Shown here: positions 1 through 64,000 of the stretch, in pieces | Numbering within the stretch: the first letter of the stretch is position 1 | Layout: each line of letters starts with the position of its first letter | From: a phage | Assembly (NCBI GenBank): GCA_026683435.1 | Contig: GCA_026683435.1_4866.1 | Reading direction: 5' to 3' (one strand) | Length of the DNA: 64,000 nucleotides | The notes under the pieces: model-generated | What the model was told of the DNA's origin: nothing | What the model saw: the letters and a program-made list of their open reading frames with translations, nothing else | Databases searched by the model: none | Program-made: the position numbers and the translations under genes

Positions 1-1
1 T

Positions 2-424
2 GAGCGTTTTGTGTCGGTAAATGGGACAATGCTCTCTAACTACCCTGGATATATCATCGTGGGCAGTGAGAAAATTCCGGGTAATGTTATACCTTTCGGT
101 GCGTCGACAACAGCTGTTCAGATATCCAGGACTCTTGCCCGCACGAAACCGATGCAGCCAATTCACATCGTGTTCGTGCCTCCGGAAGGTTCTGTGCCGC
201 CGTTGCAAGCGAAGTTCACTATTAATGGCGTAGGTAGTAGTGGTAATCCGATGTTCGTGATTACTGAAACGTCACCGATTGAACTTCGCACTGGAGGCGA
301 GACGATTCTCATTGAGAAGCGTAATCCATTCCACATCCCCACCAGGACATGGGATTGGATTTTACAAACGTTAGATACTGAACGTAGAAACGAAGGCAAC
401 AACTCGGGTGAGTGGGCCTCTTAG
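2..424 (+). CDS. 5'-truncated CDS, C-terminal part of an upstream gene (probably structural); product unknown
   Basis: Frame is open from the window edge to the stop at 424 (ORF track starts at a GTG at 11). Same strand as the following fibre gene. Confidence 0.5.
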   Translation, partial: ERFVSVNGTMLSNYPGYIIVGSEKIPGNVIPFGASTTAVQISRTLARTKPMQPIHIVFVPPEGSVPPLQAKFTINGVGSSGNPMFVITETSPIELRTGGETILIEKRNPFHIPTRTWDWILQTLDTERRNEGNNSGEWAS

Positions 425-458
425 GACGGACTGCCTGCGGGCGGGTAGTCCGTAGGTA

Positions 459-500
459 AACCGCCCTTCCGTTATTGGGAGGGCGGTCTCCGTTTTATTA
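459..500 (+). terminator. putative intrinsic terminator
   Basis: Stem ACCGCCCT/AGGGCGGT followed by T-rich CTCCGTTTTATTA, between the stop at 424 and the RBS of the next gene. Confidence 0.4.
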
Positions 501-519
501 CAGATTAGGAGTGTTTGCA

Positions 520-3500
520 ATGCCGAGAGAAGATGCGGCGCAGTTTAACGGTACGCTCAGTACCGCTACTTACCCGAACCGTTATTCGGCGGTCATTCCC
601 GTCGAAGCACCGTTCTATCGCATCGGGTTAACGTTAACCGTTACCGATAAAACAACCGGAACCAAACGCAAGTTAATAGAAGGTCTCGATTATTTCTTAG
701 GACATTACTTCCAGGAATTAGCCGAGGCTGAGAACGATGCAATATACGGCAGCATAATGCTGCTGAACGCCACAGAGGTAGAATACGAGTTACTGTCGGT
801 TGGTCGACAGTATCGCATCCCTGCTTCTGAAATCGGCAAGTATCTGGTTAAGACAGATATGAAAGACCCGCGTAACTGCGATTGGTCTGAGCTGATGAAA
901 TATCCGCCGATTATCTCGCCAATCGACCCGCCAAAAGACCTCGAAGAAGCGATTCTTCACGATGAAATCGTAAAGGCGTTGGAAGATATCCGTCTGGGTA
1001 TTTTAGAGCGCGCCCACGAGCTGGATGAGGCTTTTGCCGAAGTTACCGATTTGATTTATCAGAACGGTAAGCAGGTGTTTGATGACGAAATGTATCAACA
1101 CCACCTGATTAAAAATGCACATGGTTACACCTGCGGTGACATTGGCGCTCTCCCGGTACTCGGCAAAGCCGTAGATGCGACTAAGGCATTCGGACGTACC
1201 CTGGCAGAGCTAGTGACGTTAATGTCTACCAGCGGCATCCAACAGAAACACGTTGACATGCTTCTGGATAATACCCTGGGTGATTTACTGGGCCGTATGC
1301 GTGTTCTGAATAACGACGCGATTACGTTCCAAACAACGTCTGGTCACGTTATCAGCATGAAGGGTGAGAAGTTCATCATCACCTCGACAAAACCGCTGGT
1401 ATTAAAAGCTGACCAGGATAACAACGAACCGGGCATCGCTACGGAGTTCAGTGCTGGTCTGAACACGCTTTGGGTTCACTCGGGTAAAGCAGGTGACAAG
1501 TGGGGCGCTTATGATGCAGGTGTGCTTGCACCTGTGTATAACAGCGTGTATCTCGTTACGCCGGATATGGTTAAGATGTACTTGACCTCGGTGAAGATAC
1601 TTCCAGCAAACGCCTACTTCAAGTCCAGCGACACGTTGAAGATTTACGGCTCTGGTAAAGAAACAAACAAACTTTACATGAATGCGGAGCTGCCTGCAGC
1701 AACCACAACTGTGCAGGGTTTGTTTGCGATTACTAACCTTTCGGCGTCCGCTGCAGCATCCACAGCGATTTCCCAAAAAGCTGTTACTGACTTGAAGAAC
1801 AAACTCGACGGATATGCGGACGACACGTATACAGTCAACGGTAAAGGGTTTGTGTTAGACGAAAACGGTCAAATGCATTTAACCTTAACCGCGTCGGATT
1901 TCGGTATTGAGAAGATGAACAATACCGGGCCGCTGGAGAAACCGGTTACTAACGCGTTGCGCACCGTTCTATCAGGCAAAGCGCTTACAACGCACACCCA
2001 CACCATTGCCGATCTCGATAACGTGCCGTACGCATCCACGTCTGTTACAGGTTTGGCTAAACTGTGGGATGCTATTGACACCACAACAGATAAGATGGTT
2101 ACTGCCCGTCAGGGTTTCTTGCTCGAACAAAAGATCGGTACACTGAACGACAAGATTGCTACGTTATTACCGGCGTGGACTGTCGGCGGATCATCGTACG
2201 GCAACAATAACTTCTTGCCTATACCTGTCCAGGGGAACTACGAAGGGTATACCAAAAACCAAACCTGGCAGAAAGGTTTGGCGCGTTACGAGTCTGGTAA
2301 GGTTTACTCGCTCCGTAACGGTTCTAACGGGAACCCACCTGGTGACTGGGCTATCTATTACGCCTATGCTGATGTGTCGCCAAGCAATACGCTGGAAAAT
2401 ATGCAGCAGACGTCCGTACGTTATCGACCCGCTGGAATGTCGGCGTATCCTGGGGTGAATCTGGTTGCTATTGTGATTACCGGTACCGATGCAATGATCT
2501 GCTTAGGCAGTGACGGTGCGTACTACTTGGTCATCTTCGATGGGACGATTGACCATGCAAAACATCATCGTGTTGTTAAAGTGGTGTTGGGTGATTACAA
2601 GAACGGTAATGGTGCGGGCACAGTAACGACAGCACCGTGGGCTCCAAACGCTTCTACAGACGATTTGATTGTTTGTAATGAACGTGTCTACCTGTTGCGT
2701 ACGGTGCTTACCTCCGGTAACTATTTCGTGAGTATGCGTAGCATCGCACTCAACGAACTTAATCCGGGTGGTAGCAACACGTTTGTGGCGGATGCGTTAA
2801 CAGGCGGGATATTAACGTCGGGTGAAAACGTTTATCTGCGACAGGGACAGAAACGTGCACCTTCCGATGCGCTCCCAGCACCAGTTACACAGATCTACGC
2901 AGACGCGTTAGCGAAGTGGAACAATGCAACCAACTTTGTACATGGTCCTGAGTGTAATCACGCGATTGGTGTTGATGGGCTGAGCTTTCGTGTTGGTTTA
3001 ACGCCAACGGTTTGGTTTGCTTCTACTACAGGGCAAACTATTAACTTTAAACAATGGGTGTCAAGCTTTGTTGTCGACTGTAGCGCATTAACGGTAACGC
3101 TGGAAGGTGCTGATCGATTCCCTATTGTGGCTGATCTTACCACGGTTCGTTATAACGGTGGTACTGAGATTGGGATTCCAAGCCGGAAGTGGGGCGAAGG
3201 TCAAGCTAATAACCGAACCTTTGCAACATCGCAAGACAAGTATATCGTTTCGCAAGGACATGCAGGCGATCGCGACCTAATGCCGATTGTCACGATTACC
3301 ACGTTAGACGACGGTGTGAGTTGGTACGAGTACCTGTCGTGCGACTACAACTTCACTGCCAGAAGGTTTAGTGCGGTAACGTTAAACCAAGGTCGTGGTT
3401 CTATCTACGAGCTGGGTATGGCGTATCCACTGACTCTGGGAGCGAATTCCAGACTTATCTGGTTGTCACAGCCACGTTCCCGTTTGGCAATTGAGGTTGA

Positions 3501-5703
3501 GTTTGATCCGAACACCACTTACTCAGGTAAAGCGGGGTATGGCCCAACTAACAATCGACGTGTAGTGGATTCTACCACGTACGAGAATCTGTCGCAGATG
3601 TGCCACATTGTTACACCGGCGTCGCCTGGTACAGAGTTAAACGGCTGGTATTGCACAGGACCAGAAACATTCCCTTACCACAACGTTTCTGGCACTTTCA
3701 CGATTCATGCCGATCGGTTGACGCTGTCACAAGCCGAATGGGATAAGATGAAGCAGATGATCATCGACGGTGCACCGGCAGGCGCTGCGAATGGTTATGC
3801 TTCGGAATTTATCCTTGCCGCAAATAACGCAGGAAAGGCATTGTTCTCCGTTTGGTTCATCGGCATTGGTACGGCCACACCGCTCACGTTAGCACAAGTA
3901 GCATGTACGCGTACTGTGAACAACGTTAACGTGTTGGATATCTACTACTTTACACTGAAACCAACAATCAGCAACGGGCAGGTAACATTCCCCGCAGCGA
4001 TATTGGCTTTGTTTGACTTCTATAACAACCTCGACTATGACTTGAACTATGCTACGTTGGGAGAGATAACGGGAGGAAAAACACGCCGGCCGGGACAACC
4101 TACCATGGTGTCGGTAGATGGTACGCAGTTCGGGTTGTATCTTCCACACACGTTAACCTTGCGCCAAATTGGCGACTTGGGTGCGCTTAACTACGCTGTT
4201 GGTCTTACGTTGTCTAATGGTACCTGGACGCGTTCTTCTGCTCCACACGGCGTTGGACGTATGGCACCGTCACACACTCCAGTCAGTCCAGCTTATCTGG
4301 CACATCGCGATCAAGTGATGTTACACAACTCATCTCTCGACTACGTCTATTGTGGTGGTATCGCAACGTCGTCGAGAGATTTTGTCGCGGCTCCTAATTT
4401 TAGTGGCCCGACTGAATCGGTTGTCATTGCTGGTGTGGAAACAGCTGAAGGTTGGCTGGTATATGTGACTGAGGAAGTTGACCTGCGTTTCGGCTCGAGC
4501 ACTTATAAGCTGCCTACGTGGTATATTGACCTCAGCGCAGCATTTCCAACAAACCATCAGAACCGGACATTCTACCTGCACGCCAAGGTAGAAAATGGTA
4601 CACCGAAGTACGTAATGGACGTGATTCAACATCCAGACACTGAAACGGAACTCTATATCGGGTATGTTAAAACGGGCTCGTCGCGAGTCGTCGAGACTAA
4701 CGTCGAACATGCTAAGCGATTAGGGGCGGTGAAACAACTGTTGGAACATGCGGCGGTTGAGAATAAGCATGATGTGGAAGTGGGAAGGGACGCAGCAACG
4801 GGCAGACTGGCACCATTGCGTAAAGAAGCGATGGGTCCTTTGTCGATCGATGCTACGAAAGGCTATCTGGATAGTCAGTTGCTTTATACCGTATCTGACG
4901 CACAGCGTCGCGGTAAACCGATGGTCTCCAAACGTTTCGAAGGCTTGAAAACTTTGCCGGCGTTTACTCAGGCAAACAAGTCGGGGGCGTTTTGGAAACA
5001 TCCTACAACAATTGCGACGGTAACGGCCGATGAGAACGGTGAAGCGGCATCGTTGGGAATGGAGTGGGTAGGTATCCCTACGCCTGCTTTCTCTCCGACC
5101 TCAGGAACGATGATAGTGGTGATACAAAGTAAATTCGTCGTCCCAGGTACACCGGGAGTAGAAACGACCTTTAATGTTCACGTTGCCCCATGGGAGGCGG
5201 TGGACGGCTTTTTCTACAACATCGAGGCGGAAGGTACGGATGTTAACATTGACGAAAATCCAGAAGTGTTATTGCCGTCACCACATACCGTGCACCACAA
5301 ACAGCACTCTCTGCCAGCAGGCGTGCCGTGCACCTTTACATTTGTCGCGGCGGTAAGTTCTTCAGCGCTCGAAACAGCTAACCAGCATATTTGCTCTTGG
5401 CTTTTCACGGACGCTGGGGGTCTACCAATCACCACCGATCTTTCGGATAGTAAGATTCAAATCTTACCAGCGGCGGGAGAGACCAACGGCACACCAGTTG
5501 TTCTGAACAGTCGTAGCTACACGTTTACGAATGTGACAGGTGCAATCCCGGTTGTTACCACGGGCGCTCAGGGTTTATTCCCACCACCGATCGTGGCGTG
5601 GGATGGCGATGATCTTACGTTAACGATTGCGCACGATTGGGTGAACGAGAGAGGATGGCAACAGCCTGATATTATCCAGGTCAATCTTATGTTCCGTACC
5701 TAA
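520..5703 (+). CDS. large tail-fibre-like virion protein (about 1727 aa)
   Basis: Uninterrupted 5.2-kb ORF. AGGAG lies 8 nt upstream of ATG 520; the ORF-track start 475 is an upstream TTG inside the terminator hairpin. Gly/Thr/Asn/Ser-rich with an 'ASTSVTGLAKL' fibre-type motif. Function inferred from composition and size. Confidence 0.7.
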   Translation: MPREDAAQFNGTLSTATYPNRYSAVIPVEAPFYRIGLTLTVTDKTTGTKRKLIEGLDYFLGHYFQELAEAENDAIYGSIMLLNATEVEYELLSVGRQYRIPASEIGKYLVKTDMKDPRNCDWSELMKYPPIISPIDPPKDLEEAILHDEIVKALEDIRLGILERAHELDEAFAEVTDLIYQNGKQVFDDEMYQHHLIKNAHGYTCGDIGALPVLGKAVDATKAFGRTLAELVTLMSTSGIQQKHVDMLLDNTLGDLLGRMRVLNNDAITFQTTSGHVISMKGEKFIITSTKPLVLKADQDNNEPGIATEFSAGLNTLWVHSGKAGDKWGAYDAGVLAPVYNSVYLVTPDMVKMYLTSVKILPANAYFKSSDTLKIYGSGKETNKLYMNAELPAATTTVQGLFAITNLSASAAASTAISQKAVTDLKNKLDGYADDTYTVNGKGFVLDENGQMHLTLTASDFGIEKMNNTGPLEKPVTNALRTVLSGKALTTHTHTIADLDNVPYASTSVTGLAKLWDAIDTTTDKMVTARQGFLLEQKIGTLNDKIATLLPAWTVGGSSYGNNNFLPIPVQGNYEGYTKNQTWQKGLARYESGKVYSLRNGSNGNPPGDWAIYYAYADVSPSNTLENMQQTSVRYRPAGMSAYPGVNLVAIVITGTDAMICLGSDGAYYLVIFDGTIDHAKHHRVVKVVLGDYKNGNGAGTVTTAPWAPNASTDDLIVCNERVYLLRTVLTSGNYFVSMRSIALNELNPGGSNTFVADALTGGILTSGENVYLRQGQKRAPSDALPAPVTQIYADALAKWNNATNFVHGPECNHAIGVDGLSFRVGLTPTVWFASTTGQTINFKQWVSSFVVDCSALTVTLEGADRFPIVADLTTVRYNGGTEIGIPSRKWGEGQANNRTFATSQDKYIVSQGHAGDRDLMPIVTITTLDDGVSWYEYLSCDYNFTARRFSAVTLNQGRGSIYELGMAYPLTLGANSRLIWLSQPRSRLAIEVEFDPNTTYSGKAGYGPTNNRRVVDSTTYENLSQMCHIVTPASPGTELNGWYCTGPETFPYHNVSGTFTIHADRLTLSQAEWDKMKQMIIDGAPAGAANGYASEFILAANNAGKALFSVWFIGIGTATPLTLAQVACTRTVNNVNVLDIYYFTLKPTISNGQVTFPAAILALFDFYNNLDYDLNYATLGEITGGKTRRPGQPTMVSVDGTQFGLYLPHTLTLRQIGDLGALNYAVGLTLSNGTWTRSSAPHGVGRMAPSHTPVSPAYLAHRDQVMLHNSSLDYVYCGGIATSSRDFVAAPNFSGPTESVVIAGVETAEGWLVYVTEEVDLRFGSSTYKLPTWYIDLSAAFPTNHQNRTFYLHAKVENGTPKYVMDVIQHPDTETELYIGYVKTGSSRVVETNVEHAKRLGAVKQLLEHAAVENKHDVEVGRDAATGRLAPLRKEAMGPLSIDATKGYLDSQLLYTVSDAQRRGKPMVSKRFEGLKTLPAFTQANKSGAFWKHPTTIATVTADENGEAASLGMEWVGIPTPAFSPTSGTMIVVIQSKFVVPGTPGVETTFNVHVAPWEAVDGFFYNIEAEGTDVNIDENPEVLLPSPHTVHHKQHSLPAGVPCTFTFVAAVSSSALETANQHICSWLFTDAGGLPITTDLSDSKIQILPAAGETNGTPVVLNSRSYTFTNVTGAIPVVTTGAQGLFPPPIVAWDGDDLTLTIAHDWVNERGWQQPDIIQVNLMFRT

Positions 5704-5750
5704 CAGATAGCGCTATGGGGCAAGGAAGCCCCAATCAAAGGAGTTTGGCA

Positions 5751-6953
5751 ATGGCCGAAATCATTCATCAGTACCCGCTCGACCTTACCGGGACATTAAC
5801 GTCGAACGCCGTTACACGGCGTATTACGTTAGGTTCTGGTAAAGTTAACCGGGCTTTTGCTTTTCCTGACGGAGCTTTCTACGCGGATACCTTCCGCTTG
5901 GCAGCTGCGAATAAACCAGGTGTCTACCCGTACAAACGCGGTACAGACTACGAACTGATTTTTGCACATACTGCATATCAGAAAATGACCAAGAACCGTG
6001 AAGTGGTCATGGGTGTGGTGGTAACTAACTCGGCCATTCCTACTGATATCGAAGTCTCTGCGCAAGTCGTTGGTGGTTTTCAGTCTGCGAACGTCGAAGG
6101 CATCCGACAAGCGATTGCGTCGTTGAAAATTGAAGACCGTGTGGTGGACTTCAAGGATCTTCGAAACGTACCCGATACGTTCCCGTCCGCCCCGACGTAT
6201 AAAGACCTTGGCGATATCTACGGTTTTGAGTATATCATTACCGTACTCGCGGGGATTAAAGATGCGATTAACTCCGGCTCTGCAGTACAGCTGGAAGAAA
6301 TTAAAGGTATTCTGGATGGTCTGAAAAACGACTTCCTCGACGCCTTAAATACCCACATCAACGCCGAAGGTAACGTACACAATCTCGACATTCATCAGGT
6401 TAATGGCCTGACGGAGACGGAGATTCGTGCCCTGATTCAAAGTGTACAGACTGCCATTGACGCCACTATCAAAGATATCGGCGACTTAAGAGCAGCAGAC
6501 ACAGCGTTGGGGCAACGCATCGATGCAATTGTGGCTTCGTTAGCCGCGTGGAACGACCAGCTTAACGTGGTTGCTCAAAATTACCAGAAAATGTCGTTAG
6601 CATTAGCTAACCTTAATTCTCTGGTGTTGCAATTACAGAAGATGGTTAACGATCTTCAGTCTGCACTGAATAAAACAAATCAGCGCGTCACGGATCTTGA
6701 GAATCAGGGCAAAGACTTCCAACAGCAAATTGATAACCTGCAAGGACAAATCAACAGTCTTAAAACTCAGGTTGTAAATAACACCAACGCAATTTCGCAG
6801 GCAAACCAGAATCTGGCGAACCATGCGGCTGCGGATAACCCACACCCGAATTACCTCCATAAACAGTATGGCGGTGTTGTGCAGGCTGCTGTTCACGTCA
6901 ACAACAGCCTCACCTCGCGCGACGATGTTCAAGCTGAAGCGGGTACTAAGTAA
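5751..6953 (+). CDS. fibre-associated protein with long C-terminal coiled coil (fibritin- or tail-fibre-like)
   Basis: AAGGAG lies 9 nt upstream of ATG 5751; the ORF-track ATG 5715 has no RBS. C-terminal half is heptad-like and Q/N/L-rich (LQLQKMVNDLQSALNKTNQRVTDLENQ...). Confidence 0.65.
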   Translation: MAEIIHQYPLDLTGTLTSNAVTRRITLGSGKVNRAFAFPDGAFYADTFRLAAANKPGVYPYKRGTDYELIFAHTAYQKMTKNREVVMGVVVTNSAIPTDIEVSAQVVGGFQSANVEGIRQAIASLKIEDRVVDFKDLRNVPDTFPSAPTYKDLGDIYGFEYIITVLAGIKDAINSGSAVQLEEIKGILDGLKNDFLDALNTHINAEGNVHNLDIHQVNGLTETEIRALIQSVQTAIDATIKDIGDLRAADTALGQRIDAIVASLAAWNDQLNVVAQNYQKMSLALANLNSLVLQLQKMVNDLQSALNKTNQRVTDLENQGKDFQQQIDNLQGQINSLKTQVVNNTNAISQANQNLANHAAADNPHPNYLHKQYGGVVQAAVHVNNSLTSRDDVQAEAGTK

Positions 6954-6965
6954 CTTGTTTACGAG

Positions 6966-7007
6966 CCGGACTATGTTTATGGACATAGTCCGCTCGTTCT
7001 ACTTTTT
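6966..7007 (+). terminator. hairpin plus T-run (terminator or attenuator) upstream of the Cys-repeat peptide genes
   Basis: 10-bp perfect stem CGGACTATGT/ACATAGTCCG with a 6-nt loop, followed by TTCTACTTTTTAA. Confidence 0.4.
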
Positions 7008-7018
7008 AAGGAAGCGTA

Positions 7019-7411
7019 ATGGCGATATCTATTAAAGACGTCAGAAACCGCGTCCAGATAGTCGAAGCTAACATGGCGACAGGCCCCCGTATCGACGCGC
7101 AAGTGGCCTCTAAAGCCCATAATGCGGCAGACCGATTTGGGGGTTGGACGAAAGCACAGCTAGATTGCGGCGGGACATGTTCTTGGACGTGCTCTAACGG
7201 TTGCTCGCATGGCTGTTCGAGCTGTTCAGGAAGCTGTTCTGCTTCTTGTATCGGTAGCTGTTCTTCGACGTGTGGCGGTAACTGTTCTGGTTGCTCTGGT
7301 TGTTCTGGTGGTTGCAGTAGTAGCTGTACCGGTAACTGCTCAGGTGGTTGCGGGGGGGCTTGTTCTTCCAATTGTTCCGGAGCCTGCTCCGGTGGCTGTT
7401 CAGGTCGCTAA
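7019..7411 (+). CDS. Cys/Ser/Gly-repeat small protein 1 (130 aa; putative RiPP-like precursor)
   Basis: AAGGAAG RBS. About 50-aa Cys-free N-terminal region conserved with the next two ORFs, then about 80 aa with about 21 Cys mostly as C-S-x-x units. Confidence 0.6.
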   Translation: MAISIKDVRNRVQIVEANMATGPRIDAQVASKAHNAADRFGGWTKAQLDCGGTCSWTCSNGCSHGCSSCSGSCSASCIGSCSSTCGGNCSGCSGCSGGCSSSCTGNCSGGCGGACSSNCSGACSGGCSGR

Positions 7412-7421
7412 GGGGGATTAA

Positions 7422-7826
7422 ATGGCAATTGGATTAAAAGAACTGAATAACCGATTAAACACGATCGATGCAAACGCTTTAAAGAACACCACGAATGTGC
7501 AAAACTACATTCGCAATAAAGCTACGAATAACGCCGACTTGTTCGCAGGTCAAGGTCGTTCGCACTACGACTGTGGTGGTACGTGTTCTTTTAGCTGCTC
7601 AAGTTGCTCTGGCGGCTGCACAGGGTCTGCGACAGGTGGTTGTGGGTCGACTTGTTCCGCAAACTGTGTATCAGGCTGTAGCAGCAGCTGCACGGGCTGT
7701 AGCTCTTCGTGCTCTGGTGGTTGTAGCGGCACGTGCACAGGCAGCTGTTCTGGGGGTTGTGGTAAATCCTGCTCCGCAAACTGCTCAGGTGCGTGCTCTG
7801 GTGGTTGTTCAGGTCCTAACTCCTAA
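7422..7826 (+). CDS. Cys/Ser/Gly-repeat small protein 2 (134 aa; putative RiPP-like precursor)
   Basis: AGGGGG RBS. Paralogous to 7019-7411 with the same leader-like N-terminus (MAI..K.(V/L)(R/N)NR(V/L), ..NAAD(R/L)F.G, ...(H)YDCGGTCS) and about 20 Cys in the core. Confidence 0.6.
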   Translation: MAIGLKELNNRLNTIDANALKNTTNVQNYIRNKATNNADLFAGQGRSHYDCGGTCSFSCSSCSGGCTGSATGGCGSTCSANCVSGCSSSCTGCSSSCSGGCSGTCTGSCSGGCGKSCSANCSGACSGGCSGPNS

Positions 7827-7841
7827 CTGACGGAGGCTTAT

Positions 7842-8048
7842 GTGATCAGTCTCAAGACTATTCGAAACCGTCTCGTTACGGTAGAAGGTTACATTACAAC
7901 CGCACAGGCAAACAACTATATTGCTAACCAGGGCACCGTGTCGACCACAAATAACCTGGCTGGCTTACCGCTTTCTCACTATAACTGTAATGGTGGGTGT
8001 AGCTGGTCCTGCAGCGGAAGCTGTAGCCGTGGAGCGGGGAATCGATAA
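7842..8048 (+). CDS. Cys/Ser/Gly-repeat small protein 3 (68 aa; short-core paralogue)
   Basis: GGAGG RBS with a GTG start. Conserved leader-like N-terminus (MISLKTIRNRL...LSHYNCNGGCSWSCSGSCS) and a short core with 4 Cys. Confidence 0.55.
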   Translation: MISLKTIRNRLVTVEGYITTAQANNYIANQGTVSTTNNLAGLPLSHYNCNGGCSWSCSGSCSRGAGNR

Positions 8049-8070
8049 CAGAAAACGTTCGGAGTATTAA

Positions 8071-8958
8071 ATGAAAAACGATTTGCATCTTGCGTATAAA
8101 ACCACATTCAACCACCCGCTGCATCTATCTTCCCCAGATTCAGTGCGTGCACACCTTGCTGACAAAGTCAGACTGATTGCACAGATTCCTGGTGAGTGGC
8201 CAAAGGTTCGTGGTCGCTTCTTGACCGACAAGAAGAACTACACCGTAGAAAATACGTTTAAGATCCGTGATATGGTTGCAGAGGCCATCGTTATCTTTAA
8301 CGGCGATGGTAACTCTCGTGGCGTGTTAGTCGACGGTAAGTATTTCTTCAGTGAAGGGATTTTGAACAACAGCGTCGATTTAGAACTGATGTTTACACCG
8401 TTTGACGAACTTGAAGCAAAACCGATGGCGCGCCGTTGGTGGAGTCCGGACTATCTGGGCTCGTTCCCTTACTACTTTGTACTGGTACCTGCCGATACGG
8501 AAACGTATTTCGACACCGAACCATACATCGATATCGAGGGGTATAAAGAACTCGGCATCACCCGTTTAGCGGACATGATGGCGTATAGCTATAAGTTCGT
8601 GTGGGATAAAAAGCGTTCTGTCTGGTATGCGCTGACTGACGATTTTGAAATCACCAAACGTATTCGTAAGCCGTGGATGCAACACCTGGTTCAAACCCGA
8701 TATGGGGATTACCCGGCGACAGAAGCGGACTTGAGTAAGCTGGTAAGCTTCCTCTTAACAAAGGTGGATTTAACGAAAGAAGAAGCAGAAGCTGTTTCTG
8801 AGATTCGTGGTCGTTCGGTAACGTTGGCCGATTTGAAACGTCTGAACGAAAGACACGCCGACCTGAACAAAATTTTAGCTGCCTATCACGACCCGATGTT
8901 ACTGGTGCCTGGCGCTAATGTAGACGAAGATCCTTTATTCGCCATTGATTATATTTAA
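8071..8958 (+). CDS. hypothetical protein (295 aa) in the rSAM cassette
   Basis: GGAG RBS. Co-oriented and tightly packed between the peptide genes and the rSAM genes. No motif recognised. Confidence 0.65.
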   Translation: MKNDLHLAYKTTFNHPLHLSSPDSVRAHLADKVRLIAQIPGEWPKVRGRFLTDKKNYTVENTFKIRDMVAEAIVIFNGDGNSRGVLVDGKYFFSEGILNNSVDLELMFTPFDELEAKPMARRWWSPDYLGSFPYYFVLVPADTETYFDTEPYIDIEGYKELGITRLADMMAYSYKFVWDKKRSVWYALTDDFEITKRIRKPWMQHLVQTRYGDYPATEADLSKLVSFLLTKVDLTKEEAEAVSEIRGRSVTLADLKRLNERHADLNKILAAYHDPMLLVPGANVDEDPLFAIDYI

Positions 8959-8980
8959 AAATATACTGGAGCAACCTGCA

Positions 8981-9895
8981 ATGACAGATCAAGTAGAATC
9001 CAGGATCTCGTCTGAACTGTACGACAAACCGTCAATTCTGTCGGTTGTCGCAACTTCTAAGTGTAACTTAGACTGTAGCTTCTGTGGAGGGGCTTATTAC
9101 ATGGATAGAGAAGATACTTCTCGTGAGTTTCAACGTGAAGAGATTCTCTCGATTTTAGAGAAGAATCCGGATATCGGTGAGATTCATTGGACGGGCGGTG
9201 AGCCGCTGTTAGCGCAGCGTAAGATTGAAGACTTCGTGAACGAGTTGAAGGAGTCTCATCCTAACCTCCGTCATCACATGTACACCAACGGTTTAAAGAT
9301 GCGTAAATCACATCTGCCGTTGCTGAAACAGTTCGACCTTATCTTTGTGTCCATTGACGGCTACAAGAAGTCGGAACGTCCGTTTATGAACTTTGTAAAC
9401 GGTGGTAATCACGAAGCGCTGGAAGTGCTGTACGAGCTGGACAACTATTACACCTGGGGTGTGATGACGCGTGACCAGTTAGGCGATAAACGCTGGTACG
9501 AAGATTTCATCGAGCTGCACCGAGCAATCTATCATTACCGTCCAGGTGGTGTGTCGTTGTTGTTTGATGCGATGATGCCGAAACCGTTATCGCCAGACCA
9601 CGTCATGAACTTCATGTACGGGTATTGGAAAATACTCGACAATATCGAACGCCTTAACATGCAGAACGATTCTGAATGTGGGCTTGCGATCAGTAAAATG
9701 TTCGATACCGAGTGCAACACGTGCAGTGAAGTGCTGTGGCTTAACGCCGACGGTACGCAGGAGCAAATTCAGAACGCCCCAGAGATATTGGAAGTCGGCT
9801 GTAATCGCCTGGCGCGTTCTATCGGCGTTGATGCGTATAACTACATCAACCGTGTAATTTCTGCTAAGCGTAAACGGGCGGCGAACAATGAGTAA
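8981..9895 (+). CDS. radical SAM enzyme (about 304 aa)
   Basis: CNLDCSFC (CX3CX2C) near the N-terminus, GGEPLL glycine motif, and C-terminal Cys cluster (C-x11-C-x2-C). ATG 8981 has a GGAG RBS; the ORF-track start 8945 is a TTG overlapping the previous gene. Confidence 0.8.
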   Translation: MTDQVESRISSELYDKPSILSVVATSKCNLDCSFCGGAYYMDREDTSREFQREEILSILEKNPDIGEIHWTGGEPLLAQRKIEDFVNELKESHPNLRHHMYTNGLKMRKSHLPLLKQFDLIFVSIDGYKKSERPFMNFVNGGNHEALEVLYELDNYYTWGVMTRDQLGDKRWYEDFIELHRAIYHYRPGGVSLLFDAMMPKPLSPDHVMNFMYGYWKILDNIERLNMQNDSECGLAISKMFDTECNTCSEVLWLNADGTQEQIQNAPEILEVGCNRLARSIGVDAYNYINRVISAKRKRAANNE

Positions 9896-11216
9896 TAGCG
9901 AACAGCAAATCCAGTACACACCACGCACGTATCAGGTTGTGACTAACCTGTCATGTAACCTGGACTGCGAATACTGCTACGAGCGTAAATATCCGCGTAA
10001 CAACAAAGTAGCAGACGTGATTGATTTTATCCACGCTTGTTTCGAGCGTGATAAAGATATCCCGAACGTTGAAGTCATCATCGATATCATCGGTGGTGAG
10101 CCGTTCATGCAGCCTAAACTTCTTTTGGCGGCCTTTGAAACCGCAGAGAAGTTATGCGCAGAACACAATCGCCCGTATATGTTCAGTATCTCCACGAACG
10201 GTACGCTTCTGGACCGTCCGCTGAACAAAGAAATTATCGAGCGCTGGAAAGACAAACTGTCTATTGGGGTCTCCATCGATGGTTTACCTGAAGTCCATGA
10301 CAAATATCGTATCTTTACCACGACGCGTGAAGGGTCGTACGAAGCTGCGGTACGCGGTTACAATTATCTGAAGAGTGTTGGCATCGCTGAGCTGGGCGTA
10401 AAGGCGACGTTTACGATCGATACATTGCCGCACTATGCCGCCAGCATGAAATCGTTAATTGACATGTCCGGCGGTGGTACCATCTCTGGTAACGTAACGT
10501 ACGAAGATATCCTGCCGCGCCATATGGCGTTGGATATCGCGAACCAGATGATGGACGTGATGGACTACTGGATTGAGAAGGGTCTGCACACCAACCCGCG
10601 TAACACGATTACACACATCATCCCGGATGGCCTGAACTTTATGGCAACTTGGGACCCGGATTGGCGTGACAAACTCTTACATGACGACTCTGTTCGTCTC
10701 GACCCAGAACGCCTGAAACCGTACTGCGGTACGTTGACGCACATGACCTGTCTCGGCTTTGATCGCAAGATTTACGGTTGTAACCGTTTCATGTCCACGG
10801 TAACTTCCCGCTCTGCTGTAGCAGAACTGGTCGGTCGTGAGTTTGTGAGCCTGGACGGTGGTAAGCTGTTAGAAGAGATTCAAACGCAGTACACCAACTA
10901 CCCAGAAACCTGTTTAGGGTGTCCGATGAAACACAGCTGCGGTAGCTGCGCAGCAGCATCGTACGAAAACGGTGAAGGTACACTGGAAGACCGTAAAGCG
11001 TATCATGCCGAGCGTCGTCAGTGTGGTTGGACTACTGCGAAGCTGATGGCGGCGGAATATTGGTATCAGAAAACTGGTACGACCCGCGCATCAGATTTGC
11101 ATGATAAATCCATGTGCTATTGTTCACGTTGTGTACGCCAACGTGCTGAAGCAGAAAAATTACAAAACGGAGCCCAGAATGAAGTCAATACTGATTCACA
11201 ATTTTACGAAGCGTAA
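9888..11216 (+). CDS. radical SAM enzyme with SPASM-type C-terminal domain (anSME-like RiPP maturase fold)
   Basis: CNLDCEYC (CX3CX2C), GGEPFM, STNGTLL and SIDG motifs, and C-terminal CLGCPMKHSCGSC plus further Cys. Start overlaps the stop of the previous rSAM gene (ATGAGTAA). Confidence 0.8.
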   Translation: MSNSEQQIQYTPRTYQVVTNLSCNLDCEYCYERKYPRNNKVADVIDFIHACFERDKDIPNVEVIIDIIGGEPFMQPKLLLAAFETAEKLCAEHNRPYMFSISTNGTLLDRPLNKEIIERWKDKLSIGVSIDGLPEVHDKYRIFTTTREGSYEAAVRGYNYLKSVGIAELGVKATFTIDTLPHYAASMKSLIDMSGGGTISGNVTYEDILPRHMALDIANQMMDVMDYWIEKGLHTNPRNTITHIIPDGLNFMATWDPDWRDKLLHDDSVRLDPERLKPYCGTLTHMTCLGFDRKIYGCNRFMSTVTSRSAVAELVGREFVSLDGGKLLEEIQTQYTNYPETCLGCPMKHSCGSCAAASYENGEGTLEDRKAYHAERRQCGWTTAKLMAAEYWYQKTGTTRASDLHDKSMCYCSRCVRQRAEAEKLQNGAQNEVNTDSQFYEA

Positions 11217-11745
11217 ACTGCACTTGGTCGATCGCTTCCTGCGCAAAAGCAAGCTGTACAATGTGCACGCAATTGTGGCAGGGGAAGACTTCACTGATGA
11301 AATCCAAAGCCTGTTGATTAAATACGGGCTGAACGTGATGATCCCGGTCTACTGCGTTGAGAAAGGACACGAGTCTGTCGCGGAAATCGAAAAGCGCAAT
11401 CCTGGCTTTGAGAAGCGACTGCTCGCATACCCACGCCACAAAATCGAACTGCTACGTCATTCCATCGATGAAGCCAGTCCTGAAAGTTTAGTGGCTTTGG
11501 GCTTGTCTTTCCCGCGGATGCGTATTCGTAACTTACGCTCCAATAATCCGGTCGACGCGTATTACACAGAGCGTCAAATCTTCGAAGAACACCTGCTCCC
11601 GCAGTTGGAAGAAGAAGAGCAACACAACATTTCTGTGTTGTGGGCCGGTAACCTCGATCAGGACTTCCAGATGCTGGACTTCGGTTTGTTGTTAGAACTT
11701 GGCCTGATTGAGGAGGACGAATGTCTGTTACTGACAAAAGCTTAA
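11179..11745 (+). CDS. hypothetical protein (about 188 aa), cassette accessory candidate
   Basis: ACGGAG upstream of ATG 11179. The ORF-track start 11101 lies deep inside the rSAM gene. Confidence 0.55.
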   Translation: MKSILIHNFTKRKLHLVDRFLRKSKLYNVHAIVAGEDFTDEIQSLLIKYGLNVMIPVYCVEKGHESVAEIEKRNPGFEKRLLAYPRHKIELLRHSIDEASPESLVALGLSFPRMRIRNLRSNNPVDAYYTERQIFEEHLLPQLEEEEQHNISVLWAGNLDQDFQMLDFGLLLELGLIEEDECLLLTKA

Positions 11746-12392
11746 CGAACGAAGAGATCCGCGCCCGTTATTTCCAGCGTGATTTGCCGATTGATCGTCA
11801 CGGTAATTTCATGGAACGAATCGGTGCGCAGGATCAGGGTCGTACCGGATTTTGTGCATTACTCCATTACCATCTCATCGAAGGGATGTCTGATAAAGAA
11901 GCCCTGGCACGTATGAAGCTGTATGAGATGTCGGAGATTGAAGCTAACTTCACATTGAAACGCACGAAAGAGTTTATTGCTAATGTGCTGGAGATTGACC
12001 TCGACGAAATTCGCGGGAATCTGAAATCCACCGCACGTTACATTTACGAAGACGTGCAGAAGATGCTGTTGGAACTTGACCACCGCTACGAAGATGAGCG
12101 TCATGGTTATATCGAGTTTGAAGGTAGCCACTTTCAAGCCGATGAATCGTCGCGCGCCATCCTCGGTCAATACATTCAGGCAGATACCGCACCAGAATAC
12201 TGGCTCGATACGCTGAATACTAAGCACAGTCCGTTTACAGTAGACCAATGTAAAGCGTTGTTGGGCGCTATTGTTGCACGCGACCAGGTGTTGCACTCAG
12301 CAATGGCAGATAACAAACGCCAAATCCGTGAGTTAGCTGAAAAGCGCGATTACACCGGTTTAAAAACATTGTCCGAATCACTCGGCATGTAA
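11721..12392 (+). CDS. hypothetical protein (223 aa), last gene of the rightward block
   Basis: GAGGAGGA RBS. Overlaps the previous gene by 25 nt and is followed by a strong terminator. Confidence 0.65.
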   Translation: MSVTDKSLTNEEIRARYFQRDLPIDRHGNFMERIGAQDQGRTGFCALLHYHLIEGMSDKEALARMKLYEMSEIEANFTLKRTKEFIANVLEIDLDEIRGNLKSTARYIYEDVQKMLLELDHRYEDERHGYIEFEGSHFQADESSRAILGQYIQADTAPEYWLDTLNTKHSPFTVDQCKALLGAIVARDQVLHSAMADNKRQIRELAEKRDYTGLKTLSESLGM

Positions 12393-12406
12393 GCAAAGAA
12401 AATAAA

Positions 12407-12450
12407 GGCCCTACCTCCCCGAAGGGAGGTAGGTACCTTTTATTTATTTC
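12407..12450. terminator. bidirectional intrinsic terminator at the strand-polarity switch
   Basis: Stem CTACCTCCC/GGGAGGTAG with CGAA loop, flanked by T-runs on both strands, between convergent genes. Confidence 0.65.
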
Positions 12451-12472
12451 TTAGAAACTACTAATTGCTCTG

Positions 12473-13021
12473 TTACACGACAGTGTGACCTTCGCCGCCG
12501 AATCCGCCCAGTTCACCGTTGGTGGTGCTCAGGTCAGTTTTAACGATTGGCTGCGTTACAGTATAAACTGCAAGGCTGGCAGGTTGGTATTTAATGTGGC
12601 CTTCTTTCACCTTAACAGTGATGACTTTCTCACCACTGCTGCCGTCCTCGCGTGTAATGGTGAGTTCAGACAACGCAAACGCATCTTCCGTTTCACCGTC
12701 GCCAAATAGTTCTGCGTTGACAAAAGCAAGCACTTCTTCATCGGTATCCCATTCTGCCTGGTCAGCGGTAACTGCTTTCGCACCGATGATGTTCGATGAA
12801 TCGAGGCGGGTATAATGCAGCTCTTTCTCGCCAGTAAAGTTAGCGGATTCCGCGGTGGCAGTGATGGTGAGTTTGGAGTTGCGAGTGTCTCCAGAATCTG
12901 CTGGTGAATAGTCAGCAACAGCGCCGAATGTAACGTCAGCAGAAGTTAACGGACTAGACAGTCCGCTGTTTGCAGCATTAAACAGCGCGACGAGTTGGTC
13001 TTTTGCAGAGATGACTGCCAT
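12473..13021 (-). CDS. small member of the fibre-associated paralogue family (182 aa)
   Basis: AAGGAAA RBS. N-terminal module with 'LHYTRLDSSNI' (family Y-x-R-L motif) and C-terminal 'NGELGGF' shared with the 470-aa paralogues. Confidence 0.65.
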   Translation of the reverse strand: MAVISAKDQLVALFNAANSGLSSPLTSADVTFGAVADYSPADSGDTRNSKLTITATAESANFTGEKELHYTRLDSSNIIGAKAVTADQAEWDTDEEVLAFVNAELFGDGETEDAFALSELTITREDGSSGEKVITVKVKEGHIKYQPASLAVYTVTQPIVKTDLSTTNGELGGFGGEGHTVV

Positions 13022-13144
13022 GGTTGTTTCCTTATAGTAGGTTTGTGGTGCATACTAAATCGTTCTAAAAACAACATAGTGGGCTTAATATGACAGTAAA
13101 GTTGGCTGTTAAACGAGAAAGTTTTTACCACTGAAAGGTACTCT

Positions 13145-13636
13145 ATGAAACGTCTATTTATCGTATTCGCGATTATAAACCTGTTGGCCGGTTGTGTTCA
13201 GTCGCCAAGCAACATAGGACAATTTAGCGCCACACCAGTAAAGAATCACGACTTGGTGATTTATACATGCACAGGGACGCAGGAGAAGTTTGTAGACTAC
13301 CGTCCGGTACTGGACAACCTACAAATGATGCCGCGGTCAGTAACAGTAATGGATGTGGGTGCAAACTGGGTAGCAGCGTGGGACGGTGGCAAACTAGAGT
13401 CACCGATGATGTTTAAAGATACAATTGGCAAAATCGACGGGAATGTTAACACCACCACAGGTGAGCGTTATTACCGTATTAATAAAACCGTAAACGATAG
13501 CCCCACTTATTCTTTTTCGGATGTGAACCCGTATACCGGCGAAGGTAAAGGGATGACATTCTTTCGCTGCAGCAGCGGGTTTATCGGTGAAGTTCCTACT
13601 CCGATTACGATTGTTCCGTTAGAAGAAAATAAATAG
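13145..13636 (+). CDS. putative lipoprotein (163 aa)
   Basis: N-terminal signal peptide with lipobox LLAGC. Followed by a strong hairpin terminator. Confidence 0.65.
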   Translation: MKRLFIVFAIINLLAGCVQSPSNIGQFSATPVKNHDLVIYTCTGTQEKFVDYRPVLDNLQMMPRSVTVMDVGANWVAAWDGGKLESPMMFKDTIGKIDGNVNTTTGERYYRINKTVNDSPTYSFSDVNPYTGEGKGMTFFRCSSGFIGEVPTPITIVPLEENK

Positions 13637-13640
13637 TGTT

Positions 13641-13680
13641 TACCCACTCCCGTAAGGGGAGTGGGTAAGGGCTTTATTTA
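13641..13680 (+). terminator. intrinsic terminator
   Basis: Stem TACCCACTCCC/GGGAGTGGGTA with GTAA loop, then GCTTTATTTA. Confidence 0.6.
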
Positions 13681-13761
13681 CCCTCTAAAACGCTCTGTAA
13701 CGCTCTCTAAGCGCATTAAACGTATCAAATGATAAATGATATTACTTTTGATTAAAGTGGC

Positions 13762-14277
13762 TTAGATTTTAACTAGCTTGCTCCAATCGATGGGTTGTTG
13801 CTTAACCACTTTAACGGTACCACGTGTCGGTGACCAGAAGGTGATATCAGGCTGGTTGCGTACGTCAACATGCAGCCAGGTAATATCGCACTCGATAAAG
13901 TGAATAAACGGAAACTCGTTAGGGTTCGCGGCAATATAGTCGTGTACTTTCTGCAACGGAGTATCAAGCATTGTTGCATCAAACGCATTACCGAATTTAT
14001 GCATACTGCCCGATTCGGCGTACAGTTTGTTTGCACGAGTTTGCCAATCGCCACCCTTTGGTTTCTCTTGATTAATAAAGAACTGCAGGGTACGCAGACT
14101 ACGCTGTTGCTGGGAACTGGTTAAAATCACCATCCGCCCAAAACGATTACGAATCTGTTGGAGCGAGATTAGCAGTAACGGATTAAGGAAACGAATAGCA
14201 CCTTCGCCGTATTTCGCGATGTACTCCTGCGGCATCAACTCTTTTAACGCGAAGTTGGCAGGATTCGGATGAAACAT
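13762..14277 (-). CDS. zinc peptidase, M15-like (peptidoglycan peptidase candidate)
   Basis: 'SGSMHKFGNAFDA' (H..G.A.D) and 'WLHVDVR' motifs are typical of the M15/YcbK-like fold. Adjacent to the endolysin region. Confidence 0.55.
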   Translation of the reverse strand: MFHPNPANFALKELMPQEYIAKYGEGAIRFLNPLLLISLQQIRNRFGRMVILTSSQQQRSLRTLQFFINQEKPKGGDWQTRANKLYAESGSMHKFGNAFDATMLDTPLQKVHDYIAANPNEFPFIHFIECDITWLHVDVRNQPDITFWSPTRGTVKVVKQQPIDWSKLVKI

Positions 14278-14286
14278 TTTCTCTCC

Positions 14287-14928
14287 TTAAGGGGCAGTCA
14301 GGAACGCACGTTTGATATTCAAATACTGCACGTTTACCGGTTGCCCATTAGTAATGTCAACACGTTCGTGTTCAGGAATCGCTAACGTACGCGACGTTCT
14401 AAAGAACAGGTAGTTGCGATTATAGGACAACGTCTTTTCTACCGGCCGGCTATAAACCACTTTAGAGTTATCGTCTACATAGGACGGCCAACCAAACTCG
14501 TGAACGGCACGGTAGAAGGACTTACGAATAAAGGTGTCAACGCCTAATGCCTCCATGATGCGTAAGAACATCAGGTCAGCGAATGTTTTGTCGCAAGCAC
14601 GAGATAGATTACCTTCAACGGTGTCAGGGTAAAAGCCTACCGATGAACGTTTCTGGTAAAACAAATCATGCACACAAGCGGCAGCAGCCCAAGGCCCATC
14701 CGGATGCAGGATAGGACGTAACGCTTCTGGAATGCTTGCCAGGTCCGTCACAAATCCTTTCGGTACCGTTACCCATAACGGGGTATCCGGATGCACACCT
14801 GCTAATGCTACCATCGCATCCATTCCGGCGTGTTCACGATAGAGGCTGCGCAACGTAAACTCGAAATGGAAATCATCCGTGAGGATAAACCACGGCTTCT
14901 CTAACAACTTATACTTAAGTGCTTCCAT
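14287..14928 (-). CDS. DUF1353-like protein (213 aa)
   Basis: 'PKGFVTDLASIP' and 'CVHDLFY' motifs match my recollection of DUF1353. Confidence 0.5.
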   Translation of the reverse strand: MEALKYKLLEKPWFILTDDFHFEFTLRSLYREHAGMDAMVALAGVHPDTPLWVTVPKGFVTDLASIPEALRPILHPDGPWAAAACVHDLFYQKRSSVGFYPDTVEGNLSRACDKTFADLMFLRIMEALGVDTFIRKSFYRAVHEFGWPSYVDDNSKVVYSRPVEKTLSYNRNYLFFRTSRTLAIPEHERVDITNGQPVNVQYLNIKRAFLTAP

Positions 14929-14935
14929 ACTGACC

Positions 14936-15028
14936 TCACGTCATATAACGCACGAGCATCGTGAGGACCATTAATCCCAGTAAAATGGGCATTAAGCCTT
15001 TCGGCCAGTCGTCGTTGTCGTATTGCAT
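14936..15028 (-). CDS. possible very small membrane protein (30 aa; below ORF-track cutoff)
   Basis: GGAGGG RBS 8 nt upstream of the ATG. MQYDNDDWPKGLMPILLGLMVLTMLVRYMT has one hydrophobic helix. Coordinates hand-derived. Confidence 0.3.
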   Translation of the reverse strand: MQYDNDDWPKGLMPILLGLMVLTMLVRYMT

Positions 15029-15118
15029 GGCTTTACCCTCCGACAGAAGATCGCGCGTAATAGTTTGAAGAACCCAGAATCGTAATACGTTTCCGGAACG
15101 GTTTGTACTTCGGGGAAC

Positions 15119-15220
15119 TTAGGCGGAGTTGGACGGTGGGTCATTACGTTTTCTCCTTGCGGCAAAAACAAGGGCGCGCCAGATAGCTTTCATTAAGGCA
15201 GCAAACCAATTCTGTTTCAT
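15119..15220 (-). CDS. possible small ORF (33 aa) coupled to the endolysin stop
   Basis: ATGA overlap with the endolysin stop. MKQNWFAALMKAIWRALVFAARRKRNDPPSNSA has a hydrophobic N-terminus then a basic stretch. Hand-derived. Confidence 0.3.
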   Translation of the reverse strand: MKQNWFAALMKAIWRALVFAARRKRNDPPSNSA

Positions 15221-15834
15221 TTGCACATCCCCAACTTAGCCACGTAGTCTGGCATTTCCTGATAGACGCGGCCATACCAGCCGTAAGTAAACTCTTCGTT
15301 ATCCTCACGCCCTTCACTGATTTCCGTGTAGTACGCAACCTGATGACAGGTTAAAGCGAACATCAGTCGATTCAGGCCCTCTTCCCCACGGGCTTTGATG
15401 AAGCCTTCTAACGCTGTTAACGTACGTGGCCCGATACCACCATCGGCATCGATATCATCGTATAGTTTACCCTGACGGTTTAATACGTTCAGAATACGTT
15501 GCAGGGACTTGATACAGTTACCGCGTCCTGCGTTGATGCCGAAGTCAAACATCCGGTCAGCTAGCAGGACATTCATTTTCATAATCTGGTCTAAGCGCAT
15601 CCGCTGCCACCAGAGCTTGTTGTAAATGTCTAACGCGATTTCTAAGCTCAGGTCACGCATATCCCCTTTATAGCCATATTCTCGCGCAGTGAGTTCAGTG
15701 ACACCGCGGTTCGTTGCTTTGCCCAAATCTTTCGGGTTATTAACGTAACCGGCTTCGATGTTTACTTTGGCACGAATAATGCCCTCTTTACTCCAACGAT
15801 CGACCACGATAACCTCCTGAGTTGATAGGGTCAT
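15217..15834 (-). CDS. endolysin, GH108-like muramidase with C-terminal peptidoglycan-binding-like region
   Basis: N-terminal 'EAGYVNNPKDLGKATNRGVT' resembles the GH108 E-G-G-Y motif. Internal ATG (MTLSTQEV) chosen because the longer ORF start lies inside the upstream terminator hairpin. Confidence 0.55.
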   Translation of the reverse strand: MTLSTQEVIVVDRWSKEGIIRAKVNIEAGYVNNPKDLGKATNRGVTELTAREYGYKGDMRDLSLEIALDIYNKLWWQRMRLDQIMKMNVLLADRMFDFGINAGRGNCIKSLQRILNVLNRQGKLYDDIDADGGIGPRTLTALEGFIKARGEEGLNRLMFALTCHQVAYYTEISEGREDNEEFTYGWYGRVYQEMPDYVAKLGMCK

Positions 15835-15866
15835 AAAAAGAAAGCCTCTTCCCCGTGGGGAAGAGG
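15831..15866 (-). terminator. intrinsic terminator for the upstream fibre gene
   Basis: Stem CCTCTTCCCC/GGGGAAGAGG with T-run on the minus strand. Confidence 0.5.
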
Positions 15867-15912
15867 GCATGGATTATCTTTAGGCTTTAAACCCGTCAAG
15901 TTCCTCGTTAAA

Positions 15913-18090
15913 TTACGATAACGGTATCGTTGGCCGCACCCACGGTTTAGGGGCAGATTTGGTATACGGATTACATTCCATCATTTTACCGAGATACGCA
16001 TCGTAATACACGAAGCGATCGACGTAGAACTTCTCCACCGGTGCACTACTGGTAGCCGATTTCACCCGGTTGCGTTCCACAGCGAGGCTAATCGCCCCGG
16101 TAGGTGCGGGTTTTAGCGTGAACATCACCGCGCGGTTGTAACGCCAAGTGTCGTGCACAATATCAAACTCCGATACACAGTGTGCCATGATACCAAACAA
16201 TGTGGTGGCTGGTAAGTTGGCTACAGCATCGCCGTATGGTGTTCCCACCAAACCGCCGGGTATGTTTTGCTTTTGGAACAGCGTACCTGAAATAATCGTA
16301 CCTAAGAACTCCACAACTACAGGCTTGGTTGGGTCGGTGACTTTATCTATCCCATCCGCACTGGCCAATCGGTTGGCATCTAAATCTGCGAGGTAGTCGA
16401 GGAACTCTTGGTACTCGTTGGTGACATTCGGTTTCACCGTTCCGACGGATACCCAGTTGACGATACTTTTATTCCCACCGACGGCTTCGCCTGCCATCCC
16501 AGGGCGAGTCCATGACATCCCGTCTTCACGACCGTAGACATAGATCGGCGAGCCGGTAGCCGGGGTGTTCCATTGCTCGAACGCTGTATATCGTCCCGGC
16601 TGGCCCCAATCCCCACCCGGACCGCCATAGTAGCGACTCTGGTAGCCGGTAAATTGTGCGACGACTAACTGAGTAGCACCGCCTTTGTCACGGGACCCAG
16701 CTAAGCCGTTACGGTTATTGGTGCCGCTGGGCACCACCGCGCCTGTCCCGAGTGGCGCACCACCAGCTCCACCGATCTTGGTGGTGCTAAACGCATAGTA
16801 GTCGCCCCCACCCCCACCTCCGGCGATGGTGCCGTAGTTTTCGATGGTGACTTTGCCACGGAAGGCATCGGTAATGTGGATTGCGTCAGCTCCGTCTGCT
16901 GATGTGTTCGCAGGCAGAGAATAGACCATACCCGAACCACCACGACCAAGAATGGTTCCCCGGTTAACGAAGTTCCAAACCACCTCGCCAATTTGCGGCA
17001 ATTCGTCGATAACGAACGTCGGTTTCAGGTTGCTGTCGCGATAAACGAAAGCCCCCGCATCTACGGTCACGTTAACAAACAAACGCCCGCACGCCGCATG
17101 GTTGGTCAACGTCGTGGCCCAGTAGCTGTCCGAAACTTGCGACGTAGTTGTGTAGTTCAGGTTAAGGGTTTGCTCGTTATCTTGATAGCGTGCCACATTC
17201 AACGTGGCACTGCCCATGACTTTGTACGAACCCTCCACGGGTGCCAATTGCACTTGTCTTGGCCACTCGCCTGTCAAGTTCTCTACAGGAGCAATTTCGT
17301 TTACATCAAAAACACTCCGAATGCCGAGTGTCTCGATGGCCAGAGCATCGTGCAGGCTACCGGTGAAATCATCCGGGACGTATGTGGTTTTGCCTGCATA
17401 TGTCTCGAGTTTGTTACGTGAAAAGAACACATACTTCGTTCCAAACATCCCGCTCCCCGGTCTAGCGGTCAAAGCTACGACGCTGTTATACGCAGAGGTT
17501 TGGCCTATATCCTCCGGGGACATAGGGGAGCTGACATCGACTTTATCAAGATCCACGATCCGTTTGGTTGCATTAGAGTAGAAGTTAATCCACTGCTGTT
17601 TATTCGCAGCCTTTAGCGTGAGAATGATGTTGGTAACAGTGTAGACGGTGTTGATATCCACGTCACCGTTTATCACATCTAGCGTTTGGCTGCCGTACCA
17701 GATAAGACTTGTCTGTTTCGTCTGGAACGTGATGCGCGCAGCATTGTTTGTCCAAGTGATAGGCAGGTCTTCAAAGTCGTCAGTTAAAAAGGTAATCCCT
17801 AGTAGAGTGTCTAAATGCGGCAACAGTTCGTGGATGGACGCACAAGTGGGAATGGCATCCAACTTAACCTTGGCGAAATAATCAGCAATATTTTGCTTCG
17901 TGACTTGGGCCGTAATTTGACCGTAATTTGAATACCCCGGACCCCCTGTCAGTGTGACGTCTAGGGTTTTTTCGTCACGATGCGCCACGGACACCAGGCG
18001 TACGTTAGCGGGGTCTACTGCTTTGGCGACCGCGTTTTTACGGTTGAGCGACCGAATCACGGTCGCCACTAAATCAGGAGTGTAGGACAT
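15913..18090 (-). CDS. large tail-fibre or receptor-binding-like protein (725 aa)
   Basis: Gly-rich segments (GGGGGDYYAFSTTKIGGAGGAP). C-terminal 'YTKSAPKPWVRP' is shared with the next gene. Confidence 0.7.
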   Translation of the reverse strand: MSYTPDLVATVIRSLNRKNAVAKAVDPANVRLVSVAHRDEKTLDVTLTGGPGYSNYGQITAQVTKQNIADYFAKVKLDAIPTCASIHELLPHLDTLLGITFLTDDFEDLPITWTNNAARITFQTKQTSLIWYGSQTLDVINGDVDINTVYTVTNIILTLKAANKQQWINFYSNATKRIVDLDKVDVSSPMSPEDIGQTSAYNSVVALTARPGSGMFGTKYVFFSRNKLETYAGKTTYVPDDFTGSLHDALAIETLGIRSVFDVNEIAPVENLTGEWPRQVQLAPVEGSYKVMGSATLNVARYQDNEQTLNLNYTTTSQVSDSYWATTLTNHAACGRLFVNVTVDAGAFVYRDSNLKPTFVIDELPQIGEVVWNFVNRGTILGRGGSGMVYSLPANTSADGADAIHITDAFRGKVTIENYGTIAGGGGGGDYYAFSTTKIGGAGGAPLGTGAVVPSGTNNRNGLAGSRDKGGATQLVVAQFTGYQSRYYGGPGGDWGQPGRYTAFEQWNTPATGSPIYVYGREDGMSWTRPGMAGEAVGGNKSIVNWVSVGTVKPNVTNEYQEFLDYLADLDANRLASADGIDKVTDPTKPVVVEFLGTIISGTLFQKQNIPGGLVGTPYGDAVANLPATTLFGIMAHCVSEFDIVHDTWRYNRAVMFTLKPAPTGAISLAVERNRVKSATSSAPVEKFYVDRFVYYDAYLGKMMECNPYTKSAPKPWVRPTIPLS

Positions 18091-18104
18091 GGTGACACCT
18101 TAGT

Positions 18105-19424
18105 CTATAGCGGTGGATACCAAGGGACCGGGGCGGTTTTGCTATATGGACTGTAGACCATATAGCCGCCTTTGCTTGGGTCGTAATAGATGAAATAGTT
18201 ACAGTAATTCGAGTAGAGGCTCGTCATTTGTTTGGATTGGTATCCGTTACGGTATAGTCCCTGGTAAGTAGTAGCTGATGTCGTGGTGGTGTAAGCAGTG
18301 TGGTACAGTACCCGACGCCGGTTAGCAATACTTTCTTGGAACATCTCTTCGGTCGGAAACGCGTGTTGCATCAGCCGTCGAATACTCCCGGTACAGTATC
18401 GAGTGCCATACGGGGAACCCGTTAAATCATCCGCCGTTTCAGGCGATTCTGCCCGAGTCAACACGTACTCGTTTTGATACAACGTGACGCTCATCGAATT
18501 TGGGCTGGTTTCCCGGAAACTCATGTAACGCGCATAACGTTCGACGTCCTCTTCCTGCGCCAAATAGGCCACGTTATTTTTCGGACCAAAGTGCAAGAAG
18601 AACGGACGACGGAGATTACCCATATCCTCAGGTGGCGTCAACTTCACGCAGTAATTGTACTCCCCACGCATATCAGGGTCTAAGCCTGGGTTGTTATTGC
18701 GTGTAGCGACATACCCATAGAGGTCATACGGGTTATCAGTAGCAGCATTACCGATAGTGAACGGGATGCCCGACCATGCCGACAGCGCCGCGATGAACTG
18801 GGTCATGTACGAGTTACTGTTTAGTCGCAGCGGGGTACCCATTGGAATATTGATTATCTGTTGGGTGTACATGCTCCAGTCGAGTCGATAGACCGTGCTG
18901 TAAACATCCATGGGTTCCCAAGCCCCGGTTTCGGTGGTGTGGTACAAGTCGGCAAAGCTGGGCTCTTCACGAATAAAGCTAATAGGAATGTGACCCGTGA
19001 ATGCGGGGTTATCCGATTTAATCGCCACCGTCCGATCGCCCGTTGCCACAGTGATCATTGCAAACTGGCTGTCGGGATACGTTAAATCGTCAGCAGTAAG
19101 CACCAACCCACAAGCTGCGGAAATCCGGTCGATGATGTCGCGGTAGGACGTCGCCCGATAAGGTACTTTAACCGGTACGCTGACGCCTTTAAAATACTGC
19201 GAAAGGTTTAAGCGGTCGTAGTAGATGTCCATCTTACCGCTGTAACCACCACCCTGTAATCCGTTTACCACTATACGGCTGTTGCGGCCATCGCGCAAGG
19301 CATTGGTTAAAGGACCTTGTAATAACGCCACGTTTGTTGCGTTGAGTGGTTTCTTGAGCTGCGGGTTATCACGATTAATCTGATCCCAAACCAGCTGCAT
19401 GACAGGTTTGTTATAGTTGATCAT
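18105..19424 (-). CDS. fibre-like protein with family N-terminal module (439 aa)
   Basis: N-terminal 'MDIYYDRLNLSQYF' module and C-terminal 'YSKTAPVPWYPPL'. Confidence 0.7.
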   Translation of the reverse strand: MINYNKPVMQLVWDQINRDNPQLKKPLNATNVALLQGPLTNALRDGRNSRIVVNGLQGGGYSGKMDIYYDRLNLSQYFKGVSVPVKVPYRATSYRDIIDRISAACGLVLTADDLTYPDSQFAMITVATGDRTVAIKSDNPAFTGHIPISFIREEPSFADLYHTTETGAWEPMDVYSTVYRLDWSMYTQQIINIPMGTPLRLNSNSYMTQFIAALSAWSGIPFTIGNAATDNPYDLYGYVATRNNNPGLDPDMRGEYNYCVKLTPPEDMGNLRRPFFLHFGPKNNVAYLAQEEDVERYARYMSFRETSPNSMSVTLYQNEYVLTRAESPETADDLTGSPYGTRYCTGSIRRLMQHAFPTEEMFQESIANRRRVLYHTAYTTTTSATTYQGLYRNGYQSKQMTSLYSNYCNYFIYYDPSKGGYMVYSPYSKTAPVPWYPPL

Positions 19425-19429
19425 TGCAA

Positions 19430-19466
19430 CGTCCTAAAAAAAGAAAATAGGCCCTTCGGGGCCTAT
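19430..19466 (-). terminator. intrinsic terminator
   Basis: Stem ATAGGCCC/GGGCCTAT with TTCG loop on the transcript, then T-run, immediately before the start at 19424. Confidence 0.5.
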
Positions 19467-19639
19467 TTTTAGCTGTTATGGTGAAGTACGCTATCCCTTT
19501 AACTCCAGCTGATTCGACCTGCGTGTTGGGGATTATCCCGCTGAATGAGCCGACACAACAGCTCAAGTGCAGTGGATGAGTAAAACCCCATATTAGCTCC
19601 TGTTAGCTAAGAACCAATTCGATAACGTGGACTACCGAC

Positions 19640-20078
19640 GCGCTACTGTTCGAAGAGATGTACGATGGTGAGTCTGGATAAGTGGCGCGATAATACCACG
19701 TGTTGGCGTTGCCAGCGATTTGATAGGCGCGTCTACCGACTGTACACTGCTATCAGATAACCAAACACCGTATAAATCACGTAGAGCTGGGAGAAGATCC
19801 CGCACGGTCTTGGCCGTTTGTGGTACGTAGACGCGCGGAGCTATTTAAAATAGATCTGATAATGTTAAACGGTCGTAATAAACCGTGCACTCCCCAGAGA
19901 AACCTTTACCGGGTTTACCTACCAACGTAATTACCGTGTTACGACCATTCTTAGTGGTCTCGGCAGGAATACCCCTCACCCCAATCGAATCAGCGCTGAT
20001 TCTTCCTGCGAGTTCAGGGTTATCCCTTACAACCTGTTGGCAGAGCAGTTCCAGTTCGGGTGCGCTATACAATCCCAT
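19640..20078 (-). pseudogene. truncated, decayed copy of the 472-aa fibre paralogue
   Basis: First 77 codons are about 75% identical to the N-terminus of 21991-23409 and end at a TAA where the intact copy has Lys. About 68 further codons still resemble the paralogue, then the frame ends. The following 200 bp or so has no ORF. Confidence 0.55.
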
Positions 20079-20089
20079 GAAGTCTCCTG

Positions 20090-21025
20090 TTAAGGCAGAA
20101 CGAGTTCAAGTACCGCAATAGAACGTATTGTATCGGTTTCGTATCTACCGTTCGACGGCGACTCTGGGTAAGGTGGACGGCTGTACCACTGATTGTAAAT
20201 GTCAGACATAGTCGCAAAGAGTGCAGATTGCGGGGCAGTAGTCGAATCGGTTGGACCGACCGGAAGGTCGTCAAAGCGCGGCAACTGCCCACTGTAGTTG
20301 TACAGGCGCGCGAAAGTGTTAAACCACTCACCGTCGAGATACAGCTCGGTCTTACCGCTTCTAACGTTAGTCGTCCAGAATCTGTAGTCGAACAAATACG
20401 GCAAACGCACCACGTATTCGTAACCGTTCTTCGCCACCGTGCGGCGTTGGTTACGTGCAGTGGCCCAGCTCGGTACAAATCCATTGCCATCCTGGCCGTA
20501 CATCAGCCCCTGGTTATAAATGAACTGCGGGCTAGCGTATATTATCGCGTTATCGGACATAAACAGAATACGGTTTTTGTAAATGAACTTATGCCAGGCA
20601 CCAACGGCGGAACTGAACATATTCACCACGAGGCTGTTCAGTTCCGTGTTAGTGAATAACTCTGTTGGCGTTACTGTTCCAAAGTATCCAGCGTGCCAGT
20701 CGCCGTATAACAGCTTCTGGGGGCCAGGCCCGGTGTCTAAAAAGAACCCTTGGGCGGTAGGGGTGTTGAAGACACGCTCACCGTCTTTAACCGCAGCTAT
20801 CCAATAACGGTAAGTGGTGTTGTTTTCCACAGCGTTGTCTTCGTACGATGTAGCGTCACCCGGAAGGGTTGCCAGAGGCGTTCCCGGTGCATTAACATCA
20901 ATGGTGGCGTTGCCCGGCGTCTTGCGATAGATTTCGATGCTATCGAGCGCCTGTGGCTTCCGTTGTGCAAAGTTTAATGTAATAGGCATGATTAATCCTC
21001 GATAAGCTCGATTACTGGAATCCAA
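20090..21025 (-). CDS. fibre-module protein, 311 aa (paralogue of 23423-24346)
   Basis: Shared 'IEIYRK..NATIDV', 'TYRYW(I/V)AAVKD', 'DTGPGPQ..L.GDW..GYFGTV' and C-terminal 'ELVLP' motifs. Confidence 0.7.
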   Translation of the reverse strand: MDSSNRAYRGLIMPITLNFAQRKPQALDSIEIYRKTPGNATIDVNAPGTPLATLPGDATSYEDNAVENNTTYRYWIAAVKDGERVFNTPTAQGFFLDTGPGPQKLLYGDWHAGYFGTVTPTELFTNTELNSLVVNMFSSAVGAWHKFIYKNRILFMSDNAIIYASPQFIYNQGLMYGQDGNGFVPSWATARNQRRTVAKNGYEYVVRLPYLFDYRFWTTNVRSGKTELYLDGEWFNTFARLYNYSGQLPRFDDLPVGPTDSTTAPQSALFATMSDIYNQWYSRPPYPESPSNGRYETDTIRSIAVLELVLP

Positions 21026-21978
21026 ACACCGCCCGCGGTCGCACCAGCGACATGTTGTATACGCTGGAGGTTATCCACGGTATCAGTGGAACCCGCCGCC
21101 GTTCCGCGCGTCAGCCCCAACTTACGGTCTGGGTCAAACTCCTGACAATGCGCCCCGCGGCCACTCACCGCCGATCCACTTCCGAATATGCTGGTGTTCG
21201 ACCACTTTATCAGGGACATCACTTTTTTCTTTTCTGGGAACCAGCTACTTATCCCATAGATGAGTCGGTTGTATTCGCTATCGGCAGTATACGGTGACGC
21301 GTCATGGAGTTTACCGTCCCACTGTGCATCGAGTGTCATGACCGGGCTTTCACTGTCGAGTGTTAAACCGCGCAGCAGGCGCATCCGATAGCGGTCACCC
21401 AACCACGTAAACTCCCCAGCCTGGTCAACGTCAGGTAAATCACCATGACCGCCTTCCGGACCAGGTCCCGCCACACCGTACAGCAAACCCGCGTTATAAA
21501 TCGCATCACGGCTATACAGCGTGTTGCCGTTCACACGAAGACCACTAAACAGATACAGAATTTTACCGTCTAGCTGGAACTTCATCAAGCCCGGCTTAAC
21601 AGTTGGGTCGTATCCAGAAAGGGCCACAAACCCTGGCGGATAATCAGCCGCGCTAGGCAATTCACCGTACGCCACATACCCGTAATACGCAAAGCGGTCA
21701 TCACCGTACTGTGGAGCCACGATGCCGATACCGCGACGGTTCTGAATTAGAATTGATTTCTGCGGACTGAACAGTGTCCGACTTCCCACTGTCACGGTGG
21801 TCATGTAGTAATACGTTGTCCCCAGTATCGCTGTTCGGTCAGTATACTCAGTTTCCCCGTTAGTGAACGTTGCCAGGGGTTCAGGTAATGCCGTACGCAC
21901 CAGAGGTTTGGTGTCGCGGTACAGCTTCACGGTCGAAGCCCCAGGGTTATTGTTCGTCCAACGAATTGTAAAAGCCAT
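20992..21978 (-). CDS. fibre-module protein, 328 aa (paralogue of 24356-25354)
   Basis: Shared 'F(T)(I/L)RW.N.N', 'LPEP(L/I)AT(F/L).NGETE', 'PGPEGGHGDLP' and C-terminal 'ELI' motifs. Confidence 0.7.
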   Translation of the reverse strand: MAFTIRWTNNNPGASTVKLYRDTKPLVRTALPEPLATFTNGETEYTDRTAILGTTYYYMTTVTVGSRTLFSPQKSILIQNRRGIGIVAPQYGDDRFAYYGYVAYGELPSAADYPPGFVALSGYDPTVKPGLMKFQLDGKILYLFSGLRVNGNTLYSRDAIYNAGLLYGVAGPGPEGGHGDLPDVDQAGEFTWLGDRYRMRLLRGLTLDSESPVMTLDAQWDGKLHDASPYTADSEYNRLIYGISSWFPEKKKVMSLIKWSNTSIFGSGSAVSGRGAHCQEFDPDRKLGLTRGTAAGSTDTVDNLQRIQHVAGATAGGVWIPVIELIED

Positions 21979-21990
21979 TGTCGTTACCTC

Positions 21991-23409
21991 TTATTGGAAT
22001 CCATCCAACTCACCGTTAGTATCGCCCAGAGTAATTTTTGAAGGTTGGGCGATTTGGTCAGTCGTGAGAATAATCGGTCTAATCTTAACGCTAGCCATGC
22101 CTGTTACCGCGACGGAATATGCACGTTCATCATTGTCCGTCGTGGCAAGCAGAGGACGTGGATTCGCTGCAGCGGAGGTTTCCGTAATAGGCACCACACG
22201 AAGCGATTCGTTTTGGTCGATGTCTGTCAGAGTAACCACGGACGGTGCCCATGTCAGTTCTGCACCTTCGTCAATCAACGGCACAGGTTCATTGGCAACA
22301 TCAAACATCTCCAGGATTGGCCAAAAGCCAGAAGAGGTGTGGATGTATGTGTATGAACGATAGCTCCCACTGATAGACTGGTAATACGCTTGGTCGGCAC
22401 CGAACTGGTGTCGTAACCACACGTAATCCAGGAAGTTAGCATCAGTCGTGCTAAGAGTTCCCCATTCCCCATATACGTTCACCGACCCCAATTTGCTGGT
22501 CAGTGACAGGATAGAGGTGATTGACGGCGGTTTACTCCAATCAGGCGCGGCGGCGTTCTCGGTGTAATACGGGATAGACATTCTGAAATAATGCGTTCCT
22601 TCATCATCCCGTTTTACCATGTATTTCAACTGTTCAACATCGACAGGTGTGTAAGTCGACTTCGGGCGAGGTCCTGCGTCTCCGGAATCAAATATTGCAC
22701 CCTTGTTGTACAGGTCTGCCCAGGTAACGTTGCAAATCGCACGGGTCGGAACAAACACTACCGCCCCATTCAGAAAGAATTTGAGCCACTTGATAGCGTA
22801 GCGGTTAGGCCAGTTGGTGCCGTTATAGAGGGCATACACCATTTCATCAGATGTGAATAACTCTTCCGCGCTTACCAACCCAAAGAATCCGTATAACTCA
22901 TTACCGGCCATTAATCCTTTTGGCCCAGGACCCGATTTCGGATACATCGCAATCGGTTCGTAAACATAGGTCATCTTGCATGACCCGGTATAACACAAGG
23001 AGTTAGCGTGCGCCGTCAGAGTTACAGTTTCCGGCGTAGCGTATTTCATTAATGCAACGTTTGGACTGGTGATGTCACTCGCGGTTAAGTTCAACCCGTT
23101 CAATTCATTGAACGCCGGTAACGCTTCCGCATGGGTTTGTGCGCTACGTGGAATACTCACCATATTCGGGCCAGACTTGAACAGACTGGCCAGATTCAAC
23201 CGGTCGTAATATACCGTTATTTCCCCAGCAAATCCTTTACCGGGTTTTCCTACCAACGTAATCTGTGTGTTTCGTCCGTTAACGTTTTTCGCAACAGGAA
23301 CACCCCTGACCCCAATGGAGTCAGCGGTGATTTTTCCTGCTAAACCGGGATTGTCACGCACAATTTGTTGGCAGAGCAGTTCCATTGAAGGTTCTGTATA
23401 CAACCCCAT
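21991..23409 (-). CDS. fibre-like protein, 472 aa: family N-module plus GPGP/GYFG module
   Basis: 'ITVYYDRLNLASLF', 'PKSGPGPKGL', C-terminal 'NGELDGFQ'. Confidence 0.75.
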   Translation of the reverse strand: MGLYTEPSMELLCQQIVRDNPGLAGKITADSIGVRGVPVAKNVNGRNTQITLVGKPGKGFAGEITVYYDRLNLASLFKSGPNMVSIPRSAQTHAEALPAFNELNGLNLTASDITSPNVALMKYATPETVTLTAHANSLCYTGSCKMTYVYEPIAMYPKSGPGPKGLMAGNELYGFFGLVSAEELFTSDEMVYALYNGTNWPNRYAIKWLKFFLNGAVVFVPTRAICNVTWADLYNKGAIFDSGDAGPRPKSTYTPVDVEQLKYMVKRDDEGTHYFRMSIPYYTENAAAPDWSKPPSITSILSLTSKLGSVNVYGEWGTLSTTDANFLDYVWLRHQFGADQAYYQSISGSYRSYTYIHTSSGFWPILEMFDVANEPVPLIDEGAELTWAPSVVTLTDIDQNESLRVVPITETSAAANPRPLLATTDNDERAYSVAVTGMASVKIRPIILTTDQIAQPSKITLGDTNGELDGFQ

Positions 23410-23422
23410 GGTATTTACTCCA

Positions 23423-24346
23423 TTACGGTAAGACTAATTCAAAAGCAAAGAACATCGTGGCCGAGTTCCCGACACCTGAGGTGTTACTAATCCCCATAGG
23501 CGCATAACCGTACGCATAAGCGAAAATGTTGTTGCTCCATAAAGGAGCTAATGCAGCAGCACCTGTTTCGTTAGGCTGGTAAGTTGAACCTTGCGCCGGT
23601 ATTGAATCGATGGCACCAAGACCAATAGGCGGGAACTGTGAACCGACAGGATACAAACGGCCCATTGTGTTTCGCCATTCACCGTTGTTGTAATCCTGTC
23701 CTGAGAGTGCCGCGTCGTACGGGACTGCGTAAGGTAACCGGATACGGTACGTACGACCATCCTTCGTGACCTTACAATCTTGTTTGGTCGCCGTGGCCCC
23801 CAGCGGAACAATACTTCCGTCATCATCGGTCCCGTACATCATGCCGTACTGATACGCCATTTGTACCGAGTTGCTTTTCGAATGCATCGTCGCTGGGAAG
23901 AAGACAATTCGCCCACGGAAAATAAACTTGTGCCATTCCTGAGGGTCGTAAGTAAACATGTTTCCCTGCTGCGCGGTTAACATGAGTTTTAACTCGGCAG
24001 TATTAAAGAACTCGGTATTAGATACCGTACCGAAATAGCCTGACGCCCAATCGCCACGCAAAATAGTTTGTGGCCCCGGTCCAGTGTCCGGATAGAACCC
24101 TTGCGTAATCGGATTGCCGATAAGTCGTTCATTATCTTTCACAGCAGCTACCCAGTAACGATAAGTTGTATTCTTCGTCAGGGTATCGATATTATCTACG
24201 AACTCTACCGCGCTACCGGATAAGGTGGCGTGGGGTGTACCTGGGTTGTAAACGTCGATTGTTGCGTTCCATCCTTCCTTGCGGTAGATTTCAATCGCGG
24301 TAAGACCTTTGCTGGCTTGGGACGGCCAGCTTAACCGTATAGTCAT
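23423..24346 (-). CDS. fibre-module protein, 307 aa
   Basis: 'PDTGPGPQTILRGDWASGYFGTV' and C-terminal 'FELVLP'. Confidence 0.75.
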   Translation of the reverse strand: MTIRLSWPSQASKGLTAIEIYRKEGWNATIDVYNPGTPHATLSGSAVEFVDNIDTLTKNTTYRYWVAAVKDNERLIGNPITQGFYPDTGPGPQTILRGDWASGYFGTVSNTEFFNTAELKLMLTAQQGNMFTYDPQEWHKFIFRGRIVFFPATMHSKSNSVQMAYQYGMMYGTDDDGSIVPLGATATKQDCKVTKDGRTYRIRLPYAVPYDAALSGQDYNNGEWRNTMGRLYPVGSQFPPIGLGAIDSIPAQGSTYQPNETGAAALAPLWSNNIFAYAYGYAPMGISNTSGVGNSATMFFAFELVLP

Positions 24347-24355
24347 GACTGCCCC

Positions 24356-25354
24356 TTACTCGACCAGTTCAAAGATAGGGTAGTAGCGCCCTTTCGTGGT
24401 GGGTGATAAATAGTTTATACGCTGAATCGTGGATACGGGTGTTCCACCGGCATTGTTAAAAATACCACGATGGAGCACACGGTCTTCCGCGGTATCGTGT
24501 TCCATACAGAGAACACCACCGCCGAAATACTGTGCCAAGGTTCCCAAAGTACCCTGTCCCAGATAAGTATAACCGATTGTTGCCCAGTTAGCCCAACGCT
24601 GTTTCTTCGGCACCTCGTTAACCATCGTGTAAAGTAAATCGTTATACTCACACGGGTTGGTTAGAGAAGCGATTTCATCATGGGTTTTCCCATTATAGTC
24701 AGCTACGAAAGGATACGCAGGAGGCTCGCTAGACGTCGTCAGGCCGCGAGGAAGACGCATAATGTACGTATCCCCTTTGTGGACTATCTTAGCGTCTTGT
24801 GGAGTGGCCGGTAGCGTTCCATGGCCGTTCTCTGGGCCAGCATCGCCCGTACCATAGACTAAACCAGCTTGATAGAGGGAAGCCCAGTCCACAGGCGTAT
24901 TCGGGAACTGCGACGTGTTAGATAGCATGTAATAGATCTTCCCGTTTCGGGTAAATTTATACAACGCCACACGATCGGTTAGTAGGTTAGGGAACATCGC
25001 CAAAAATGCAGGTGGCATTTGCGACGGAAGCCACTGTTCGTCGTAAGGAACCGCACCCATAAACCCTAAACGGTCGTCACCGTTTAGAATAGTCATTGGG
25101 CCTATCCCGCGTTTTACCTCAACAGTATATTTCTGGCTAGACGATGCCACTGTTTTACCGTTGGCGGTTACCGTCAGAAGGTAATAATAGGTTGCGCCTG
25201 GTGTGGCGGTGGTATCACGCCATTCTGTCTCGCCATTTGAGAGCGTTGCAATCGGTTCAGGCAAAGCGCCTGGTGTGATATCTTTAACATCACGGTAGAT
25301 TTTTACTACCGTAGGGATTACGTTTGGATTTTTCCAACGCAAAGTAAAAGACAT
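24356..25354 (-). CDS. fibre-module protein, 332 aa
   Basis: FN3-like N-terminus (MSFTLRWKNPN), 'AGPENGHGTLP', C-terminal 'FELVE'. Confidence 0.75.
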   Translation of the reverse strand: MSFTLRWKNPNVIPTVVKIYRDVKDITPGALPEPIATLSNGETEWRDTTATPGATYYYLLTVTANGKTVASSSQKYTVEVKRGIGPMTILNGDDRLGFMGAVPYDEQWLPSQMPPAFLAMFPNLLTDRVALYKFTRNGKIYYMLSNTSQFPNTPVDWASLYQAGLVYGTGDAGPENGHGTLPATPQDAKIVHKGDTYIMRLPRGLTTSSEPPAYPFVADYNGKTHDEIASLTNPCEYNDLLYTMVNEVPKKQRWANWATIGYTYLGQGTLGTLAQYFGGGVLCMEHDTAEDRVLHRGIFNNAGGTPVSTIQRINYLSPTTKGRYYPIFELVE

Positions 25355-25365
25355 GGATGATACCT

Positions 25366-26778
25366 CTACTTAAAGCCGTCCAGTTCACCGTTAAGAGACG
25401 TTAACGTTGTCTTGTCGGGGGGAGTATACATTTCAGCGGTAGCCGCAATAGGTTGGAAGTCGACTGTCTTCGGCAGCATTAATGCAGGCGGATGCAGTGC
25501 GAAACTGTTTTCTGAAGTAACAACTACCGGTTCGAAATCGGTAGTATCTGGATTACCGAGCACCAACGGCTTGAGACTAAACGTGTTTTCTGCGGACACG
25601 CTGCACGGTTGGAGGCTGTAATCTACCGCGCCGTGGATATCTTCTAAGCCCAAGGTAACCGTGGACTTATCCACCAACTCTAGCACCGGGAACCAGTAGT
25701 AGTTGCCTGCGCTCGATGATTTTTCTAAGTTTGTCCAACTGGCTCCAGACAACGTCGCCATGCGATGATAGGCGACGTTGGTCTTCAGTGTATCTTTCAA
25801 TAAACAGAACAGCGTCCAGTAACTGTTAATCGGTTTGTCCCACGTTCCATTATACAGAAAGTTGAACATCTCAAACTCACTACCTGCTAACTCAGCGGCA
25901 GTTGGGGTGCCGCTGACGTATGGGTCTTTCCCGGCACTAGGTAGACGAACACGGAAGTAAAACCTTTTGTTGTCTGCGCCTGTAAAGCTAATGATGCGTC
26001 CCTGGTTAACGGGCGTCGCCGCAGGGTATTTACCATTATCATCTGTTCCGTAAACGAGTCCGTTTGTATATAATGTATTCCAGGAGATGGAGCTAGCGAC
26101 AGGACTGATCGGGAGGTAAATAACCCTACCCTGGTAAAAGAACTTGTACCAACCTTCGGCACCAGAATGTACCGGTGGTAACGCACCGGCCGATATAGTG
26201 GCATTAAGAAGTTGAGAGTGTGTAAACAACTCTGCAATTGTGGTTGTTCCGAAATAACCCGCAATAGTGTTACCTTGCAGCAACGTTTTAGGGCCAGGTC
26301 CAGAATCGGGGTAAATTGCACCGCTCGGGACGGTATAACGTATCGTTAAGCTGCCTGTAAACGCAGGGCAATTACCTGAGATATTTAATTTCAGCGTCTG
26401 CGGCGAAGCGCTCGGTTTAGGTAGACTTGCGTCAGGTAACTGCAAATCAGAAGCAACTAATGTAAGCCCCAATGCGTCGTTTATTGCAGGTAGCGCGTCT
26501 CGTACCGTTAAGACTGTATCTTTGATAGCCACAGTCGGCACAAAATTAAATAAAGTGGCCAGGTTAATCCGGTCGTAGTACACGGTAACATTACCTTGTA
26601 CACCTGTCCCTGGATACCCGGTGAAAACAGCTTTGGTGTTACGTTGGTTTAACGTAACTGAAGTTGGGCCGCTGGTTAAAGCAGCGATAGCCGGCGTCAG
26701 CTTAACAACTAAATCAGGGTTATCCCGATTGACTTGGTCGTATACAAGCAGTGCCGACTCCTTCGAGTAAAATAGCAT
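25366..26778 (-). CDS. fibre-like protein, 470 aa: family N-module plus GPGP/GYFG module
   Basis: 'VTVYYDRINLATLF', 'PDSGPGPKTLLQGN..GYFG', C-terminal 'NGELDGFK'. Confidence 0.75.
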   Translation of the reverse strand: MLFYSKESALLVYDQVNRDNPDLVVKLTPAIAALTSGPTSVTLNQRNTKAVFTGYPGTGVQGNVTVYYDRINLATLFNFVPTVAIKDTVLTVRDALPAINDALGLTLVASDLQLPDASLPKPSASPQTLKLNISGNCPAFTGSLTIRYTVPSGAIYPDSGPGPKTLLQGNTIAGYFGTTTIAELFTHSQLLNATISAGALPPVHSGAEGWYKFFYQGRVIYLPISPVASSISWNTLYTNGLVYGTDDNGKYPAATPVNQGRIISFTGADNKRFYFRVRLPSAGKDPYVSGTPTAAELAGSEFEMFNFLYNGTWDKPINSYWTLFCLLKDTLKTNVAYHRMATLSGASWTNLEKSSSAGNYYWFPVLELVDKSTVTLGLEDIHGAVDYSLQPCSVSAENTFSLKPLVLGNPDTTDFEPVVVTSENSFALHPPALMLPKTVDFQPIAATAEMYTPPDKTTLTSLNGELDGFK

Positions 26779-26827
26779 AGGGACTCCGCATCGCCAAAAG
26801 AGGGGGGGCTCCGAAGAGCCCCTACAC

Positions 26828-27658
26828 TTAGCTGTTATAGTGGTAGTACGCCACGCCTTTCACGCCTTCCTCATCGATACCCGTTTGGACAACCACGCGG
26901 TCGTACGATTTGTTAGCGAACTGAGCGGTGGATGTCGGCACATCCTGAACGGTGTTACTGTTCAGTGGCCCCGCGTAGTTCGGAATACCCAGGTCATCCA
27001 ACACCTTACGCAAACCAGCCCACTGCGGTAGGCCAGAAGCATCTACTGTCAGTAGGTTTTTATACGCGGTAAAGTCAATACCGTACGTCAACAAATCAAT
27101 ACACTTCTTACCGAGAGACGGTGAAATAGGCTCTTGAATCGCATTCAAGACATCCGATTTCACCGAAGTGTCTAGTACCGGTAAACCACGGTTATAACGC
27201 AACGTCGCAGAACCGATATAAGCCGGAGATGTCGATAGCGCTACGATGTTCTGTGTATTGGTGTAATTTGGGGTATTGGGACCCGCCAGTGGGAGGTTAT
27301 AGATATCGATTGCAGAGAAGTTTACTCCGTAAGTATCCAAGAGCACCGAAAAGGCTGAGTGGAGGTTGGGAGCGTCAAACGTGACGAACTGCGCCTGGAC
27401 AGAAGGACCCCACGGCAATAACCGCGCTAAGTTCACACGGTCGTAGTAAACGGTGATTGCGTCTCGAAATCCAGAACCCTGAATACCGCGCAAGCGTGCC
27501 GACGTATTGCGGTTGTTGGAAGCTGCATTAACGGGAACCTGTGTCACTTTCTCCACGTAGCAGTTTGCCGGCGACGCTTTAATAGGTAGGTTTGGGTTAT
27601 CCCGGTTAATGAGGTCAAAGACCAACTCGTTTGACGGCTTAGCATAGTTGATCATCAA
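26828..27658 (-). CDS. paralogue-family protein (276 aa)
   Basis: N-module 'ITVYYDRVNLARLL'; C-terminal 'YYHYNS'. Confidence 0.75.
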   Translation of the reverse strand: MMINYAKPSNELVFDLINRDNPNLPIKASPANCYVEKVTQVPVNAASNNRNTSARLRGIQGSGFRDAITVYYDRVNLARLLPWGPSVQAQFVTFDAPNLHSAFSVLLDTYGVNFSAIDIYNLPLAGPNTPNYTNTQNIVALSTSPAYIGSATLRYNRGLPVLDTSVKSDVLNAIQEPISPSLGKKCIDLLTYGIDFTAYKNLLTVDASGLPQWAGLRKVLDDLGIPNYAGPLNSNTVQDVPTSTAQFANKSYDRVVVQTGIDEEGVKGVAYYHYNS

Positions 27659-28546
27659 TTATACCTCGCTTGGATCGTCCAGATCGTTGAACTGGAGATA
27701 CAACGTTCCGACGATGGTGGTACAGGTAACAGGCAGTTTCAACACCAGCGCATACTTGTACTTCGCGTTTGTCGGCATTGCAACAGGGTCATTCAGACCA
27801 ACGCTGATAACCTCCGCGCCCGCCAAACCGTAGGAAGCGGAAGTGGTCGCTACCCATGCAGTACCCGTGATATCTTTCAGCAGGTTAACCATATCCGTCA
27901 ACGGCTGTCCAGACAGAATACCCGGCTTGTATGCCAGCAGAGCATCTCGGTACTTAGTGAAGTTGTACGGGTAGGAATAGACCTCTGCAATGACCGCAGT
28001 AACATTTTCGGAACCCATCTGACCGTTCGGGTATTTCAGACCGGTCAGGACGTTAGTAGTGACCGCAGAGACTAACGACTCATCGCCTTTCACGACTTTA
28101 AATGTCGCCTGTCCAACCCAACCGATAGACTCTGGATGTGCAACAACACGCACAGTACCTTCGGTCTTATCACCGTTCCATTCGATATCTGCGTCCTGCA
28201 GGTCAGCTTCTTCCAGAACAAAACCGTAACGTTGGTTCAGTCCAGGAATGGCCGCATACAAGGTTTCGTTGGATGGGCCGATCGCCAACGTGTCACCAAT
28301 CAACACTAACAAGTCTTCGACTTTCATGCGGTTGTAGAAGACATTTTTCTTACCCGACCAGGTAGAGCCCGTTACCCCATCTGCCGTAATTTTAATTTGC
28401 GTGTTACGGTTAGTCAGCGTTTCCTTTTCCGTACCACGGATGTCCTTTGGCGTGGACCAGATGATGTCAGTCATCTTAACAGCAAGCGAGTTCTGTGCGT
28501 TCACTGCTGCCAACAGGACGTCTTTAGAAGGTTGATAAATAGCCAT
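27659..28546 (-). CDS. paralogue-family protein (295 aa)
   Basis: N-module 'VFYNRMKVEDLL'; C-terminal 'LYLQFNDLD'. Confidence 0.75.
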   Translation of the reverse strand: MAIYQPSKDVLLAAVNAQNSLAVKMTDIIWSTPKDIRGTEKETLTNRNTQIKITADGVTGSTWSGKKNVFYNRMKVEDLLVLIGDTLAIGPSNETLYAAIPGLNQRYGFVLEEADLQDADIEWNGDKTEGTVRVVAHPESIGWVGQATFKVVKGDESLVSAVTTNVLTGLKYPNGQMGSENVTAVIAEVYSYPYNFTKYRDALLAYKPGILSGQPLTDMVNLLKDITGTAWVATTSASYGLAGAEVISVGLNDPVAMPTNAKYKYALVLKLPVTCTTIVGTLYLQFNDLDDPSEV

Positions 28547-28556
28547 TCGCTAATTC

Positions 28557-29414
28557 CTAGTTGTTGTAGTGCAACATACACTCGCCGATTACTTTCGGGT
28601 CGTTCTGAATGCCGGTAATCAGCAATACGTTATCGTACGCTTTATTGGCGGTCGCCAACTCACTCGTTTTGTAGCGGGTAATTGTGCAGTTCGTCGGATC
28701 AAACGACGGTACCCCACGTGCGACCAATGTGGCCATCAGATTGGACGTGTAACCCAAATCAAAGTTACTTCCTACGTCCATTCGCCCGTTCTTAAACGAG
28801 GCCATAACCTGCACTTCATCGGTAAAGTCTTCCCCGTACGTCAAGAAGCCCATGTATTTCTTACCAGTGCTTGCTGCTGCAGGGTGGTTCAAAGCCAACA
28901 AGATGTCGTTTACCACGAGGTCTTCGAGGCTATTCTTACCCCGGATAGACATAAAGGTGATGCTGCCAGTGTATTGGATACAGCTAGCGTTAATACGCAT
29001 CGTGTTGTTTACGTTCAGATAAACGTATTGTTCTGGGATATCATCTGCAACCAGGTTTAATCCATAACGACCGTTCAGGTTCTGCGCAAACGCAGTACGT
29101 TTCGACTCCACGTTCAACCAACCGTAGGCATTCGGTGCAGTTACCTGAGGTGTCATGTTCTTAAATAAGTCGTTCAGCGACAAGCGCTTATAACGGAACG
29201 TTTGAGGACCGATATAACCACGACCTTGACGACCACGAATGATAATCTCGGTGTTGGCACCGCTTGCTGTCGGTGTGATTGCTTTCGGCGTACCGATGAT
29301 AGCATTGTCTAAACCCATCGGTAGAACAGCATCCGGGTTTTCGGCATTAATCGCATCGTACAGATATTGTCGCTGAGACAGACTATATAAAGCCATAATA
29401 GCCTCCTCGGCCAA
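28557..29414 (-). CDS. paralogue-family protein (285 aa)
   Basis: GAGGAGG RBS. N-module 'TFRYKRLSLNDLF'; C-terminal 'MLHYNN'. Confidence 0.75.
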   Translation of the reverse strand: MAEEAIMALYSLSQRQYLYDAINAENPDAVLPMGLDNAIIGTPKAITPTASGANTEIIIRGRQGRGYIGPQTFRYKRLSLNDLFKNMTPQVTAPNAYGWLNVESKRTAFAQNLNGRYGLNLVADDIPEQYVYLNVNNTMRINASCIQYTGSITFMSIRGKNSLEDLVVNDILLALNHPAAASTGKKYMGFLTYGEDFTDEVQVMASFKNGRMDVGSNFDLGYTSNLMATLVARGVPSFDPTNCTITRYKTSELATANKAYDNVLLITGIQNDPKVIGECMLHYNN

Positions 29415-29465
29415 AAAAGAAAGGAGTAGCCAGGAGGAGGATTTCCTCCTCCCAGCGAGGCCTAA

Positions 29466-30377
29466 TTAGGCATTAAAGTGCAGGTACATGATACCCTGGA
29501 AGTTGGTGCACAGAGTGTCATCCAGCTGCAGCAGCAGAACCTGGTTGTAAGCAGTGTTTGCACCTTCAACCGGTTTCTTAGGTTCGTCGCCTGAAGCAGT
29601 GCCATCGTCAGTAGTAGAACCAACGTACAACACGTTAGCGCCTTTCAGGTTATAATCCGCAGGCTTATCAGATGCAACCCACAGTTCCGGCACAACTTTA
29701 TTCAGCTCAACCGGGAATGCAGAGTCGCCAGCGATAACACCTTTCGCCTGTACTTTCAGGAATGCTGCGATTGCTGTGCAGTCTACACCGTAAGAGTAGA
29801 TGTAACCCTGACCCTTCGCAGCGCTTGGACCATCTGGGTAAACCAGGCCGTCGAGCTTGGTTTGTGTTACCACCAGACTCAGACGTTCACCAACCTGAGG
29901 CTTAGCACCGATTTTAACCGGGATGCTGCCCAGATAAGCGTAGCAGTCTTCTTTGAAAGTAATGACGTGGTCAACCGGTGCTGGGTCCGGATCGTTCGGG
30001 TTAGTCAGCGGCGGGTTGGTATTTTCCGGAATAGCCGCCGGAACGATATCGTCTTCGGTCAGCTTCAATCCGTATTGGGTGTTCAGGGTCGTCAGCAGGT
30101 CGGTGGTGGTTTTCGGCAGTTTAACGTCGAGGTATGCGGTTACATTACGGAACAGCGCACTGCCTTCCAGGCGATTATAAGTCACGTCCTGAGTACCGAT
30201 GTACCCGGAGTTCTTTTTCGCAGTCAGGGTCATGCTGGTATTGCGATCGGCACCTTCATCGCTAATAGGGGTCGGTGTGCCGAGCGTTATTTTAGAAAGT
30301 TCCAGTTCTGCGTCTGGGTTTTTCTCATTAATAAAATCCAGAACCAGCTTATCGGACGTTTTGTTTAAAGGTTTCAT
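29466..30377 (-). CDS. paralogue-family protein (303 aa)
   Basis: N-module 'DVTYNRLEGSALF'; C-terminal 'MYLHFNA'. Confidence 0.75.
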   Translation of the reverse strand: MKPLNKTSDKLVLDFINEKNPDAELELSKITLGTPTPISDEGADRNTSMTLTAKKNSGYIGTQDVTYNRLEGSALFRNVTAYLDVKLPKTTTDLLTTLNTQYGLKLTEDDIVPAAIPENTNPPLTNPNDPDPAPVDHVITFKEDCYAYLGSIPVKIGAKPQVGERLSLVVTQTKLDGLVYPDGPSAAKGQGYIYSYGVDCTAIAAFLKVQAKGVIAGDSAFPVELNKVVPELWVASDKPADYNLKGANVLYVGSTTDDGTASGDEPKKPVEGANTAYNQVLLLQLDDTLCTNFQGIMYLHFNA

Positions 30378-30398
30378 TCTTACTTCCTTTACTCAGGA

Positions 30399-31244
30399 TT
30401 AATCAGGGTCGTTGTAATGCAAATACAAACGCCCGCCAAAATTCAGACAGTACAACGACAGCTCCACAATCAGCACGTTGTCGACTGCTGGGTTGGTTGG
30501 TAATTCCGCTTTGTTACGCCCGTTATAGACGACGACGGCTTCACGAAGGTTAAAGTCGATAGGGTTGCGGTACGTTGTCCAGTTATCACCGGTGACCGTT
30601 TTGAGAATCTGTGCCAGACGTTCTGTGGTTATCGCAGCACCTAGTCGTTGAAATTCCTCCGCGAAATTATCAAAGCGCCAGGGATACGAATAAACTGCAC
30701 CTTGACCGACCTTGATGTTAAAATACGGATACTCGTAAGGCATCACTGTTAACGGTTCGAAGTTTGCAGGAAGCAACGCATCGCCTGGTAACAGCTGTAC
30801 CTGTTGTTGCCCTATCCAACCTAAAGAAGTGGGCGTGGCAATCAGATCCACACGCCATGTCTTCCTGTCGATTTCGGTATTCACCACATCTGCAGGTTTA
30901 AGGCTGAGACCGTAATACTGGTTAATTAACCCGACCACGTCATGCATCTGGTAAACAGCATCGAGACGTGCAGGAACACGTAGAGGTTGAATCCCGTCCG
31001 GATCGGTAAACATGTCTGCGAAGTCAACACGATCGTAGTACACGGTAGTGGCACCGATAGCATTAGCCGTGGCCAATGCCTGAATGCGCACCATCGCGTT
31101 GTGACCGTTAGCTTTTGCCAGGTCTTCGTCAGACGTCGGAATCGCAGGGACACCAAAAACAACATCTTCGACTTTTAAATCGAGATTGTTTTCGACGTTA
31201 ACTTCCGCGATAATAATCTTTTCAGCTGTGGCTAAAAGTGGCAT
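30399..31244 (-). CDS. paralogue-family protein (281 aa)
   Basis: N-module 'TTVYYDRVDFADMF'; C-terminal 'LYLHYNDPD'. Confidence 0.75.
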   Translation of the reverse strand: MPLLATAEKIIIAEVNVENNLDLKVEDVVFGVPAIPTSDEDLAKANGHNAMVRIQALATANAIGATTVYYDRVDFADMFTDPDGIQPLRVPARLDAVYQMHDVVGLINQYYGLSLKPADVVNTEIDRKTWRVDLIATPTSLGWIGQQQVQLLPGDALLPANFEPLTVMPYEYPYFNIKVGQGAVYSYPWRFDNFAEEFQRLGAAITTERLAQILKTVTGDNWTTYRNPIDFNLREAVVVYNGRNKAELPTNPAVDNVLIVELSLYCLNFGGRLYLHYNDPD

Positions 31245-31254
31245 GTCAAAATCC

Positions 31255-32097
31255 TTATATCGGGAGATAATGAAGGATGAGATTACCGGCGTAGTTGCTG
31301 TCCGCAGCTAGCTTGATAATCGCCACACGCTGATAATCGGGGTTGTAACTATCGTTCGGTGTGACTGAAGTTATCCCCATAAATCGTGCACCTTGGAGTG
31401 CAATTTGTTCAGGTTGCGCATTCGCCCCCGTCACATATGCAAACTTTAATGGCACCACTTCATTCAACAACTCAACATCCGCTGCAGTGATTGCACGGTT
31501 GTAAACCCAATCGGTGGTGAACTGTTTTTGCAGTTCAGTCCAATCGTAACCATACGCCACATACTCAGCCTGCGGTTTACTAGCAACCACGAACGGCGCG
31601 ATAATTGCGCTGAGGTCAACATCCGTCACCACATCCGCCAAGTTCGGGAAGAACTTCGCAAAGCGTAAACGGAAACCACCTTGCCAGGCCAAGCAACCGG
31701 GCTTAATAGTCACATCGATTAACCAGCTTTCTCCCAAATCTTTTACTGACTGGTCAACGATATCGTCGGCAACTAAAGACAAGCCGTATTTCGCATTCAG
31801 AAACGGCAACAACTCAGAGAGTTTATTTACCGGGTCGGCAACGACTACCGGTATTACGTTCCTGAACAGAATTTCCATTTCGATACGGTCGTATTCGAGC
31901 GTAACGTTGCCTTTGTAGCCCTTGCCGTTCAACCCGTATAAGAGCACACGCGTATTCCGGTCAGCGCCAGGCGTTTGGACAGACTCAGGGAAGCCAGTTG
32001 CAACCTGCTCCCATGTGAGTGGATTGGCCGTTAATCCGTTCTGTCGGTTAATAGCATCTAACAACATCTCTTTCGAGGGCTTATCGTAAATAGACAC
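31255..32097 (-). CDS. paralogue-family protein (280 aa)
   Basis: N-module 'VTLEYDRIEMEILF'; C-terminal 'LILHYLPI'. Confidence 0.75.
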   Translation of the reverse strand: MSIYDKPSKEMLLDAINRQNGLTANPLTWEQVATGFPESVQTPGADRNTRVLLYGLNGKGYKGNVTLEYDRIEMEILFRNVIPVVVADPVNKLSELLPFLNAKYGLSLVADDIVDQSVKDLGESWLIDVTIKPGCLAWQGGFRLRFAKFFPNLADVVTDVDLSAIIAPFVVASKPQAEYVAYGYDWTELQKQFTTDWVYNRAITAADVELLNEVVPLKFAYVTGANAQPEQIALQGARFMGITSVTPNDSYNPDYQRVAIIKLAADSNYAGNLILHYLPI

Positions 32098-32107
32098 CTA
32101 TACCCTC

Positions 32108-32905
32108 CTAGTTGTTAAAGTGTAGGTTGAGGCTGCCCTGGAAGTTCGTACATTTATCGGTCAGTTGCACTGACACGACTTTCGCGAACGCCGTATTTGC
32201 TCCCGGCAAGTCTGCAGGTACGCCGTCGAATACGACAGTGGCACCACGCAGGTTATACGGGGATGGGGTATCTTCAGCTACCCAAATCTCAGGAACACAT
32301 TTGTTGAGTTCGATTGCCAACGCCGTGTCATCTACCTCGATACCGACCGCTAAGAGGCTCAGGAAACGAGAGATGTGGCTACAATCGATGTCACGCGAAT
32401 AGATATACGCCTGACCCAACTGGATGTCCTGGTGATCCGGGTACAGAAGACCGCTCAACTCTGTATTGGTTACTACTTCTGCCAGAGGTGTAGCAGGTTT
32501 CAGCTCGATGACCGCTTGACTTCGCCACTCGTGGGAAGTTTCAACAGCAACGACTGTGTGCGTCTGTCCATCAATGGGGTTATCTTCGATATCCTCAGGT
32601 AAGATAGACAGATTAAAACGCTCGTTAATCGCCGCGAGTAAGTCGTGCGTGGTTTGCACGTCCTCGTCTCCAAAGGCAACATCGCCTGTAAGGTAGTCCT
32701 CTAATGGGCGACGATGGTAGTCCACAATCACTTGCGTACCTTCATCACCGCGCATCTTCGAGGTAAGGACTACCTCCGAATCACGACCGTCTACTGACAC
32801 AACCTCCGGCAGTCCGATATCAACATCGTCAAAGGTAAGCGGTGGGCTTATCTTATTCTCTTCGTTGATGAGTTTTAGCAGATTCTGTTTTGAAGTAAAA
32901 GACAT
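32108..32905 (-). CDS. paralogue-family protein (265 aa), first gene of the array
   Basis: N-module 'VIVDYHRRPLEDYL'; C-terminal 'LNLHFNN'. Confidence 0.75.
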   Translation of the reverse strand: MSFTSKQNLLKLINEENKISPPLTFDDVDIGLPEVVSVDGRDSEVVLTSKMRGDEGTQVIVDYHRRPLEDYLTGDVAFGDEDVQTTHDLLAAINERFNLSILPEDIEDNPIDGQTHTVVAVETSHEWRSQAVIELKPATPLAEVVTNTELSGLLYPDHQDIQLGQAYIYSRDIDCSHISRFLSLLAVGIEVDDTALAIELNKCVPEIWVAEDTPSPYNLRGATVVFDGVPADLPGANTAFAKVVSVQLTDKCTNFQGSLNLHFNN

Positions 32906-33004
32906 CGCGTTAACTCGAGTTAAGGGATTATTGAGGTCGTAAGATTTTTAGACCCCCTGCCAGCATATTAAAAGCGTAGTGCGTACCAGAATCCGAACAA
33001 GAGC

Positions 33005-33052
33005 AAACAAAAAAAGAAAAGGAAACAAAAAAGAAGGGGAGCCGAAGCTCCC
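33005..33052 (-). terminator. intrinsic terminator (possibly bidirectional)
   Basis: Stem GGGAGC/GCTCCC with TTCG loop on the minus transcript, then a long T-run. Confidence 0.5.
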
Positions 33053-33083
33053 TTTTCTTCACGACTATATCCTCAATCGTCGA

Positions 33084-33302
33084 TTAACAGACCCACACAA
33101 GGCCGTTATTCTTTGGGCGGTCTTTAACACCGTAGGTTACTTCAACATTGTCAATCTTTTTTTCGTCGTCTTTCATTGTATTCATGAAAGCTTTGGCTTC
33201 TGCTGCAGACATTTTCAGCAGCAGGTCAATCATGTCGGGCTTACGTTTGGCTGCGGTTTCAACAACAGGTTTGATTTCAGATTTGGAGAACAGGTTGCGC
33301 AT
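33084..33302 (-). CDS. hypothetical small protein (72 aa)
   Basis: ORF with lysine-rich composition in the leftward early-type block. Confidence 0.5.
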   Translation of the reverse strand: MRNLFSKSEIKPVVETAAKRKPDMIDLLLKMSAAEAKAFMNTMKDDEKKIDNVEVTYGVKDRPKNNGLVWVC

Positions 33303-33363
33303 GGGATATTCCTTTTTTGTAGATTGCGGGTGAATTGGCGGGACTTTGCCCGCCGGGTTATTA

Positions 33364-33810
33364 TTAGTGTACTTCTTTTTCTAAACGCAGGCGATGCGTC
33401 GCTAAGGCAACCGCGCGGTTTTCGAATTCAAGACTGAATGGACTGATTTGTGCCATGTATTTCTTTACAACATCGTCAGAGACAACTTGACGACGATAAT
33501 CACGAATCATTTCAGCGAAGCTGCTAGTAGGAAGTTCGTCGTATTCGATTTCCATACCACGTCTATTGATGTAATACGAAGCAACCATGTCGTTAAACAT
33601 TACGTCACCGGCTTCACCTAAAGGGAACTCGTCACGTGTGGGTTCCGTAGTCTGGAACGTGGCTTCTTTGGCGTTGGCGATAATCTCTTCGAAGTCCTCA
33701 GTAGTGAATTCGCTAGGGTCTTGTTTGTTGGCCGCCATCACGATTAGGAAAGAAATCATAATCGGGTTTTTGCTAGCGTACTTAGTAAGTTCGTTATTCA
33801 GAATGTACAT
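33364..33810 (-). CDS. hypothetical protein (148 aa)
   Basis: AAGGAG RBS, preceded by the conserved upstream motif. Confidence 0.65.
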   Translation of the reverse strand: MYILNNELTKYASKNPIMISFLIVMAANKQDPSEFTTEDFEEIIANAKEATFQTTEPTRDEFPLGEAGDVMFNDMVASYYINRRGMEIEYDELPTSSFAEMIRDYRRQVVSDDVVKKYMAQISPFSLEFENRAVALATHRLRLEKEVH

Positions 33811-33856
33811 GTTAAAACTCCTTAAGATAATGGTCGATTAGATAAGAGTTAATGGT

Positions 33857-33887
33857 TAACTCTCACCTAAGTAATATATATCTGAAA
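33857..33887 (-). promoter_or_regulatory. conserved upstream motif, copy 1 (putative phage promoter or operator)
   Basis: TAACTCTCACCTAAGTAATATATATCTGAAA on the plus strand, identical to 52611-52641, about 45-75 nt upstream of the ATG. Confidence 0.5.
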
Positions 33888-33904
33888 ATAATTGTAATCG
33901 GACT

Positions 33905-33945
33905 AGACAAAAAAAGAAGAAACCCTACTCCCGAAGGAGTAGGGT
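33905..33945 (-). terminator. intrinsic terminator
   Basis: Stem CCCTACTCC/GGAGTAGGG with UUCG loop on the transcript, then T-run. Confidence 0.55.
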
Positions 33946-33981
33946 ACTGCTTTATTCGCTACCCTTGGGATAAGCGTCATC

Positions 33982-34410
33982 CTAGTTGATGTGGAGTAGA
34001 GTGTCCTTCAACGCCTTCTGCTTTTCGTACGACTGACGACACAAGGAAGTCAGCGTCGAATACGCCGTGCCGGTACGCACCGGTAATTCGCCACCCGCTT
34101 CGGTGGGTTCTGTACGAACAAAAGACCCTTCTTCAAACGGCGGCGCTGCGTGTGGGAAGTTCTTTTTCATGTATCGCTTATACCAGCCGGCTACAACACG
34201 GATAACTTTTGGCATCTGAGATCGTCGGTCACGTACTTTCTTCCCGTGCATCTGATTCATCTCGGAAGACATGCATAGCGAGGTGTACTGACTGAATCCG
34301 TCACTGACCCACTTACCGTCCTGGACCAGTAATTTCTTACCAACTGCTACAGCGATTCTCGGAGAGAAAATGACCGCACCATCTTTACGTTTCTTAGGCT
34401 TAAGCATCAT
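33982..34410 (-). CDS. hypothetical basic protein (142 aa)
   Basis: N-terminus MMLKPKKRKDG resembles the N-terminus of the next gene. Confidence 0.6.
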   Translation of the reverse strand: MMLKPKKRKDGAVIFSPRIAVAVGKKLLVQDGKWVSDGFSQYTSLCMSSEMNQMHGKKVRDRRSQMPKVIRVVAGWYKRYMKKNFPHAAPPFEEGSFVRTEPTEAGGELPVRTGTAYSTLTSLCRQSYEKQKALKDTLLHIN

Positions 34411-35203
34411 TATCGTCCTTGTATAGGGAGTCGTAAGGGCTGTTAGTGTTCATGTTAAATTCTTGTTCTACTTCAGGATGTTGTGAAAGGGAATCCAGAA
34501 AGATCGGTTGATATCCACCCTCTGTACGTTTCTTTATCATTTCAAGGAACGACTTTCCATCAGGAACATCAGGTGTTGATACTAACACCGTGTCAGAGAC
34601 TGTCGGTAAACGCGTGCAGCCTTCAGTGTTCAGCTGTAGTACCGCGTCTGGTGCGATGTGTCTGATGTTAGGAAACTTCAACGCGATCTCTTCCATCTTC
34701 GCTTTCAATGCATCACCGTTTAGCAGCGGTACAGTCGGCGTCATATAAGCGAACTCAACATCTCGATCGGCCACATAATCGCGTAAGTGTTTTCGGGCTG
34801 CTACTGTAGCAGAAACTTGCTCTTTATTAGCGTTTATGCCGATGTCATTAAAGCGTTTTAGTTTGTCTAAGAAAACGCTAATGTTTTCCTTCGGCATAGG
34901 GCGTGGGAACTTACGCAGAAAATAAAGTTGTTCGCGGCCAGGCACCCAGCTGAGTACCCAGCACGCTTTTAGTGTACGGAAGATATCACGATAGGGTTTC
35001 TTCTCTTGAAAGAAATCCCCTTTTAACTGGCAACGGTCTTCAACCATTGCCTGGAGTTGGGTGGCTACGTTGGCCATTGCCGACCAGGTGATAAGACGAC
35101 TACGGTGTTTACCCACGTAGAGACGTCCACCTGTAACACGACGGGACTGTGGATGTACTATTTTGACAAACTGTAATCTTTTCTGTTTGCGTGGTTTTAA
35201 CAT
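34400..35203 (-). CDS. hypothetical protein (about 267 aa)
   Basis: AAGGAG lies 8 nt upstream of the internal ATG (MLKPRKQKRLQF...). Confidence 0.6.
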   Translation of the reverse strand: MLKPRKQKRLQFVKIVHPQSRRVTGGRLYVGKHRSRLITWSAMANVATQLQAMVEDRCQLKGDFFQEKKPYRDIFRTLKACWVLSWVPGREQLYFLRKFPRPMPKENISVFLDKLKRFNDIGINANKEQVSATVAARKHLRDYVADRDVEFAYMTPTVPLLNGDALKAKMEEIALKFPNIRHIAPDAVLQLNTEGCTRLPTVSDTVLVSTPDVPDGKSFLEMIKKRTEGGYQPIFLDSLSQHPEVEQEFNMNTNSPYDSLYKDDNDA

Positions 35204-35280
35204 TTTAATACTCCTTATGGTCGTAACTAATTTGAAACTGTTGCTTTTAAGGATTAACGAACAGCCTGCCAACCTCTAAT

Positions 35281-35697
35281 TTACTCATCTTTTACCTCGA
35301 AACCGTGACTACGGAAATACTCGATGGCCGCAGAACGTTTACCTACACAGGAGAGTTTTTCATAGAGCAACTCAAGGAGTGTTTTTGGTTCCCAACGTTG
35401 CTCTATGAAATAGATTAGGGCACCCAGGTTCCGTCCTAACATCTTGTCACGCAGATCCGCATCTCGTCGGGCATCCCGTAGCTCATCTTCGAGTTTCCGG
35501 TTCTTAGACTGTTCCTCAGAAAGTAGTCGTGTAAGCTTACGGCGTTCTTCGAAAGATTCATCAAGATTTCTTTTCCACGCTTCTTTCGAAATTTCCAACT
35601 CAGTCTTTGATAGGCTGAGTTCCAATTCCAGTATTTCTAATTGGCGACGCAACTGTTTTTTCTCCTGAAACAGGCCGAACATGTTTTCTCCTTGCAA
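35281..35697 (-). CDS. hypothetical coiled-coil protein
   Basis: Charged heptad-like region (LEILELELSLSKTELEISKEAWKRNLDESFEERRKL...). Confidence 0.55.
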   Translation of the reverse strand: MQGENMFGLFQEKKQLRRQLEILELELSLSKTELEISKEAWKRNLDESFEERRKLTRLLSEEQSKNRKLEDELRDARRDADLRDKMLGRNLGALIYFIEQRWEPKTLLELLYEKLSCVGKRSAAIEYFRSHGFEVKDE

Positions 35698-35747
35698 TAG
35701 CTCTATCGATTCTGTTACGAATTTCTGCTAACGTTAACGGTTCCCAC

Positions 35748-36068
35748 TTAAAATCCATTGCGACCTCCATGTGCGATGTATAACGCACATTTCGCATTGA
35801 GTGCTTCGATATTAGCGATAAGTATCATCACCCCGCCGAGTGTTCGTGGTACGCGAACTGCTTCGTACTCGCGACTTTGTGTACGGACACAATATTCATC
35901 GCCCAGGAACGCGATTTCGTAATACTCAGCACGTAACGGTACAAATGACTGTAGCAACATATCTGCGGTTTGATAGTCGTCAGTCAGTTTCCCGCCCTCG
36001 AGTAAATATTTCTGAATCTCGTGAATAGTCAGTCCCCGTAATGAAATAGACACCGGCTTCTCCTTCAT
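35748..36068 (-). CDS. hypothetical protein (106 aa)
   Basis: ORF in the co-directional block; overlaps the upstream ORF in another frame. Confidence 0.45.
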   Translation of the reverse strand: MKEKPVSISLRGLTIHEIQKYLLEGGKLTDDYQTADMLLQSFVPLRAEYYEIAFLGDEYCVRTQSREYEAVRVPRTLGGVMILIANIEALNAKCALYIAHGGRNGF

Positions 36069-36411
36069 GGTCGATTAATAACAGTTCAGGTGGTACGTCG
36101 TAGTCGATGGGTGCGGACTCCTCCATCACGCTATACAATCGCTGATAGAACTCTCTGGAGGTTTCCAGGTGCCCTCTTGACACGTGTCTGACATGCGGTG
36201 TATTAGGATGATAAAACTCGCCGTAGGTTATCGCTAACTCGACAAACCATAGACATAGTTCTCTTGGCCCGTATCGGTTATAAAACTTTATCACCCCAAC
36301 ATCAAACATCTTGTTGTAATGCGGTAAATCACGATAACGAAGTTTTAGTGTACCTACACCGATGCGTTGAAGCTCGATAGAGATAGCTACGTCTATGGTT
36401 AACATTATCAA
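35980..36411 (-). CDS. hypothetical protein (143 aa)
   Basis: ORF in the co-directional block. Confidence 0.5.
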   Translation of the reverse strand: MIMLTIDVAISIELQRIGVGTLKLRYRDLPHYNKMFDVGVIKFYNRYGPRELCLWFVELAITYGEFYHPNTPHVRHVSRGHLETSREFYQRLYSVMEESAPIDYDVPPELLLIDHEGEAGVYFITGTDYSRDSEIFTRGRETD

Positions 36412-36428
36412 TTACCCTTATCTACCGA

Positions 36429-36812
36429 TCAGTTAAATCCGGTATATTCGTTGATGCTACCGTCCTTGATATACACGCCTGGCGTCAGTGCAACTTTACG
36501 TGGATCGTTATCAGCACGCTCGCCGTTACACTGAACGTTCCACTCGTTGACTAAGCGCTCCATTTCGCGCGATGCATATAGGCGCACGTCTGTAACCAGC
36601 TCGCTGGCCTCACCCAGATGCGTTGCGTGAAGCACGCTATTCTCCAGGCCGTAGAGTTTAGCGAGCAGGATTTTGTTAAGTTCTAACGCTGCTTTTGCAA
36701 CGAGCGCGTACCCTTGACGTTGTCCATCTATGTCTGCGTTCAGTAACGTCAGCTGATGATTTTTCATGTGCTCGATAGCCAGTGCTAAATCGGTGTTCGG
36801 TGGTGTTTCCAT
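36429..36812 (-). CDS. hypothetical protein (127 aa)
   Basis: ORF with an ATGA-type junction to the upstream gene. Confidence 0.55.
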   Translation of the reverse strand: METPPNTDLALAIEHMKNHQLTLLNADIDGQRQGYALVAKAALELNKILLAKLYGLENSVLHATHLGEASELVTDVRLYASREMERLVNEWNVQCNGERADNDPRKVALTPGVYIKDGSINEYTGFN

Positions 36813-37132
36813 TAGTTTTTATCCTCACGTTTACTAAATTCTTCTAACATCTCGTCGTACGCACTCCTGGTATCTTTTAATCCCTGAACGGCCGCGTCAT
36901 AGGCACGCCGCGCAGGGGACGTAAGATGGTAGTGCCCAATACGTTCGATAATGTCGTGACAGCGACTTATGTGCGTGCAGAGCCTACTCGCATTAACGCC
37001 CAGTTCCGCGAGGTCGTGTCTTAACTGCAAGTTATCGGCCTGTACACGACGGTTAGCGGCAGCTAATTCTCGGTTTTCTTCGTACAGTTGTTTTTGTCGC
37101 TTGTTAATCAGCGCCAGTAACCAGTTCAACAT
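36812..37132 (-). CDS. hypothetical coiled-coil protein (106 aa)
   Basis: ORF with charged helical composition. Confidence 0.55.
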   Translation of the reverse strand: MLNWLLALINKRQKQLYEENRELAAANRRVQADNLQLRHDLAELGVNASRLCTHISRCHDIIERIGHYHLTSPARRAYDAAVQGLKDTRSAYDEMLEEFSKREDKN

Positions 37133-37142
37133 CCTGTCCCCC

Positions 37143-37661
37143 TTAACGCTTCAGATAGATAACGTTATGGTTTTCGTACTTCGCGTCTACCCAGGAAAAT
37201 TCCCAGTAATGTCTCGGACGATCGGCGATTTTCATGTCCAGTTCCAGTATACCGTCTAAAGGTACCTGTCTGAGCACCTCTACGATGCTCTGCAGCTCGT
37301 TACGAGGCCGGTCGTGGATTAGCTCCAGATAACGCTCCAAACGCGCAGGCGTCGCTACAGTGCGAATATGAGTACGTTTATCATCGTCGTGCAGGTAAAG
37401 GAAGTTTGGTGTGCGTGGAACGTACCAGTGCCAGGTACCGATATACGGACCGGGCTGATAATCAGACAGTTGTTTGATTGCATTTAATACCGACGAACAA
37501 CGGAAATACCAGATGTCCCATTCATCACGAGGGAACAGTTCCGCGACTTTCACTTTCAATGGGTCGATACTAATATCCCCCGCAGCCAATACTTCCGGGG
37601 CAACGCCCGATTCTAAAACGTTACGTTCCCGTTTGGTATACAGGTTCATGATAATATTCAC
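37143..37661 (-). CDS. hypothetical protein (172 aa)
   Basis: ORF in the co-directional block. Confidence 0.55.
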   Translation of the reverse strand: MNIIMNLYTKRERNVLESGVAPEVLAAGDISIDPLKVKVAELFPRDEWDIWYFRCSSVLNAIKQLSDYQPGPYIGTWHWYVPRTPNFLYLHDDDKRTHIRTVATPARLERYLELIHDRPRNELQSIVEVLRQVPLDGILELDMKIADRPRHYWEFSWVDAKYENHNVIYLKR

Positions 37662-37688
37662 TTAATGCTCCTTAGGATTTAAAATAGC

Positions 37689-38024
37689 TTACTGTTTAGC
37701 CCAGTATTCGGCTAACGTTTGGTCACCTTTACCGATGCGAGCATGAATGCCCATTTTACGCAGCCGGTACAGTTCAAGGGACATGGTGTTTAGTTTGATA
37801 AGATTTACGTCCGTTGGGCTCTTAAGGCAATCGTCTAATACATTAACGAATTTATCCAGCGCCTCTTGCGGAACTTTGCCTTCTGGGTAGTCGTACAGTG
37901 TTATCACTTTAAAGGTGTAACCGTCGATATTCGACAACTGTTTTACAGCTTCACCGATATCACGATTTATCATTGGTGTCCTATTGAGACGCATTGGTCT
38001 GGCAACACGGATTACTCTACCCAT
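37689..38024 (-). CDS. hypothetical protein (111 aa)
   Basis: ORF in the co-directional block. Confidence 0.5.
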   Translation of the reverse strand: MGRVIRVARPMRLNRTPMINRDIGEAVKQLSNIDGYTFKVITLYDYPEGKVPQEALDKFVNVLDDCLKSPTDVNLIKLNTMSLELYRLRKMGIHARIGKGDQTLAEYWAKQ

Positions 38025-38349
38025 TGACCACCCCCAAATCGCTTACAGTGGATGCTGCGGGGACATCCAGGTTATTCATCCATAACGACAGCTTGTTCAT
38101 CTTCGCCGCGGTTTCAGGACTAGGGTTATTGCGCAAGTCACTTAAAGCCATCGCAAACTGGGTTGCCAGGATTTGACTGCCGTAGAAAGCACTGCGGCTT
38201 ACTGGTAACGCTTCGAAGCGTGCATCGAAATTGTTTGCTTGGTTAAGTTCTTTAACAGTGCTCAGAATGGCTTCCTGCATTCGAAGTTCACCGTCGCCTT
38301 CAAGGTCAGTTGCCTGACGCAATACCGCAATGTGATAGACTTTAGACAT
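38017..38349 (-). CDS. hypothetical protein (110 aa)
   Basis: AAGGAG RBS, with terminator plus conserved motif upstream. Confidence 0.6.
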   Translation of the reverse strand: MSKVYHIAVLRQATDLEGDGELRMQEAILSTVKELNQANNFDARFEALPVSRSAFYGSQILATQFAMALSDLRNNPSPETAAKMNKLSLWMNNLDVPAASTVSDLGVVNG

Positions 38350-38411
38350 TTTAAGTGCTCCTTAATACATGACATAAGCTCTGATTGAAACGTAAATTTC
38401 AGAGGTTCACT

Positions 38412-38431
38412 GAGATAATATCTATCTGAAA
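38412..38431 (-). promoter_or_regulatory. conserved upstream motif, copy 2
   Basis: GAGATAATATCTATCTGAAA on the plus strand, directly downstream of the terminator hairpin of the preceding gene. Confidence 0.45.
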
Positions 38432-38471
38432 TAAAATAAAGGTTAGGTGGTACCTCGTAGAGGTACCACCT
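38430..38471 (-). terminator. intrinsic terminator
   Basis: Stem AGGTGGTACCTC/GAGGTACCACCT, then T-rich run on the minus transcript. Confidence 0.55.
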
Positions 38472-38477
38472 AGACAC

Positions 38478-40637
38478 TTACTGATATATTTTGATTTGTG
38501 GGTAACTATAGCTATAGCTATCGCTATCAACATCCTGACCGACAAACAAAATGCCTGTGTTAGAAAACGCCGCGCTGCAATACAATGTTAGCCCGGCGGG
38601 GTTAGAAATCGTATTACCGTAGTAGGCGCTGTAGCGCATGTACTTACCGTCATTCTTCACAAACAGGCTGCCTAACGATCCAACCATTCCGAAGATCAAA
38701 CAAGCACCATCGGGAGAAACACAGACATTGCCGTTCGGATATCGAGTGGATGTTACACTATAATCAATTTCCGTGTAATCCAACTCACGTGTCGCCACCC
38801 AACCATCGGCGCGTTTTTCGAAGATGTTGTATTTGTGGGTTTCAAGGACGGATACCAGTATGACTGAAAAGTTCGAAGATGCTGCCACCTTCAACGTCGA
38901 GGCTTCTGCTAACCCTGGGATGTCTAGCTTAGCGGTTTCAACATAGAGTCCTTCTGAACCTTTAGTTACGATATGAACAGATTTTCCATTGTGCTCTGAA
39001 AAAGCAACGCTGGTGCCATCGGCGGTCATCGCAATACTGTCGTACGAACCACACAGAGCACCAGAATCGTCGAAGTCAAACGTGAGCGTTTCGTAATTTG
39101 AAAACCCATCACTTTTTTGGTAAACAGCTATTTCGCGCGTACCATTCCCAACGAACAGTGTCTCTCCGTCCGGGGTGAGTTTGACCAACTTACCGTTTAC
39201 ACCGGTGGCCGGGAGATTGGTAATTGCTGTTGGCGTCACTTTGCCCCACGGCATGTCGGCACTGTTGTCGTAAACCAGCACTGCGCCCTTCGTTGTTTCC
39301 CCAGTTATCGCGGAAGGAATCCCGACGACGAACAAATCGCCTGACTTGTTTATCGATACCGGACAACGCCCATCGGTTTCCGCATTTTCACCAGTATCAA
39401 AAGTTAGATCCATCAGAATGCTGGCATCGTGTCTATAGCCTGGGAAATCTTTTCTATATATAGAAATTGTAGTTGAACGCTTTGCAAGTGGAGTGGTAAT
39501 CAGTACATTTGCATCGCTACTACAATCCAATTCTGCACCCAACGAATAATTATTTTCCGAAGACACGTTCAACGACTGGAATTCATTCGATGGGTATACG
39601 TTTCGGCTTATCTTTATCCGATAAGGATCGGACCACTGTCCGACGGTGTCCTCACCACGATATCTGACGCGTAGCCAATAACTACTACCGTATTGAAGCA
39701 CGTTATCCGGCAGAGTTATCGTTGTAAGGTTTCGCATATCGAACAATGAAGAGAATGGTAGGTTGCTACTAGGACTAAAATCTAACGTATCGCCATAGTT
39801 ATAATAGAGTTTCCAATCTGTAGCAATATGCGTTTCCGTGCCTGAAGTTTCAAACGTCGATGTTTCTATCGTTAAACCTGACGGTCCGTTCACATCGGTT
39901 GGGGTTGGCGACACTATCGTCGGTTTTTGGATTGTGGTCTCTATTACCGAAAACATGGTTACTGACCAGTCACTATTAACCGTATCTGAGTGAAATTTAG
40001 CACGGGCGTAATACGTCTTGTTTCCTACCAGTGTGCCGGGTGGTAAAGTTAGAAATTTTTTAGCATCCTGAGATTCGAGCAATTGGTAAACCGTAGTGGA
40101 AAAATCTTCATTTTCAGACACTTCCCAACTCGTCGCTCTATGAGGTGTTGTTTGAAACGGCCTTGCAGTGAAGCCATTGAGGATAAAATCCAGATCACTA
40201 GCTGAACTAGAACCGTAGTACGGGGAAATCCATGTAGGCGCGTCCACTACATTAGAGACCACCTCAATTTCATAGGTTTTGGTGATGCCGTTAGCAGAAA
40301 CGGTCAGCGTAATAATTTGTCCTAACTGCCGAGGATCTTCGATAAACAACGTATAGTTTAAACCTCCATAATGCCTGATTATTGCTTCAGGGCACGTTAC
40401 CTGATAAACCGACGGTTCTTCATTACCGGCAATGTAAAAAAACGTTTCCCTGCCTAGAATGCATTTTTTTTCATCTCCGTCGGAAAAGATTACAGTGAAT
40501 GATGACTCTGCAGAAGCATCTGACAACGGTATCTTGTATTCGATTCCATCCTTACTAAATAAAACAACCCCACCCGTTTTATCCCCAGTAAATTCAGGCA
40601 GTTCGTGTAAACGTTTCTTTTTGACTACAGTTGCCAT
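38478..40637 (-). CDS. large hypothetical protein (719 aa)
   Basis: Long ORF. An FN3-like/beta-rich architecture is a guess from Ser/Thr/Gly-rich composition. Confidence 0.65.
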   Translation of the reverse strand: MATVVKKKRLHELPEFTGDKTGGVVLFSKDGIEYKIPLSDASAESSFTVIFSDGDEKKCILGRETFFYIAGNEEPSVYQVTCPEAIIRHYGGLNYTLFIEDPRQLGQIITLTVSANGITKTYEIEVVSNVVDAPTWISPYYGSSSASDLDFILNGFTARPFQTTPHRATSWEVSENEDFSTTVYQLLESQDAKKFLTLPPGTLVGNKTYYARAKFHSDTVNSDWSVTMFSVIETTIQKPTIVSPTPTDVNGPSGLTIETSTFETSGTETHIATDWKLYYNYGDTLDFSPSSNLPFSSLFDMRNLTTITLPDNVLQYGSSYWLRVRYRGEDTVGQWSDPYRIKISRNVYPSNEFQSLNVSSENNYSLGAELDCSSDANVLITTPLAKRSTTISIYRKDFPGYRHDASILMDLTFDTGENAETDGRCPVSINKSGDLFVVGIPSAITGETTKGAVLVYDNSADMPWGKVTPTAITNLPATGVNGKLVKLTPDGETLFVGNGTREIAVYQKSDGFSNYETLTFDFDDSGALCGSYDSIAMTADGTSVAFSEHNGKSVHIVTKGSEGLYVETAKLDIPGLAEASTLKVAASSNFSVILVSVLETHKYNIFEKRADGWVATRELDYTEIDYSVTSTRYPNGNVCVSPDGACLIFGMVGSLGSLFVKNDGKYMRYSAYYGNTISNPAGLTLYCSAAFSNTGILFVGQDVDSDSYSYSYPQIKIYQ

Positions 40638-41188
40638 TATACATCGTCTCCGTAGGTTAACACTGCATCATCACCGATGCATAAAACAGTTTCTTCATCC
40701 AGACTTGCCACAGCTTCTTTTTCATTAAACGCCGTGAATGTAAAGGTAGCCGTCCAAGCCGGTGAATCGTCACTCATCGCTGCAATCAATGGCTCGTTTG
40801 TTGGTGTAATAACCCCTGTCGAGATGTCTTCACGTGACAAGTTTAAACCGCATAACTGGTTTACAACTGTCGCTAAATCAGCATAGGTGTCGCCGGGAGC
40901 TACAGTAACCAGTATCGGTCCTTGCGGGTCGATAATCTTATTAGCGACTAGACGGTCGTAATAGACGGTAACCTTCTTGCCGTTAGGTTTACGTGCTTTC
41001 GCAATGTACGCTTGCGAGGTACGGGCACTTTCAACACCTAAGTCGATTGGCCCTACTCCGCTTATCACAATCTCGTCAGGCGATAATGACAAGCCGTTAT
41101 CGTGATTAATCAACGCCACGACAAGCGCTTTCGACGAGAGTGTTAGGTCTGGCTGATAGCGGTCTGCCATTAACGCCTCCAGAAACAA
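40637..41188 (-). CDS. short member of the fibre-associated paralogue family (183 aa)
   Basis: N-module 'VTVYYDRLVANKII'. Located outside the main array. Confidence 0.65.
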   Translation of the reverse strand: MFLEALMADRYQPDLTLSSKALVVALINHDNGLSLSPDEIVISGVGPIDLGVESARTSQAYIAKARKPNGKKVTVYYDRLVANKIIDPQGPILVTVAPGDTYADLATVVNQLCGLNLSREDISTGVITPTNEPLIAAMSDDSPAWTATFTFTAFNEKEAVASLDEETVLCIGDDAVLTYGDDV

Positions 41189-41224
41189 AAAAATAAGCTA
41201 CCACACATATGATCGTGTGGTAGC
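41184..41224 (-). terminator. intrinsic terminator
   Basis: Stem CTACCACAC/GTGTGGTAG, then T-run on the minus transcript. Confidence 0.5.
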
Positions 41225-41238
41225 CTACTCGTACGCTG

Positions 41239-41634
41239 TTAGTGCAGTGTAGCACTGTGCACAACAGTTAACCCGCGACGTTTGATCTCATCCGCGATGG
41301 ATTGCAATAGCTTATCGTAACCCACCTTTACAAATTCAGGTAAGCCACGGTCAACCATCTCCATCTCGGTGATTTCTTCACGGAAAACTTGACAACAGCC
41401 TTCTAAATAACGTTTAGCTTCTGTCACGTCATCGACATACCGCGCATAACTCAGGGCGATCGCGTAACCTTCTGCAATAAACGCATACTTCATGAAGACT
41501 TCAGGGTCGAGTTCTTCAACTGCCACGTCTAGACGTGAAGCGGTCTGACGTACAGAGTTGCGTAATGATTCAGAAAACAGTGTAGTCGTAACCATATCCT
41601 GATTAGGAACGGTTTTAGGCATAATCAATTTCAC
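41239..41634 (-). CDS. hypothetical protein (131 aa)
   Basis: ORF in the co-directional block. Confidence 0.55.
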   Translation of the reverse strand: MKLIMPKTVPNQDMVTTTLFSESLRNSVRQTASRLDVAVEELDPEVFMKYAFIAEGYAIALSYARYVDDVTEAKRYLEGCCQVFREEITEMEMVDRGLPEFVKVGYDKLLQSIADEIKRRGLTVVHSATLH

Positions 41635-41645
41635 GAGGACTCTCC

Positions 41646-42029
41646 TTACGATAACTCGCCCATGTAAATTACTTCATAACCGAACCACTCACCGATTTCA
41701 ATAAGGTAAGAAACTAGCAAGTGGCGATGACAGAATTTCCCCGGTGGGCAATAGCACATTAGTACGACCTCGCCCTGGCGGAGAATCTCTATCAACTTAT
41801 CAGTGTCTTCATCAAACAACCGACTAAGTTTCTGCAGGTAGCGTTTGGTATACGCAGCTTCTGCGTCGGGGCCTTTGTCAGACTTCTTGTAGTCCATCAG
41901 AAAGTCCCAGTCGGGTGCCAAATATTTCAGCCCCGACTTAACCGTTATATCCAGCTTTGGCAAATTCCGTTTTTCAGCTATCCGCCACTTCGCCAGTTGG
42001 AGCGTCCACAGCTTTACTTGCTTTGGCAT
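41646..42029 (-). CDS. DUF488-like protein (127 aa)
   Basis: 'VVLMCYCPPGKFCHRHL' resembles the DUF488 signature. Overlaps the upstream gene by 56 nt. Confidence 0.45.
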   Translation of the reverse strand: MPKQVKLWTLQLAKWRIAEKRNLPKLDITVKSGLKYLAPDWDFLMDYKKSDKGPDAEAAYTKRYLQKLSRLFDEDTDKLIEILRQGEVVLMCYCPPGKFCHRHLLVSYLIEIGEWFGYEVIYMGELS

Positions 42030-42981
42030 TTTTCGCTATCTCTTTTTCTTTCTCCTGAAGCGCTTTAAAATGTGGCGCATACGCGCACCACTCTTCCGCG
42101 GTAAACGATGTGATACATAACCGGTTAGTATCTTCACTTACCGTAAAGGTCGTGTGGTTTCTTTCCGGGTCCTTAAAGTTAGCAAAAGCCGGTACGCCCA
42201 AACCCATAGCAGAAATAGCACTACCGAGAGCAGAACACCATACCCGTCTGTAAGCATCGTTGATTTTAATCTCCCATCCCACAGACGGTGTAATACCAAG
42301 ACTACGATAATTCTGCGACTTTGCCGACGGATGGGCATAAACGATGAGCACGTTATTCTCACGGTCTATCGCGAATTCGTAGTTGTTGTTGTTACTGACC
42401 TGTACCAACCTACGAATATCTTCCGGCAACTCCTGCCACATTTCCAGTTTCTCTTTATCCCACGCAGGTGTTAGAAGCGGTGGAACGCGACCGGCATGAT
42501 CTTGGAAATACATCAATTCGCTATAGAGGTTCTTTAAGCGAGCGTACTCGTCTAATGTCCAATCTCCCAGCTCTAGACTATTCTCCAACGCATCTAGCTT
42601 ATTCCAACCAACAACTGCATAGGCGTGGTGCTGTTTGCGCGTAATACCACACATCAGTTTAGCGAGACCGTTAACAACATTGCCCTGCTGAACCAGAGGC
42701 GACCAGCCGTTAGCATATCCAGCGGTAACGACAGGCTGGAAGTTCTCTTCCCCGAGCACCGCCCATGTAACATGTTCGGTTTGTGCATGGTGTCTATCCA
42801 TCAACCGTTCAACAATGGCCACGCTACAAAGAATTTCCATGAAGTTCGCGTTACCTCCATTCCACATGGAGAAATATGCAGGACGGACATGTCGCGCTTC
42901 ATTGGCCGGTGCTTTGCACAACAGCTGATACATTATCCAGGTGGAATCCAACCCTGCTGAAAACGAAACAAGCTTTGTCAT
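41974..42981 (-). CDS. PP-loop superfamily ATPase-like protein (QueC/PAPS-reductase-like N-terminus) with unknown C-terminal extension
   Basis: N-terminal 'MTKLVSFSAGLDSTW' is an SGGxDS-like PP-loop motif. Start shares ATGA with the stop of the upstream gene. Confidence 0.5.
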   Translation of the reverse strand: MTKLVSFSAGLDSTWIMYQLLCKAPANEARHVRPAYFSMWNGGNANFMEILCSVAIVERLMDRHHAQTEHVTWAVLGEENFQPVVTAGYANGWSPLVQQGNVVNGLAKLMCGITRKQHHAYAVVGWNKLDALENSLELGDWTLDEYARLKNLYSELMYFQDHAGRVPPLLTPAWDKEKLEMWQELPEDIRRLVQVSNNNNYEFAIDRENNVLIVYAHPSAKSQNYRSLGITPSVGWEIKINDAYRRVWCSALGSAISAMGLGVPAFANFKDPERNHTTFTVSEDTNRLCITSFTAEEWCAYAPHFKALQEKEKEIAKNAKASKAVDAPTGEVADS

Positions 42982-43463
42982 TGTTTCACCGTATGTAGAA
43001 ATTGATAACGTGGGGTTTCTTCTGCCACAACATCGAAAGATGGGATGCAAACAATCTTCCCATATCCATCGAGTTCTATACGTGGAGAAATCGTGATGGT
43101 GCCTGCACGCATCACTTCAATCGCTAACGCTTTGAGTGGGCCGTGTGGTGTGAATTCACCGCGGAGTTGAAAGTAACCATCGACAACGCCATAGCAGACG
43201 TTCGATACATAACCGCAAACGCGTACGAGTTCAATACAACGTATCCGATCAATGGCGGCCTTTACTTCCCCGAACGATTGACACGGTTTAATCACAGGCG
43301 CGTCGAATTCACAGAAAACGTGTCCGCGACGTAATGCTAACGATATCGTTTCGTCGGGACGGGCCGAGTCTTTAAATTCGTCGCACGGTATAGACAGTAT
43401 CAGTCCACTCGCGGATGCCACGGTTTGTGCGGGTATTTCCTTAACCTCGGTTTGTAGTTTCAT
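42978..43463 (-). CDS. hypothetical protein (161 aa)
   Basis: ORF translationally coupled to the PP-loop gene. Confidence 0.55.
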   Translation of the reverse strand: MKLQTEVKEIPAQTVASASGLILSIPCDEFKDSARPDETISLALRRGHVFCEFDAPVIKPCQSFGEVKAAIDRIRCIELVRVCGYVSNVCYGVVDGYFQLRGEFTPHGPLKALAIEVMRAGTITISPRIELDGYGKIVCIPSFDVVAEETPRYQFLHTVKQ

Positions 43464-43553
43464 TTATTCACTCGATAATTAATGGGGTTAAAATCAAATC
43501 CATGTAACCTAGGGTTAATAGCGCCACTATCTCAATCGGCGTGAGGTTTTCCA

Positions 43554-43763
43554 TTATTTTTCCTCTTTCAATATCTCAGCAACCGCTTTGCGACACGCGT
43601 TCACAGCGTCAGGATAAGTGCTATTGTTCGGGTCTACTCGATCAATACACATTCTGAACGTGCTGGTTGCGGTCTCTCGACGTTCTGCAGTGCGGGTACT
43701 GGTACTGACGGCGATATAAATACAGAACAACACAGCAGCTGCGATCGGCCAACGTAGATTCAT
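43554..43763 (-). CDS. small membrane protein (69 aa)
   Basis: Hydrophobic N-terminal helix (WPIAAAVLFCIYIAV). Start overlaps the stop of the upstream gene. Confidence 0.5.
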   Translation of the reverse strand: MNLRWPIAAAVLFCIYIAVSTSTRTAERRETATSTFRMCIDRVDPNNSTYPDAVNACRKAVAEILKEEK

Positions 43764-44461
43764 CAGTAATCCCCTGTTGCCCCTATCGCAGTCGCTACTT
43801 TACCGACGACCTCGTCAACCGGAAGTACCACCTCGTCTTTCTTGCTCACAATCTCTGGTACTTCTTTGACATGTTCAACGGTCACGTCAAACTTCCGAGT
43901 ATAACCAACAAGTAACTTTGCCATATCTGCACGACTAACGAACTGTTGTTCTTCCGACAGATGTAACGACGTATCAAGTAGTCCAGAATGCATGAAGTTT
44001 TCAATGAGTTGGTCTTCTTCCTCTTTGAAGTCGTACCGCTCGTTCGGGGCGGCCACAAATGCATAACCGAAATACTTCCCCTCTTCCTGTTCAGGGCGTA
44101 ACGATTTAACTAACTCCTCAGCGTGTTCACAGAAGTCCGCCAAAGTATAATCGTCAAGTGTGGCAACTGCGGTTTCTGTTACAATTTCACCGGTGTCGAG
44201 TTCAGTGAGGTGCATCACCCAAAGATGCCATGGTCGCGGTTGGTCGAACAGCCCACCGACTAACATATCTGTGGCGATAGCACGAATGCGAGGACTTGCC
44301 GTAAAGTGAAAACCACGGCCCGCGTACGGCCCGAGGCGACGAATCGAACTGCCGATAAACGTGATACGATTCAGAGCGTTTTCAGCGACGGTGTGTGCCG
44401 TACGTTCTGTGGCAACTTTCGGGTTATACTTTTTGTTACGGGGTTTCTTTTGCTTAGCCAT
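43763..44461 (-). CDS. hypothetical protein (about 232 aa)
   Basis: Internal ATG (MAKQKKPRNKK) chosen because the ORF-track start overlaps the upstream gene by 86 nt. Confidence 0.5.
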   Translation of the reverse strand: MAKQKKPRNKKYNPKVATERTAHTVAENALNRITFIGSSIRRLGPYAGRGFHFTASPRIRAIATDMLVGGLFDQPRPWHLWVMHLTELDTGEIVTETAVATLDDYTLADFCEHAEELVKSLRPEQEEGKYFGYAFVAAPNERYDFKEEEDQLIENFMHSGLLDTSLHLSEEQQFVSRADMAKLLVGYTRKFDVTVEHVKEVPEIVSKKDEVVLPVDEVVGKVATAIGATGDY

Positions 44462-44504
44462 GTTCTGATTCTCTTTGTGGGTTACATTAAATGTGGCGGT
44501 GATG

Positions 44505-45062
44505 TTAAAAATAGTCTTTCTTATTTTCGCTACGCGGGAACTCAGCGAAGGGGACGGTTCCGTTTTCATCGAGCTTTGCAACCAGCTCACTGAATTTCAT
44601 GAACGGTACAAAACGGTTATTGCCGGGGAACACCGAACAGATTTTCTCAATGCGCTCAATCGTCCAGTTCCCGTTTTCAGGATCAAGGTCAGGGTTTAAT
44701 GCGAGGTGCTCAATAAAGGTCGACAGCAGCGACGATTCTCTATCTTCGGGAATCACCACTACGCGATGATGACTGTGGGTTGAAACCAAACGATAGTTCG
44801 GCCCCGCTAACTTGACGTCTAAGATTTCACCCCCTGCTCGAATCAACGTACCGGCGTAAGTGATTTCTTCATGACGCAGGTTATCCTTACCCGTGTTCAG
44901 TACGTCCGTTAACATCCGTACGTTTTCCGTTGGGAACCACCAACCGTGTATGGTGAAGTGTTCTTCTGGGTTACTGGGCATGGGTAGGTTTAAGCCAACG
45001 TGGTTCGTGTTGACGTAAATCTGGTCGTCGATAATAACGCCTGAGATATAAACGTTATTCAT
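44505..45062 (-). CDS. hypothetical protein (185 aa)
   Basis: ORF in the co-directional block. Confidence 0.55.
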   Translation of the reverse strand: MNNVYISGVIIDDQIYVNTNHVGLNLPMPSNPEEHFTIHGWWFPTENVRMLTDVLNTGKDNLRHEEITYAGTLIRAGGEILDVKLAGPNYRLVSTHSHHRVVVIPEDRESSLLSTFIEHLALNPDLDPENGNWTIERIEKICSVFPGNNRFVPFMKFSELVAKLDENGTVPFAEFPRSENKKDYF

Positions 45063-45583
45063 TTACGCAAATCCTCTCTGTAAACCACGTCGCATTTACG
45101 ACTGGTCATGGGGTCAATGTACGATACCAACTGAACGATGTTCTTCGGCTCCATCCCGCAAGCCCAACCACAGATTGCTAAATCCCCTCCGCTACCAAAC
45201 CCAATAGGTGCACGCAAGTCCAGCTCATCAACCATCAGTATTTTGTTGGGTTCTGGCATGTTGGTGTTCGGGTCTTCCAACGACATCATGGAGTTATGCA
45301 ATTTAAAGGATTTGGTGCGGGTCATTATCAGCAACGTATCGAATGCAATGAACTGGTTGATAAATGCTTCCGCTGCTTCGCGTGCTTTACGCTTGCCAAA
45401 TACGAAAGCGTAGACCGCCTTGTCGAGTTTTACACGTTGTTCGGTAGTTGGGTGGCTGGAACCAAAGAAATACGCTATACGGCCTTTTAAGACCTGTATT
45501 TTCGTATCATCAACAACCATTCCATTCAGCAACACTGCGCGGTCACCAACGAGGTAGTCTTGAGTGAATAATACCGTGGTCAC
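45059..45583 (-). CDS. hypothetical protein (174 aa)
   Basis: AAGGAGG RBS with a GTG start. Confidence 0.55.
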   Translation of the reverse strand: MTTVLFTQDYLVGDRAVLLNGMVVDDTKIQVLKGRIAYFFGSSHPTTEQRVKLDKAVYAFVFGKRKAREAAEAFINQFIAFDTLLIMTRTKSFKLHNSMMSLEDPNTNMPEPNKILMVDELDLRAPIGFGSGGDLAICGWACGMEPKNIVQLVSYIDPMTSRKCDVVYREDLRK

Positions 45584-45592
45584 GCGACCTCC

Positions 45593-45634
45593 TTAAAAAA
45601 GAAAAAAGACGTCCTACTCCCGAAGGAGTAGGAC
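45593..45634 (-). terminator. intrinsic terminator
   Basis: Stem GTCCTACTCC/GGAGTAGGAC with UUCG loop, then T-run. Confidence 0.55.
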
Positions 45635-45640
45635 ACCGAA

Positions 45641-45985
45641 TTAGAAGTGCTTACGGAAGATAGACTCGTTGCAGGTCTCCCCACGCGTCTTACCACGAGA
45701 CACGGTGGTTTTGTTTGCAGCAGTTTTACCATCACCCACAGCGGTCTTCGCCAGCGGCAGACGTTCGCTTGCACCACGGAATGCGTAGTAGCGAATGTTT
45801 TCTGGGGCAGCGACATCGCCTTCGAACTGGAAGGTGATACCTTTACGCAGTGACTTGTAGGTGTAGCCTTTCAAGTCCAGCGTCTGCGGCAGTGCATTTT
45901 CATCGGCACCATGTTGGTAGTGGATAACCGTACCTACACGTTTGATGACGATATACATCTGCGCTGCTTTTGGTGCTTTGGCCAT
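45641..45985 (-). CDS. hypothetical protein (114 aa), possibly abundant
   Basis: AAGGAG RBS, conserved motif upstream and strong terminator downstream. Confidence 0.6.
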   Translation of the reverse strand: MAKAPKAAQMYIVIKRVGTVIHYQHGADENALPQTLDLKGYTYKSLRKGITFQFEGDVAAPENIRYYAFRGASERLPLAKTAVGDGKTAANKTTVSRGKTRGETCNESIFRKHF

Positions 45986-46036
45986 TCTCGATACTCCTTA
46001 TAGATTAAAATGTGAGGGAGAAAACAATCTTCTCCC

Positions 46037-46057
46037 CTAGATAACATCTATCTGAAA
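46037..46057 (-). promoter_or_regulatory. conserved upstream motif, copy 3
   Basis: CTAGATAACATCTATCTGAAA on the plus strand; contains inverted repeat AGATA-N5-TATCT. Confidence 0.45.
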
Positions 46058-46066
46058 AGTAATGCG

Positions 46067-46393
46067 TTAGAGGCGGATTTGCAGCTGGATAGGATCGCTG
46101 TTTTCTCTGTGGGTATCAGGCCAGCAGAAAATACGATGATGTACGCGACTTATCTCAACCACTAACCCGATAGCGGGTACAAACAGGAACACGTTCAGCG
46201 GCATGGTGAAGTCAATCTTACTTTCAAGATTGGTGAAGTGGACTTCTTTGTTATCCACCCCAATCACCTGTGCGTACACCTGCCGTGCTTCCGGCGGACA
46301 CCCTAACGACTTCTGAAACGCAGACTGCATCCGAATGAGTAGCTCACTCGGCGACAGTTCATCGCGGACATCAATGAGGGATGGGCTCGACAT
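46067..46393 (-). CDS. hypothetical protein (108 aa)
   Basis: ORF in the co-directional block. Confidence 0.5.
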   Translation of the reverse strand: MSSPSLIDVRDELSPSELLIRMQSAFQKSLGCPPEARQVYAQVIGVDNKEVHFTNLESKIDFTMPLNVFLFVPAIGLVVEISRVHHRIFCWPDTHRENSDPIQLQIRL

Positions 46394-46685
46394 GGTGGTT
46401 GGTATCCAGTACGAAGGAGTTCTCGCCGGTCTTTTTCGCCAGCGCCCACATCCACTTGTCGGTGGACTTGTCGTGCCACGATGCTAACCACACGCCATCG
46501 ACAATGCCTGCGGTGTCAACTTCCGGGTGGAACAGCATGTATTCGTTTTCTTCCGCATCGAGGACAACGAACTGCCCTTCCTCCATACGGTCGAAGTTAG
46601 CGACACCAACGGTAATCGGTTCCGCATCGACAGAAAGGGTCACTTCACGTTTTGGCAGGTCACGATGAATAGCACTTAACCACAT
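46371..46685 (-). CDS. hypothetical protein (104 aa)
   Basis: ORF in the co-directional block. Confidence 0.5.
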   Translation of the reverse strand: MWLSAIHRDLPKREVTLSVDAEPITVGVANFDRMEEGQFVVLDAEENEYMLFHPEVDTAGIVDGVWLASWHDKSTDKWMWALAKKTGENSFVLDTNHHVEPIPH

Positions 46686-46781
46686 TCTCTTAATTCCTCT
46701 TTACGTGGGTTGTTTCACATAAGTTAGTGGACTGATGTAAATAAAAAGGGACCCCCTCACCCGTGGGCAAGGAGGCAAACC

Positions 46782-47276
46782 TTACAGTTGGTTTTCTTCG
46801 CGGTCGTCTGTCAGGACGGCTGCGCAGATAAAGCGCGCGAGTTTCAATTTCGCAGCCGCTGTCTCCTCTGCAGACGGATTCGGGTCAACCGGCGCAGCCA
46901 AATCAACATCTGCCAGCTCTTCCGCGTATTTCTCAGCAGCTTCATCGAAGCCTGCACGGATACCTGCCAGAAGGTCTTGTACTTCATCGCTTGGCACAGG
47001 ACCATCGATAAGAATCTTCTGAGCATCTGATGGCTCTACATCGGCAAAGTTCATTTCGTTCAACATGCCAATGCGTTCTGCGTTAGAGGTGATGAGTTGT
47101 GCCAACAGTTTTTCAAAACGGTTGATATACTCATCGTCCAACGGTTGACCGGTCAGTAGCTCGTAGTAGCGGGCCATTAGTGTGTTCGCGTCGGCCCCTT
47201 CCTCATGACGCACGCCTAAATCAAAATCGTGCTGAGGGAGCTGACCTAATTCGATCATATCCATAGTTAACCTCAA
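46782..47276 (-). CDS. hypothetical acidic protein (164 aa)
   Basis: ORF with strongly acidic composition. Confidence 0.55.
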   Translation of the reverse strand: MRLTMDMIELGQLPQHDFDLGVRHEEGADANTLMARYYELLTGQPLDDEYINRFEKLLAQLITSNAERIGMLNEMNFADVEPSDAQKILIDGPVPSDEVQDLLAGIRAGFDEAAEKYAEELADVDLAAPVDPNPSAEETAAAKLKLARFICAAVLTDDREENQL

Positions 47277-47304
47277 CGGTGTTTAAGGGTCATACAATGG
47301 CGAA

Positions 47305-47595
47305 TTACGCCGTTACCGGAACAGGGGTGATTAACAGCTCCCCTTCCACCTCACGTAACTGATAACCGTACATAACGTTGTAGGATTTAATGCCGTCGCG
47401 CTGTTTGGCTTTCGCGACGAGCTTTTCCAACACGCGACTATGTGCACGAGTCATCTCTTCTTTCGAATAAACAACTTGGAGTACGTGCTGTTCGTCAATA
47501 ACGGCACGGAACTGCATTACGTCGCCATCCTCAACGTTGTAAACGACTTCTTTAGACTTCGACACTGTACGATTAATTTGCATTATTTTCTCCAT
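47305..47595 (-). CDS. hypothetical protein (96 aa)
   Basis: ORF in the co-directional block. Confidence 0.5.
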   Translation of the reverse strand: MEKIMQINRTVSKSKEVVYNVEDGDVMQFRAVIDEQHVLQVVYSKEEMTRAHSRVLEKLVAKAKQRDGIKSYNVMYGYQLREVEGELLITPVPVTA

Positions 47596-48385
47596 TAGTA
47601 GTTTTCAGGGCACGTCCGTACACATAACTTTCGGGTAGCCAACCGTTTTCTAATAACCACATTGCGGCTGGTCCCCCAGTATATTGGTGGTAAGTGTAAA
47701 CTAATTCATCCCCCACCGGTAATTCAGACTGGATACAATGCATCAACAGTCCGAACTCCTCTCGAGTTAGAGTAACCACCCCTTCTGCGGTAAACCATCC
47801 ACCAATAACCCAGCGTTGTCCACGATGTGAGAGCACTGTCAACTTGTAGCTATCAGCGTTTCGCCACGACATCAGCCTCCCACCCATGACAAGCGTTGAG
47901 TAGATTGAGCTTGTACCGTAAAGCATCCTAACCCAATCCAAGAACGCTTTCTTACTATCGAACAACGAACTGACATCCCCACAGAAATCCTCATCGTGGC
48001 TAGGCACCGATGAATTAATTTTGCGGTAGTTTATCGTTTCGCAACAAAAGCCCATGCGAGCATATTCGTCCCCTTCAGAACGAGTAAAATGCATCGCGTA
48101 GTTACGCCCAGCTGCACGAAGTAAGGAATCCGCAAGCGAGGTTAACTGGGCGTCTAAAGCACGAACCATATTGATAACTTCTAACATGTATCCGTGGTCC
48201 AGACAGAGCACGATCGCATCAGGCGCAACTGTGTCCCGACTGAAAACTTCAAAGATTCGGTAGTAAAGACGACGTTCATCTTGTAACGTGGAAGGATCGA
48301 TATCATTTAACAACGATAACGCTTTACGGTCTTCCAACCACGTTCGGTCCAGAATCCTCTCCGTGCGTTCGATAACTCTCAGCAT
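47573..48385 (-). CDS. hypothetical protein (270 aa)
   Basis: ORF in the co-directional block. Confidence 0.6.
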   Translation of the reverse strand: MLRVIERTERILDRTWLEDRKALSLLNDIDPSTLQDERRLYYRIFEVFSRDTVAPDAIVLCLDHGYMLEVINMVRALDAQLTSLADSLLRAAGRNYAMHFTRSEGDEYARMGFCCETINYRKINSSVPSHDEDFCGDVSSLFDSKKAFLDWVRMLYGTSSIYSTLVMGGRLMSWRNADSYKLTVLSHRGQRWVIGGWFTAEGVVTLTREEFGLLMHCIQSELPVGDELVYTYHQYTGGPAAMWLLENGWLPESYVYGRALKTTNGENNAN

Positions 48386-48394
48386 ATTCTCTCC

Positions 48395-49198
48395 TTACGC
48401 AAGGGTGTAGTGATGCGTGATTACACGATACTCTAACCCATCGATAGAAGGAAACTCGTGCTCTATCGCAACACCCATGTTGACCTTCTTACCTTTCTGT
48501 CCCGCCAAATGCAAAATGGCGTGGTAGTGTTTTAGAAACTCTACCGAGTAGGCAATCGGGTCAAAAGTTTGGCAGCAGAATTGCTCAGTAATGATGCTCT
48601 TCGGGAACTCCTTATAAAGCATTAATGAAAACGGTTTCTGACCGTGCAACCCCACGAACGCAGAGACAAAACCATTTGCTAATTCACCCAACATCTCACG
48701 CGTTCCTGCGTCTTTTAGCGTAGGTCGCATTAGATAGCAAACATCTTGGGTTTGTTCTAATGACAATGTCTCCAACGGGACAACCGATGGGTCTGACGTA
48801 AAACCGTATTTCGGACTGACAGTAATCTCCACACGCTTCGTTACAGCTTCGAACCCCAGACGTTGGTACAATGCCGCATGTTCGGTGTCATGCGGAAAAC
48901 AGGTAATATCAAGCATCTGCACTTCCAGGAGTCGCGTTAAACGCTTCCACTCGTGGAACAGGGGCTCGGAAAGCACGTGCAACTCGTAGATGTAGTAAAC
49001 AATACCTGAACGACATCCACGAAAATACATTTGCGCACGACCGCTATTGCTCAACACTAACCAATGATCGTCTTCTTGGTCTGCGACGGGTCGCAAATCT
49101 TGAATCCGTTCACGGAGTTGCCCCAAGGTGGTCAATCGACCACTAAACTCTACGGTCAGGTCATTTTTGTCCATACCGTATAGATTAAATAGTTGCAT
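48395..49198 (-). CDS. hypothetical protein (267 aa), possibly GNAT-like
   Basis: Weak C-terminal 'YQRLGFEAV' GNAT-like motif only. Confidence 0.5.
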   Translation of the reverse strand: MQLFNLYGMDKNDLTVEFSGRLTTLGQLRERIQDLRPVADQEDDHWLVLSNSGRAQMYFRGCRSGIVYYIYELHVLSEPLFHEWKRLTRLLEVQMLDITCFPHDTEHAALYQRLGFEAVTKRVEITVSPKYGFTSDPSVVPLETLSLEQTQDVCYLMRPTLKDAGTREMLGELANGFVSAFVGLHGQKPFSLMLYKEFPKSIITEQFCCQTFDPIAYSVEFLKHYHAILHLAGQKGKKVNMGVAIEHEFPSIDGLEYRVITHHYTLA

Positions 49199-49207
49199 GT
49201 TGGTACC

Positions 49208-50026
49208 TTATAAGGTGCCGATTAGCTCTGTCACCGCTTTACGTTTATTCGCATCCGCAGACATATATCGACCTACTTGAACTTCGCGCCAAGTAAAGCC
49301 GTAATAAATATCGCGTGTGAGTAACGTATCTGCGTTTGACAGAACGATCTTATTGCCATCGGCAGCTTGTTGTTTTAAAAGTTTCGCTAACTCGCGGTGG
49401 TCAGCTTGTGAAAATTCCTTGCTGTGATACTGCGCATGTTTAGCCGTATCCGAAAGTGGGATGTATGGCGGGTCAGCGTATATCACTGCGTTAGATGGGC
49501 ACTTATTTAAGATGTCGCGGAAGTCGGCGCAGAGCAGCTCGACGTTGGTTTCCGAACAACGTTTCGCCCACGCCAGAATTTCCTCTTCAGGGAAATAGAC
49601 ACCGTTCGGATGTTGACCATAAGGCACGTTAAACCCACCCGACTGATTGTATCTGCACAAGCCGTTGTAACCATGACGTGTAAGATACAGGAACATCGCA
49701 GCGCGCTGGAGATTAGGTTTCCCCGTGGTTGTCTCGCTGTTAAATTCCTCGCGTCGTTTCATGTACAGACCGCGGTCCGTCCCATTTGCAAAGAGCGCCT
49801 TTGCTTCCAGTATCAACGCCTCCGGACGATCGCGCGCCATGGTCAATAACTCGATTAAGTCCGGGTTCGTGTCGCCGAGAATATAGTTCGGGTATTTAGT
49901 GTTTAAAAACACTGACCCTGCACCCACAAACGGTTCAACGAAATACTCAGCATCTGGAAGCACCTGTAGCAGCTCGGGAAGTACGCGACTCTTACCACCC
50001 ATCCATTTTAAAATTGGTCTTATCAC
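49208..50026 (-). CDS. dam: DNA N6-adenine methyltransferase (Dam family)
   Basis: 'KWMGGK', 'FVEPFVGAGSVF' (motif I) and 'DPPY' (motif IV). Confidence 0.8.
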   Translation of the reverse strand: MIRPILKWMGGKSRVLPELLQVLPDAEYFVEPFVGAGSVFLNTKYPNYILGDTNPDLIELLTMARDRPEALILEAKALFANGTDRGLYMKRREEFNSETTTGKPNLQRAAMFLYLTRHGYNGLCRYNQSGGFNVPYGQHPNGVYFPEEEILAWAKRCSETNVELLCADFRDILNKCPSNAVIYADPPYIPLSDTAKHAQYHSKEFSQADHRELAKLLKQQAADGNKIVLSNADTLLTRDIYYGFTWREVQVGRYMSADANKRKAVTELIGTL

Positions 50027-50032
50027 CCGTTA

Positions 50033-51061
50033 TCATCCTCTCATGCCAGATTGAAACATATCACTGATAGTCAGCCTGGTTGTAGTCTCCACCGGAATGC
50101 TAGGTTCTTCTTTCAGCACTCGATCGGCGCGGTTCCCATTCACCCGTTTCCAGCTAATAAGTTCAGGATCGCGTTTCAACGTTAGTGTACGCAGTACCTG
50201 CTTGCAACGTAAGATGTTACCGTACAGGTGATTTGCTGGATTATTATCAGCAGCTGTTTCAATATAGACTTGGTCGGAATGACGTTGTGCGAAATCGAAC
50301 AGCGCGCCCATTAGCCGGCGACCAATGCCACGTTTACGATGCGTAGGTGCAACCGTCAAGCCAGAGAGTTCAACGACGCCTGGCGCGACCAAACGCATTT
50401 GGGCAATGCCGACGATATCACGACCGTCTCGCCAAATCGCGGTTTCCACATTAGCGTGCTGAATTCTTGCTATCACGGTTTCTGCCAAAGGACCAATGTG
50501 TGTATAATAGCCACGAATGTCATACCCCAGTTCCTCGCAAATTGCACCACTGACCAGATTCAGGATAACGTCTTTGTCGTCCTTGGAAAGTTCTGCGTAT
50601 GCGTCACCAGAAATAATCTTGATTTCCGATGCAGTTATTACTTTATCAAACAGTTTAGAATGACATGCCCAGACGATATCTGAAAGAACAAACCCTTTTT
50701 CGACCAGTTTTTGTTCAACATCGCCAGTAGGTGCCGGGCACGACATATATTCGAAGCCTGTGTGGTCGAGCACAAGGGCTAAACCAACTTTATCGAATGC
50801 CCCAGGTACAAACTCCTCAAAATAGTGACAGGTTAGTGTAGGGTCACCGTGTCGATAGGTGGCCACTAAATAACCCTCCCAGGTTTCTCTATTCCGTACC
50901 ACGTAAACAGAATAAGTCTCGTCCTTTAGAAACTCTTTTAGGCGGCGTGCTCGTACAGTATCGCTACCGACGTTATTTTGGAACTCGGCAGAGCGAATGC
51001 TGCTGCGGAACAATTTAGCCACAGTTTTCATTGTAATGCCCTCAAAAGGTAATGCTGTCAC
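50033..51061 (-). CDS. two-domain protein with C-terminal GNAT acetyltransferase domain
   Basis: 'HRKRGIGRRLMGALFDFA' GNAT acetyl-CoA-binding motif in the C-terminal half. Confidence 0.6.
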   Translation of the reverse strand: MTALPFEGITMKTVAKLFRSSIRSAEFQNNVGSDTVRARRLKEFLKDETYSVYVVRNRETWEGYLVATYRHGDPTLTCHYFEEFVPGAFDKVGLALVLDHTGFEYMSCPAPTGDVEQKLVEKGFVLSDIVWACHSKLFDKVITASEIKIISGDAYAELSKDDKDVILNLVSGAICEELGYDIRGYYTHIGPLAETVIARIQHANVETAIWRDGRDIVGIAQMRLVAPGVVELSGLTVAPTHRKRGIGRRLMGALFDFAQRHSDQVYIETAADNNPANHLYGNILRCKQVLRTLTLKRDPELISWKRVNGNRADRVLKEEPSIPVETTTRLTISDMFQSGMRG

Positions 51062-51079
51062 AACATGAGGATAATGCGT

Positions 51080-51117
51080 AAAAAGACAAAAAATTAAGGG
51101 GTCCGAAGACCCCTTAA
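51080..51117 (-). terminator. intrinsic terminator
   Basis: Stem TTAAGGGGTC/GACCCCTTAA with UUCG loop, then T-run. Confidence 0.55.
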
Positions 51118-51120
51118 TGA

Positions 51121-51777
51121 TTACAGTTCAGGTTTGGAGACAAGCGCCGTCCAAGTTTCAGAATGTTTGATACTGACGTGCGCCAAGCGATTCACCATGA
51201 ACGCAAATTTGTCCATATGCTTCTGCACTTCGTTATCAGTCAGATTACCAGCGATAACTTTACCGTCTTTGGTCAGCACGATATAACCGTGGTTGTTGTC
51301 TACAGTAGTAAACGCCACGTCAATCGTAACTGGGTACAGTTTCACCAGCGTCGGCAGAATATGACCAACACGATCCGCCATACCCGCAAGCTGACCACAA
51401 AGGTCGGCTTTATCCTGCATGAACAAACGCAACATCGCTACTGCAAACACCGGATAGATGTTTTCGATTTGCGTGTCGTAACGAGACAGACCGATAACTT
51501 CATCACCACGGGTTAGCACCATGTTGTTCAGATGCGCGCCTTTATAGATGGTAAAGCGTACGTCGCTACCAAGGTTAACCGCAACGATTTCCTGACCAAG
51601 GTCAATCGGATATTCGCGCTCGATGTGAATTGTTTTCAGACGTTCACTGATTGGTACAATTACATCCGGTTTAGGAATGGTAGGTGGGCGTGGAGATTCG
51701 GTAGTACGCGTTTTTGTGGCTTTAATCGCGTTGCTTGCCGTTGAATCTTTTGCTACAGTTTTAGGGGCCTTCGCCAT
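51121..51777 (-). CDS. hypothetical protein (about 218 aa)
   Basis: AAGGAG RBS at the internal ATG (MAKAPKTVAKD). Confidence 0.55.
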   Translation of the reverse strand: MAKAPKTVAKDSTASNAIKATKTRTTESPRPPTIPKPDVIVPISERLKTIHIEREYPIDLGQEIVAVNLGSDVRFTIYKGAHLNNMVLTRGDEVIGLSRYDTQIENIYPVFAVAMLRLFMQDKADLCGQLAGMADRVGHILPTLVKLYPVTIDVAFTTVDNNHGYIVLTKDGKVIAGNLTDNEVQKHMDKFAFMVNRLAHVSIKHSETWTALVSKPEL

Positions 51778-51799
51778 GATATACTCCTTAAGGGTTATA

Positions 51800-52189
51800 T
51801 TAGTTATCCCAGAAAGCTGCTTCTGGAAAGTCGTGTTCAAATGCCCGACGGTCATTCTCTACACGGTTTAAATGTGTCGGTAAAGACACACAGTTATTAC
51901 AGATACAAAGTTCTTTATCCCCTTGACTGGGGTCAAAGTCGTGCCATTTCCACTCAACAGTATCCCGTTTCGGGAAGGTACCTTTGCAATCGTCGCAGAC
52001 CACTTCTTCAGCTGCAATTTCAGCCTGCAGTTTTTCCCAGCAGTCTTCGCACATGTAATACGTTTCGCGGCCCCATGGGTCGCACTCTGCCGTATAGCGC
52101 GGGGCTATAGAGCCCACTTTAAGATGTTTACATCGATCATCCTCTTCCGTCATCACGCGACGGGTGATACCATTTACAAACCAATTCAT
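51800..52189 (-). CDS. Cys-rich zinc-finger-like protein (129 aa)
   Basis: Paired CxxC motifs (CEDCWEKL, CDDCKGT, CICNNC). Confidence 0.5.
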   Translation of the reverse strand: MNWFVNGITRRVMTEEDDRCKHLKVGSIAPRYTAECDPWGRETYYMCEDCWEKLQAEIAAEEVVCDDCKGTFPKRDTVEWKWHDFDPSQGDKELCICNNCVSLPTHLNRVENDRRAFEHDFPEAAFWDN

Positions 52190-52200
52190 ATGTTTGCTCC

Positions 52201-52566
52201 CTACATTACTGCAGAAGGTTTACGTGCCATGACTTTGAGTCCTGTTTCTCGTACCCGGATAGGACAGTTATTCATGTAGTCGGTGCAGGATTCAATTTTG
52301 AAGCTATGGCGGCATTTGCCGTTGATGGAACGGTAAACGATTTCGTAATTCAGGCGCAGTGTATCGGCAACACGCATCAGAGTTTCGATAGTCACGGCTT
52401 TCTCGCGTTCATTTTTAATCGCAGAGATTTGTGACGGTGAGCAGCCTACCAACAATGCAATGTCTTTCTGCGTAACATCCTTCGCAGTGACACGAGTAAT
52501 AATGTAAGAGAGACGAACCAGAAATGCTTTCTTTGCCAACACAACGGTTTGATGTTTAAAACGCAT
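52201..52566 (-). CDS. helix-turn-helix DNA-binding protein (121 aa)
   Basis: 'QKDIALLVGCSPSQISAIKN' HTH-like segment. AAAGGAG RBS, conserved motif upstream. Confidence 0.55.
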   Translation of the reverse strand: MRFKHQTVVLAKKAFLVRLSYIITRVTAKDVTQKDIALLVGCSPSQISAIKNEREKAVTIETLMRVADTLRLNYEIVYRSINGKCRHSFKIESCTDYMNNCPIRVRETGLKVMARKPSAVM

Positions 52567-52610
52567 TAGAATACTCCTTTAGATTAATAGTCGATTAGAG
52601 AGTTTAGTAG

Positions 52611-52641
52611 TAACTCTCACCTAAGTAATATATATCTGAAA
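52611..52641 (-). promoter_or_regulatory. conserved upstream motif, copy 4
   Basis: Identical 31-mer to copy 1, within an approximately 80-bp region highly similar to 33811-33890. Confidence 0.5.
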
Positions 52642-52683
52642 TTTAGTGGAGTGGAAGCAAAAAGCATAAGACTGTTCTGATCT

Positions 52684-52723
52684 GTAAAAAAAGACAATAC
52701 CCTCTTACCCGAAGGTAAGAGGG
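52684..52723 (-). terminator. intrinsic terminator
   Basis: Stem CCCTCTTACC/GGTAAGAGGG with UUCG loop, then T-run. Confidence 0.55.
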
Positions 52724-52729
52724 GTACAA

Positions 52730-53353
52730 CTAACCTGCCAGAATACGTTCAACGATACGCGCGGCTTGTAACGCTATATCGTCGTCAGCCGTAACACGCA
52801 TCAGCGGGAACTTATCGCCGCCATCTGTGGTGATGTGGAAAGCAAAACGGTAATGGTCGCGTAAGGCGTCCCAATCGGTCTGTGAGCGCAGATACTTCGC
52901 TGTCAGTACCTCATCATCCCAGTTCTTACCTTGTGCCTCTACGCGCTTCTTAAAGCGTTCTGTGGCGGTTTCGTAAGATACATCGGTTGCCACGTAAAGC
53001 TTTGGTGCGTTAATGTGGTCTAATACCCGCGAACGGAAAACTTCCCCTTTACCATCGACGCCCTGGTAGACAATAGTCGATTGACAAAAACGGTCAAAAA
53101 TAACGACATCGTGCTCTGGTACAACGAGGTCCATCGTGTATTGGAAATCCAGACACATCGCTTTAGCAATGCGTTCGTTAGAAGCGTGCTGGATAACCAG
53201 AGAACGTGCACTAATACCGGCTTCAGTGGTATTCGTCGGGTGATTGACGATGATGACATTAACGCCAGCGGAGCGCAACATCGCTTGAATCATTTTCGCG
53301 AGTGTTGATTTGCCAGAAAAATCTGGACCATCCAGCGCCACTGAGTTTAACAT
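52730..53353 (-). CDS. thymidylate/dNMP kinase-like P-loop kinase
   Basis: 'LDGPDFSGKST' P-loop near the N-terminus and 'DRF' (Tmk DRY/F-like) motif. Start set at the internal ATG. Confidence 0.55.
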   Translation of the reverse strand: MLNSVALDGPDFSGKSTLAKMIQAMLRSAGVNVIIVNHPTNTTEAGISARSLVIQHASNERIAKAMCLDFQYTMDLVVPEHDVVIFDRFCQSTIVYQGVDGKGEVFRSRVLDHINAPKLYVATDVSYETATERFKKRVEAQGKNWDDEVLTAKYLRSQTDWDALRDHYRFAFHITTDGGDKFPLMRVTADDDIALQAARIVERILAG

Positions 53354-53413
53354 TTTATTCTTCCCCAAAAGTTTAATTAATTGTAGTGGTGTCACAATAT
53401 AGCGAGCATACGT

Positions 53414-53449
53414 AAAGAAAAAAAATAATAGGCACTCCGAAGAGTGCCT
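53414..53449 (-). terminator. intrinsic terminator
   Basis: Stem AGGCACTC/GAGTGCCT with UUCG loop, then T-run. Confidence 0.55.
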
Positions 53450-53456
53450 AGCTTAC

Positions 53457-54221
53457 TTAGAAGTCAACTCGCGTTTTCGATTTTTCCTCAATGCCTTCTG
53501 GCCATGAATCAATCCACGCTTGCAGCACCGCAGCTACACGGGGCTCAGCTAAGAACCTCTTCAATAACGGCCATGACTGGAGAGGATATAAAAACTTCAA
53601 CGAAACTTGACCTGGGTCAAACTCATTCCGAACAGTAAACGGTAAACGGAAATCATAAGTTACCTGAACAACTGGCTCACTGAAAGGCTGGCCAAAGAAA
53701 CTCAGGTTCCGAGTTACCGAAAGGACATGCCCTGCAAACTCACCCCGAATCAGTTCGCTGCTCTTAACGGAGACAAACGAATAACCGTCGGTGTTCGGCT
53801 TACGCAGTCGTTCGGTTTTCATCACGTTAGCGAAGAAGTTATCAATCACTTCTTCGACCAATACGTAATTCAGACACTCCCCACGCAACGCCTCGAGATT
53901 GTGTTGAGACCATGCATCCCATAGCGCCGGTTTTCTGGCAATCAGCTTAAAGAACAGACGTGCAGAAACCGCCCGGAGTTCGCCGAGCATTTTCTTGGTC
54001 AGTTCAGTTTGATCCCAACTGGGGGCACAAAAGATTGTCCTTCCGCCGGAACCTACTAAGGTGGCACCGGTCACGCTGTTAATCAGTTTGTGACTTAACA
54101 TGTGCGGAATACCTTTTGCCGTCAGGTCATTTTCGTCATACGTGAATACGTAGCGATACTGACCATCTGCGGTAGGTACGGAAAGCCATTCTTTGGTTGC
54201 TGCTTTATTGAGTTTTGACAT
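53457..54221 (-). CDS. hypothetical protein (254 aa)
   Basis: ORF in the co-directional block. Confidence 0.6.
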   Translation of the reverse strand: MSKLNKAATKEWLSVPTADGQYRYVFTYDENDLTAKGIPHMLSHKLINSVTGATLVGSGGRTIFCAPSWDQTELTKKMLGELRAVSARLFFKLIARKPALWDAWSQHNLEALRGECLNYVLVEEVIDNFFANVMKTERLRKPNTDGYSFVSVKSSELIRGEFAGHVLSVTRNLSFFGQPFSEPVVQVTYDFRLPFTVRNEFDPGQVSLKFLYPLQSWPLLKRFLAEPRVAAVLQAWIDSWPEGIEEKSKTRVDF

Positions 54222-54320
54222 TTTGTTTACTCGCTTTTAAGTTTAAGTTGGTGAGTTTTAACCGACTCACAACGGCTTCTAGCATATGCTAAGGATGAAA
54301 CGTAATTTTTGCACGTCTCC

Positions 54321-54342
54321 CTAAGATAACATCTATCCAAAA
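54321..54342 (-). promoter_or_regulatory. conserved upstream motif, copy 5 (variant)
   Basis: CTAAGATAACATCTATCCAAAA on the plus strand, next to a terminator hairpin. Confidence 0.4.
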
Positions 54343-54356
54343 AAGAATAGAGTCGA

Positions 54357-54376
54357 CCCACTCCCGAAGGAGTGGG
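54357..54376 (-). terminator. intrinsic terminator
   Basis: Stem CCCACTCC/GGAGTGGG with UUCG loop, then T-run. Confidence 0.5.
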
Positions 54377-54382
54377 TATAAC

Positions 54383-54982
54383 TCACTGATGATCAACTGT
54401 CGGTTCAGACCACTCTGGGACTGGCGGAAGCTTAATATCAGCTGCATACTCTGAAGGTACTGCAAGTGTGGTAAAGCCTCGACATGCTAAATAGTGCTGC
54501 ATTCGTGCTGCCTGGTTTGGTGTATCAGTAATCACCAAATGGGTCTTACGCATAAGTGCGAGTACCGCCTGTCCTTCTTGCGGTGTAGGTGTACGTGGAT
54601 GCTTACTGATAATGCTCATTAACCAGTCACGTGCAATACCGCCTACATTACAACTGGCCTCACGCAAATCAACCACACCTTCTCCCTCACCGACCACCTG
54701 TTTCGTGGAGTTAGGATAAAAGCGATACGGTGCACGACGACGCTTACGACGTACTTCTGAAATAGCACGCCCGAGTATCATCTGTGCATGTTTAACGCTA
54801 CAGCCTTCCACCGGTCTACGCATGTTCGTTACTAAACAGGCAATCTCTAGTACCTTACCGATTTGATAACGACGCTTAAAGCCATGACGACTTATGTCTA
54901 CGTATTCTGGAAGATTGCCGTTTTTATTGATGTTTGCAACCGTAATCAAAAACAGCGAATCGAGAATCATCTCAGACATCAC
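54383..54982 (-). CDS. hypothetical protein (199 aa)
   Basis: ORF in the co-directional block. Confidence 0.55.
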   Translation of the reverse strand: MMSEMILDSLFLITVANINKNGNLPEYVDISRHGFKRRYQIGKVLEIACLVTNMRRPVEGCSVKHAQMILGRAISEVRRKRRRAPYRFYPNSTKQVVGEGEGVVDLREASCNVGGIARDWLMSIISKHPRTPTPQEGQAVLALMRKTHLVITDTPNQAARMQHYLACRGFTTLAVPSEYAADIKLPPVPEWSEPTVDHQ

Positions 54983-54991
54983 AGTCTCCCC

Positions 54992-55363
54992 TTAAAACCC
55001 CGCAACGACTGCAGCCATAAAGTCATGGACGACTTTACGTTGTTCTGCAAGCGGGTAGCCAAATTTAGTAATGTCGTGCATCCACCGAACTCGGTGGGTC
55101 CGACCATCGTGACTGAATGTGGAGCGCAGTACCAGGAAATAATCCGCACTGACTCGAAAATGTAACGAGCAGCTGCCATGTTTGGCTCGCACGGTCAACT
55201 GAATACGCTTTACACCGCCGCCTAAATACTTAGCGTCGATGTCGACCTGGTCAACCTCCGGCACAGCCCGTAAGGCTTGCGCGACGTCTTCCAGGTCCCC
55301 GTTCTTGCTCACATTAGCGCCATGGAGCGCTGCGGTACAGAGTTGAAGCTCTCGATAGAACAT
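54992..55363 (-). CDS. hypothetical protein (123 aa)
   Basis: ORF in the co-directional block. Confidence 0.5.
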   Translation of the reverse strand: MFYRELQLCTAALHGANVSKNGDLEDVAQALRAVPEVDQVDIDAKYLGGGVKRIQLTVRAKHGSCSLHFRVSADYFLVLRSTFSHDGRTHRVRWMHDITKFGYPLAEQRKVVHDFMAAVVAGF

Positions 55364-55917
55364 CCTTCTAGTCTCCTGTCCCTCCCATAGTTCAAGGGAT
55401 TTTTATAATACCAATCTTCATGCACAGGAGTCACGCGGATATACCGGCTGTAAAACAACAAGTATTTGTAAAAGGTATCAATACTGACGTCTTTGTCCAC
55501 TGATAAAAAGTAGTTTAAAGACGGGTCGTCTGGGAACGACACAAAGATACCGGTGAAGTGCGCATCGGAATAGGGGCCATTAAACGGCGTCACTTCACAC
55601 TTCAGGCAAGGTAAGCCAACCTGAAACGCGTTCTGTCCTGTCCAGTAGATTCCACGTGTGGTTGCATCGCGTGTTTTCCCATCGGGACGACAAACGATCC
55701 CTGCCATAAAACTGGAGCGTTGACTTGGGTCAGCCGCATTTAAGAACCGGATTATTCTGTCTACTGAAAAATATTTTAACGTGCCGGGCGGTAATTGCCA
55801 GAACTGTCCCATCGCACGTACCACCTTCCAACCAGGGCGATTTCTTGCCCCGAAACGCTTTACACAAAAAGTATATCGCGAGCCAGTCTGATGTGGCACG
55901 CTGCGGACAGCCACCAT
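55309..55917 (-). CDS. hypothetical protein (202 aa)
   Basis: ORF in the co-directional block. Confidence 0.5.
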   Translation of the reverse strand: MVAVRSVPHQTGSRYTFCVKRFGARNRPGWKVVRAMGQFWQLPPGTLKYFSVDRIIRFLNAADPSQRSSFMAGIVCRPDGKTRDATTRGIYWTGQNAFQVGLPCLKCEVTPFNGPYSDAHFTGIFVSFPDDPSLNYFLSVDKDVSIDTFYKYLLFYSRYIRVTPVHEDWYYKNPLNYGRDRRLEGCSIESFNSVPQRSMALM

Positions 55918-55918
55918 G

Positions 55919-56395
55919 TTAAAGCTCCTTTACCATATCCTGGTATTCAGTTCGAAAACCGAAACGTTCATAAAACGCAATAGCACGGTCATTATTACCG
56001 AGCACGTTAAGCTGCATCCATGCGCAGCCTTTTGATTTGCCGTAATTTTCTACGGCTTCAATTAACTCATGACCGACGCCTTGAGAGCGAACTGATTCAT
56101 CTACAAAAAAGTTATATACCCAGAGGAAACGTTGTCCCTTTTTGGTGTAGCCGAAGGTGATGAAACCAACAGCCACACCACGGTCATCAACGGCGCAAGC
56201 GCACAGCGTACCTTCACCCCAAACCTCCTCCAGTTTTGAGATTTGATTAAACCCTTCACGACCGTTTAAGTCGGCGAGTTTTATTTTCTGATCGTCGTAT
56301 AACTTGTTGTGTAGTCCTAACAAGTCGGCGTAGTATTTCTTTCCATACGGGGAGTTGGGCTTGGTGACAAAAACGATTTTCATCACACCCTCCAA
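55919..56395 (-). CDS. GNAT family N-acetyltransferase
   Basis: 'VRSQGVGHELIEAVENYGKSKG' and 'AIAFYERFGF' motifs. Confidence 0.65.
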   Translation of the reverse strand: MEGVMKIVFVTKPNSPYGKKYYADLLGLHNKLYDDQKIKLADLNGREGFNQISKLEEVWGEGTLCACAVDDRGVAVGFITFGYTKKGQRFLWVYNFFVDESVRSQGVGHELIEAVENYGKSKGCAWMQLNVLGNNDRAIAFYERFGFRTEYQDMVKEL

Positions 56396-56877
56396 TACAT
56401 CTGGTAAGCACCTACCTTAAAGCCAGCTTTGTCGTAGAGCGACTTCGCGGCAGCGTTACCGGCGTTCACGGACAGGTGAACAACTGTACACCCTTTTTCC
56501 GTTGCGGATTTCTTTACCGCATCCATCAACGCGGTGCCGTAACCTTTACCACGTGCGCTGCTGCTAACGACCAGTGAGGATACCGACATCATCGTCACAC
56601 CCTCTTCAGTCATCGTGCGGTATTGCGCAAAGCCATACAAGACACCGTCGTCCACGACCGCCAGTAAACGACCCCGGAAGCGCTCGGCTAACGATTTAGC
56701 CGGCGTAAAACGGACATTAATACCCGTCTCTTTTCGATAGCTTTCTATTTCGCTTTTGTCCAGCTCGTTATAAAGCGCGAGGATATCTGTGGAATATTTC
56801 CTGCCGTTAGCCGTGTCTGGCCCCACTATGGTAATAATCTTCATCAGTTCACCTCGGCCAGCGATTGCTTCGTCCAC
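56383..56877 (-). CDS. GNAT family N-acetyltransferase
   Basis: 'ARGKGYGTALMDAVKKSATEKG' and 'SLYDKAGF' motifs. Confidence 0.65.
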   Translation of the reverse strand: MDEAIAGRGELMKIITIVGPDTANGRKYSTDILALYNELDKSEIESYRKETGINVRFTPAKSLAERFRGRLLAVVDDGVLYGFAQYRTMTEEGVTMMSVSSLVVSSSARGKGYGTALMDAVKKSATEKGCTVVHLSVNAGNAAAKSLYDKAGFKVGAYQMYWRV

Positions 56878-57977
56878 TCCATTAGACCCTCCGCCACGCG
56901 TACCAGTGCCGTGGTGAATGCGTCTTCCATTGCCATTGCATTGCGATAGCGCAGAGTAGCTTCCTTCAGCTCAGCCCCTTCCAGGTTCTTAAGCTCGGAC
57001 TTCATCGCTTCCACTTCTTCGTAAATGCCGGTGTAACCCACAACACGGTTCTTTGTTCCACGTGCAGCAATAGATTTGATAAGTGCTTCCACAGCCTCTA
57101 TTGCTTTCCCACACTGATGCATATCCAGCGACTTAATGGTTTCACCATACTCACCGTCACGCGCAATTGCCCAACTGACCTTACCACTATGGTGCTCAAC
57201 CACAACGATATTTCCAGGGACAGGAAAAGCTTCCACCTTTTTAAAGGGATCGATGATGCCAAGCAACCCAGCAGCACGCTTAACTGCCCAGTTCGTGGAC
57301 TTGCTGATTTGTTTTAAGCCCGGCCCTTCGAATGCTTTGCTTTTCTTCAGAGCAGTGCGTGTGTAAACCGTGTACTTTTGCACGACGCCTTCGTACGCAT
57401 TTGTTTGTTTAGAAAACTTAACACACGCTTCAAAATCGGGTCGATCTTCAAAGCAAATTTTAGACGTCCAGCTACTCGTGTGAACGTCGACCGCAGCGAG
57501 TGTTTTGTGGTCATCTAACAGCGACATTCGCGTTTTAAGCTTATTGAGCTTACGTTCCATGAAAGCAGCTTTCGAAGTTATTTCTTTCAAACGGTCGGCT
57601 TGTTCTTTCGCTAGCGCTTCCGCGAAATCGTAAAAGCGTAATGCGAGCTTTTTCGAGAGTTTACCCGCGCCCTTTGCGGTTGCACCTAGTCCGGCACCCA
57701 CTAACTTTCCAGTACCTTTAACAGCTTTCGCAGTAATGCGCCCTGCTGCGCGATGGATGCCAGCCCGCGGGTCAGTATCAGTCATAAACTGAGCACGCTC
57801 CATCGCTTCGCGCGATTCACGAGCAACCAACATATCTTCACCGTCGTCGGTTAAGCACCAACGCTGACGAATCGCGCAAACCGCAGGGAAGTCGGGCTTA
57901 ACTCCCAGACCTTCGAGTGCGACCAGGCGATCGTAGTCGTCAGTCAGGACTTCTAAATCTAAATCGAGCGTCGACAT
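56844..57977 (-). CDS. hypothetical protein (377 aa)
   Basis: ORF in the co-directional block. Confidence 0.6.
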   Translation of the reverse strand: MSTLDLDLEVLTDDYDRLVALEGLGVKPDFPAVCAIRQRWCLTDDGEDMLVARESREAMERAQFMTDTDPRAGIHRAAGRITAKAVKGTGKLVGAGLGATAKGAGKLSKKLALRFYDFAEALAKEQADRLKEITSKAAFMERKLNKLKTRMSLLDDHKTLAAVDVHTSSWTSKICFEDRPDFEACVKFSKQTNAYEGVVQKYTVYTRTALKKSKAFEGPGLKQISKSTNWAVKRAAGLLGIIDPFKKVEAFPVPGNIVVVEHHSGKVSWAIARDGEYGETIKSLDMHQCGKAIEAVEALIKSIAARGTKNRVVGYTGIYEEVEAMKSELKNLEGAELKEATLRYRNAMAMEDAFTTALVRVAEGLMEWTKQSLAEVN

Positions 57978-57987
57978 CCCCTGCTCC

Positions 57988-58260
57988 TTACATCTGCGTC
58001 AAAGTATAGTAGTAGTTGCGATGTGGCCATCGAACACACAAGGCAAATATCTCTCCCGTATCCGGCGTGGTGTAAACTGTCTGAATTGGGTCATTTTCTT
58101 GTGGTGCGACTTTCGAATCAAAACCGTGGCGTTCCAGGTAATCGAAGAACTCATCCTCGGAGCCTGGGAACAAGCGAAGGCTAGTCACCTTCTTAATCGG
58201 TTTTGACGGCGTAGGGAAGAATGCTTCCCACAAACGACGAGCTAAACTGGTAGTTTGCAT
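57988..58260 (-). CDS. hypothetical protein (90 aa)
   Basis: ORF in the co-directional block. Confidence 0.5.
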   Translation of the reverse strand: MQTTSLARRLWEAFFPTPSKPIKKVTSLRLFPGSEDEFFDYLERHGFDSKVAPQENDPIQTVYTTPDTGEIFALCVRWPHRNYYYTLTQM

Positions 58261-58290
58261 AATAGCGACCTCTGATTAAAGGCAACGTGG

Positions 58291-58890
58291 TCATAATAAG
58301 CACAAGCTCTCAAGCCACAGATGTCCTTCAAGCGCATGGTGGTAACAAGGAATACCACACTGCTTAGCGTATTTCACGCCCATGGCAGTACCGCCGGTCG
58401 GATTACCTTGTTTATCTAAAGGCGCAGAGTAATAAACTGCGTCTACAGGCGTTGCTAAATCATCGCCCATAATTATATTCAGATTACGGCCATGAAGCGC
58501 CCAGGCGAACTCCTGGAGCTTTTCTGGCGCGGGATGAAGCTTACCTACTATCTCACGATAGCGGTCATCCTGAGGGATTACACGGAACTCTACGTTGGGA
58601 TTCTGTTTCTTGAGCCAGAGCTTTTTCTCATCGGGTAGGTAACAAATGAACTCATCATCCCACGCCACTTTCTTGCCGGTATCTTGGTCTATTGTATTCG
58701 CCCACTGTCGGGCAAATCGGAATTGCAATTGGTCTGGACCACACCAGCAGCCGCCAGAAGAAAAATGAATCGTGTAATCTTTGGCGTGCAGCGCATTAAA
58801 CCCACGTAACAATCGCATGTACATTTCAGACATGGTATCTTCATCAGTCTTCCGAGAACCGATTACCGCAATTTTATAAATCTTTTTCAT
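58291..58890 (-). CDS. Rossmann-like protein, DprA/SLOG-like (tentative)
   Basis: 'IAVIGSRK' followed by 'SSGGCWCGPD' resembles DprA/LOG-type nucleotide-binding folds. Confidence 0.4.
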   Translation of the reverse strand: MKKIYKIAVIGSRKTDEDTMSEMYMRLLRGFNALHAKDYTIHFSSGGCWCGPDQLQFRFARQWANTIDQDTGKKVAWDDEFICYLPDEKKLWLKKQNPNVEFRVIPQDDRYREIVGKLHPAPEKLQEFAWALHGRNLNIIMGDDLATPVDAVYYSAPLDKQGNPTGGTAMGVKYAKQCGIPCYHHALEGHLWLESLCLL

Positions 58891-58924
58891 GGACTTACCT
58901 CCTATACGGAGTGGACGATTCGTA

Positions 58925-58967
58925 AGAAAAAAATAAATACCTACCCTCGCTAAACGGGCGAGGGTAG
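58925..58967 (-). terminator. intrinsic terminator
   Basis: Stem CTACCCTCGC/GCGAGGGTAG, then T-run. Confidence 0.5.
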
Positions 58968-58971
58968 TGTC

Positions 58972-59589
58972 TTAAACAAACTCACGATAACGAAAACCGT
59001 TAAGCTTCGTGATAGTCACTTCTTCTAACAGCTTACGCCCCCAGAAACCAGCCAAGTCGTATTCCAGACCAGGCAGCGTTGTCTTGGTTAAGTCTTGGCC
59101 GATATGGTACGGTAGCGTAATGCGTGTGCGCGATTCGTAAACAAATGATTCACATTCATAGACGAGGACGTATCGATCAGTCGGGATGTCGTACTCTACG
59201 TGGCATTGCGCGGGGTTTTCCCACGCCTTACTTACAACGATGCCGCGTTCTGCACACGCCGATTCAAAACTGACCATTGCAGGTTCAGACCATACGCGCA
59301 AATCGGCCGGTTTACCTTTCGACAAATCAAACCATGTGAGATGTTCAGGCTTCAACGTGATTATATCATTTAAGCTCAATTTGCGGTAACGCACAACCAC
59401 ATAGTCATCTGGCTTACTCTTATTAGTCAGCAAAGCACTTACACGACCGTCCGGTTCCGGTGGACCATAACTCTCCACTCGGATACGTTCTGTGGTCAGG
59501 GGCGTATAAACGGTTTCAGCATTAAAAGCATTGACTAAATCGAGCAAGGTTTGACTATGATGGTGGTTAAAGTCAATAACAAAAGACAT
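58972..59589 (-). CDS. hypothetical protein (205 aa)
   Basis: ORF in the co-directional block. Confidence 0.6.
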   Translation of the reverse strand: MSFVIDFNHHHSQTLLDLVNAFNAETVYTPLTTERIRVESYGPPEPDGRVSALLTNKSKPDDYVVVRYRKLSLNDIITLKPEHLTWFDLSKGKPADLRVWSEPAMVSFESACAERGIVVSKAWENPAQCHVEYDIPTDRYVLVYECESFVYESRTRITLPYHIGQDLTKTTLPGLEYDLAGFWGRKLLEEVTITKLNGFRYREFV

Positions 59590-59650
59590 GCCTCGCTCCT
59601 GGTATTTGATTAAGGGGGGTCATAATACTTCACAGGAAAATAATAAACAG

Positions 59651-59670
59651 TATAGGGGCCGAAGCCCCTA
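59651..59670 (-). terminator. intrinsic terminator hairpin
   Basis: Stem ATAGGGGC/GCCCCTAT with UUCG loop; weaker T-run. Confidence 0.4.
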
Positions 59671-59680
59671 TACGCTGTGT

Positions 59681-60070
59681 TTAATAATCGTACAAAGGAT
59701 ACCGTGCGGAAATTTCTTTACCTACCCAAAAAGTTAACTGGTGGGTATTAACGCTGCGGTGTGTTCGTACTGACGGGACAATTGTCGCTTTAACTTTCGG
59801 CGAACACGTACCGGCATCTATTGGCTGGTACGTCTTGCGCTTTGTGTTAACGAGATAAAAGCCACCGCCCGGACACAGTTCAGAACGCCCGTAGTTGACC
59901 ACGGCAAACTCACCCTTCTCCACTGTCACGACTGGTTCATCTTTGTCGCTAAATTTTACAGGTGCGTCAGTTTCCCACATCGGTTTATACTGCGGGAAGT
60001 CCTGAATGGTAAAGGCGTTTACTGGCGCAGTAACGCAGACTATAAACACAGCTAATACAGCACGCATCAT
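59681..60070 (-). CDS. secreted or periplasmic small protein (129 aa)
   Basis: N-terminal signal-peptide-like MMRAVLAVFIVCVTAPVNA. Confidence 0.55.
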   Translation of the reverse strand: MMRAVLAVFIVCVTAPVNAFTIQDFPQYKPMWETDAPVKFSDKDEPVVTVEKGEFAVVNYGRSELCPGGGFYLVNTKRKTYQPIDAGTCSPKVKATIVPSVRTHRSVNTHQLTFWVGKEISARYPLYDY

Positions 60071-60072
60071 AT

Positions 60073-60549
60073 CTAGTCCTCTTCCAGATAGGGTAGAAGC
60101 CAGTCCATTTTCTCCAAACGGTGAATCATGTTGCGAGTGTTTGGCGATACCTGTAGGGCATCATGGAACTGTTTTTTGAAGTGATGCCAGTGATAAGAGA
60201 AAGGTTTTGTTGGATAGCCCGCTTCCTTGAGAACTTCTTCCCACTCCAACCTCTGGATAAGGTGCTCGTCGACCAAAACCTCAACTAAAGCCTTCCAGGC
60301 ACTCCGACGAAAATGCCGGGACAACCGACGTTTTAAATCGGCATAACTTTTTCTTTTACTGGACCGTATTGCTGGTGATGTCTTACTGTGATGAAAAGAA
60401 CGTCTCGTAAGATTCAGAATCTTAACAGGAGTGCCCCTAAGCGAACTGTCTGCAATATTCAGTTCATGCTGAGGAACAAGCTCCACACGGCGGATGACGT
60501 TTATACGGGTTCCATCCGTATCTCGTGTTTCGTAAGCAACACGTATCAT
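60073..60549 (-). CDS. hypothetical protein (158 aa)
   Basis: ORF in the co-directional block. Confidence 0.55.
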   Translation of the reverse strand: MIRVAYETRDTDGTRINVIRRVELVPQHELNIADSSLRGTPVKILNLTRRSFHHSKTSPAIRSSKRKSYADLKRRLSRHFRRSAWKALVEVLVDEHLIQRLEWEEVLKEAGYPTKPFSYHWHHFKKQFHDALQVSPNTRNMIHRLEKMDWLLPYLEED

Positions 60550-60566
60550 TATACACTCTCGCTCGT

Positions 60567-61052
60567 TTAGACGAAATGACCTTCTGCCATCGAAAGAAAA
60601 ATGGGAACGCTTTCAGCGTAATGAGTTAAAAACTTTTCCTCCGGTGGCGTGTGTGACGAAATAACATTGTAGTTCGTCATACGAAAATACCGTTGGCCGT
60701 CAGCAGCAATATACCATCGGTCAATCTGGAAGCCTTGTTGGTGAAAGAATCCTAGCGCGGGAATGTTGGTCGGGTGAACACGACAGCTGATGTGTTTACG
60801 ATCGGAGTTCTGCTGAAGATACTTAAGCATAAATCTGCCGACACCGCCCCGCCGCGATTCTTCGGGCACTACCATATAGACCAAATGGCCAGGTTCCCAT
60901 GCCATGATTCCCCGCACGATATCATCCTCAACAAACATCGTGAGTTTAATAGGCTCCTCGCGGATACTGTTTAAGTCGCGCACCCATTCAACCAGTTCAG
61001 GATAAACATTCGCGGGAATCTTATCCTCGACCACATTAATAACAAGCATCAC
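60567..61052 (-). CDS. GNAT-like acetyltransferase (tentative)
   Basis: 'ESRRGGVGRFMLKYL' and 'GFFHQQGFQ' motifs. Confidence 0.5.
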   Translation of the reverse strand: MMLVINVVEDKIPANVYPELVEWVRDLNSIREEPIKLTMFVEDDIVRGIMAWEPGHLVYMVVPEESRRGGVGRFMLKYLQQNSDRKHISCRVHPTNIPALGFFHQQGFQIDRWYIAADGQRYFRMTNYNVISSHTPPEEKFLTHYAESVPIFLSMAEGHFV

Positions 61053-61687
61053 TTCTCTCCACTAAGCAGGTATCTGGCTTCTGCCAATGACAGGGACGGT
61101 TTTAACAGCATGTGTAGCGGCAGGATTGTTGAACGGTGAAACTGTGCCGGTGTTTTTGCCAGGTGTTCCAGATAGCGATTGACCGACATTTCTTGCCAAT
61201 CGATAGTAGGACGAACCCAACTTATCTGTAACCATTTCCCCAATGAGACGTCACGCTTACCGCGTGGCATAATTATACTTAACTTGTACCCGTGGTCAAA
61301 CTGACGCGGCGGATGGCCTGGCTCCCAAGGAACTTCGGGACCTAACGCATCTGCAAGAAACCCTTCTTTAATTAACACATTTCTGACGGCAGCGAATATC
61401 CGTCCACGTTGCGCGGTGATCTCTTTGACGTGTGCCATGGCATTTAGTTTACGTTTGGTAATTGCAGCGGAAAGCGCGCTGACAAACTGCCCTTCAACAT
61501 ACGGGGCGTTTAAGCAGCTACGAAACGGCACTACGTAAAACGCCTCCCACAATACTTCTTCGACTGCCGCCAATAACAACGCTTCTTTCTCAGCTGCAGT
61601 AAAATCCACAGACAGCATTTTGGTAAACGAACCTAATATAGCGCTAAACGGTAGTAGTACAGACCGTTGACGAAATTGTAATTGCAT
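61049..61687 (-). CDS. hypothetical protein (212 aa)
   Basis: ORF with 4-nt overlap to the downstream gene. Confidence 0.55.
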   Translation of the reverse strand: MQLQFRQRSVLLPFSAILGSFTKMLSVDFTAAEKEALLLAAVEEVLWEAFYVVPFRSCLNAPYVEGQFVSALSAAITKRKLNAMAHVKEITAQRGRIFAAVRNVLIKEGFLADALGPEVPWEPGHPPRQFDHGYKLSIIMPRGKRDVSLGKWLQISWVRPTIDWQEMSVNRYLEHLAKTPAQFHRSTILPLHMLLKPSLSLAEARYLLSGEK

Positions 61688-61751
61688 TTTTATATTCCTT
61701 TTGGGCCGTGCTTACACAGTAATTTACGTAGACGTAATAAAAAAATAAGAA

Positions 61752-61778
61752 GCCTCTTCTCCAGGAGGAGAAGAGGGC
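61752..61778 (-). terminator. intrinsic terminator
   Basis: Stem GCCTCTTCTCC/GGAGAAGAGGGC, then T-run. Confidence 0.5.
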
Positions 61779-61782
61779 TTAA

Positions 61783-62355
61783 TTACACTTTAGGTGCGGT
61801 AGTCTGTTGCTTCGCGTTGCTCTTATTCAGCTTGTATTCAACAACCTTGGCACCAATGGCCATCGAATTGTAAGCAAGTGTCTTAATCGGCCATGTAAAG
61901 AACACGGCCTGAGCAAACAAAGGTAAGAGCGCCACAATCAGCACATCCGTTAACTCCTGTGGATAATGTAGGTGCGTGTCCCAGGCCATCGCGCCAGTAA
62001 TCACCACAGTGGTCAGCACCAACAAAACGATAAGGACTTTCTGCGGACCTTTCAAATTTGGCCACAGGGTCAATAACGTTTCTTTGGCGAGCTTTTCATC
62101 CATGCTTTCTACGGCGGCTTTTGCTTGCGATTCAAACGTTTTCGCCATGTTCCCTACCTGCTCAAGGATGAGGGGGCGTAAAGAAGTAAGAATCACGTTA
62201 GCAGGTTTAGTGACATCAATTTCAACATCACTTCCCAAAGCGGTCTGGGCGGCTGTTTTTAGTCGGTTACTCTCTTCCAGGCTTAATTTATTGGTGCCCG
62301 CCTGGATAAGAACATCCAACACATCCGTCGAGGCTTCTTGCAAAGACTGCGACAT
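61783..62355 (-). CDS. membrane protein (190 aa)
   Basis: Two hydrophobic helices (VLIVLLVLTTVVITGAMAW, LIVALLPLFAQAVFFTWPI). Confidence 0.55.
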   Translation of the reverse strand: MSQSLQEASTDVLDVLIQAGTNKLSLEESNRLKTAAQTALGSDVEIDVTKPANVILTSLRPLILEQVGNMAKTFESQAKAAVESMDEKLAKETLLTLWPNLKGPQKVLIVLLVLTTVVITGAMAWDTHLHYPQELTDVLIVALLPLFAQAVFFTWPIKTLAYNSMAIGAKVVEYKLNKSNAKQQTTAPKV

Positions 62356-62357
62356 CG

Positions 62358-63008
62358 CTATTTCCTCCGGCGTCTTCCTTTCCGCTTACCGGCCTTAGCT
62401 TTAGGAACTTTAACCTTGGGCGGAAGAAGACTATTTAGGTTTAATAAGTTGACCCTGACGAAGATATTGCCCACCGCCACGGCATCGATACTGTGTTCAT
62501 CCAATACCGATAAGTCGCACCGGGTATGGTTCGCGTAGAGTTTGGTCACCGCTTGTTGCATATGCGATTTATCTGTACCCTTTGCTTCCACACCAACGTA
62601 CGACTTCACAATAATAGGATTAAACCCATGGAGATATTTTTCGGGAAACACGTCCCAAAGCGTTCGCCGCAACATCAGTTGCAACTCCACCCCAGATTCG
62701 TACGCTGAGAGCTTAGCTCTTCGCATGAACGGTGTTTCGGTAGCGACAAAAGTCGGCCTTGCCAGTTTTAAAAACTCACGAAAGCGTTCTTCTAATTCTA
62801 CCAAACGCGCATCGCGTTTCCCTACGCACTCACCAAAAGAGCCATTGTGCGTAGGGTCCGCAACATGAGCCGTGCCCGCCCAGACAACTTCACCTTGAGG
62901 TTGGCCAAATTCCCAGTCGATAACCGCCATCCCAAGATGGGCAGTACCGGGGTCAACAGCCGCAATCCTCACCATACTGTCGGGTAACCTCGGCTCAGGA
63001 ATCAGCAT
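62358..63008 (-). CDS. RuvC-like Holliday junction resolvase with basic C-terminal tail
   Basis: 'IAAVDPGTAHLGMAV', 'FVATETPF', 'KSHMQQAV' and 'DEHSIDAVAVG' align with RuvC catalytic motifs. Start overlaps the stop of the upstream gene (TGATG). Confidence 0.6.
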   Translation of the reverse strand: MLIPEPRLPDSMVRIAAVDPGTAHLGMAVIDWEFGQPQGEVVWAGTAHVADPTHNGSFGECVGKRDARLVELEERFREFLKLARPTFVATETPFMRRAKLSAYESGVELQLMLRRTLWDVFPEKYLHGFNPIIVKSYVGVEAKGTDKSHMQQAVTKLYANHTRCDLSVLDEHSIDAVAVGNIFVRVNLLNLNSLLPPKVKVPKAKAGKRKGRRRRK

Positions 63009-63895
63009 CAGTTAGCTGTCCCTAAGAACCACGGTGCCGGCTGGCCGATACGGATGGTCAGTGACAGACGATCGTTGGTCTGTGCCAGGTTAGTGAACAG
63101 GGAGATGTAGTACAACGCCTGCACACCGATAGCTTCGTCGTAGCTGAACTGTGAACCGGTAGCCGACTCACCCGTTTCAGGGGTATCAACGCCAGAGCAC
63201 AGCGCAATTTCAGAGATAATCGAACTGCGTGGCGTACCACGTAGAATCGCCGTCACGTTCATGTATTCCTGAACATCAAACTCAGTCCATGGAATCACCA
63301 GGTCTGCGCCCGATTCAACATAACGACCGTCGGGGATCTCTACAGTGCCGTCATCGTCGTAATCGTAGTCTGGGAGTTCTTTCGGTACCGGGTTCAGTTC
63401 CGCATCGGTATAGACGAAATCTTTGACGGTTTCAACACCGTTTTCGCGAGTGATATCCAGGTCAGTGGTCTTCACTGCGCGCATGTCGATACGTTTCAGA
63501 TAATACGCCCAGTAATCCCGCGCGCCGATAGTTTCACGAGTACGGAAAGCGTACTGTTTACGTTGCTCATCAGACAAGTCATTATCCAACGTACGCAGTA
63601 CCAATGGAACGCGCGAGAACATCCCTGACGCAATCGGGGATTTCGCGACGGGAACAACGTCTGCCACAACATCAGACTGATCAACGATGTGACCACGGTT
63701 ACCCACGCACATGTATCCTAAATGCGGACGTGTAGCGCCATCGGGAACTTTCGAGGTCATGAGTTTATAAAACTCGTTCATCGTGGATTTCTGTGGGTAC
63801 TGCACGTCAGCACCTGTCAATAACGCGGTCGTAAGTCGCATCGCGTTAAGAGTCACTGTTGACAGTTTACCATCGTAAACTTTGGTGTTAGCCAT
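63008..63895 (-). CDS. hypothetical protein (295 aa)
   Basis: ORF in the co-directional block. Confidence 0.6.
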   Translation of the reverse strand: MANTKVYDGKLSTVTLNAMRLTTALLTGADVQYPQKSTMNEFYKLMTSKVPDGATRPHLGYMCVGNRGHIVDQSDVVADVVPVAKSPIASGMFSRVPLVLRTLDNDLSDEQRKQYAFRTRETIGARDYWAYYLKRIDMRAVKTTDLDITRENGVETVKDFVYTDAELNPVPKELPDYDYDDDGTVEIPDGRYVESGADLVIPWTEFDVQEYMNVTAILRGTPRSSIISEIALCSGVDTPETGESATGSQFSYDEAIGVQALYYISLFTNLAQTNDRLSLTIRIGQPAPWFLGTAN

Positions 63896-64000
63896 TTAAA
63901 AATTCTCCTGGGCGAAACCCGTCGAGTGCCCGTTTAGTTACCAGCTGCGCCAGCTTACGGGGAGTTGGGTCAACAAAAGTAATCGCAATCGTGCCTTTGA
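63888..64000 (-). CDS. 3' end of a CDS whose start lies beyond the window
   Basis: Frame is open from the window edge to a TAA overlapping the next start (...RPGEFLNG*). Hand-derived. Confidence 0.35.
   Translation of the reverse strand, partial: KGTIAITFVDPTPRKLAQLVTKRALDGFRPGEFLNG

What the first reader, a model, noticed from the sequence alone, without database searches (positions are those of the whole stretch)
33857..54342. Conserved upstream motif in at least five copies, placed after terminator hairpins
Seen: plus-strand copies at 33857-33887 and 52611-52641 (identical 31-mers), 38412-38431, 46037-46057 and 54321-54342. On the transcribed (minus) strand the consensus is TTTCAGATA(G/T)AT(A/G)TTA(T/C)CT.(A)GG, with an internal inverted repeat AGATA-N5-TATCT in some copies. 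Each lies about 45-100 nt upstream of a leftward start codon, often immediately downstream of a hairpin terminator. Inference: a phage-specific promoter or operator class; one copy precedes the HTH gene 52201-52566, suggesting possible autoregulation.
Basis: partly seen in the sequence, partly recalled or inferred. Interest (0 to 1): 0.55.

Follow-up and report, generated by a model that had tools for sequence, protein, structure and literature searches.

The report
Jumbo-phage early promoters (virion RNA polymerase)
The repeated motif is the early-gene promoter of a phiKZ-related giant phage, read by the RNA polymerase that the virus injects with its DNA; this promoter class is already well described, so the finding is real but ordinary.

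Summary
The window has exactly five copies, all on the minus strand and all in non-coding gaps. They score 37-42 bits against a next-best 10.7, which is within shuffle range.

The window is an SPN3US-like jumbo phage (Seoulvirus, 95-97% identical to SPN3US, vB_EcoM_Lh1B and EC001). This clade is phiKZ-related and encodes a virion-packaged and a non-virion multisubunit RNA polymerase.

The motif matches the published early-promoter consensus of relatives (N1M2, OBP, 201phi2-1, phiKZ TATATTAC, AR9 ATATTAT-N6-G). It has the same block spacing I measured in the phiKZ genome.

SPN3US carries 23 copies, all gene-oriented and 22 intergenic. Several sit directly ahead of the non-virion RNA polymerase genes. 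None lies in the window's structural-gene block.

Most likely mechanism: the injected virion RNA polymerase starts at an invariant G six bases after ATATTAY. Upstream hairpin terminators insulate each unit.

The operator/HTH-autoregulation idea is not supported. The dyad is present in 3 of 5 copies and is missing at the HTH gene's own promoter in five of the six relatives compared.

One extra in this clade: many early leaders begin with a hairpin starting at +1, kept by compensatory changes, and not enriched in phiKZ.

No transcript data were available, so start sites and timing are inferred.

The parts
33860..33888 (-). Early promoter P1 (TTTTCAGATATATATTACTTAGGTGAGAG). Predicted start is G at 33864. 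It lies ahead of ORF 33364-33810, the homolog of the SPN3US gene at 114059-114505.
   Evidence: (42.3 bits). SPN3US ortholog at 113981.
38404..38432 (-). Early promoter P2 (ATTTCAGATAGATATTATCTCAGTGAACC). Predicted start is G at 38408. It lies ahead of ORF 38017-38349.
   Evidence: (38.0 bits). SPN3US ortholog at 109888.
46030..46058 (-). Early promoter P3 (TTTTCAGATAGATGTTATCTAGGGGAGAA). Predicted start is G at 46034. It lies ahead of ORF 45641-45985 and has no terminator directly upstream.
   Evidence: (42.1 bits). SPN3US ortholog at 100810. A 95%-identical copy is in locus L037.
52614..52642 (-). Early promoter P4 (ATTTCAGATATATATTACTTAGGTGAGAG). Predicted start is G at 52618. It lies ahead of the HTH gene 52201-52566.
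   Evidence: (41.7 bits). Conserved across Seoulvirus, Erskinevirus and Machinavirus (alignment A1).
54315..54343 (-). Early promoter P5 (TTTTTGGATAGATGTTATCTTAGGGAGAC). Predicted start is G at 54319, giving a 98-nt leader ahead of ORF 53457-54221.
   Evidence: (37.5 bits). SPN3US ortholog at 92535.
33922..33945 (-). Terminator hairpin with UUCG loop and T-run, upstream of P1.
38444..38472 (-). Terminator hairpin (13 pairs), 12 nt upstream of P2.
52700..52723 (-). Terminator hairpin with UUCG loop after the thymidylate kinase gene, 58 nt upstream of P4. Conserved across genera.
54356..54377 (-). Hairpin ACCCACTCC-TTCG-GGAGTGGGT upstream of P5. The T-run starts 12 nt after the stem, so this is not a canonical intrinsic terminator.
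   Evidence: read from the sequence. Not called by the scanner.
33844..33864 (-). Predicted 5'-terminal leader hairpin of P1: GAGAGTTAA-cca-TTAACTCTT, starting at +1.
   Evidence: -7.5 kcal/mol.
52598..52618 (-). Predicted 5'-terminal leader hairpin of P4: GAGAGTT-actacta-AACTCTC, starting at +1. Orthologs keep the stem through compensatory changes.
46018..46034 (-). Predicted 5'-terminal leader hairpin of P3: GAGAAGA-ttg-TTTTCTC.
54297..54319 (-). Predicted 5'-terminal leader hairpin of P5: GAGACGTG-caaaaat-TACGTTTC, with two G.U pairs.
   Evidence: -11.8 kcal/mol for the first 45 nt.
52201..52566 (-). Cro/C1-type HTH protein gene (homolog of SPN3US gp101). It is the first gene of the P4 unit.
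   Evidence: HTH_3, E = 2e-7, 31.4 bits. Annotated as an HTH DNA-binding protein in relatives.

Best explanation
The five copies are early promoters of an SPN3US-like, phiKZ-related jumbo phage.

Shown:
- The motif is a roughly 36-bp asymmetric element. It has an A-rich block near -30, TTTC at -23 to -20, AGATAK at -19 to -14, the AT-rich core ATATTAY at -13 to -7, and an invariant G six bases further on.
- It lies in intergenic gaps, is co-oriented with the downstream gene, and is usually just after a hairpin terminator.
- It is conserved at orthologous positions across phage genera.

Inferred from experimentally studied relatives (phiKZ, 201phi2-1, AR9):
- The virion-packaged multisubunit RNA polymerase (in SPN3US gp240, gp42, gp244, gp241 and gp218), injected with the DNA, recognises this element without host RNA polymerase or new protein synthesis.
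- It starts at the invariant G and makes mRNAs with 49-98-nt leaders and strong Shine-Dalgarno sites.
- The upstream terminators insulate each early unit from read-through.
- One job of these promoters is to express the second, non-virion RNA polymerase, which then transcribes the middle and late genes.
For: Identity of the phage:
- The window is 95-97% identical to SPN3US, vB_EcoM_Lh1B, EC001 and Proteus phage 7.
- SPN3US encodes several split RNA polymerase beta/beta' genes. Its virion and non-virion polymerase subunits are assigned in PMC5105663.

Sequence match to the known class:
- The window consensus TTTCAGATAKATRTTAYCTnrGKGA fits N1M2 TTTCARRYAKATATTATYWAAGTG and OBP TTTYARRYAKATATTATYWWADTG.
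- P1 and P4 fit 201phi2-1 TATATTACDWHDGTG at every position and contain phiKZ TATATTAC (PMC7058600, Table 2).
- AR9 early promoters are AAATATATATTAT-(6N)-G, with G the mapped start (PMC5312081). In SPN3US the base 6 nt after ATATTAY is G in 23 of 23 copies and the next base is A in 20 of 23.

Architecture:
- The conserved blocks fall at about -10, -20 and -30, as reported for phiKZ and 201phi2-1.
- In the phiKZ genome, 21 sites match TATATTAC-N6-G; those with early-promoter context carry a T-rich block at the same distance upstream.

Distribution:
- SPN3US has 23 copies, all on the gene strand and 22 intergenic.
- They include sites ahead of the non-virion polymerase genes gp34/gp35 (28964), gp76-gp77 (72481, 72679) and gp22-gp23 (15609, 15702).
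- No copy lies in the window's structural-gene block at 1-33 kb.

Conservation and breadth:
- In the tmk-HTH spacer, the terminator, the motif and the leader hairpin are kept from Seoulvirus to Machinavirus. In the more distant phages only this stretch still gives a BLAST match.
- Exact-pattern scans of IMG/VR hit almost only contigs of 210-306 kb, including OBP.

Not a host promoter: there is no sigma-70-type -35/-10 pair on the motif strand, and sigma-70-like hits overall are below shuffle expectation.

A review states that such a motif can be found in every RNA-polymerase-encoding jumbo phage and was confirmed as the early promoter wherever it was tested (PMC7598289).
Against: - There are no transcript 5' ends, timing data, rifampicin or chloramphenicol data, or in vitro transcription for this phage or for SPN3US in anything I could read. 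The start site, the temporal class and the polymerase are all assigned by homology.
- The virion RNA polymerase genes lie outside the window.
- One SPN3US copy (25221) lies inside a coding region.
- Some genes in the same block, such as the thymidylate kinase gene at 52730-53395, follow a terminator with no motif. The motif therefore does not account for all transcription in the region.
- No factor that confers promoter specificity on any virion RNA polymerase of this type is known, so how recognition works is open.
Confidence: 0.9

Rival explanations
1. The motif, through its dyad AGATA-N5-TATCT, is an operator for a dimeric HTH protein such as the product of 52201-52566. This protein would autoregulate and shut off the motif-bearing units. 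This could operate in addition to promoter function.
For: - The ORF is a real Cro/C1-type HTH protein and sits behind one copy.
- The half-site centres are 10 bp apart, which suits an HTH dimer.
- 3 of 5 window copies carry the perfect dyad. The dyad also explains the reverse-strand shadow hits.
- The HTH family is confined to jumbo phages.
Against: - The dyad is broken in P1 and P4 (TACTT).
- It is also broken at the HTH gene's own promoter in SPN3US, pEa_SNUABM_29, Asesino and phiEaH2.
- In SPN3US position -7 is C in 7 of 23 copies and position -6 is T in 6 of 23, while -18 stays G in 21 of 23. The arms therefore do not covary.
- The conserved flanks are asymmetric and every copy is gene-oriented.
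- phiKZ early promoters share the core but lack the arms. None of the 83 records matching the HTH protein is a Pseudomonas phage.
Confidence: 0.06
2. The motif is a host sigma-70 promoter, with the TATTAT-like core acting as a -10 box, used by the bacterial RNA polymerase immediately after infection.
For: - The core GATATTAT contains TATTAT, which matches TATAAT at 5 of 6 positions.
- Independence from host RNA polymerase has been shown for phiKZ and AR9, not for this phage.
Against: - There is no -35-like hexamer at 16-18 bp. TTTCAG lies only 5 bp from TATTAT.
- The consensus scan finds no promoter on the motif strand at any copy.
- The conservation of 36 bp, including -29 A and the G at +1 in 23 of 23 copies, exceeds anything sigma-70 requires.
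- The motif is shared with phages of Pseudomonas, Klebsiella and Erwinia.
Confidence: 0.02
3. The motif is a middle or late promoter read by the non-virion RNA polymerase rather than by the injected enzyme.
For: No timing data exist for this phage. Both polymerases are phage-encoded, so a conserved phage-specific motif fits either one.
Against: - Published phiKZ middle promoters (TACT near -22 after an A-run) and late promoters (TATG at the start site) look different.
- The motif precedes the non-virion polymerase genes themselves.
- It is absent from the structural block at 1-33 kb.
Confidence: 0.02

Closest known systems
Early promoters of phiKZ-related jumbo phages, read by the virion RNA polymerase. 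TSS-mapped in phiKZ, 201phi2-1 and AR9; predicted in OBP, EL and N1M2.
   Same: - The AT-rich core (T)ATATTA(C/T).
- A T-rich block about 10 bp upstream and an A-rich block near -30.
- A G start 6 nt after the core.
- Tens of gene-oriented intergenic copies per genome.
- Placement ahead of non-virion RNA polymerase genes.
- Frequent pairing with hairpin terminators.
   Different: - The clade-specific arms are AGATAK and YCT.
- The transcribed start is GAGA.
- A 5'-terminal leader hairpin is common in the SPN3US/Erwinia-phage clade and is not enriched in phiKZ.
- No transcript mapping exists for this clade in the literature I could read.
T7/SP6-type phage promoters read by single-subunit RNA polymerases
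   Same: - A long, highly conserved phage-specific promoter.
- A transcript that starts G(G)GAGA. P3 and P5 read GGGGAGA and GGGAGA around the predicted start.
- Promoters placed after terminators.
- From my own knowledge: the T7 phi10 leader also begins with a stabilising 5' stem-loop.
   Different: - The polymerase is different. SPN3US-type genomes are annotated with split multisubunit beta/beta' genes and no T7-like enzyme.
- The consensus sequences are unrelated.
Coliphage N4 early promoters, read by its virion RNA polymerase
   Same: An injected, virion-packaged polymerase transcribes the early genes from phage-specific promoters.
   Different: - From my own knowledge: the N4 enzyme is a single giant polypeptide and needs a DNA hairpin upstream of the start site.
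- Here the hairpin lies downstream, in the transcript.
PeSL cassettes (promoter-early plus stem-loop) of T4-type phages (Arbiol et al. 2010, recalled from memory)
   Same: Repeated terminator-hairpin plus early-promoter modules lie between small early genes. P1 and P4 share an identical 31-mer and 84% identity over 75 nt, so they could serve as recombination substrates.
   Different: T4 PeSLs use host sigma-70 early promoters. I did not test whether the cassettes shuffle genes here.

Membership tests
Virion-RNA-polymerase early promoters of phiKZ-related jumbo phages | Lies in the genome of a phiKZ-related jumbo phage that encodes virion and non-virion multisubunit RNA polymerases | tested here: met
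   The window is 95-97% identical to SPN3US-type phages. SPN3US carries the split beta/beta' genes, with subunit assignments in PMC5105663. These genes lie outside the window.
Virion-RNA-polymerase early promoters of phiKZ-related jumbo phages | Highly conserved AT-rich core of about 10 nt containing (T)ATATTA(C/T) | tested here: met
   The core is ATATTAY in three window copies and ATGTTAT in P3 and P5. P1 and P4 contain TATATTAC exactly. Published consensus sequences are and the SPN3US logo.
Virion-RNA-polymerase early promoters of phiKZ-related jumbo phages | Same spacing of the upstream T-rich block, the core and the initiating G as in experimentally studied relatives | tested here: met
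   In SPN3US the layout is TTT at -23 to -21, the core at -13 to -7, and G at +1 in 23 of 23 copies. phiKZ sites read TTTaaacagTATATTAC-N6-G. AR9 reads ATATTAT-(6N)-G(+1).
Virion-RNA-polymerase early promoters of phiKZ-related jumbo phages | Core centred near -10 of an experimentally mapped transcription start | not testable with these tools
   No RNA data for this phage or for SPN3US were found or readable.
Virion-RNA-polymerase early promoters of phiKZ-related jumbo phages | Tens of copies per genome, intergenic and co-oriented with the downstream operon | tested here: met
   The window has 5 of 5 in non-coding gaps on the gene strand. SPN3US has 23 copies, all on the gene strand and 22 intergenic.
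Virion-RNA-polymerase early promoters of phiKZ-related jumbo phages | Precede early genes, including non-virion RNA polymerase subunit genes, and not virion structural genes | tested here: met
   In SPN3US copies sit ahead of gp34/35, gp76-77 and gp22-23. None lies in the window's structural block at 1-33 kb. This tests location only; timing was not tested.
Virion-RNA-polymerase early promoters of phiKZ-related jumbo phages | Transcription independent of host RNA polymerase (rifampicin) and of new protein synthesis (chloramphenicol) | not testable with these tools
   This needs infection experiments. It has been shown only for phiKZ and AR9.
Bacterial sigma-70 promoters | -35 and -10 hexamers separated by 16-18 bp | tested here: not met
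   No such pair falls on the motif strand at any of the five copies. Totals are below shuffle expectation.
Operators of dimeric Cro/C1-type HTH repressors | A dyad-symmetric site kept at all regulated promoters, including the regulator's own | tested here: not met
   The dyad is perfect in 3 of 5 window copies. It is broken at the HTH gene's own promoter in five of six phages compared. The arms do not covary in SPN3US.
N4-type hairpin promoters | A DNA hairpin upstream of the start site, recognised by the polymerase | tested here: not met
   The only recurrent hairpin starts at the predicted +1 and extends downstream.
Rfam RNA families | Match at the gathering threshold | tested here: not met
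   There are 0 matches in the whole window.

The most novel reading that the evidence does not exclude
In the SPN3US/Erwinia jumbo-phage clade the early promoter is fused to a selected RNA element: a 6-9-bp hairpin that begins at the first transcribed base (GAGA...UCUC).

It would act on the early mRNAs made by the injected polymerase. Possible roles are protecting their 5' ends from RNase E/RppH-type decay, or helping the transcript leave the polymerase or the early-infection vesicle. phiKZ lacks the element, so this would be a clade-specific layer of early gene control.

A weaker variant of the novel reading is that the early HTH protein binds the dyad-bearing subset of these promoters to shut them off.
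Probability: 0.4. Interest if true: 0.4.

Novelty: new member of a known kind. Interest (0 to 1): 0.25.

Why it matters
For annotation, the motif marks the early transcription units of an SPN3US-like phage. These records currently carry no regulatory features. The motif also predicts five early operons in this window, including a conserved HTH regulator.

Scientifically it adds little. Early promoters of this type are textbook for phiKZ-like phages, and a review already states that one can be found in every such genome.

The modest new points are:
- the full -34 to +2 architecture for this clade;
- evidence that the spacing rule core-N6-G holds from AR9 to phiKZ to SPN3US;
- the clade-specific 5'-terminal leader hairpin, which can be tested as an mRNA-stability or promoter-escape element and could be useful for expression cassettes driven by jumbo-phage polymerases.

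Tried and rejected
- **Sixth copy.** A possible sixth copy at 19834-19862 scores 8.7 bits. That is inside the shuffle range of 7.4-14 and it has no SPN3US counterpart above 12 bits. Rejected.
- **Minus-strand hits in SPN3US.** All but one (56341-56369, 18.1 bits, unexplained) are reverse reads of the same sites, caused by the partial dyad. They are not separate copies.
- **Hairpin energy against the genome.** The first 35 nt of SPN3US leaders are no more stable than random genomic 35-mers (Mann-Whitney p = 0.31). Only the test for a stem starting at +1 to +3, and z-scores against each leader's own shuffles, show the effect.
- **Hairpin as a class-wide feature.** Not supported. In phiKZ 4 of 21 leaders have it against 1.7 expected (p about 0.08). 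In the broad OBP-type set it is weaker and shows no strand asymmetry.
- **201phi2-1-type pattern scan.** It returned 13 mostly unrelated contigs and was uninformative.
- **Known RNA families and tRNAs.** None in the window.
- **Literature.** I found no paper that spells out the Seoulvirus motif. Weintraub 2019, Lavysh 2016 and Ceyssens 2014 are not held. The supplements with start-site tables are not held. I therefore could not check whether SPN3US early promoters were already listed, or whether the downstream genes are early at the protein level.
- **T7-like promoter idea.** This was prompted by the GGGAGA-like starts. I dropped it because relatives encode only multisubunit polymerases.

Full report

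Yes. Reading the minus strand at the five stated places shows the motif in each. A degenerate 15-mer with up to 2 mismatches finds exactly these five, against 0.54 expected, and 0 of 100 shuffles reach five.

A weight matrix built from the five scores them at 37.5-42.3 bits. The next best site in 64 kb scores 10.7, inside the 7.4-14 range of shuffled sequence. The window therefore holds exactly five copies, all on the minus strand.

The 31-mers at 33857-33887 and 52611-52641 are identical. All five lie in non-coding gaps of a window that is about 92% coding by a crude ORF model.

Strong hairpins lie 12-58 nt upstream of four of them.
- The two identical copies read TTACTT.
- The dyad AGATA-N5-TATCT is present in three of the five.
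- The conserved block is longer than reported.

**2. What is the window?**

Megablast places it in SPN3US-like jumbo phages (genus Seoulvirus). It is 95-97% identical to vB_EcoM_Lh1B, EC001, Proteus phage 7 and SPN3US, and is the reverse complement of SPN3US at roughly 83-147 kb.

These phages are phiKZ-related. SPN3US packages a five-polypeptide multisubunit RNA polymerase in the virion (gp240, gp42, gp244, gp241, gp218). It also encodes a second, non-virion polymerase that includes gp35 and gp77 (PMC5105663; gene tables). Literature gene numbers equal 266 minus the RefSeq locus-tag number.

**3. What is the motif?**

Published predicted or mapped early promoters of relatives read as follows (PMC7058600 Table 2; PMC5312081):

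| Phage | Early-promoter consensus |
|---|---|
| N1M2 | TBYAWWWWWTTTCARRYAKATATTATYWAAGTGWA |
| OBP | ...TTTYARRYAKATATTATYWWADTG |
| 201phi2-1 | ...TATATTACDWHDGTG |
| phiKZ | TATATTAC |
| AR9 | AAATATATATTAT-(6N)-G, with G the mapped start |

The window copies fit these almost base for base. P2 (TTTCAGATAGATATTATCTCAGTGA) differs from the N1M2 consensus at one position. P1 and P4 match the 201phi2-1 string from TATATTAC to GTG completely.

I assembled the whole SPN3US genome and scanned it. There are 23 copies, all on the main gene strand and 22 intergenic. The five orthologs of the window copies are at 113981, 109888, 100810, 94234 and 92535.

Positions below are numbered from the G six bases after ATATTAY. 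The SPN3US logo is:
- A at -34, T at -32, C at -31
- A at -29 (23 of 23) and A at -28
- A-rich from -27 to -24
- TTTC at -23 to -20
- AGATAK at -19 to -14
- ATATTAY at -13 to -7
- CT at -6 and -5, GT at -2 and -1
- G at +1 (23 of 23) and A at +2 (20 of 23)

This three-block layout at -10, -20 and -30 is what transcript mapping found for phiKZ and 201phi2-1. In 200 kb of the phiKZ genome, 21 sites match TATATTAC-N6-G. Those with early-promoter context carry a T-rich block at the same distance upstream.

**4. Context supports an early, virion-polymerase role.**

SPN3US copies sit directly ahead of the non-virion polymerase genes gp34/gp35 (28964), gp76-gp77 (72481 and 72679) and gp22-gp23 (15609 and 15702). 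This is the phiKZ paradigm, in which the injected enzyme makes the second polymerase.

In the window the copies are confined to 33.8-54.3 kb, ahead of small genes of mostly unknown function. None lies in the 1-33 kb block of virion structural, tail and lysis genes.

With the predicted starts, the leaders are 49-98 nt long and end in AAGGAG-type ribosome sites. In SPN3US copies with short leaders, the ribosome site begins 8-15 nt after the predicted G, which fits that start.

No sigma-70-type -35/-10 pair lies on the motif strand.

**5. Conservation and breadth.**

In the spacer between the thymidylate kinase and HTH genes, three elements are kept across Seoulvirus, Erskinevirus and Machinavirus: the terminator hairpin, the promoter and the start of the leader (alignment A1). 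For Machina, Huxley, Parshik and Kwan, this stretch is the only part of a 501-nt query that still gives a BLAST match.

An exact scan of IMG/VR with AGATAKATATTAYCTNNGKGA gave 62 loci. Nearly all are from contigs of 220-250 kb; four look like chance hits in unrelated contigs. The looser OBP-type pattern hit at least 120 loci in many 210-306 kb contigs, including OBP itself.

**6. The operator/autoregulation idea.**

ORF 52201-52566 is a real Cro/C1-type HTH protein (HTH_3, 31.4 bits). Its family is confined to jumbo phages of enterobacteria, Aeromonas and Stenotrophomonas.

The case against an operator role:
- The dyad is broken in P1 and P4, and at this gene's own promoter in five of six phages compared.
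- The arms do not covary within SPN3US.
- The element is asymmetric and always gene-oriented.
- phiKZ promoters share the core without the arms.

I rate an operator role at about 6%, possibly as an overlay on promoter function.

**7. Something extra: a 5'-terminal leader hairpin.**

In four of the five window leaders, a stem starts exactly at the predicted +1.

Among 59 distinct leaders from the SPN3US/Erwinia-phage clade, 35 have a stem of at least 6 bp starting at +1 to +3. Shuffles give 3.65 (maximum 9 of 200), and 5.9% of random GA-starting 40-mers have one.

Allowing G.U pairs raises stems of at least 7 bp from 11 to 27, while allowing A.C raises them only to 13. The structure is therefore strand-specific, in the RNA or the non-template strand.

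Orthologs of the HTH promoter keep the stem with different sequences:
- GAGAGTT/AACTCTC
- GAGCATT/AATGCTT
- GGACATTG/CAATGTCT

Caveats:
- The leaders are related by descent.
- The first four bases are constrained by the promoter.
- The effect is weaker in the broad metagenomic set (14 of 103 against 2.3).
- It is not significant in phiKZ (4 of 21 against 1.7).

It is therefore a clade-specific feature, not a property of the promoter class. A stabilising 5' stem-loop, as in the T7 phi10 and ompA leaders (my own knowledge), is the simplest reading.

**8. Verdict.**

It belongs to a well-known class. A review states that such a motif can be found in every RNA-polymerase-encoding jumbo phage and proved to be the early promoter wherever it was tested (PMC7598289).

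The related GenBank records I opened list no regulatory features. I found no text spelling out the Seoulvirus consensus. I therefore file it as a new member of a known kind, bordering on already known.

Start sites, timing and the polymerase are inferred by homology, since no transcript data were available. Interest is low (0.25). The leader hairpin is the only part that might repay an experiment.

Noticed in passing
window 33844-33864, 46018-46034, 52598-52618, 54297-54319 (minus strand); loci L013-L074: Early leaders in the SPN3US/Erwinia-phage clade often begin with a 6-9-bp hairpin starting at the predicted +1. 35 of 59 distinct leaders have one, against about 3.7 in shuffles. G.U pairs are favoured over A.C, and orthologs show compensatory changes. 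The hairpin is not enriched in phiKZ (4 of 21).
   Followed up: partly
window 33810-33864 and 52566-52618; 38349-38408 and 54221-54319 (minus strand): The leaders fall into sequence subfamilies. P1 and P4 share hairpin + TCTAATCGAC(Y)ATTA..TCT(T/A)AAGGAG (84% over 75 nt). P2 and P5 share AAA(W)TTACGTTTCA in a hairpin loop and arm. The same strings recur in Erwinia-phage leaders (loci L036, L038, L048, L058). These may be duplicated promoter-leader cassettes, reminiscent of T4 PeSL modules.
   Followed up: partly
window minus strand: 33037-33052, 33922-33945, 45608-45637, 51093-51118, 52700-52723, 53429-53450, 59650-59673: This is a family of GC-rich terminator hairpins with TTCG (UUCG) tetraloops. 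Only some are followed by the early-promoter motif. The others (for example before 45583, 51061 and 53395) must be followed by promoters of another, unidentified class, or rely on read-through.
   Followed up: no
window 52730-53395 (thymidylate kinase gene) and the 61-nt gap 53396-53456: The thymidylate kinase gene is bracketed by two terminators and has no early-promoter motif. How it is transcribed is unclear.
   Followed up: no
window 52201-52566; Homologs of the Cro/C1-type HTH protein are found only in jumbo phages of 218-257 kb infecting Salmonella, Erwinia, Klebsiella, Raoultella, Stenotrophomonas and Aeromonas. In the Salmonella and Erwinia relatives inspected, the gene lies next to the thymidylate kinase gene. 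Its target is unknown.
   Followed up: partly
locus L012 (Salmonella phage STsAS) 355-978: The tmk-HTH spacer is 624 nt in STsAS against 163 nt in the window. BLAST places the P1/P4-like matches near L012:352-502, and the stretch from there to the HTH gene carries no annotated gene.
   Followed up: no
window 19425-19884: This is a 460-nt stretch with no ORF of 60 aa or more in my crude model. It ends in a strong terminator-like hairpin (GGCCCCGAAGGGCC plus a T-run near 19450-19470). It contains a motif-like sequence at 19834-19862 that scores only 8.7 bits, which is not significant.
   Followed up: partly
window 23423-32905 (minus strand): This is a tandem array of about ten ORFs of roughly 265-470 aa. 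They correspond to SPN3US genes annotated as virion structural proteins, which looks like a paralog family. No early-promoter motif lies within or ahead of it.
   Followed up: no
window 8945-11216 (plus strand): Two adjacent ORFs correspond to SPN3US genes annotated as radical SAM domain proteins. They sit in the plus-strand block next to a 1742-aa ORF (475-5703).
   Followed up: no
SPN3US 25221-25249 and 56341-56369 (loci L003 and L004): One good motif copy (28.9 bits) lies inside the coding region of the gene at 23886-25493, about 260 nt before the next gene. A lone weak minus-strand hit (18.1 bits) lies next to the copy at 56289. Neither is explained.
   Followed up: no

What the first reader, a model, noticed from the sequence alone, without database searches (positions are those of the whole stretch)
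41646..43463. PP-loop (QueC-like) ATPase with long C-terminal extension, coupled to neighbours and overlapping a DUF488 gene
Seen: the N-terminus MTKLVSFSAGLDSTW fits the SGGxDS PP-loop motif of QueC, PAPS-reductase and tRNA-thiolase type enzymes, but the protein is about 335 aa with an unrecognised C-terminal half. It is ATGA-coupled to the upstream 161-aa ORF and overlaps the downstream DUF488-like gene by 56 nt. Established: QueC-like enzymes act in 7-deazaguanine pathways and related enzymes occur in some defence systems. Inference: a nucleotide or RNA/DNA-modifying or adenylating activity of unknown target; no QueD/QueE/FolE or transglycosylase partner is visible here.
Basis: partly seen in the sequence, partly recalled or inferred. 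Interest (0 to 1): 0.5.

Follow-up and report, generated by a model that had tools for sequence, protein, structure and literature searches.

The report
Zinc-less QueC-like enzyme in jumbo phage
The gene encodes a real but uncharacterised ATP-using enzyme, a stripped-down relative of the queuosine-pathway enzyme QueC found only in giant "jumbo" phages; it usually sits beside a small phosphatase-like partner gene, and what it modifies is still unknown.

Summary
Window 41974-42981 (-) encodes a 335-aa protein starting MTKLVSFSAGLDSTW. Its start overlaps the upstream stop as ATGA. Its 3' end overlaps a DUF488 gene by 56 nt.

The window is an SPN3US-like Salmonella/E. coli jumbo phage. The three genes are the homologues of SPN3US gp117, gp119 and gp120. 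gp117 is a diverged paralogue of the prohead protease.

The PP-loop reading is supported:
- The family profile aligns to E. coli QueC over 163 columns (hhalign probability 92%).

It is not a canonical QueC:
- The four-cysteine zinc motif is absent.
- The YxQxHxxE, VPxRN and YPDC motifs are not kept.
- SPN3US annotation names no FolE, QueD, QueE or transglycosylase.

The family is rare: 48 cluster representatives among 1.84 billion proteins. Every relative traced to a named record is a large phage, and nearly all are annotated "hypothetical".

The DUF488-N3a partner has a RapZ-C/phosphatase-like fold with an invariant CxC..CHR motif. It is adjacent or nearby in the SPN3US-like, Erwinia-phage and related metagenomic loci examined.

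My best reading is an ATP-dependent adenylating ligase with a new, unknown substrate. This is a new variant of a known kind, of moderate interest.

The parts
41974..42981 (-). 335-aa zinc-less QueC-like PP-loop ATP pyrophosphatase, the homologue of SPN3US gp119 (phrog_8825, unknown function). Residues 1 to about 190 form the Rossmann-like PP-loop domain. Residues about 191-294 form a family-specific beta/alpha module containing the invariant K221. Residues 295-325 form a long helix. Residues 326-335 are a low-confidence tail ending ..PTGEVADS.
41646..42029 (-). 127-aa DUF488-N3a protein, the homologue of SPN3US gp120. It has a RapZ-C / rhodanese-phosphatase-like fold. C92, C94, C100, H101 and R102 are invariant (motif CYCPxGKFCHRH). 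It overlaps the PP-loop gene by 56 nt.
42978..43463 (-). 161-aa homologue of SPN3US gp117, a diverged and shortened paralogue of the S80 prohead protease gp245. Its stop overlaps the PP-loop gene's start as ATGA.
   Evidence: phrog_7478 'head maturation protease' E 8e-48. Pfam Peptidase_S80 only 15.2 bits (cut-off 23.4). Literature: PMC5694885 section 17. The true protease is annotated elsewhere in SPN3US, at 220808-221611.
41239..41634 (-). 131-aa protein of unknown function, the homologue of SPN3US gp121 (phrog_17719). It is the last gene before the terminator-like hairpin, so it probably lies in the same transcription unit.
41191..41230 (-). Terminator-like hairpin with a 17-pair stem followed by TTTTTGTTT. 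It probably marks the 3' end of the gp117-gp119-gp120-gp121 transcription unit.
   Evidence: The sequence is visible.

Best explanation
The 335-aa protein is a catalytically competent PP-loop ATP pyrophosphatase derived from the QueC lineage.

Shown: it has the SxGxDS pyrophosphate-binding loop on a Rossmann-like alpha/beta domain. Its nearest sequence and structure relatives are QueC and Cap9.

Inferred mechanism: like its relatives, it binds ATP and transfers AMP to a carboxylate or carbonyl oxygen of its substrate, releasing PPi. The acyl-adenylate is then resolved by a nitrogen nucleophile, forming a C-N bond (amidoligase chemistry).

Inferred substrate: it has lost QueC's zinc site and its 7-carboxy-7-deazaguanine-contacting motifs. 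In their place it has its own invariant residues (E49, Q98-Q99, G125-W126, D130, P172, W174, K178, K221) and a family-specific C-terminal module. The substrate is therefore probably not the QueC substrate. I favour a small nucleobase- or nucleotide-like molecule. I do not favour a polynucleotide, because the protein is acidic and shows no recognisable RNA- or DNA-binding domain.

Inferred partner: in SPN3US-like and Erwinia-type jumbo phages the gene is tightly linked to the downstream DUF488-N3a gene, by overlap in the SPN3US-like and Erwinia loci and by direct abutment in L011. That product has a RapZ-C / phosphatase-like fold with an invariant Cys/His/Arg pocket. It probably binds or processes a phosphate-bearing part of the same substrate or product. 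The adjacency to the protease paralogue gp117 looks like inherited gene order rather than a functional link.

For: Sequence:
- The family profile against E. coli QueC gives probability 92% and E 5.5e-7 over query residues 1-182. QueC's TPLMWIDKAETW pairs with TPAWDKEKLEMW, and the E of QueC's YxQxHxxE motif pairs with E49.
- 15 of 46 family members weakly hit Pfam QueC and 10 of 46 hit the TilS-type PP-loop family.
- The profile search against PDB puts TilS on top, at the PP-loop.

Signs of activity. G10 and S13 are invariant across 46 sequences that go down to 15% identity to the window protein. D12 is D or E.

Amidoligase rather than sulfurtransferase. No cysteine column is conserved in the family; the best column has Cys in 11 of 46 sequences.

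Partner:
- DUF488-N3a overlaps, abuts or lies close to the gene in L001-L006, L010 and L011. In L011 the PP-loop protein is only 26% identical to the window protein. In L007-L009 DUF488-N3a lies 2.5-2.8 kb away.
- The gene overlap is also present in Erwinia phage loci L005 and L006.
- The fold of gp120 is RapZ-C / PTP-like.

Evolutionary gradient. The QueC-like protein of phage HPP-Temi keeps C(x)8CxxCxxC, whereas SPN3US, Miami and AerS_266 family members have lost it.
Against: - No substrate, product or activity is shown. Everything beyond the fold and motif is inference.
- DUF488-N3a occurs in 290 phage records, including phiKZ-like and RAY-like phages in which no PP-loop family member lies within 5 kb of DUF488. 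In pEa_SNUABM_37 the two genes are about 116 kb apart. The partner therefore does not depend on the PP-loop enzyme, and the link could be conserved gene order.
- The distant family members examined (L012-L016, Miami, AerS_266) show no DUF488 nearby, although some of those contigs are short.
- The model is poorly defined at residues 89-92 and 132-140, which lie next to the putative substrate site.
- Net charge is a weak argument against a nucleic-acid substrate.
Confidence: 0.5

Rival explanations
1. It is a genuine QueC (7-cyano-7-deazaguanine synthase). It would make preQ0 for 7-deazaguanine modification of phage DNA or of tRNA.
Against: - There is no Pfam QueC hit for the window protein.
- The zinc motif C(x)8CxxCxxC is absent and no cysteine is conserved.
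- Of the catalytic motifs defined in PMC13329287, YxQxHxxE keeps only its E, VPxRN reads VQQGN, and YPDC is absent.
- The SPN3US genome annotation names no FolE, QueD, QueE, TGT or DpdA.
- The window's radical-SAM genes score best against SPASM-type peptide maturases, with QueE a weaker hit.
Confidence: 0.04
2. It is a Cap9/QatC-type protein-modifying ligase. It would attach a nucleobase carboxylate, such as host-made CDG, to a protein amino group. Alternatively it would consume or divert CDG to disarm CDG-dependent defences (type IV CBASS, QatABCD).
Against: - Cap9 and QatC keep a zinc site, and Cap9 keeps the ancestral catalytic core. This protein keeps neither.
- No neighbouring product begins Met-Gly. 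The neighbours start MPKQ, MKLQ, MKLI and MNLR.
- There is no CD-NTase, Cap10 or QatA/B/D homologue nearby, and no PADLOC hit.
Confidence: 0.12
3. It is a ThiI/MnmA-style thiolation enzyme. gp119 would adenylate a base carbonyl, and gp120, a rhodanese-superfamily protein with invariant cysteines, would deliver persulfide sulfur.
Against: - Known PP-loop sulfurtransferases carry catalytic or Fe-S cysteines in the PP-loop protein. This family has no conserved cysteine.
- gp120's best matches are RapZ-C and dual-specificity phosphatases, not rhodaneses.
- No cysteine desulfurase or ubiquitin-like sulfur carrier is annotated in SPN3US.
- hhalign to ThiI covers only 52 columns.
Confidence: 0.08
4. 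It is a TilS-like RNA- or DNA-modifying enzyme acting directly on a polynucleotide. It would adenylate a base in tRNA, mRNA or DNA and add an amine. The C-terminal module would be the nucleic-acid-binding part, and DUF488 would process an end or a phosphate.
For: - TilS is the top sequence hit in PDB, with 52% identity over the PP-loop stretch.
- Like TilS, the protein has an extra C-terminal module.
- In other phages the family members sit among nucleic-acid and nucleotide metabolism genes: thymidylate kinase, Dam-type methylase, RNase HI, ligase, DprA-like and dCTP deaminase.
- From memory, Burroughs & Aravind 2023 (NAR Genom Bioinform lqad029) predict DNA-end or RNA-end processing for the RapZ-C-DUF488-DUF4326 clade. 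I could not read that paper here.
Against: - The protein is acidic overall (pI 5.8) and the C-terminal module is near neutral (pI 8.0).
- The C-terminal module matches nothing outside the family in BFVD.
- The TilS similarity is limited to 21 columns.
Confidence: 0.18
5. It is a non-catalytic derivative, either a nucleotide-binding regulator or sponge of the USP type or a structural or assembly factor linked to the protease paralogue.
Against: - The PP-motif Gly and Ser are invariant and the Asp is D or E across the whole family.
- SxGxDS with any residue at position 2 is the accepted motif.
- gp119 is not mentioned in the SPN3US head-proteome paper searched here.
- gp117 adjacency is not conserved in L010 or L011.
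Confidence: 0.06

Closest known systems
QueC (7-cyano-7-deazaguanine synthase, Pfam PF06508)
   Different: - It has no C(x)8CxxCxxC zinc site.
- VPxRN reads VQQGN, YPDC is not kept, and the Q and H of YxQxHxxE are not kept.
- It is about 100 residues longer, with a family-specific C-terminal module.
- It scores below Pfam's threshold.
- The phage has no deazaguanine pathway genes.
Cap9 (type IV CBASS) and QatC (QatABCD): QueC-family protein deazaguanylases
   Different: Cap9 and QatC retain a zinc site and are encoded in defence operons beside their protein substrates. This protein is phage-encoded, lacks zinc ligands, has no defence-operon partners and has no neighbour with an N-terminal glycine.
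Phage 'QueC-like queuosine biosynthesis' proteins (e.g. Pseudomonas phages HPP-Temi and PA1C, Ralstonia RSF1/RSL2, Vi01-like phages)
   Same: They are phage-borne PP-loop proteins found mostly in large and jumbo phages. The family HMM detects them (E 2e-14 for HPP-Temi) and so does Foldseek.
   Different: HPP-Temi, the one checked, is shorter (245 aa) and keeps the four-cysteine zinc motif. Their function is also untested as far as I could find.
TilS and ThiI (tRNA-modifying PP-loop enzymes)
   Different: Similarity ends after 21 columns (TilS) or 52 columns (ThiI). No THUMP, rhodanese or TilS substrate-binding domain is detected, and there are no catalytic cysteines.
[quoted passage not shown]
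   Different: No DUF488 protein has a demonstrated activity that I could find. The predicted roles, phosphate or sugar-phosphate processing on NAD-derived molecules or nucleic-acid ends, come from PMC9503650 and from my memory of Burroughs & Aravind 2023.

Membership tests
PP-loop ATP pyrophosphatase superfamily | SxGxDS(T/S) pyrophosphate-binding motif immediately after the first beta-strand | tested here: met
   S8-A-G-L-D-S-T14 follows strand 2-6. The family consensus is SGGLDST, with G10 and S13 invariant in 46 sequences. It is the only such motif in the window.
PP-loop ATP pyrophosphatase superfamily | Rossmann-like alpha/beta fold superposable on solved PP-loop enzymes | tested here: met
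PP-loop ATP pyrophosphatase superfamily | ATP to AMP + PPi chemistry through an adenylated substrate | not testable with these tools
   This needs a biochemical assay.
Canonical QueC (PF06508 cluster 1) | Score above the Pfam PF06508 gathering threshold | tested here: not met
   The window protein has no Pfam hit at E of 1 or below. Among relatives, 15 of 46 hit QueC weakly, with a best E of 2.4e-6.
Canonical QueC (PF06508 cluster 1) | C(x)8CxxCxxC zinc-binding motif near the C-terminus | tested here: not met
   The window protein's cysteines are at 22, 52, 111, 249, 289 and 299. None is conserved and there is no CxxC.
Canonical QueC (PF06508 cluster 1) | Catalytic motifs YxQxHxxE, VPxRN and YPDC (PMC13329287) | tested here: not met
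   In the hhalign and MAFFT alignments only the final E (E49) and the V and N of VPxRN (VQQGN) are kept. YPDC has no counterpart.
Canonical QueC (PF06508 cluster 1) | Genomic company of FolE, QueD, QueE and a TGT/DpdA transglycosylase | tested here: not met
   None is named in the whole SPN3US RefSeq annotation. The window's radical-SAM genes score best against SPASM-type peptide maturases, with QueE a weaker hit. This test is by annotation only; no profile search of every ORF was run.
Cap9 / QatC protein deazaguanylases | Encoded in a CBASS type IV or qatABCD operon next to a substrate protein with an N-terminal Gly, and retaining a zinc site | tested here: not met
   There is no PADLOC hit. 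The neighbours are a protease paralogue, DUF488 and unknowns. Neighbour N-termini are MP, MK, MK and MN. There are no zinc ligands. Structural similarity alone is met.
ThiI / MnmA / TtuA-type sulfurtransferases | Conserved catalytic or Fe-S-binding cysteines in the PP-loop protein | tested here: not met
   No cysteine column is conserved. The best column has Cys in 11 of 46 sequences.
DUF488-N3a (partner gp120) | Pfam PF22751 above its cut-off, with the conserved Cys/His/Arg active-site motif | tested here: met
   It scores 46.1 bits against a cut-off of 27. C92, C94, C100, H101 and R102 are invariant in 20 sequences. The fold is RapZ-C / PTP-like.
Peptidase S80 prohead protease (upstream gp117 homologue) | Pfam PF20034 above its cut-off, full-length (about 230-280 aa) with a His/Ser/Asp triad | tested here: not met
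   It scores 15.2 bits against a cut-off of 23.4, covering only profile positions 46-102 of 229. It is 161 aa long. The literature aligns the Ser and Asp but not the His (PMC5694885). It is a paralogue, not the working prohead protease, which is annotated at SPN3US 220808-221611.

The most novel reading that the evidence does not exclude
A jumbo-phage-specific, zinc-less offshoot of QueC has acquired a new substrate. Together with the RapZ-C-like DUF488-N3a protein it would carry out a so far undescribed ATP-dependent modification. This could be a new nucleobase or nucleotide derivative, or a nucleobase-protein conjugate, made during infection. It might serve as a counter-measure to host immunity, for instance by diverting the CDG that type IV CBASS and Qat need.
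Probability: 0.15. Interest if true: 0.7.

Novelty: new variant of a known kind. Interest (0 to 1): 0.4.

Why it matters
QueC-family enzymes were long seen as single-purpose. They have recently been shown to perform quite different chemistry, namely protein deazaguanylation in CBASS type IV and Qat. This phage family is a further derivative of that scaffold. It has lost the zinc site and the known substrate-binding motifs but keeps the ATP-activating loop, so it probably acts on something new.

It belongs to giant phages of the phiKZ/SPN3US type, most of whose genes are unassigned. It is linked to DUF488-N3a, a gene found in 290 phage records including phiKZ-like phages, whose function is also unknown. 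Solving one would probably help to solve the other.

On present evidence this is a sound annotation upgrade, from 'hypothetical protein' to 'QueC-like PP-loop ATP pyrophosphatase, zinc-less clade'. It is also a defined biochemical target. It is not a surprise to specialists.

Tried and rejected
- Pfam, NCBIfam and PADLOC scans of the protein found nothing. A single-sequence PDB search gave only chance-level hits.
- The search for related loci with the wide alignment A2 failed because it has no conserved 7-10 column stretch. With A1 it returned only 4 viral loci.
- The afdb50 fold library was unavailable, so the C-terminal module could not be searched on its own. BFVD matched it only to family members.
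- I looked for a hidden PP-loop gene beside DUF488 in a phiKZ-like phage (SL2) and in Erwinia phage RAY. None was found with the family HMM or by motif.
- I looked for gene fusions of the PP-loop protein with DUF488. None was found among 46 family members.
- I tested whether the two radical-SAM genes in the window could be QueE. Their best hits are SPASM-type peptide maturases, all far below cut-off, and QueE is only a weaker hit for one of them.
- I asked whether the conserved C-terminal tail (..GEVA..) marks the whole family. It is restricted to the SPN3US/Erwinia clade.
- I rejected the idea that gp117 is a functional partner. It is adjacent only in SPN3US-like loci and in L007/L008. Genuine S80 proteases lie about 3 kb upstream of the PP-loop gene in L015 and of DUF488 in RAY, which points to inherited gene order.
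- Literature searches for DUF488 with PP-loop, and for jumbo phage with PP-loop, found nothing. Burroughs & Aravind 2023 on the rhodanese-phosphatase superfamily could not be retrieved. What I say about it is from memory.
Full report
**What is there**

The window is an SPN3US-like jumbo phage of the genus Seoulvirus. Bases 41000-44600 match Salmonella phages SPLA5c, SEGD1 and SPN3US at 96-98% identity. The protein is 99.7% identical to that of Escherichia phage vB_EcoM_EC001.

All genes discussed here lie on the minus strand. The finding's coordinates span three of them.
- 42978..43463 encodes a 161-aa protein.
- 41974..42981 encodes the 335-aa protein that begins MTKLVSFSAGLDSTW.
- 41646..42029 encodes a 127-aa protein.

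They correspond to SPN3US locus tags 0117, 0119 and 0120. The ATGA stop/start overlap and the 56-nt overlap with the downstream gene are both present. RefSeq annotates the same arrangement in SPN3US.

A fourth gene (41239..41634, the gp121 homologue) follows. After it comes a strong terminator-like hairpin at 41230..41191. The four genes therefore probably end one transcription unit.

**Is the motif more than chance?**

- S.G.DS[TS] occurs once among the 287 six-frame ORFs of the window, at this site.
- GLDSTW is invariant in 12 homologues that go down to 33% identity.
- In a 46-member alignment reaching 15% identity the consensus is AFSGGLDSTY, with G10 and S13 invariant.

**Fold and family of the 335-aa protein**

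Pfam, NCBIfam and PADLOC give nothing for the protein itself. PHROGs places it in phrog_8825, of unknown function.

Sequence comparison points the same way.
- The family profile aligns to E. coli QueC with hhalign probability 92% and E 5.5e-7. The alignment covers 163 columns and query residues 1-182.
- The alignments to TilS and ThiI stop after 21 and 52 columns.
- Of 46 family members, 15 weakly hit Pfam QueC and 10 hit the TilS-type PP-loop family.

**Why it is not a QueC**

A 2026 study (PMC13329287) defines canonical QueC by five motifs: SGGxDS, YxQxHxxE, VPxRN, YPDC and the C(x)8CxxCxxC zinc motif.

| QueC feature | In this protein |
|---|---|
| SGGxDS | Kept, as SAGLDS |
| YxQxHxxE | Only the final Glu survives (E49) |
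| VPxRN | Reads VQQGN |
| YPDC | No counterpart |
| C(x)8CxxCxxC zinc motif | Absent; no cysteine column is conserved in the family |

The family has its own conserved set instead: E49, Q98-Q99, G125-W126, D130, P172, W174, K178, K221 and G229. By the model's secondary structure, most of these residues sit at or just after strand ends or at helix starts, where Rossmann-type folds usually build the active site. K221 and G229 lie in the module that follows the Rossmann domain (the active-site placement is inference).

The conserved core reaches about residue 235. Only residues from about 240 to 335 vary.

An intermediate form exists. The 245-aa 'QueC-like' protein of Pseudomonas phage HPP-Temi is detected by the family HMM (E 2e-14) and still has the four-cysteine motif. 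The SPN3US, Miami and AerS_266 proteins have lost it.

The SPN3US genome, as annotated in RefSeq, names no FolE, QueD, QueE, TGT or DpdA. The two radical-SAM genes in the window (8945-9895 and 9888-11216) score best against SPASM-type peptide maturases. QueE is only a weaker hit for one of them, and all scores are far below cut-off.

**Distribution**

The family is rare. It has 17 clusters in the 5.8-billion-protein search. It has 48 representatives at E of 1e-3 or below among 1.84 billion cluster representatives.

Named carriers are SPN3US-like Salmonella/Escherichia/Proteus phages, many Erwinia jumbo phages, Pseudomonas phage EL, Klebsiella phage Miami and Aeromonas phages. Almost all copies are annotated 'hypothetical'. 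Foldseek against viral models matches the full length only to family members. After those come 'QueC'-labelled proteins of other large phages such as RSF1, Noxifer and YC.

**Neighbours**

The downstream 127-aa protein:
- It matches Pfam DUF488-N3a at 46.1 bits against a cut-off of 27.
- Its model has pLDDT 96.
- This agrees with the placement of DUF4326 in the rhodanese-phosphatase superfamily (PMC9503650). It also agrees with my recollection of a RapZ-C-DUF488-DUF4326 clade in Burroughs & Aravind 2023, which I could not retrieve.
- C92, C94, C100, H101 and R102 (CYCPxGKFCHRH) are invariant in 20 sequences.

DUF488-N3a overlaps or directly abuts the PP-loop gene in several settings:
- in SPN3US-like phages;
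- in Erwinia phages ChrisDB and Caitlin (PP-loop proteins 32-34% identical to the window protein);
- in metagenomic contigs L010 and L011 (PP-loop proteins 54% and 26% identical).

It lies 2.5-2.8 kb downstream, past an AAA+ gene, in L007-L009.

Other observations limit the link.
- DUF488-N3a is far more widespread, with 290 phage records including phiKZ-like phages, PhiPA3, RAY and 2050HW.
- It stands without any PP-loop family gene within 5 kb in SL2 and RAY.
- It is about 116 kb from the PP-loop gene in pEa_SNUABM_37.

The link is therefore real but clade-limited, and DUF488 does not depend on the PP-loop enzyme.

The upstream 161-aa protein is SPN3US gp117. PMC5694885 describes it as an extremely diverged, C-terminally shortened paralogue of the prohead protease gp245. 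Here it scores below Pfam's S80 cut-off. Its adjacency is not conserved in L010 or L011. Genuine S80 proteases lie about 3 kb upstream of the PP-loop gene in L015 and of DUF488 in RAY. I read the adjacency as inherited gene order.

**How it most likely works**

Shown: the PP-loop motif, the PP-loop fold, QueC as the nearest relative, and the loss of QueC's zinc site and substrate motifs.

Inferred:
- The enzyme binds ATP and adenylates a carboxylate or carbonyl oxygen of its substrate, releasing PPi.
- An amine then displaces AMP. This is the chemistry of QueC, Cap9, TilS, NAD synthetase and GMP synthetase.
- Because no cysteine is conserved, sulfur insertion of the ThiI, MnmA or TtuA type is unlikely.
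- The protein is acidic (pI 5.8) and no nucleic-acid-binding domain is recognisable. I therefore lean towards a small nucleobase- or nucleotide-like substrate. This is a weak argument, and a TilS-like action on RNA or DNA remains the strongest rival.
- The partner's phosphatase-like pocket suggests that a phosphate-bearing group is part of the substrate or product.

**Comparison and novelty**

The protein works like a QueC-family adenylating ligase, but it fails four of the five sequence criteria for QueC membership and the genomic-context criterion. It also lacks the operon context and zinc site of Cap9 and QatC. It is best filed as a zinc-less, C-terminally elaborated clade of the PP-loop superfamily that is specific to jumbo phages. 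That makes it a new variant of a known kind.

The outcome is a solid annotation and a defined biochemical target. The fold and the general chemistry are unsurprising, and the substrate remains unknown.

Noticed in passing
window 8945-9895 (+) and 9888-11216 (+): Two overlapping radical-SAM genes (316 and 442 aa). Their best NCBIfam hits are SPASM-type peptide maturases (CXXX-repeat, PapB, HxsB/HxsC), all far below cut-off. This may be a peptide-modifying pair in a jumbo phage. No precursor peptide was looked for.
   Followed up: partly
window 42978-42981; SPN3US locus L001 7992-8324: SPN3US has a 110-aa gene (gp118, phrog_10627, unknown) between gp117 and gp119. It is absent from the window and from phage SPLA5c, where gp117 and gp119 are joined by ATGA. 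This argues against the suggestion in PMC5694885 that gp117 and gp118 are two halves of one former protease gene.
   Followed up: partly
window 41191-41230 (-): A strong terminator-like hairpin (17-pair stem followed by a T-run) lies immediately after the gp121 homologue.
   Followed up: no
window 45059-45583 (-): A 174-aa protein (phrog_23394) has a weak match to an HslV-family peptidase PHROG (E 2e-9). SPN3US RefSeq also annotates an HslV-family peptidase at 1186-1677.
   Followed up: no
L005 8242-8637 (Erwinia phage ChrisDB): A stand-alone NLig-Ia NAD+-binding domain protein (Pfam E 4e-31) lies two genes downstream of the DUF488 gene. PMC9503650 proposes such solo domains as NAD+ sensors.
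   Followed up: partly
L007 7426-9168; L008 7425-9143 and L009 1498-3216: In these metagenomic relatives a roughly 570-580-aa AAA+ ATPase (phrog_4339) and a 163-194-aa unknown protein lie between the PP-loop gene and DUF488-N3a.
   Followed up: partly
L026 4992-5729 (Pseudomonas phage HPP-Temi): A 245-aa 'QueC-like' protein keeps the C(x)8CxxCxxC zinc motif and sits beside DprA-like, dCTP deaminase and NAD-dependent ligase genes. It is an intermediate between QueC and the zinc-less family.
   Followed up: partly
Salmonella phage records LR535904-LR535917 (SPFM6, 7, 8, 9, 12, 15, 20): The gp119 and gp120 homologues match only as 2-7 broken pieces with low coverage. The corresponding proteins (P0006-P0011) align poorly. 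This looks like frameshift-laden assemblies rather than biology.
   Followed up: no
window 40637-41188 (-): The gp122 homologue matches DUF7941 and virion-structural PHROGs. PMC5694885 tentatively places SPN3US gp122 in head paralogue family B, although it was not detected in virions.
   Followed up: no

Follow-up and report, generated by a model that had tools for sequence, protein, structure and literature searches.

AcrVA5, a small, single-domain phage GNAT, reportedly acetylates the host protein Cas12a, and Rac of the phiKMV group, associated with acetylation of RNA polymerase alpha, is likewise a small single-domain phage GNAT, to which the proteins considered here are likened by description only. 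In jumbo phages, Rac-like or ribosomal-GNAT roles have been predicted for GNATs (Iyer et al., 2021; PMC7824862), and Mom-family GNATs are also known from such phages (PMC7824862). Two proteins from Erwinia phages, phiEaH2 YP_007237670 and vB_EamM_Caitlin YP_009292176, have been shown to be active spermidine N-acetyltransferases (SATs), and in the same assay N-acetylspermidine was not produced in E. coli BL21 delta-speG by the SPN3US protein YP_009153389 (Li et al., 2023, PNAS; PMC9992855).

Here, a window of 64,000 nucleotides, the whole stretch of phage DNA that was analysed, was examined for GNAT genes. The region that carries them, a stretch of 13 kb in an SPN3US-like jumbo phage, is probably a conserved block of accessory enzymes that holds several independent GNATs and not one coordinated system.

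GNAT genes of the 50-61 kb region

A preliminary description had noted an unusual density of GNAT genes among five open reading frames (ORFs), and this is borne out by a Pfam scan, where four of the five, all on the minus strand, score above the PF00583 gathering cut-off of 20.7 bits (Table 1), so that profile searches back the GNAT fold for most of them. Exactly four of the 83 ORFs in the window match GNAT models, all within 50-61 kb, and in the near-identical Lh1B genome the remaining ~176 kb hold one marginal GNAT match (20.3 bits, just under the cut-off). When clustering was simulated, four of four GNATs falling within 18 of 243 genes gave P=0.001 if treated as independent, P=0.013 with the tandem pair collapsed, P~0.05 with the pair collapsed and the marginal distant match counted, and P=0.007 when the gp106-type protein was added to this last setting. 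The density is an ancestral trait of this phage clade, preserved in synteny and annotated before, and four of the GNAT genes carry GenBank annotation already, which makes it mostly an ordinary known feature.

The stop codons of the ORFs had been placed correctly, but four of the starts were longest-ORF artefacts, the likely starts being the ATGs at 61049, 56844, 56383 and 51031; instead of the 13-nt overlap described between 55919-56395 and 56383-56877, stop and start overlap by 1 nt in the sequence TGATG. The motif pair R/Q-x-x-G-x-G/A followed by Y/F-x-x-x-G-F, which had been ascribed to these ORFs, is found in exactly three of 243 ORFs genome-wide, namely GNAT1, GNAT2 and the gp88-type protein. 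The gp104-type protein has motif A only, its '..GF' elements sitting in the N-domain (N-terminal ~135 aa) and not after motif A, and the ORF at 48395-49198 has the GF element only. The acetyl-CoA loop (Q/R-x-x-G-x-G/A) is kept in the gp88-type protein, GNAT2, GNAT1 and the gp104-type protein, three of which also have the catalytic Tyr. Purifying selection acts on all of these genes (dN/dS 0.01-0.13), and the GNAT families show no mutual sequence relationship. The four GNATs are spread over three transcription units, predicted by a pattern scan only in a phage that uses its own RNA polymerases.

Table 1. Coordinates of the GNAT genes, their motifs, neighbouring genes and terminator-like hairpins in the window.
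Feature	Position	Strand	Evidence
gp88-type single-domain GNAT, 160 aa	60567..61049	(-)	PF00583 26.2 bits, only just above cut-off; phrog_7861 'acetyltransferase' E=4e-78
gp88-type motif A RRGGVG	60837-60854	(-)	motif scan
gp88-type FHQQGF	60729-60746	(-)	motif scan
Hairpin ending gp87-gp90 unit (holds gp88-type)	59650..59673	(-)	10-bp stem, 6 GC pairs, T-run, intergenic gap
Internal head protein, gp94-type	56844..57977	(-)	phrog_2497 'internal head protein' E=6e-88
GNAT2, 153 aa	56383..56844	(-)	Pfam PF00583 63.7 bits; phrog_3810
GNAT2 motif A RGKGYG	56536-56553	(-)	motif scan
GNAT2 YDKAGF	56419-56436	(-)	motif scan
GNAT1, 154 aa	55919..56383	(-)	Pfam PF00583 65.0 bits; phrog_3810 E=2.5e-59
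GNAT1 motif A RSQGVG	56072-56089	(-)	motif scan
GNAT1 YERFGF	55955-55972	(-)	motif scan
Hairpin ending gp92-gp99 unit (head protein, GNAT2, GNAT1)	53429..53450	(-)	pattern scan
Hairpin immediately upstream of gp104-type, parting preceding unit	51093..51118	(-)	pattern scan
gp104-type two-domain protein, 332 aa	50033..51031	(-)	PF00583 52.5 bits, C-domain only (aa 198-282 of 50033-51061 ORF); phrog_8663
gp104-type C-terminal GNAT domain	~50162-50623	(-)	
gp104-type motif A RKRGIG	50321-50338	(-)	motif scan
D12-class N6-adenine DNA methyltransferase Dam, gp105-type	49208..50026	(-)	Pfam PF02086 E=1e-53
gp106-type cryptic, probable GNAT-fold protein, 267 aa	48395..49198	(-)	AlphaFold model match to GNAT folds
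gp106-type LYQRLGF	48851-48868	(-)	motif scan
gp107-type, 270 aa, candidate third remote paralogue (lead)	47573..48385	(-)	hhalign
Hairpin ending gp104-gp109 unit	46751..46776	(-)	pattern scan

The gp88-type gene, whose start overlaps the stop of its upstream neighbour by 1 nt, is conserved in 73 phage records (dN/dS 0.06-0.13). Across all 160 residues its product shares ~98% identity with PDB 7DQG, 'Putative acetyltransferase', and its fold is therefore experimentally determined; a literature search found no associated paper or substrate for 7DQG, a deposit named without a function.

The tandem pair and spermidine acetylation

GNAT1 and GNAT2 share 34% identity, and the acetyl-CoA loop is invariant across their family. 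Directly upstream lies the gene for the gp94-type internal head protein (gp94 peptides have been detected in SPN3US heads; PMC10052503), and its stop codon shares 1 nt with the start of GNAT2. The order of head protein followed by GNAT is also kept in Erwinia phages, and GNAT2 and GNAT1 are predicted to be translationally coupled to the internal-head-protein gene.

Like GNAT1, the phiEaH2 and Caitlin SATs belong to PHROG 3810, are 154-155 aa long and occupy the slot directly after the internal-head-protein gene, and GNAT1 is 72% identical to the former and 53% to the latter over the full length; by identity and position, GNAT1 is orthologous to an experimentally active SAT. The RxxGxG, Asn, Tyr and GF elements are conserved between these SATs and the pair in the window. 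GNAT1 has 100% amino-acid identity to SPN3US gp95 (YP_009153389), which, unlike the active Erwinia SATs, was negative for N-acetylspermidine, and for this reason GNAT1 is not filed as a SAT here but as a close SAT homologue with putative activity. Against the PaiA-type family NF053587 of NCBIfam it scores 23.6 bits, short of the cut-off of 250. Because the Erwinia positional orthologues have that activity, polyamine (spermidine) is the best-supported substrate class for the GNAT1/GNAT2 family, and since the identical SPN3US protein was negative, the assignment may fail in this lineage. If it holds, these enzymes would acetylate a polyamine, transiently inactivating host spermidine.

GNAT2 is a variable cassette, an extra copy of the tandem pair. 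It is missing from SPN3US itself through a precise one-gene indel at TGATGAA junctions; only 4 phage records carry it at >=99% identity, and relatives with 85% (L007/L008) and 76% identity (L006) occupy the same position. Compared with L007, its dS is 0.97 as opposed to 0.06-0.12 for the flanking genes, and its dN/dS is 0.12. With only 30-34% identity to the phiEaH2 and Caitlin SATs, it represents a subfamily separate from the Erwinia enzymes, seen only in some Seoulvirus-like genomes.

The block around Dam

The gp104-type family occurs only in this phage clade; the AlphaFold model of the protein is poor (pLDDT 45), and its Foldseek matches are single-domain GNATs only, in the C-domain only. 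Gaps of 6-9 nt separate the gp104-type, Dam and gp106-type genes, whose order is kept in Caitlin, Huxley, Kwan and L006/L007, and phiEaH2 keeps the Dam-gp106-type pair though the gp104-type gene has been lost. On the predicted units, the gp106-type gene would be co-transcribed with those for the gp104-type protein and Dam.

The ORF at 48395-49198 had been described as possibly a GNAT, a suggestion in keeping with an AlphaFold model that matches GNAT folds but not with the lack of any profile match or motif A. The gp106-type protein it encodes has no match in Pfam, NCBIfam or PADLOC, none of 12 family members matches a GNAT model even at E<=1, and family profiles found no GNAT among PDB sequences. 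The R/QxxGxG/A loop is absent from both halves, and hhalign puts TFDPIAYSVEF at the acetyl-CoA loop position. The predicted structure has a GNAT fold, for which a mixed sheet in the order beta-alpha-alpha-beta-beta-beta-alpha-beta-alpha-beta is characteristic, although the protein falls short of the Pfam gathering score; the model is a single one built from 5 sequences, with a mean pLDDT of 60 and an N-terminal half below 50, and tandem GNATs align to it over 160-300 positions. Its neighbours, at only 5-14% sequence identity, include the mycothiol synthase MshD, Eis, Legionella VipF, the clavulanate-pathway tandem GNAT and the FemX/MprF aminoacyl-tRNA transferases, and the aminoacyl-tRNA-dependent tandem-GNAT transferases among them also have no acetyl-CoA loop. 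The gp106-type protein is probably a GNAT-fold protein of the tandem kind; most likely it is a paralogue that has no catalytic role or works without acetyl-CoA. A precedent for the former, likened by description only, is found in the same phage family, where the C-terminal domain of chimallin has a GNAT-like fold, has lost the catalytic residues and plays a structural role (PMC9365700); chimallin, however, is a self-assembling nuclear shell protein of ~600 aa, whereas the gp106-type protein has 267 aa and adjoins Dam. The gp106-type family has ~10 members of similar length among 1.84 billion representatives, apparently in this phage clade only.

The gp107-type gene always follows the gp106-type gene in the genomes compared. 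Its product has no Pfam match and carries EYARMGF near residue 120. In hhalign comparisons its family aligns in consistent register with the gp104 and gp106 families, over 80 columns (P=0.0023) and 43 columns (P=0.027), respectively.

Possible functions of the GNAT genes

The preliminary description had proposed multiple acetylation activities, which is reasonable in view of four intact cofactor loops, purifying selection and the active Erwinia orthologues of one of the proteins; during infection, each active enzyme would N-acetylate an amine of its own. Nothing specific was found to back the targets it had listed (host proteins, antibiotics or toxins, nucleotides), and spermidine, the only substrate shown experimentally in the family of those orthologues, was not on that list. 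None of the four GNATs reaches an NCBIfam equivalog cut-off for any substrate class, and the scores against RimI TIGR01575 (cut-off 86.4 bits) are 33.5 for the gp104-type protein, 43.1 for GNAT1, 47.3 for GNAT2 and 23.3 for the gp88-type protein. Takeover and anti-defence roles likewise found nothing specific in their support, the sole match in PADLOC-DB being a negligible one of GNAT1 to PDC-M11A (E=0.006, 13 bits).

Compatible with a block of independent enzymes, and a serious possibility if somewhat short of an even chance, is that genome organisation has brought the genes together by coincidence, members of a very common fold lying where non-structural accessory genes are grouped. The families are mutually unrelated in sequence and lie in separate predicted units, and the most conservative simulation gives only P~0.05, but four independent GNATs, or the count that includes the gp106-type protein, give the lower values reported above, and the arrangement is maintained over several genera. 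It is rather unlikely that the GNATs serve host takeover as protein acetyltransferases acting on host RNA polymerase, ribosomal proteins (RimI-like), other lysines (YjaB-like) or the phage's own head proteins. For three of the four confirmed GNATs, rimI ranks first in NCBIfam, but below threshold, at 23-47 bits against the 86.4 demanded; Ard1 and Naa50, both N-terminal acetyltransferases, are among the PDB sequence neighbours of GNAT1, and for the gp88-type protein there is a weak match to YjaB (E=0.02). The prediction made for jumbo-phage GNATs (Iyer et al., 2021; PMC7824862), the negative spermidine result for the protein identical to GNAT1 and the coupling of GNAT2 and GNAT1 to a head-protein gene point the same way, whereas the assayed orthologues acetylate a small molecule and the GNAT products are unmentioned in the main text of the SPN3US head-proteome papers searched.

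A role in counter-defence or detoxification, for GNAT2 especially, would involve acetylation of a defence protein, as with AcrVA5, or of a toxic small molecule (an antimetabolite, or one that is aminoglycoside-like), and we consider it improbable. The presence of GNAT2 varies, and its allele differs from the flanks in dS (0.97 versus ~0.1) and amino-acid identity (84% versus 99%), a pattern common in arms-race accessory genes; its dN/dS, however, indicates ordinary purifying and not diversifying selection. Its nearest solved relatives are the methionine-sulfoximine/phosphinothricin acetyltransferase PA4866, the tabtoxin-resistance protein and AAC(3), but these similarities are weak (E~1e-6), at the level of generic GNATs, and PADLOC gave no match of note. 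Very improbable is a single module of gp104-type, Dam, gp106-type and possibly gp107-type proteins modifying DNA or nucleotides, with a Mom-like acyl or aminoacyl group placed on adenine alongside Dam. Such a module would protect the phage genome, the gp104-type protein binding acetyl-CoA and the gp106-type protein perhaps using an aminoacyl-tRNA donor, but this too we hold to be very improbable. The Mom-like idea draws only on the adjacency to Dam and a remark in PMC7824862, where Mom-family GNATs are recorded from jumbo phages. The tight packing, the order kept in at least four genera, the survival of the Dam-gp106-type pair after gp104-type loss and the loop-less aminoacyl-tRNA-dependent transferases among the gp106-type neighbours are consistent with it, as are weak collinear profile matches among the gp104, gp106 and gp107 families (P=0.002-0.03). 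The HH probabilities of these matches are, however, only 2-12%, genes transcribed together need not share a pathway, and a literature search found no report of unusual DNA modification in SPN3US-like phages.

Significance

As a probable block of independent accessory enzymes, the cluster offers five candidates, close together, with which to ask what the acetylation targets of giant phages are during infection. The conserved 'hypothetical' neighbour of Dam in this enterobacterial jumbo-phage clade, until now an orphan family, gains a structural handle through its predicted fold. GNAT2 gives the polyamine-acetyltransferase family of these phages an exchangeable second paralogue, which could be the reason for the inactivity of SPN3US gp95 on its own or could act on a different substrate.

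Gene content and organisation of the region

The region 48000-61500 can be aligned over its full length with Escherichia phage vB_EcoM_Lh1B (Lh1B; 97.5% identity), and it shows 96% identity to Salmonella phage SPN3US (genus Seoulvirus), both being jumbo phages with genomes of about 240 kb. Every gene between 46 and 64 kb of the window lies on the minus strand, and correspondence to SPN3US genes was drawn from the SPN3US locus tags. The preliminary description gave the stops of the ORFs correctly, but four of its starts were longest-ORF artefacts, which are replaced here by the ATG starts found in the gene calls of relatives. With these starts, 1-base overlaps (TGATG) join the head-protein gene to GNAT2, GNAT2 to GNAT1, and gp87 to gp88; the 13-nt overlap described for the tandem GNAT genes is not real.

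Genes of the cluster and their neighbours, with corrected starts and scores to the Pfam GNAT family
Gene	Coordinates	Strand	SPN3US counterpart	Pfam GNAT (bits)
gp88-type	60567-61049	-	gp88	26.2
Internal head protein	56844-57977	-	gp94	
GNAT2	56383-56844	-	none	63.7
GNAT1	55919-56383	-	gp95	65.0
gp104-type	50033-51031	-	gp104	52.5 (C-domain)
Dam	49208-50026	-	gp105	
gp106-type	48395-49198	-	gp106	
gp107-type	47573-48385	-	gp107	

Strong intergenic hairpin and T-run sites on the minus strand delimit predicted units comprising gp87-gp90 (with the gp88-type GNAT), gp91, gp92-gp99 (with the head protein, GNAT2 and GNAT1), tmk, gp101-gp103, and gp104-gp109 (with the gp104-type, Dam, gp106-type and gp107-type genes, separated by gaps of 6-9 nt). 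The predicted gp92-gp99 unit opens with a gene (58291-58890, minus strand) whose product is a DprA-like DNA recombination mediator (phrog_768, E=1.8e-47; no Pfam match). A scan for sigma-70 promoters found no enrichment (17 observed against 20.9 expected), as would be expected since the phage uses its own RNA polymerases.

An equal layout is seen in the related phage sequences L006, L007 and L008, whose proteins are 70-85% identical, and in the Erwinia phages Caitlin, Huxley and Kwan, which belong to other genera. In phiEaH2 the gp104-type gene has been lost and the pair of Dam and gp106-type genes retained, while the gp88-type gene is found in 73 phage records. Several Salmonella phage SPFM records (LR5359xx) match the region only in numerous short fragments (as many as 40 in one record), and their proteins from it are apparently frameshifted (245-382 aa), which suggests error-rich assemblies and not real divergence.

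GNAT family membership and density

Four of the five ORFs described as GNAT genes score above the curated cut-off of the Pfam GNAT family (20.7 bits), so that most are supported by profile searches; these four are already labelled as GNAT or acetyltransferase in deposited records. The motif pair on which the preliminary description relied (R/Q-x-x-G-x-G/A, then Y/F-x-x-x-G-F) is found in just 3 of the 243 ORFs scanned genome-wide, the gp104-type protein having the first motif only. The genes fall into separate families (PHROGs 7861, 3810 for both GNAT1 and GNAT2, and 8663), and dN/dS is 0.01-0.13 in all five.

GNAT models are matched by exactly 4 of the 83 non-overlapping ORFs of the window, all within 50-61 kb. 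Among 160 further ORFs scanned in the rest of the Lh1B genome, no GNAT match was found in 1-87 kb, and 149-240 kb gave one marginal match (20.3 bits) at 171111-171599. This ORF (L011:22112-22600 in the Lh1B section outside the window), a marginal sixth candidate for PF00583, is annotated as hypothetical (UGO35918.1). Under random placement of genes, finding all four within 18 of 243 genes has P=0.001, which becomes P=0.013 when the tandem pair is treated as one event and P=0.05 when the marginal distant match is counted as well; adding the gp106-type gene, with the pair collapsed and the distant match counted, gives P=0.007. The clustering is therefore real but moderate. The observation of dense GNAT genes between 48395 and 61052 is thus confirmed, with its starts corrected. 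Recent duplication can be ruled out as the source of this density, because the genes belong to different PHROGs and only GNAT1 and GNAT2 show any pairwise similarity (33-34% identity, E=2e-16).

GNAT2 as a variable cassette

GNAT2 is present at an identity of at least 99% in only four phage records, and it is absent from SPN3US and most relatives. The window and SPN3US differ here by an exact one-gene indel, with a TGATGAA stop/start junction on either side. Compared with its counterpart in L007 (L007:10001-10462), GNAT2 has 84% identity and a dS of 0.97, while the flanking genes have 99% identity and a dS of 0.06-0.12, a local mosaic that indicates exchange of the cassette among related phages. 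The tandem pair is found at the equivalent site in L007/L008 and L006, which rules out that GNAT2 was recently inserted in the Lh1B lineage; since L006 is only ~70-76% identical, the tandem state is old. Loss of GNAT2 in the SPN3US sub-lineage, together with exchange of cassettes or alleles, fits the pattern better.

The gp106-type protein and its neighbours around Dam

The gp106-type protein has no match in Pfam, NCBIfam or PADLOC, and belongs to PHROG 9941, for which no function is given. Family profiles found no GNAT among PDB sequences, 12 family members matched no Pfam GNAT model at E<=1, and a library of 1.84 billion representatives yielded only ~10 full-length members and no bridge to known GNATs, so that proof at the sequence level failed by each of these routes. 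The protein is nevertheless predicted to have the GNAT fold, which is probably doubled, and it lacks the acetyl-CoA loop. The earlier suggestion that this ORF is possibly a GNAT would thus be right as to the fold, while its motif evidence is half present (LYQRLGF only). Most likely, the protein is catalytically inactive or works with another donor than acetyl-CoA; the C-domain of chimallin offers a precedent in these phages for a catalytically dead GNAT-like fold (PMC9365700).

Profile alignment (hhalign) of the gp106 and gp104 families gave nothing when the alignments were shallow (P=0.47, 14 columns), and collinear matches with P=0.018 (147 columns) and then P=0.0029 (197 columns) as they were deepened, with the HH probability still at most 11%. 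Their register sets TFDPIAYSVEF of gp106 opposite THRKRGIGRRL of gp104, and the similarly weak profile matches of the gp107-type protein follow the same register. Remote paralogy of the gp104-, gp106- and gp107-type proteins around Dam is thus a lead and not a result, because HH probabilities do not exceed 12.5%.

For the N-domain of the gp104-type protein the AlphaFold model was too poor to define a fold (pLDDT 45), and Foldseek searches with the model returned matches to the C-domain only. In Seoulvirus-like members the protein ends in an invariant ..SGxRG after a variable linker (window 50033-50047), which is absent in the Erwinia-phage homologues; this tail could be a docking or targeting element.

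Other features of the phage genomes

Pfam DUF7941 is matched by 13 minus-strand ORFs of the window (20992-32905 and 40637-41188; best E=7.6e-87), a large paralogous family of proteins of ~265-330 aa that lie mostly in one long head-to-tail run. The matches at 32108-32905 and 40637-41188 were confirmed individually, and 20090-21025, at the near edge of this run, has no Pfam match. On the plus strand, two adjacent radical-SAM-type ORFs (8945-9895, CNLDCSFC; 9888-11216, CNLDCEYC) are preceded by small Cys-rich paralogues (7019-7411 and 7422-7826) with two CxxxCxxC motifs each, and 7019-11216 looks like a small maturation cluster. In Lh1B 1-87 kb (sections L009/L010, outside the window), one ORF probably has an intein or homing endonuclease, since a Pfam scan found LAGLIDADG, Hom_end and Hint domains there.

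Possible functions of the acetyltransferases

What is established here for the cluster is its family and fold membership, its cofactor motifs, the selection acting on it and its synteny; the substrates are inferred. The best-supported reading, which we consider probable, is that the genes would encode several independent acetyl-CoA-dependent N-acetyltransferases held together in an accessory-gene block. For GNAT1 and GNAT2 the substrate may be a polyamine, the only class with an experimental anchor. Candidate spermidine N-acetyltransferases have been expressed in E. coli BL21 delta-speG, where N-acetylspermidine was made by the proteins of phiEaH2 (YP_007237670) and Caitlin (YP_009292176), and none by SPN3US YP_009153389 (Li et al., 2023; PMC9992855). 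GNAT1 shares with the active phiEaH2 and Caitlin enzymes (72% and 53% identity) its position after the head-protein gene, but it is 100% identical to the negative SPN3US protein, which weakens the assignment. Both tandem subfamilies keep RxxGxG and the conserved Asn, Tyr and GF, and differ mainly in their N-terminal halves. For the gp88-type and gp104-type proteins only generic N-acetylation would be proposed: neither approaches any NCBIfam equivalog threshold, and the closest proteins of solved structure comprise both small-molecule acetyltransferases and N-terminal ones. PDB 7DQG ("Putative acetyltransferase"), for which a literature search found no paper, has ~98% identity to the gp88-type protein.

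The multiple acetylation activities proposed in the preliminary description agree with this reading, but no specific evidence speaks for the targets that it proposed, and its interpretation thus finds partial support only. Acetylation of proteins for host takeover, in line with the prediction that jumbo-phage GNATs act on RNA polymerase like Rac, or on ribosomal proteins (Iyer et al., 2021; PMC7824862), is somewhat unlikely; a 2026 review repeats the prediction in general terms, and recent literature on Chimalliviridae acetyltransferases offers general remarks only. In the SPN3US proteomics papers searched, no virion or expression data on gp88, gp95, gp104 or gp106 were found, and of this neighbourhood only gp94 is mentioned among the head proteins (PMC10052503). 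Counter-defence or detoxification, for which the variable GNAT2 would be the main candidate, seems quite improbable, and a nucleic-acid modification module linked to Dam, with the gp106-type gene beside it, very improbable indeed.

Independent N-acetyltransferases in an accessory-gene block thus remain the preferred reading of the cluster, most of which is already known and annotated in SPN3US-like phages. The new elements are the cryptic GNAT fold predicted for the gp106-type protein next to Dam, a possible paralogy among the proteins around Dam, and the behaviour of GNAT2 as a cassette.
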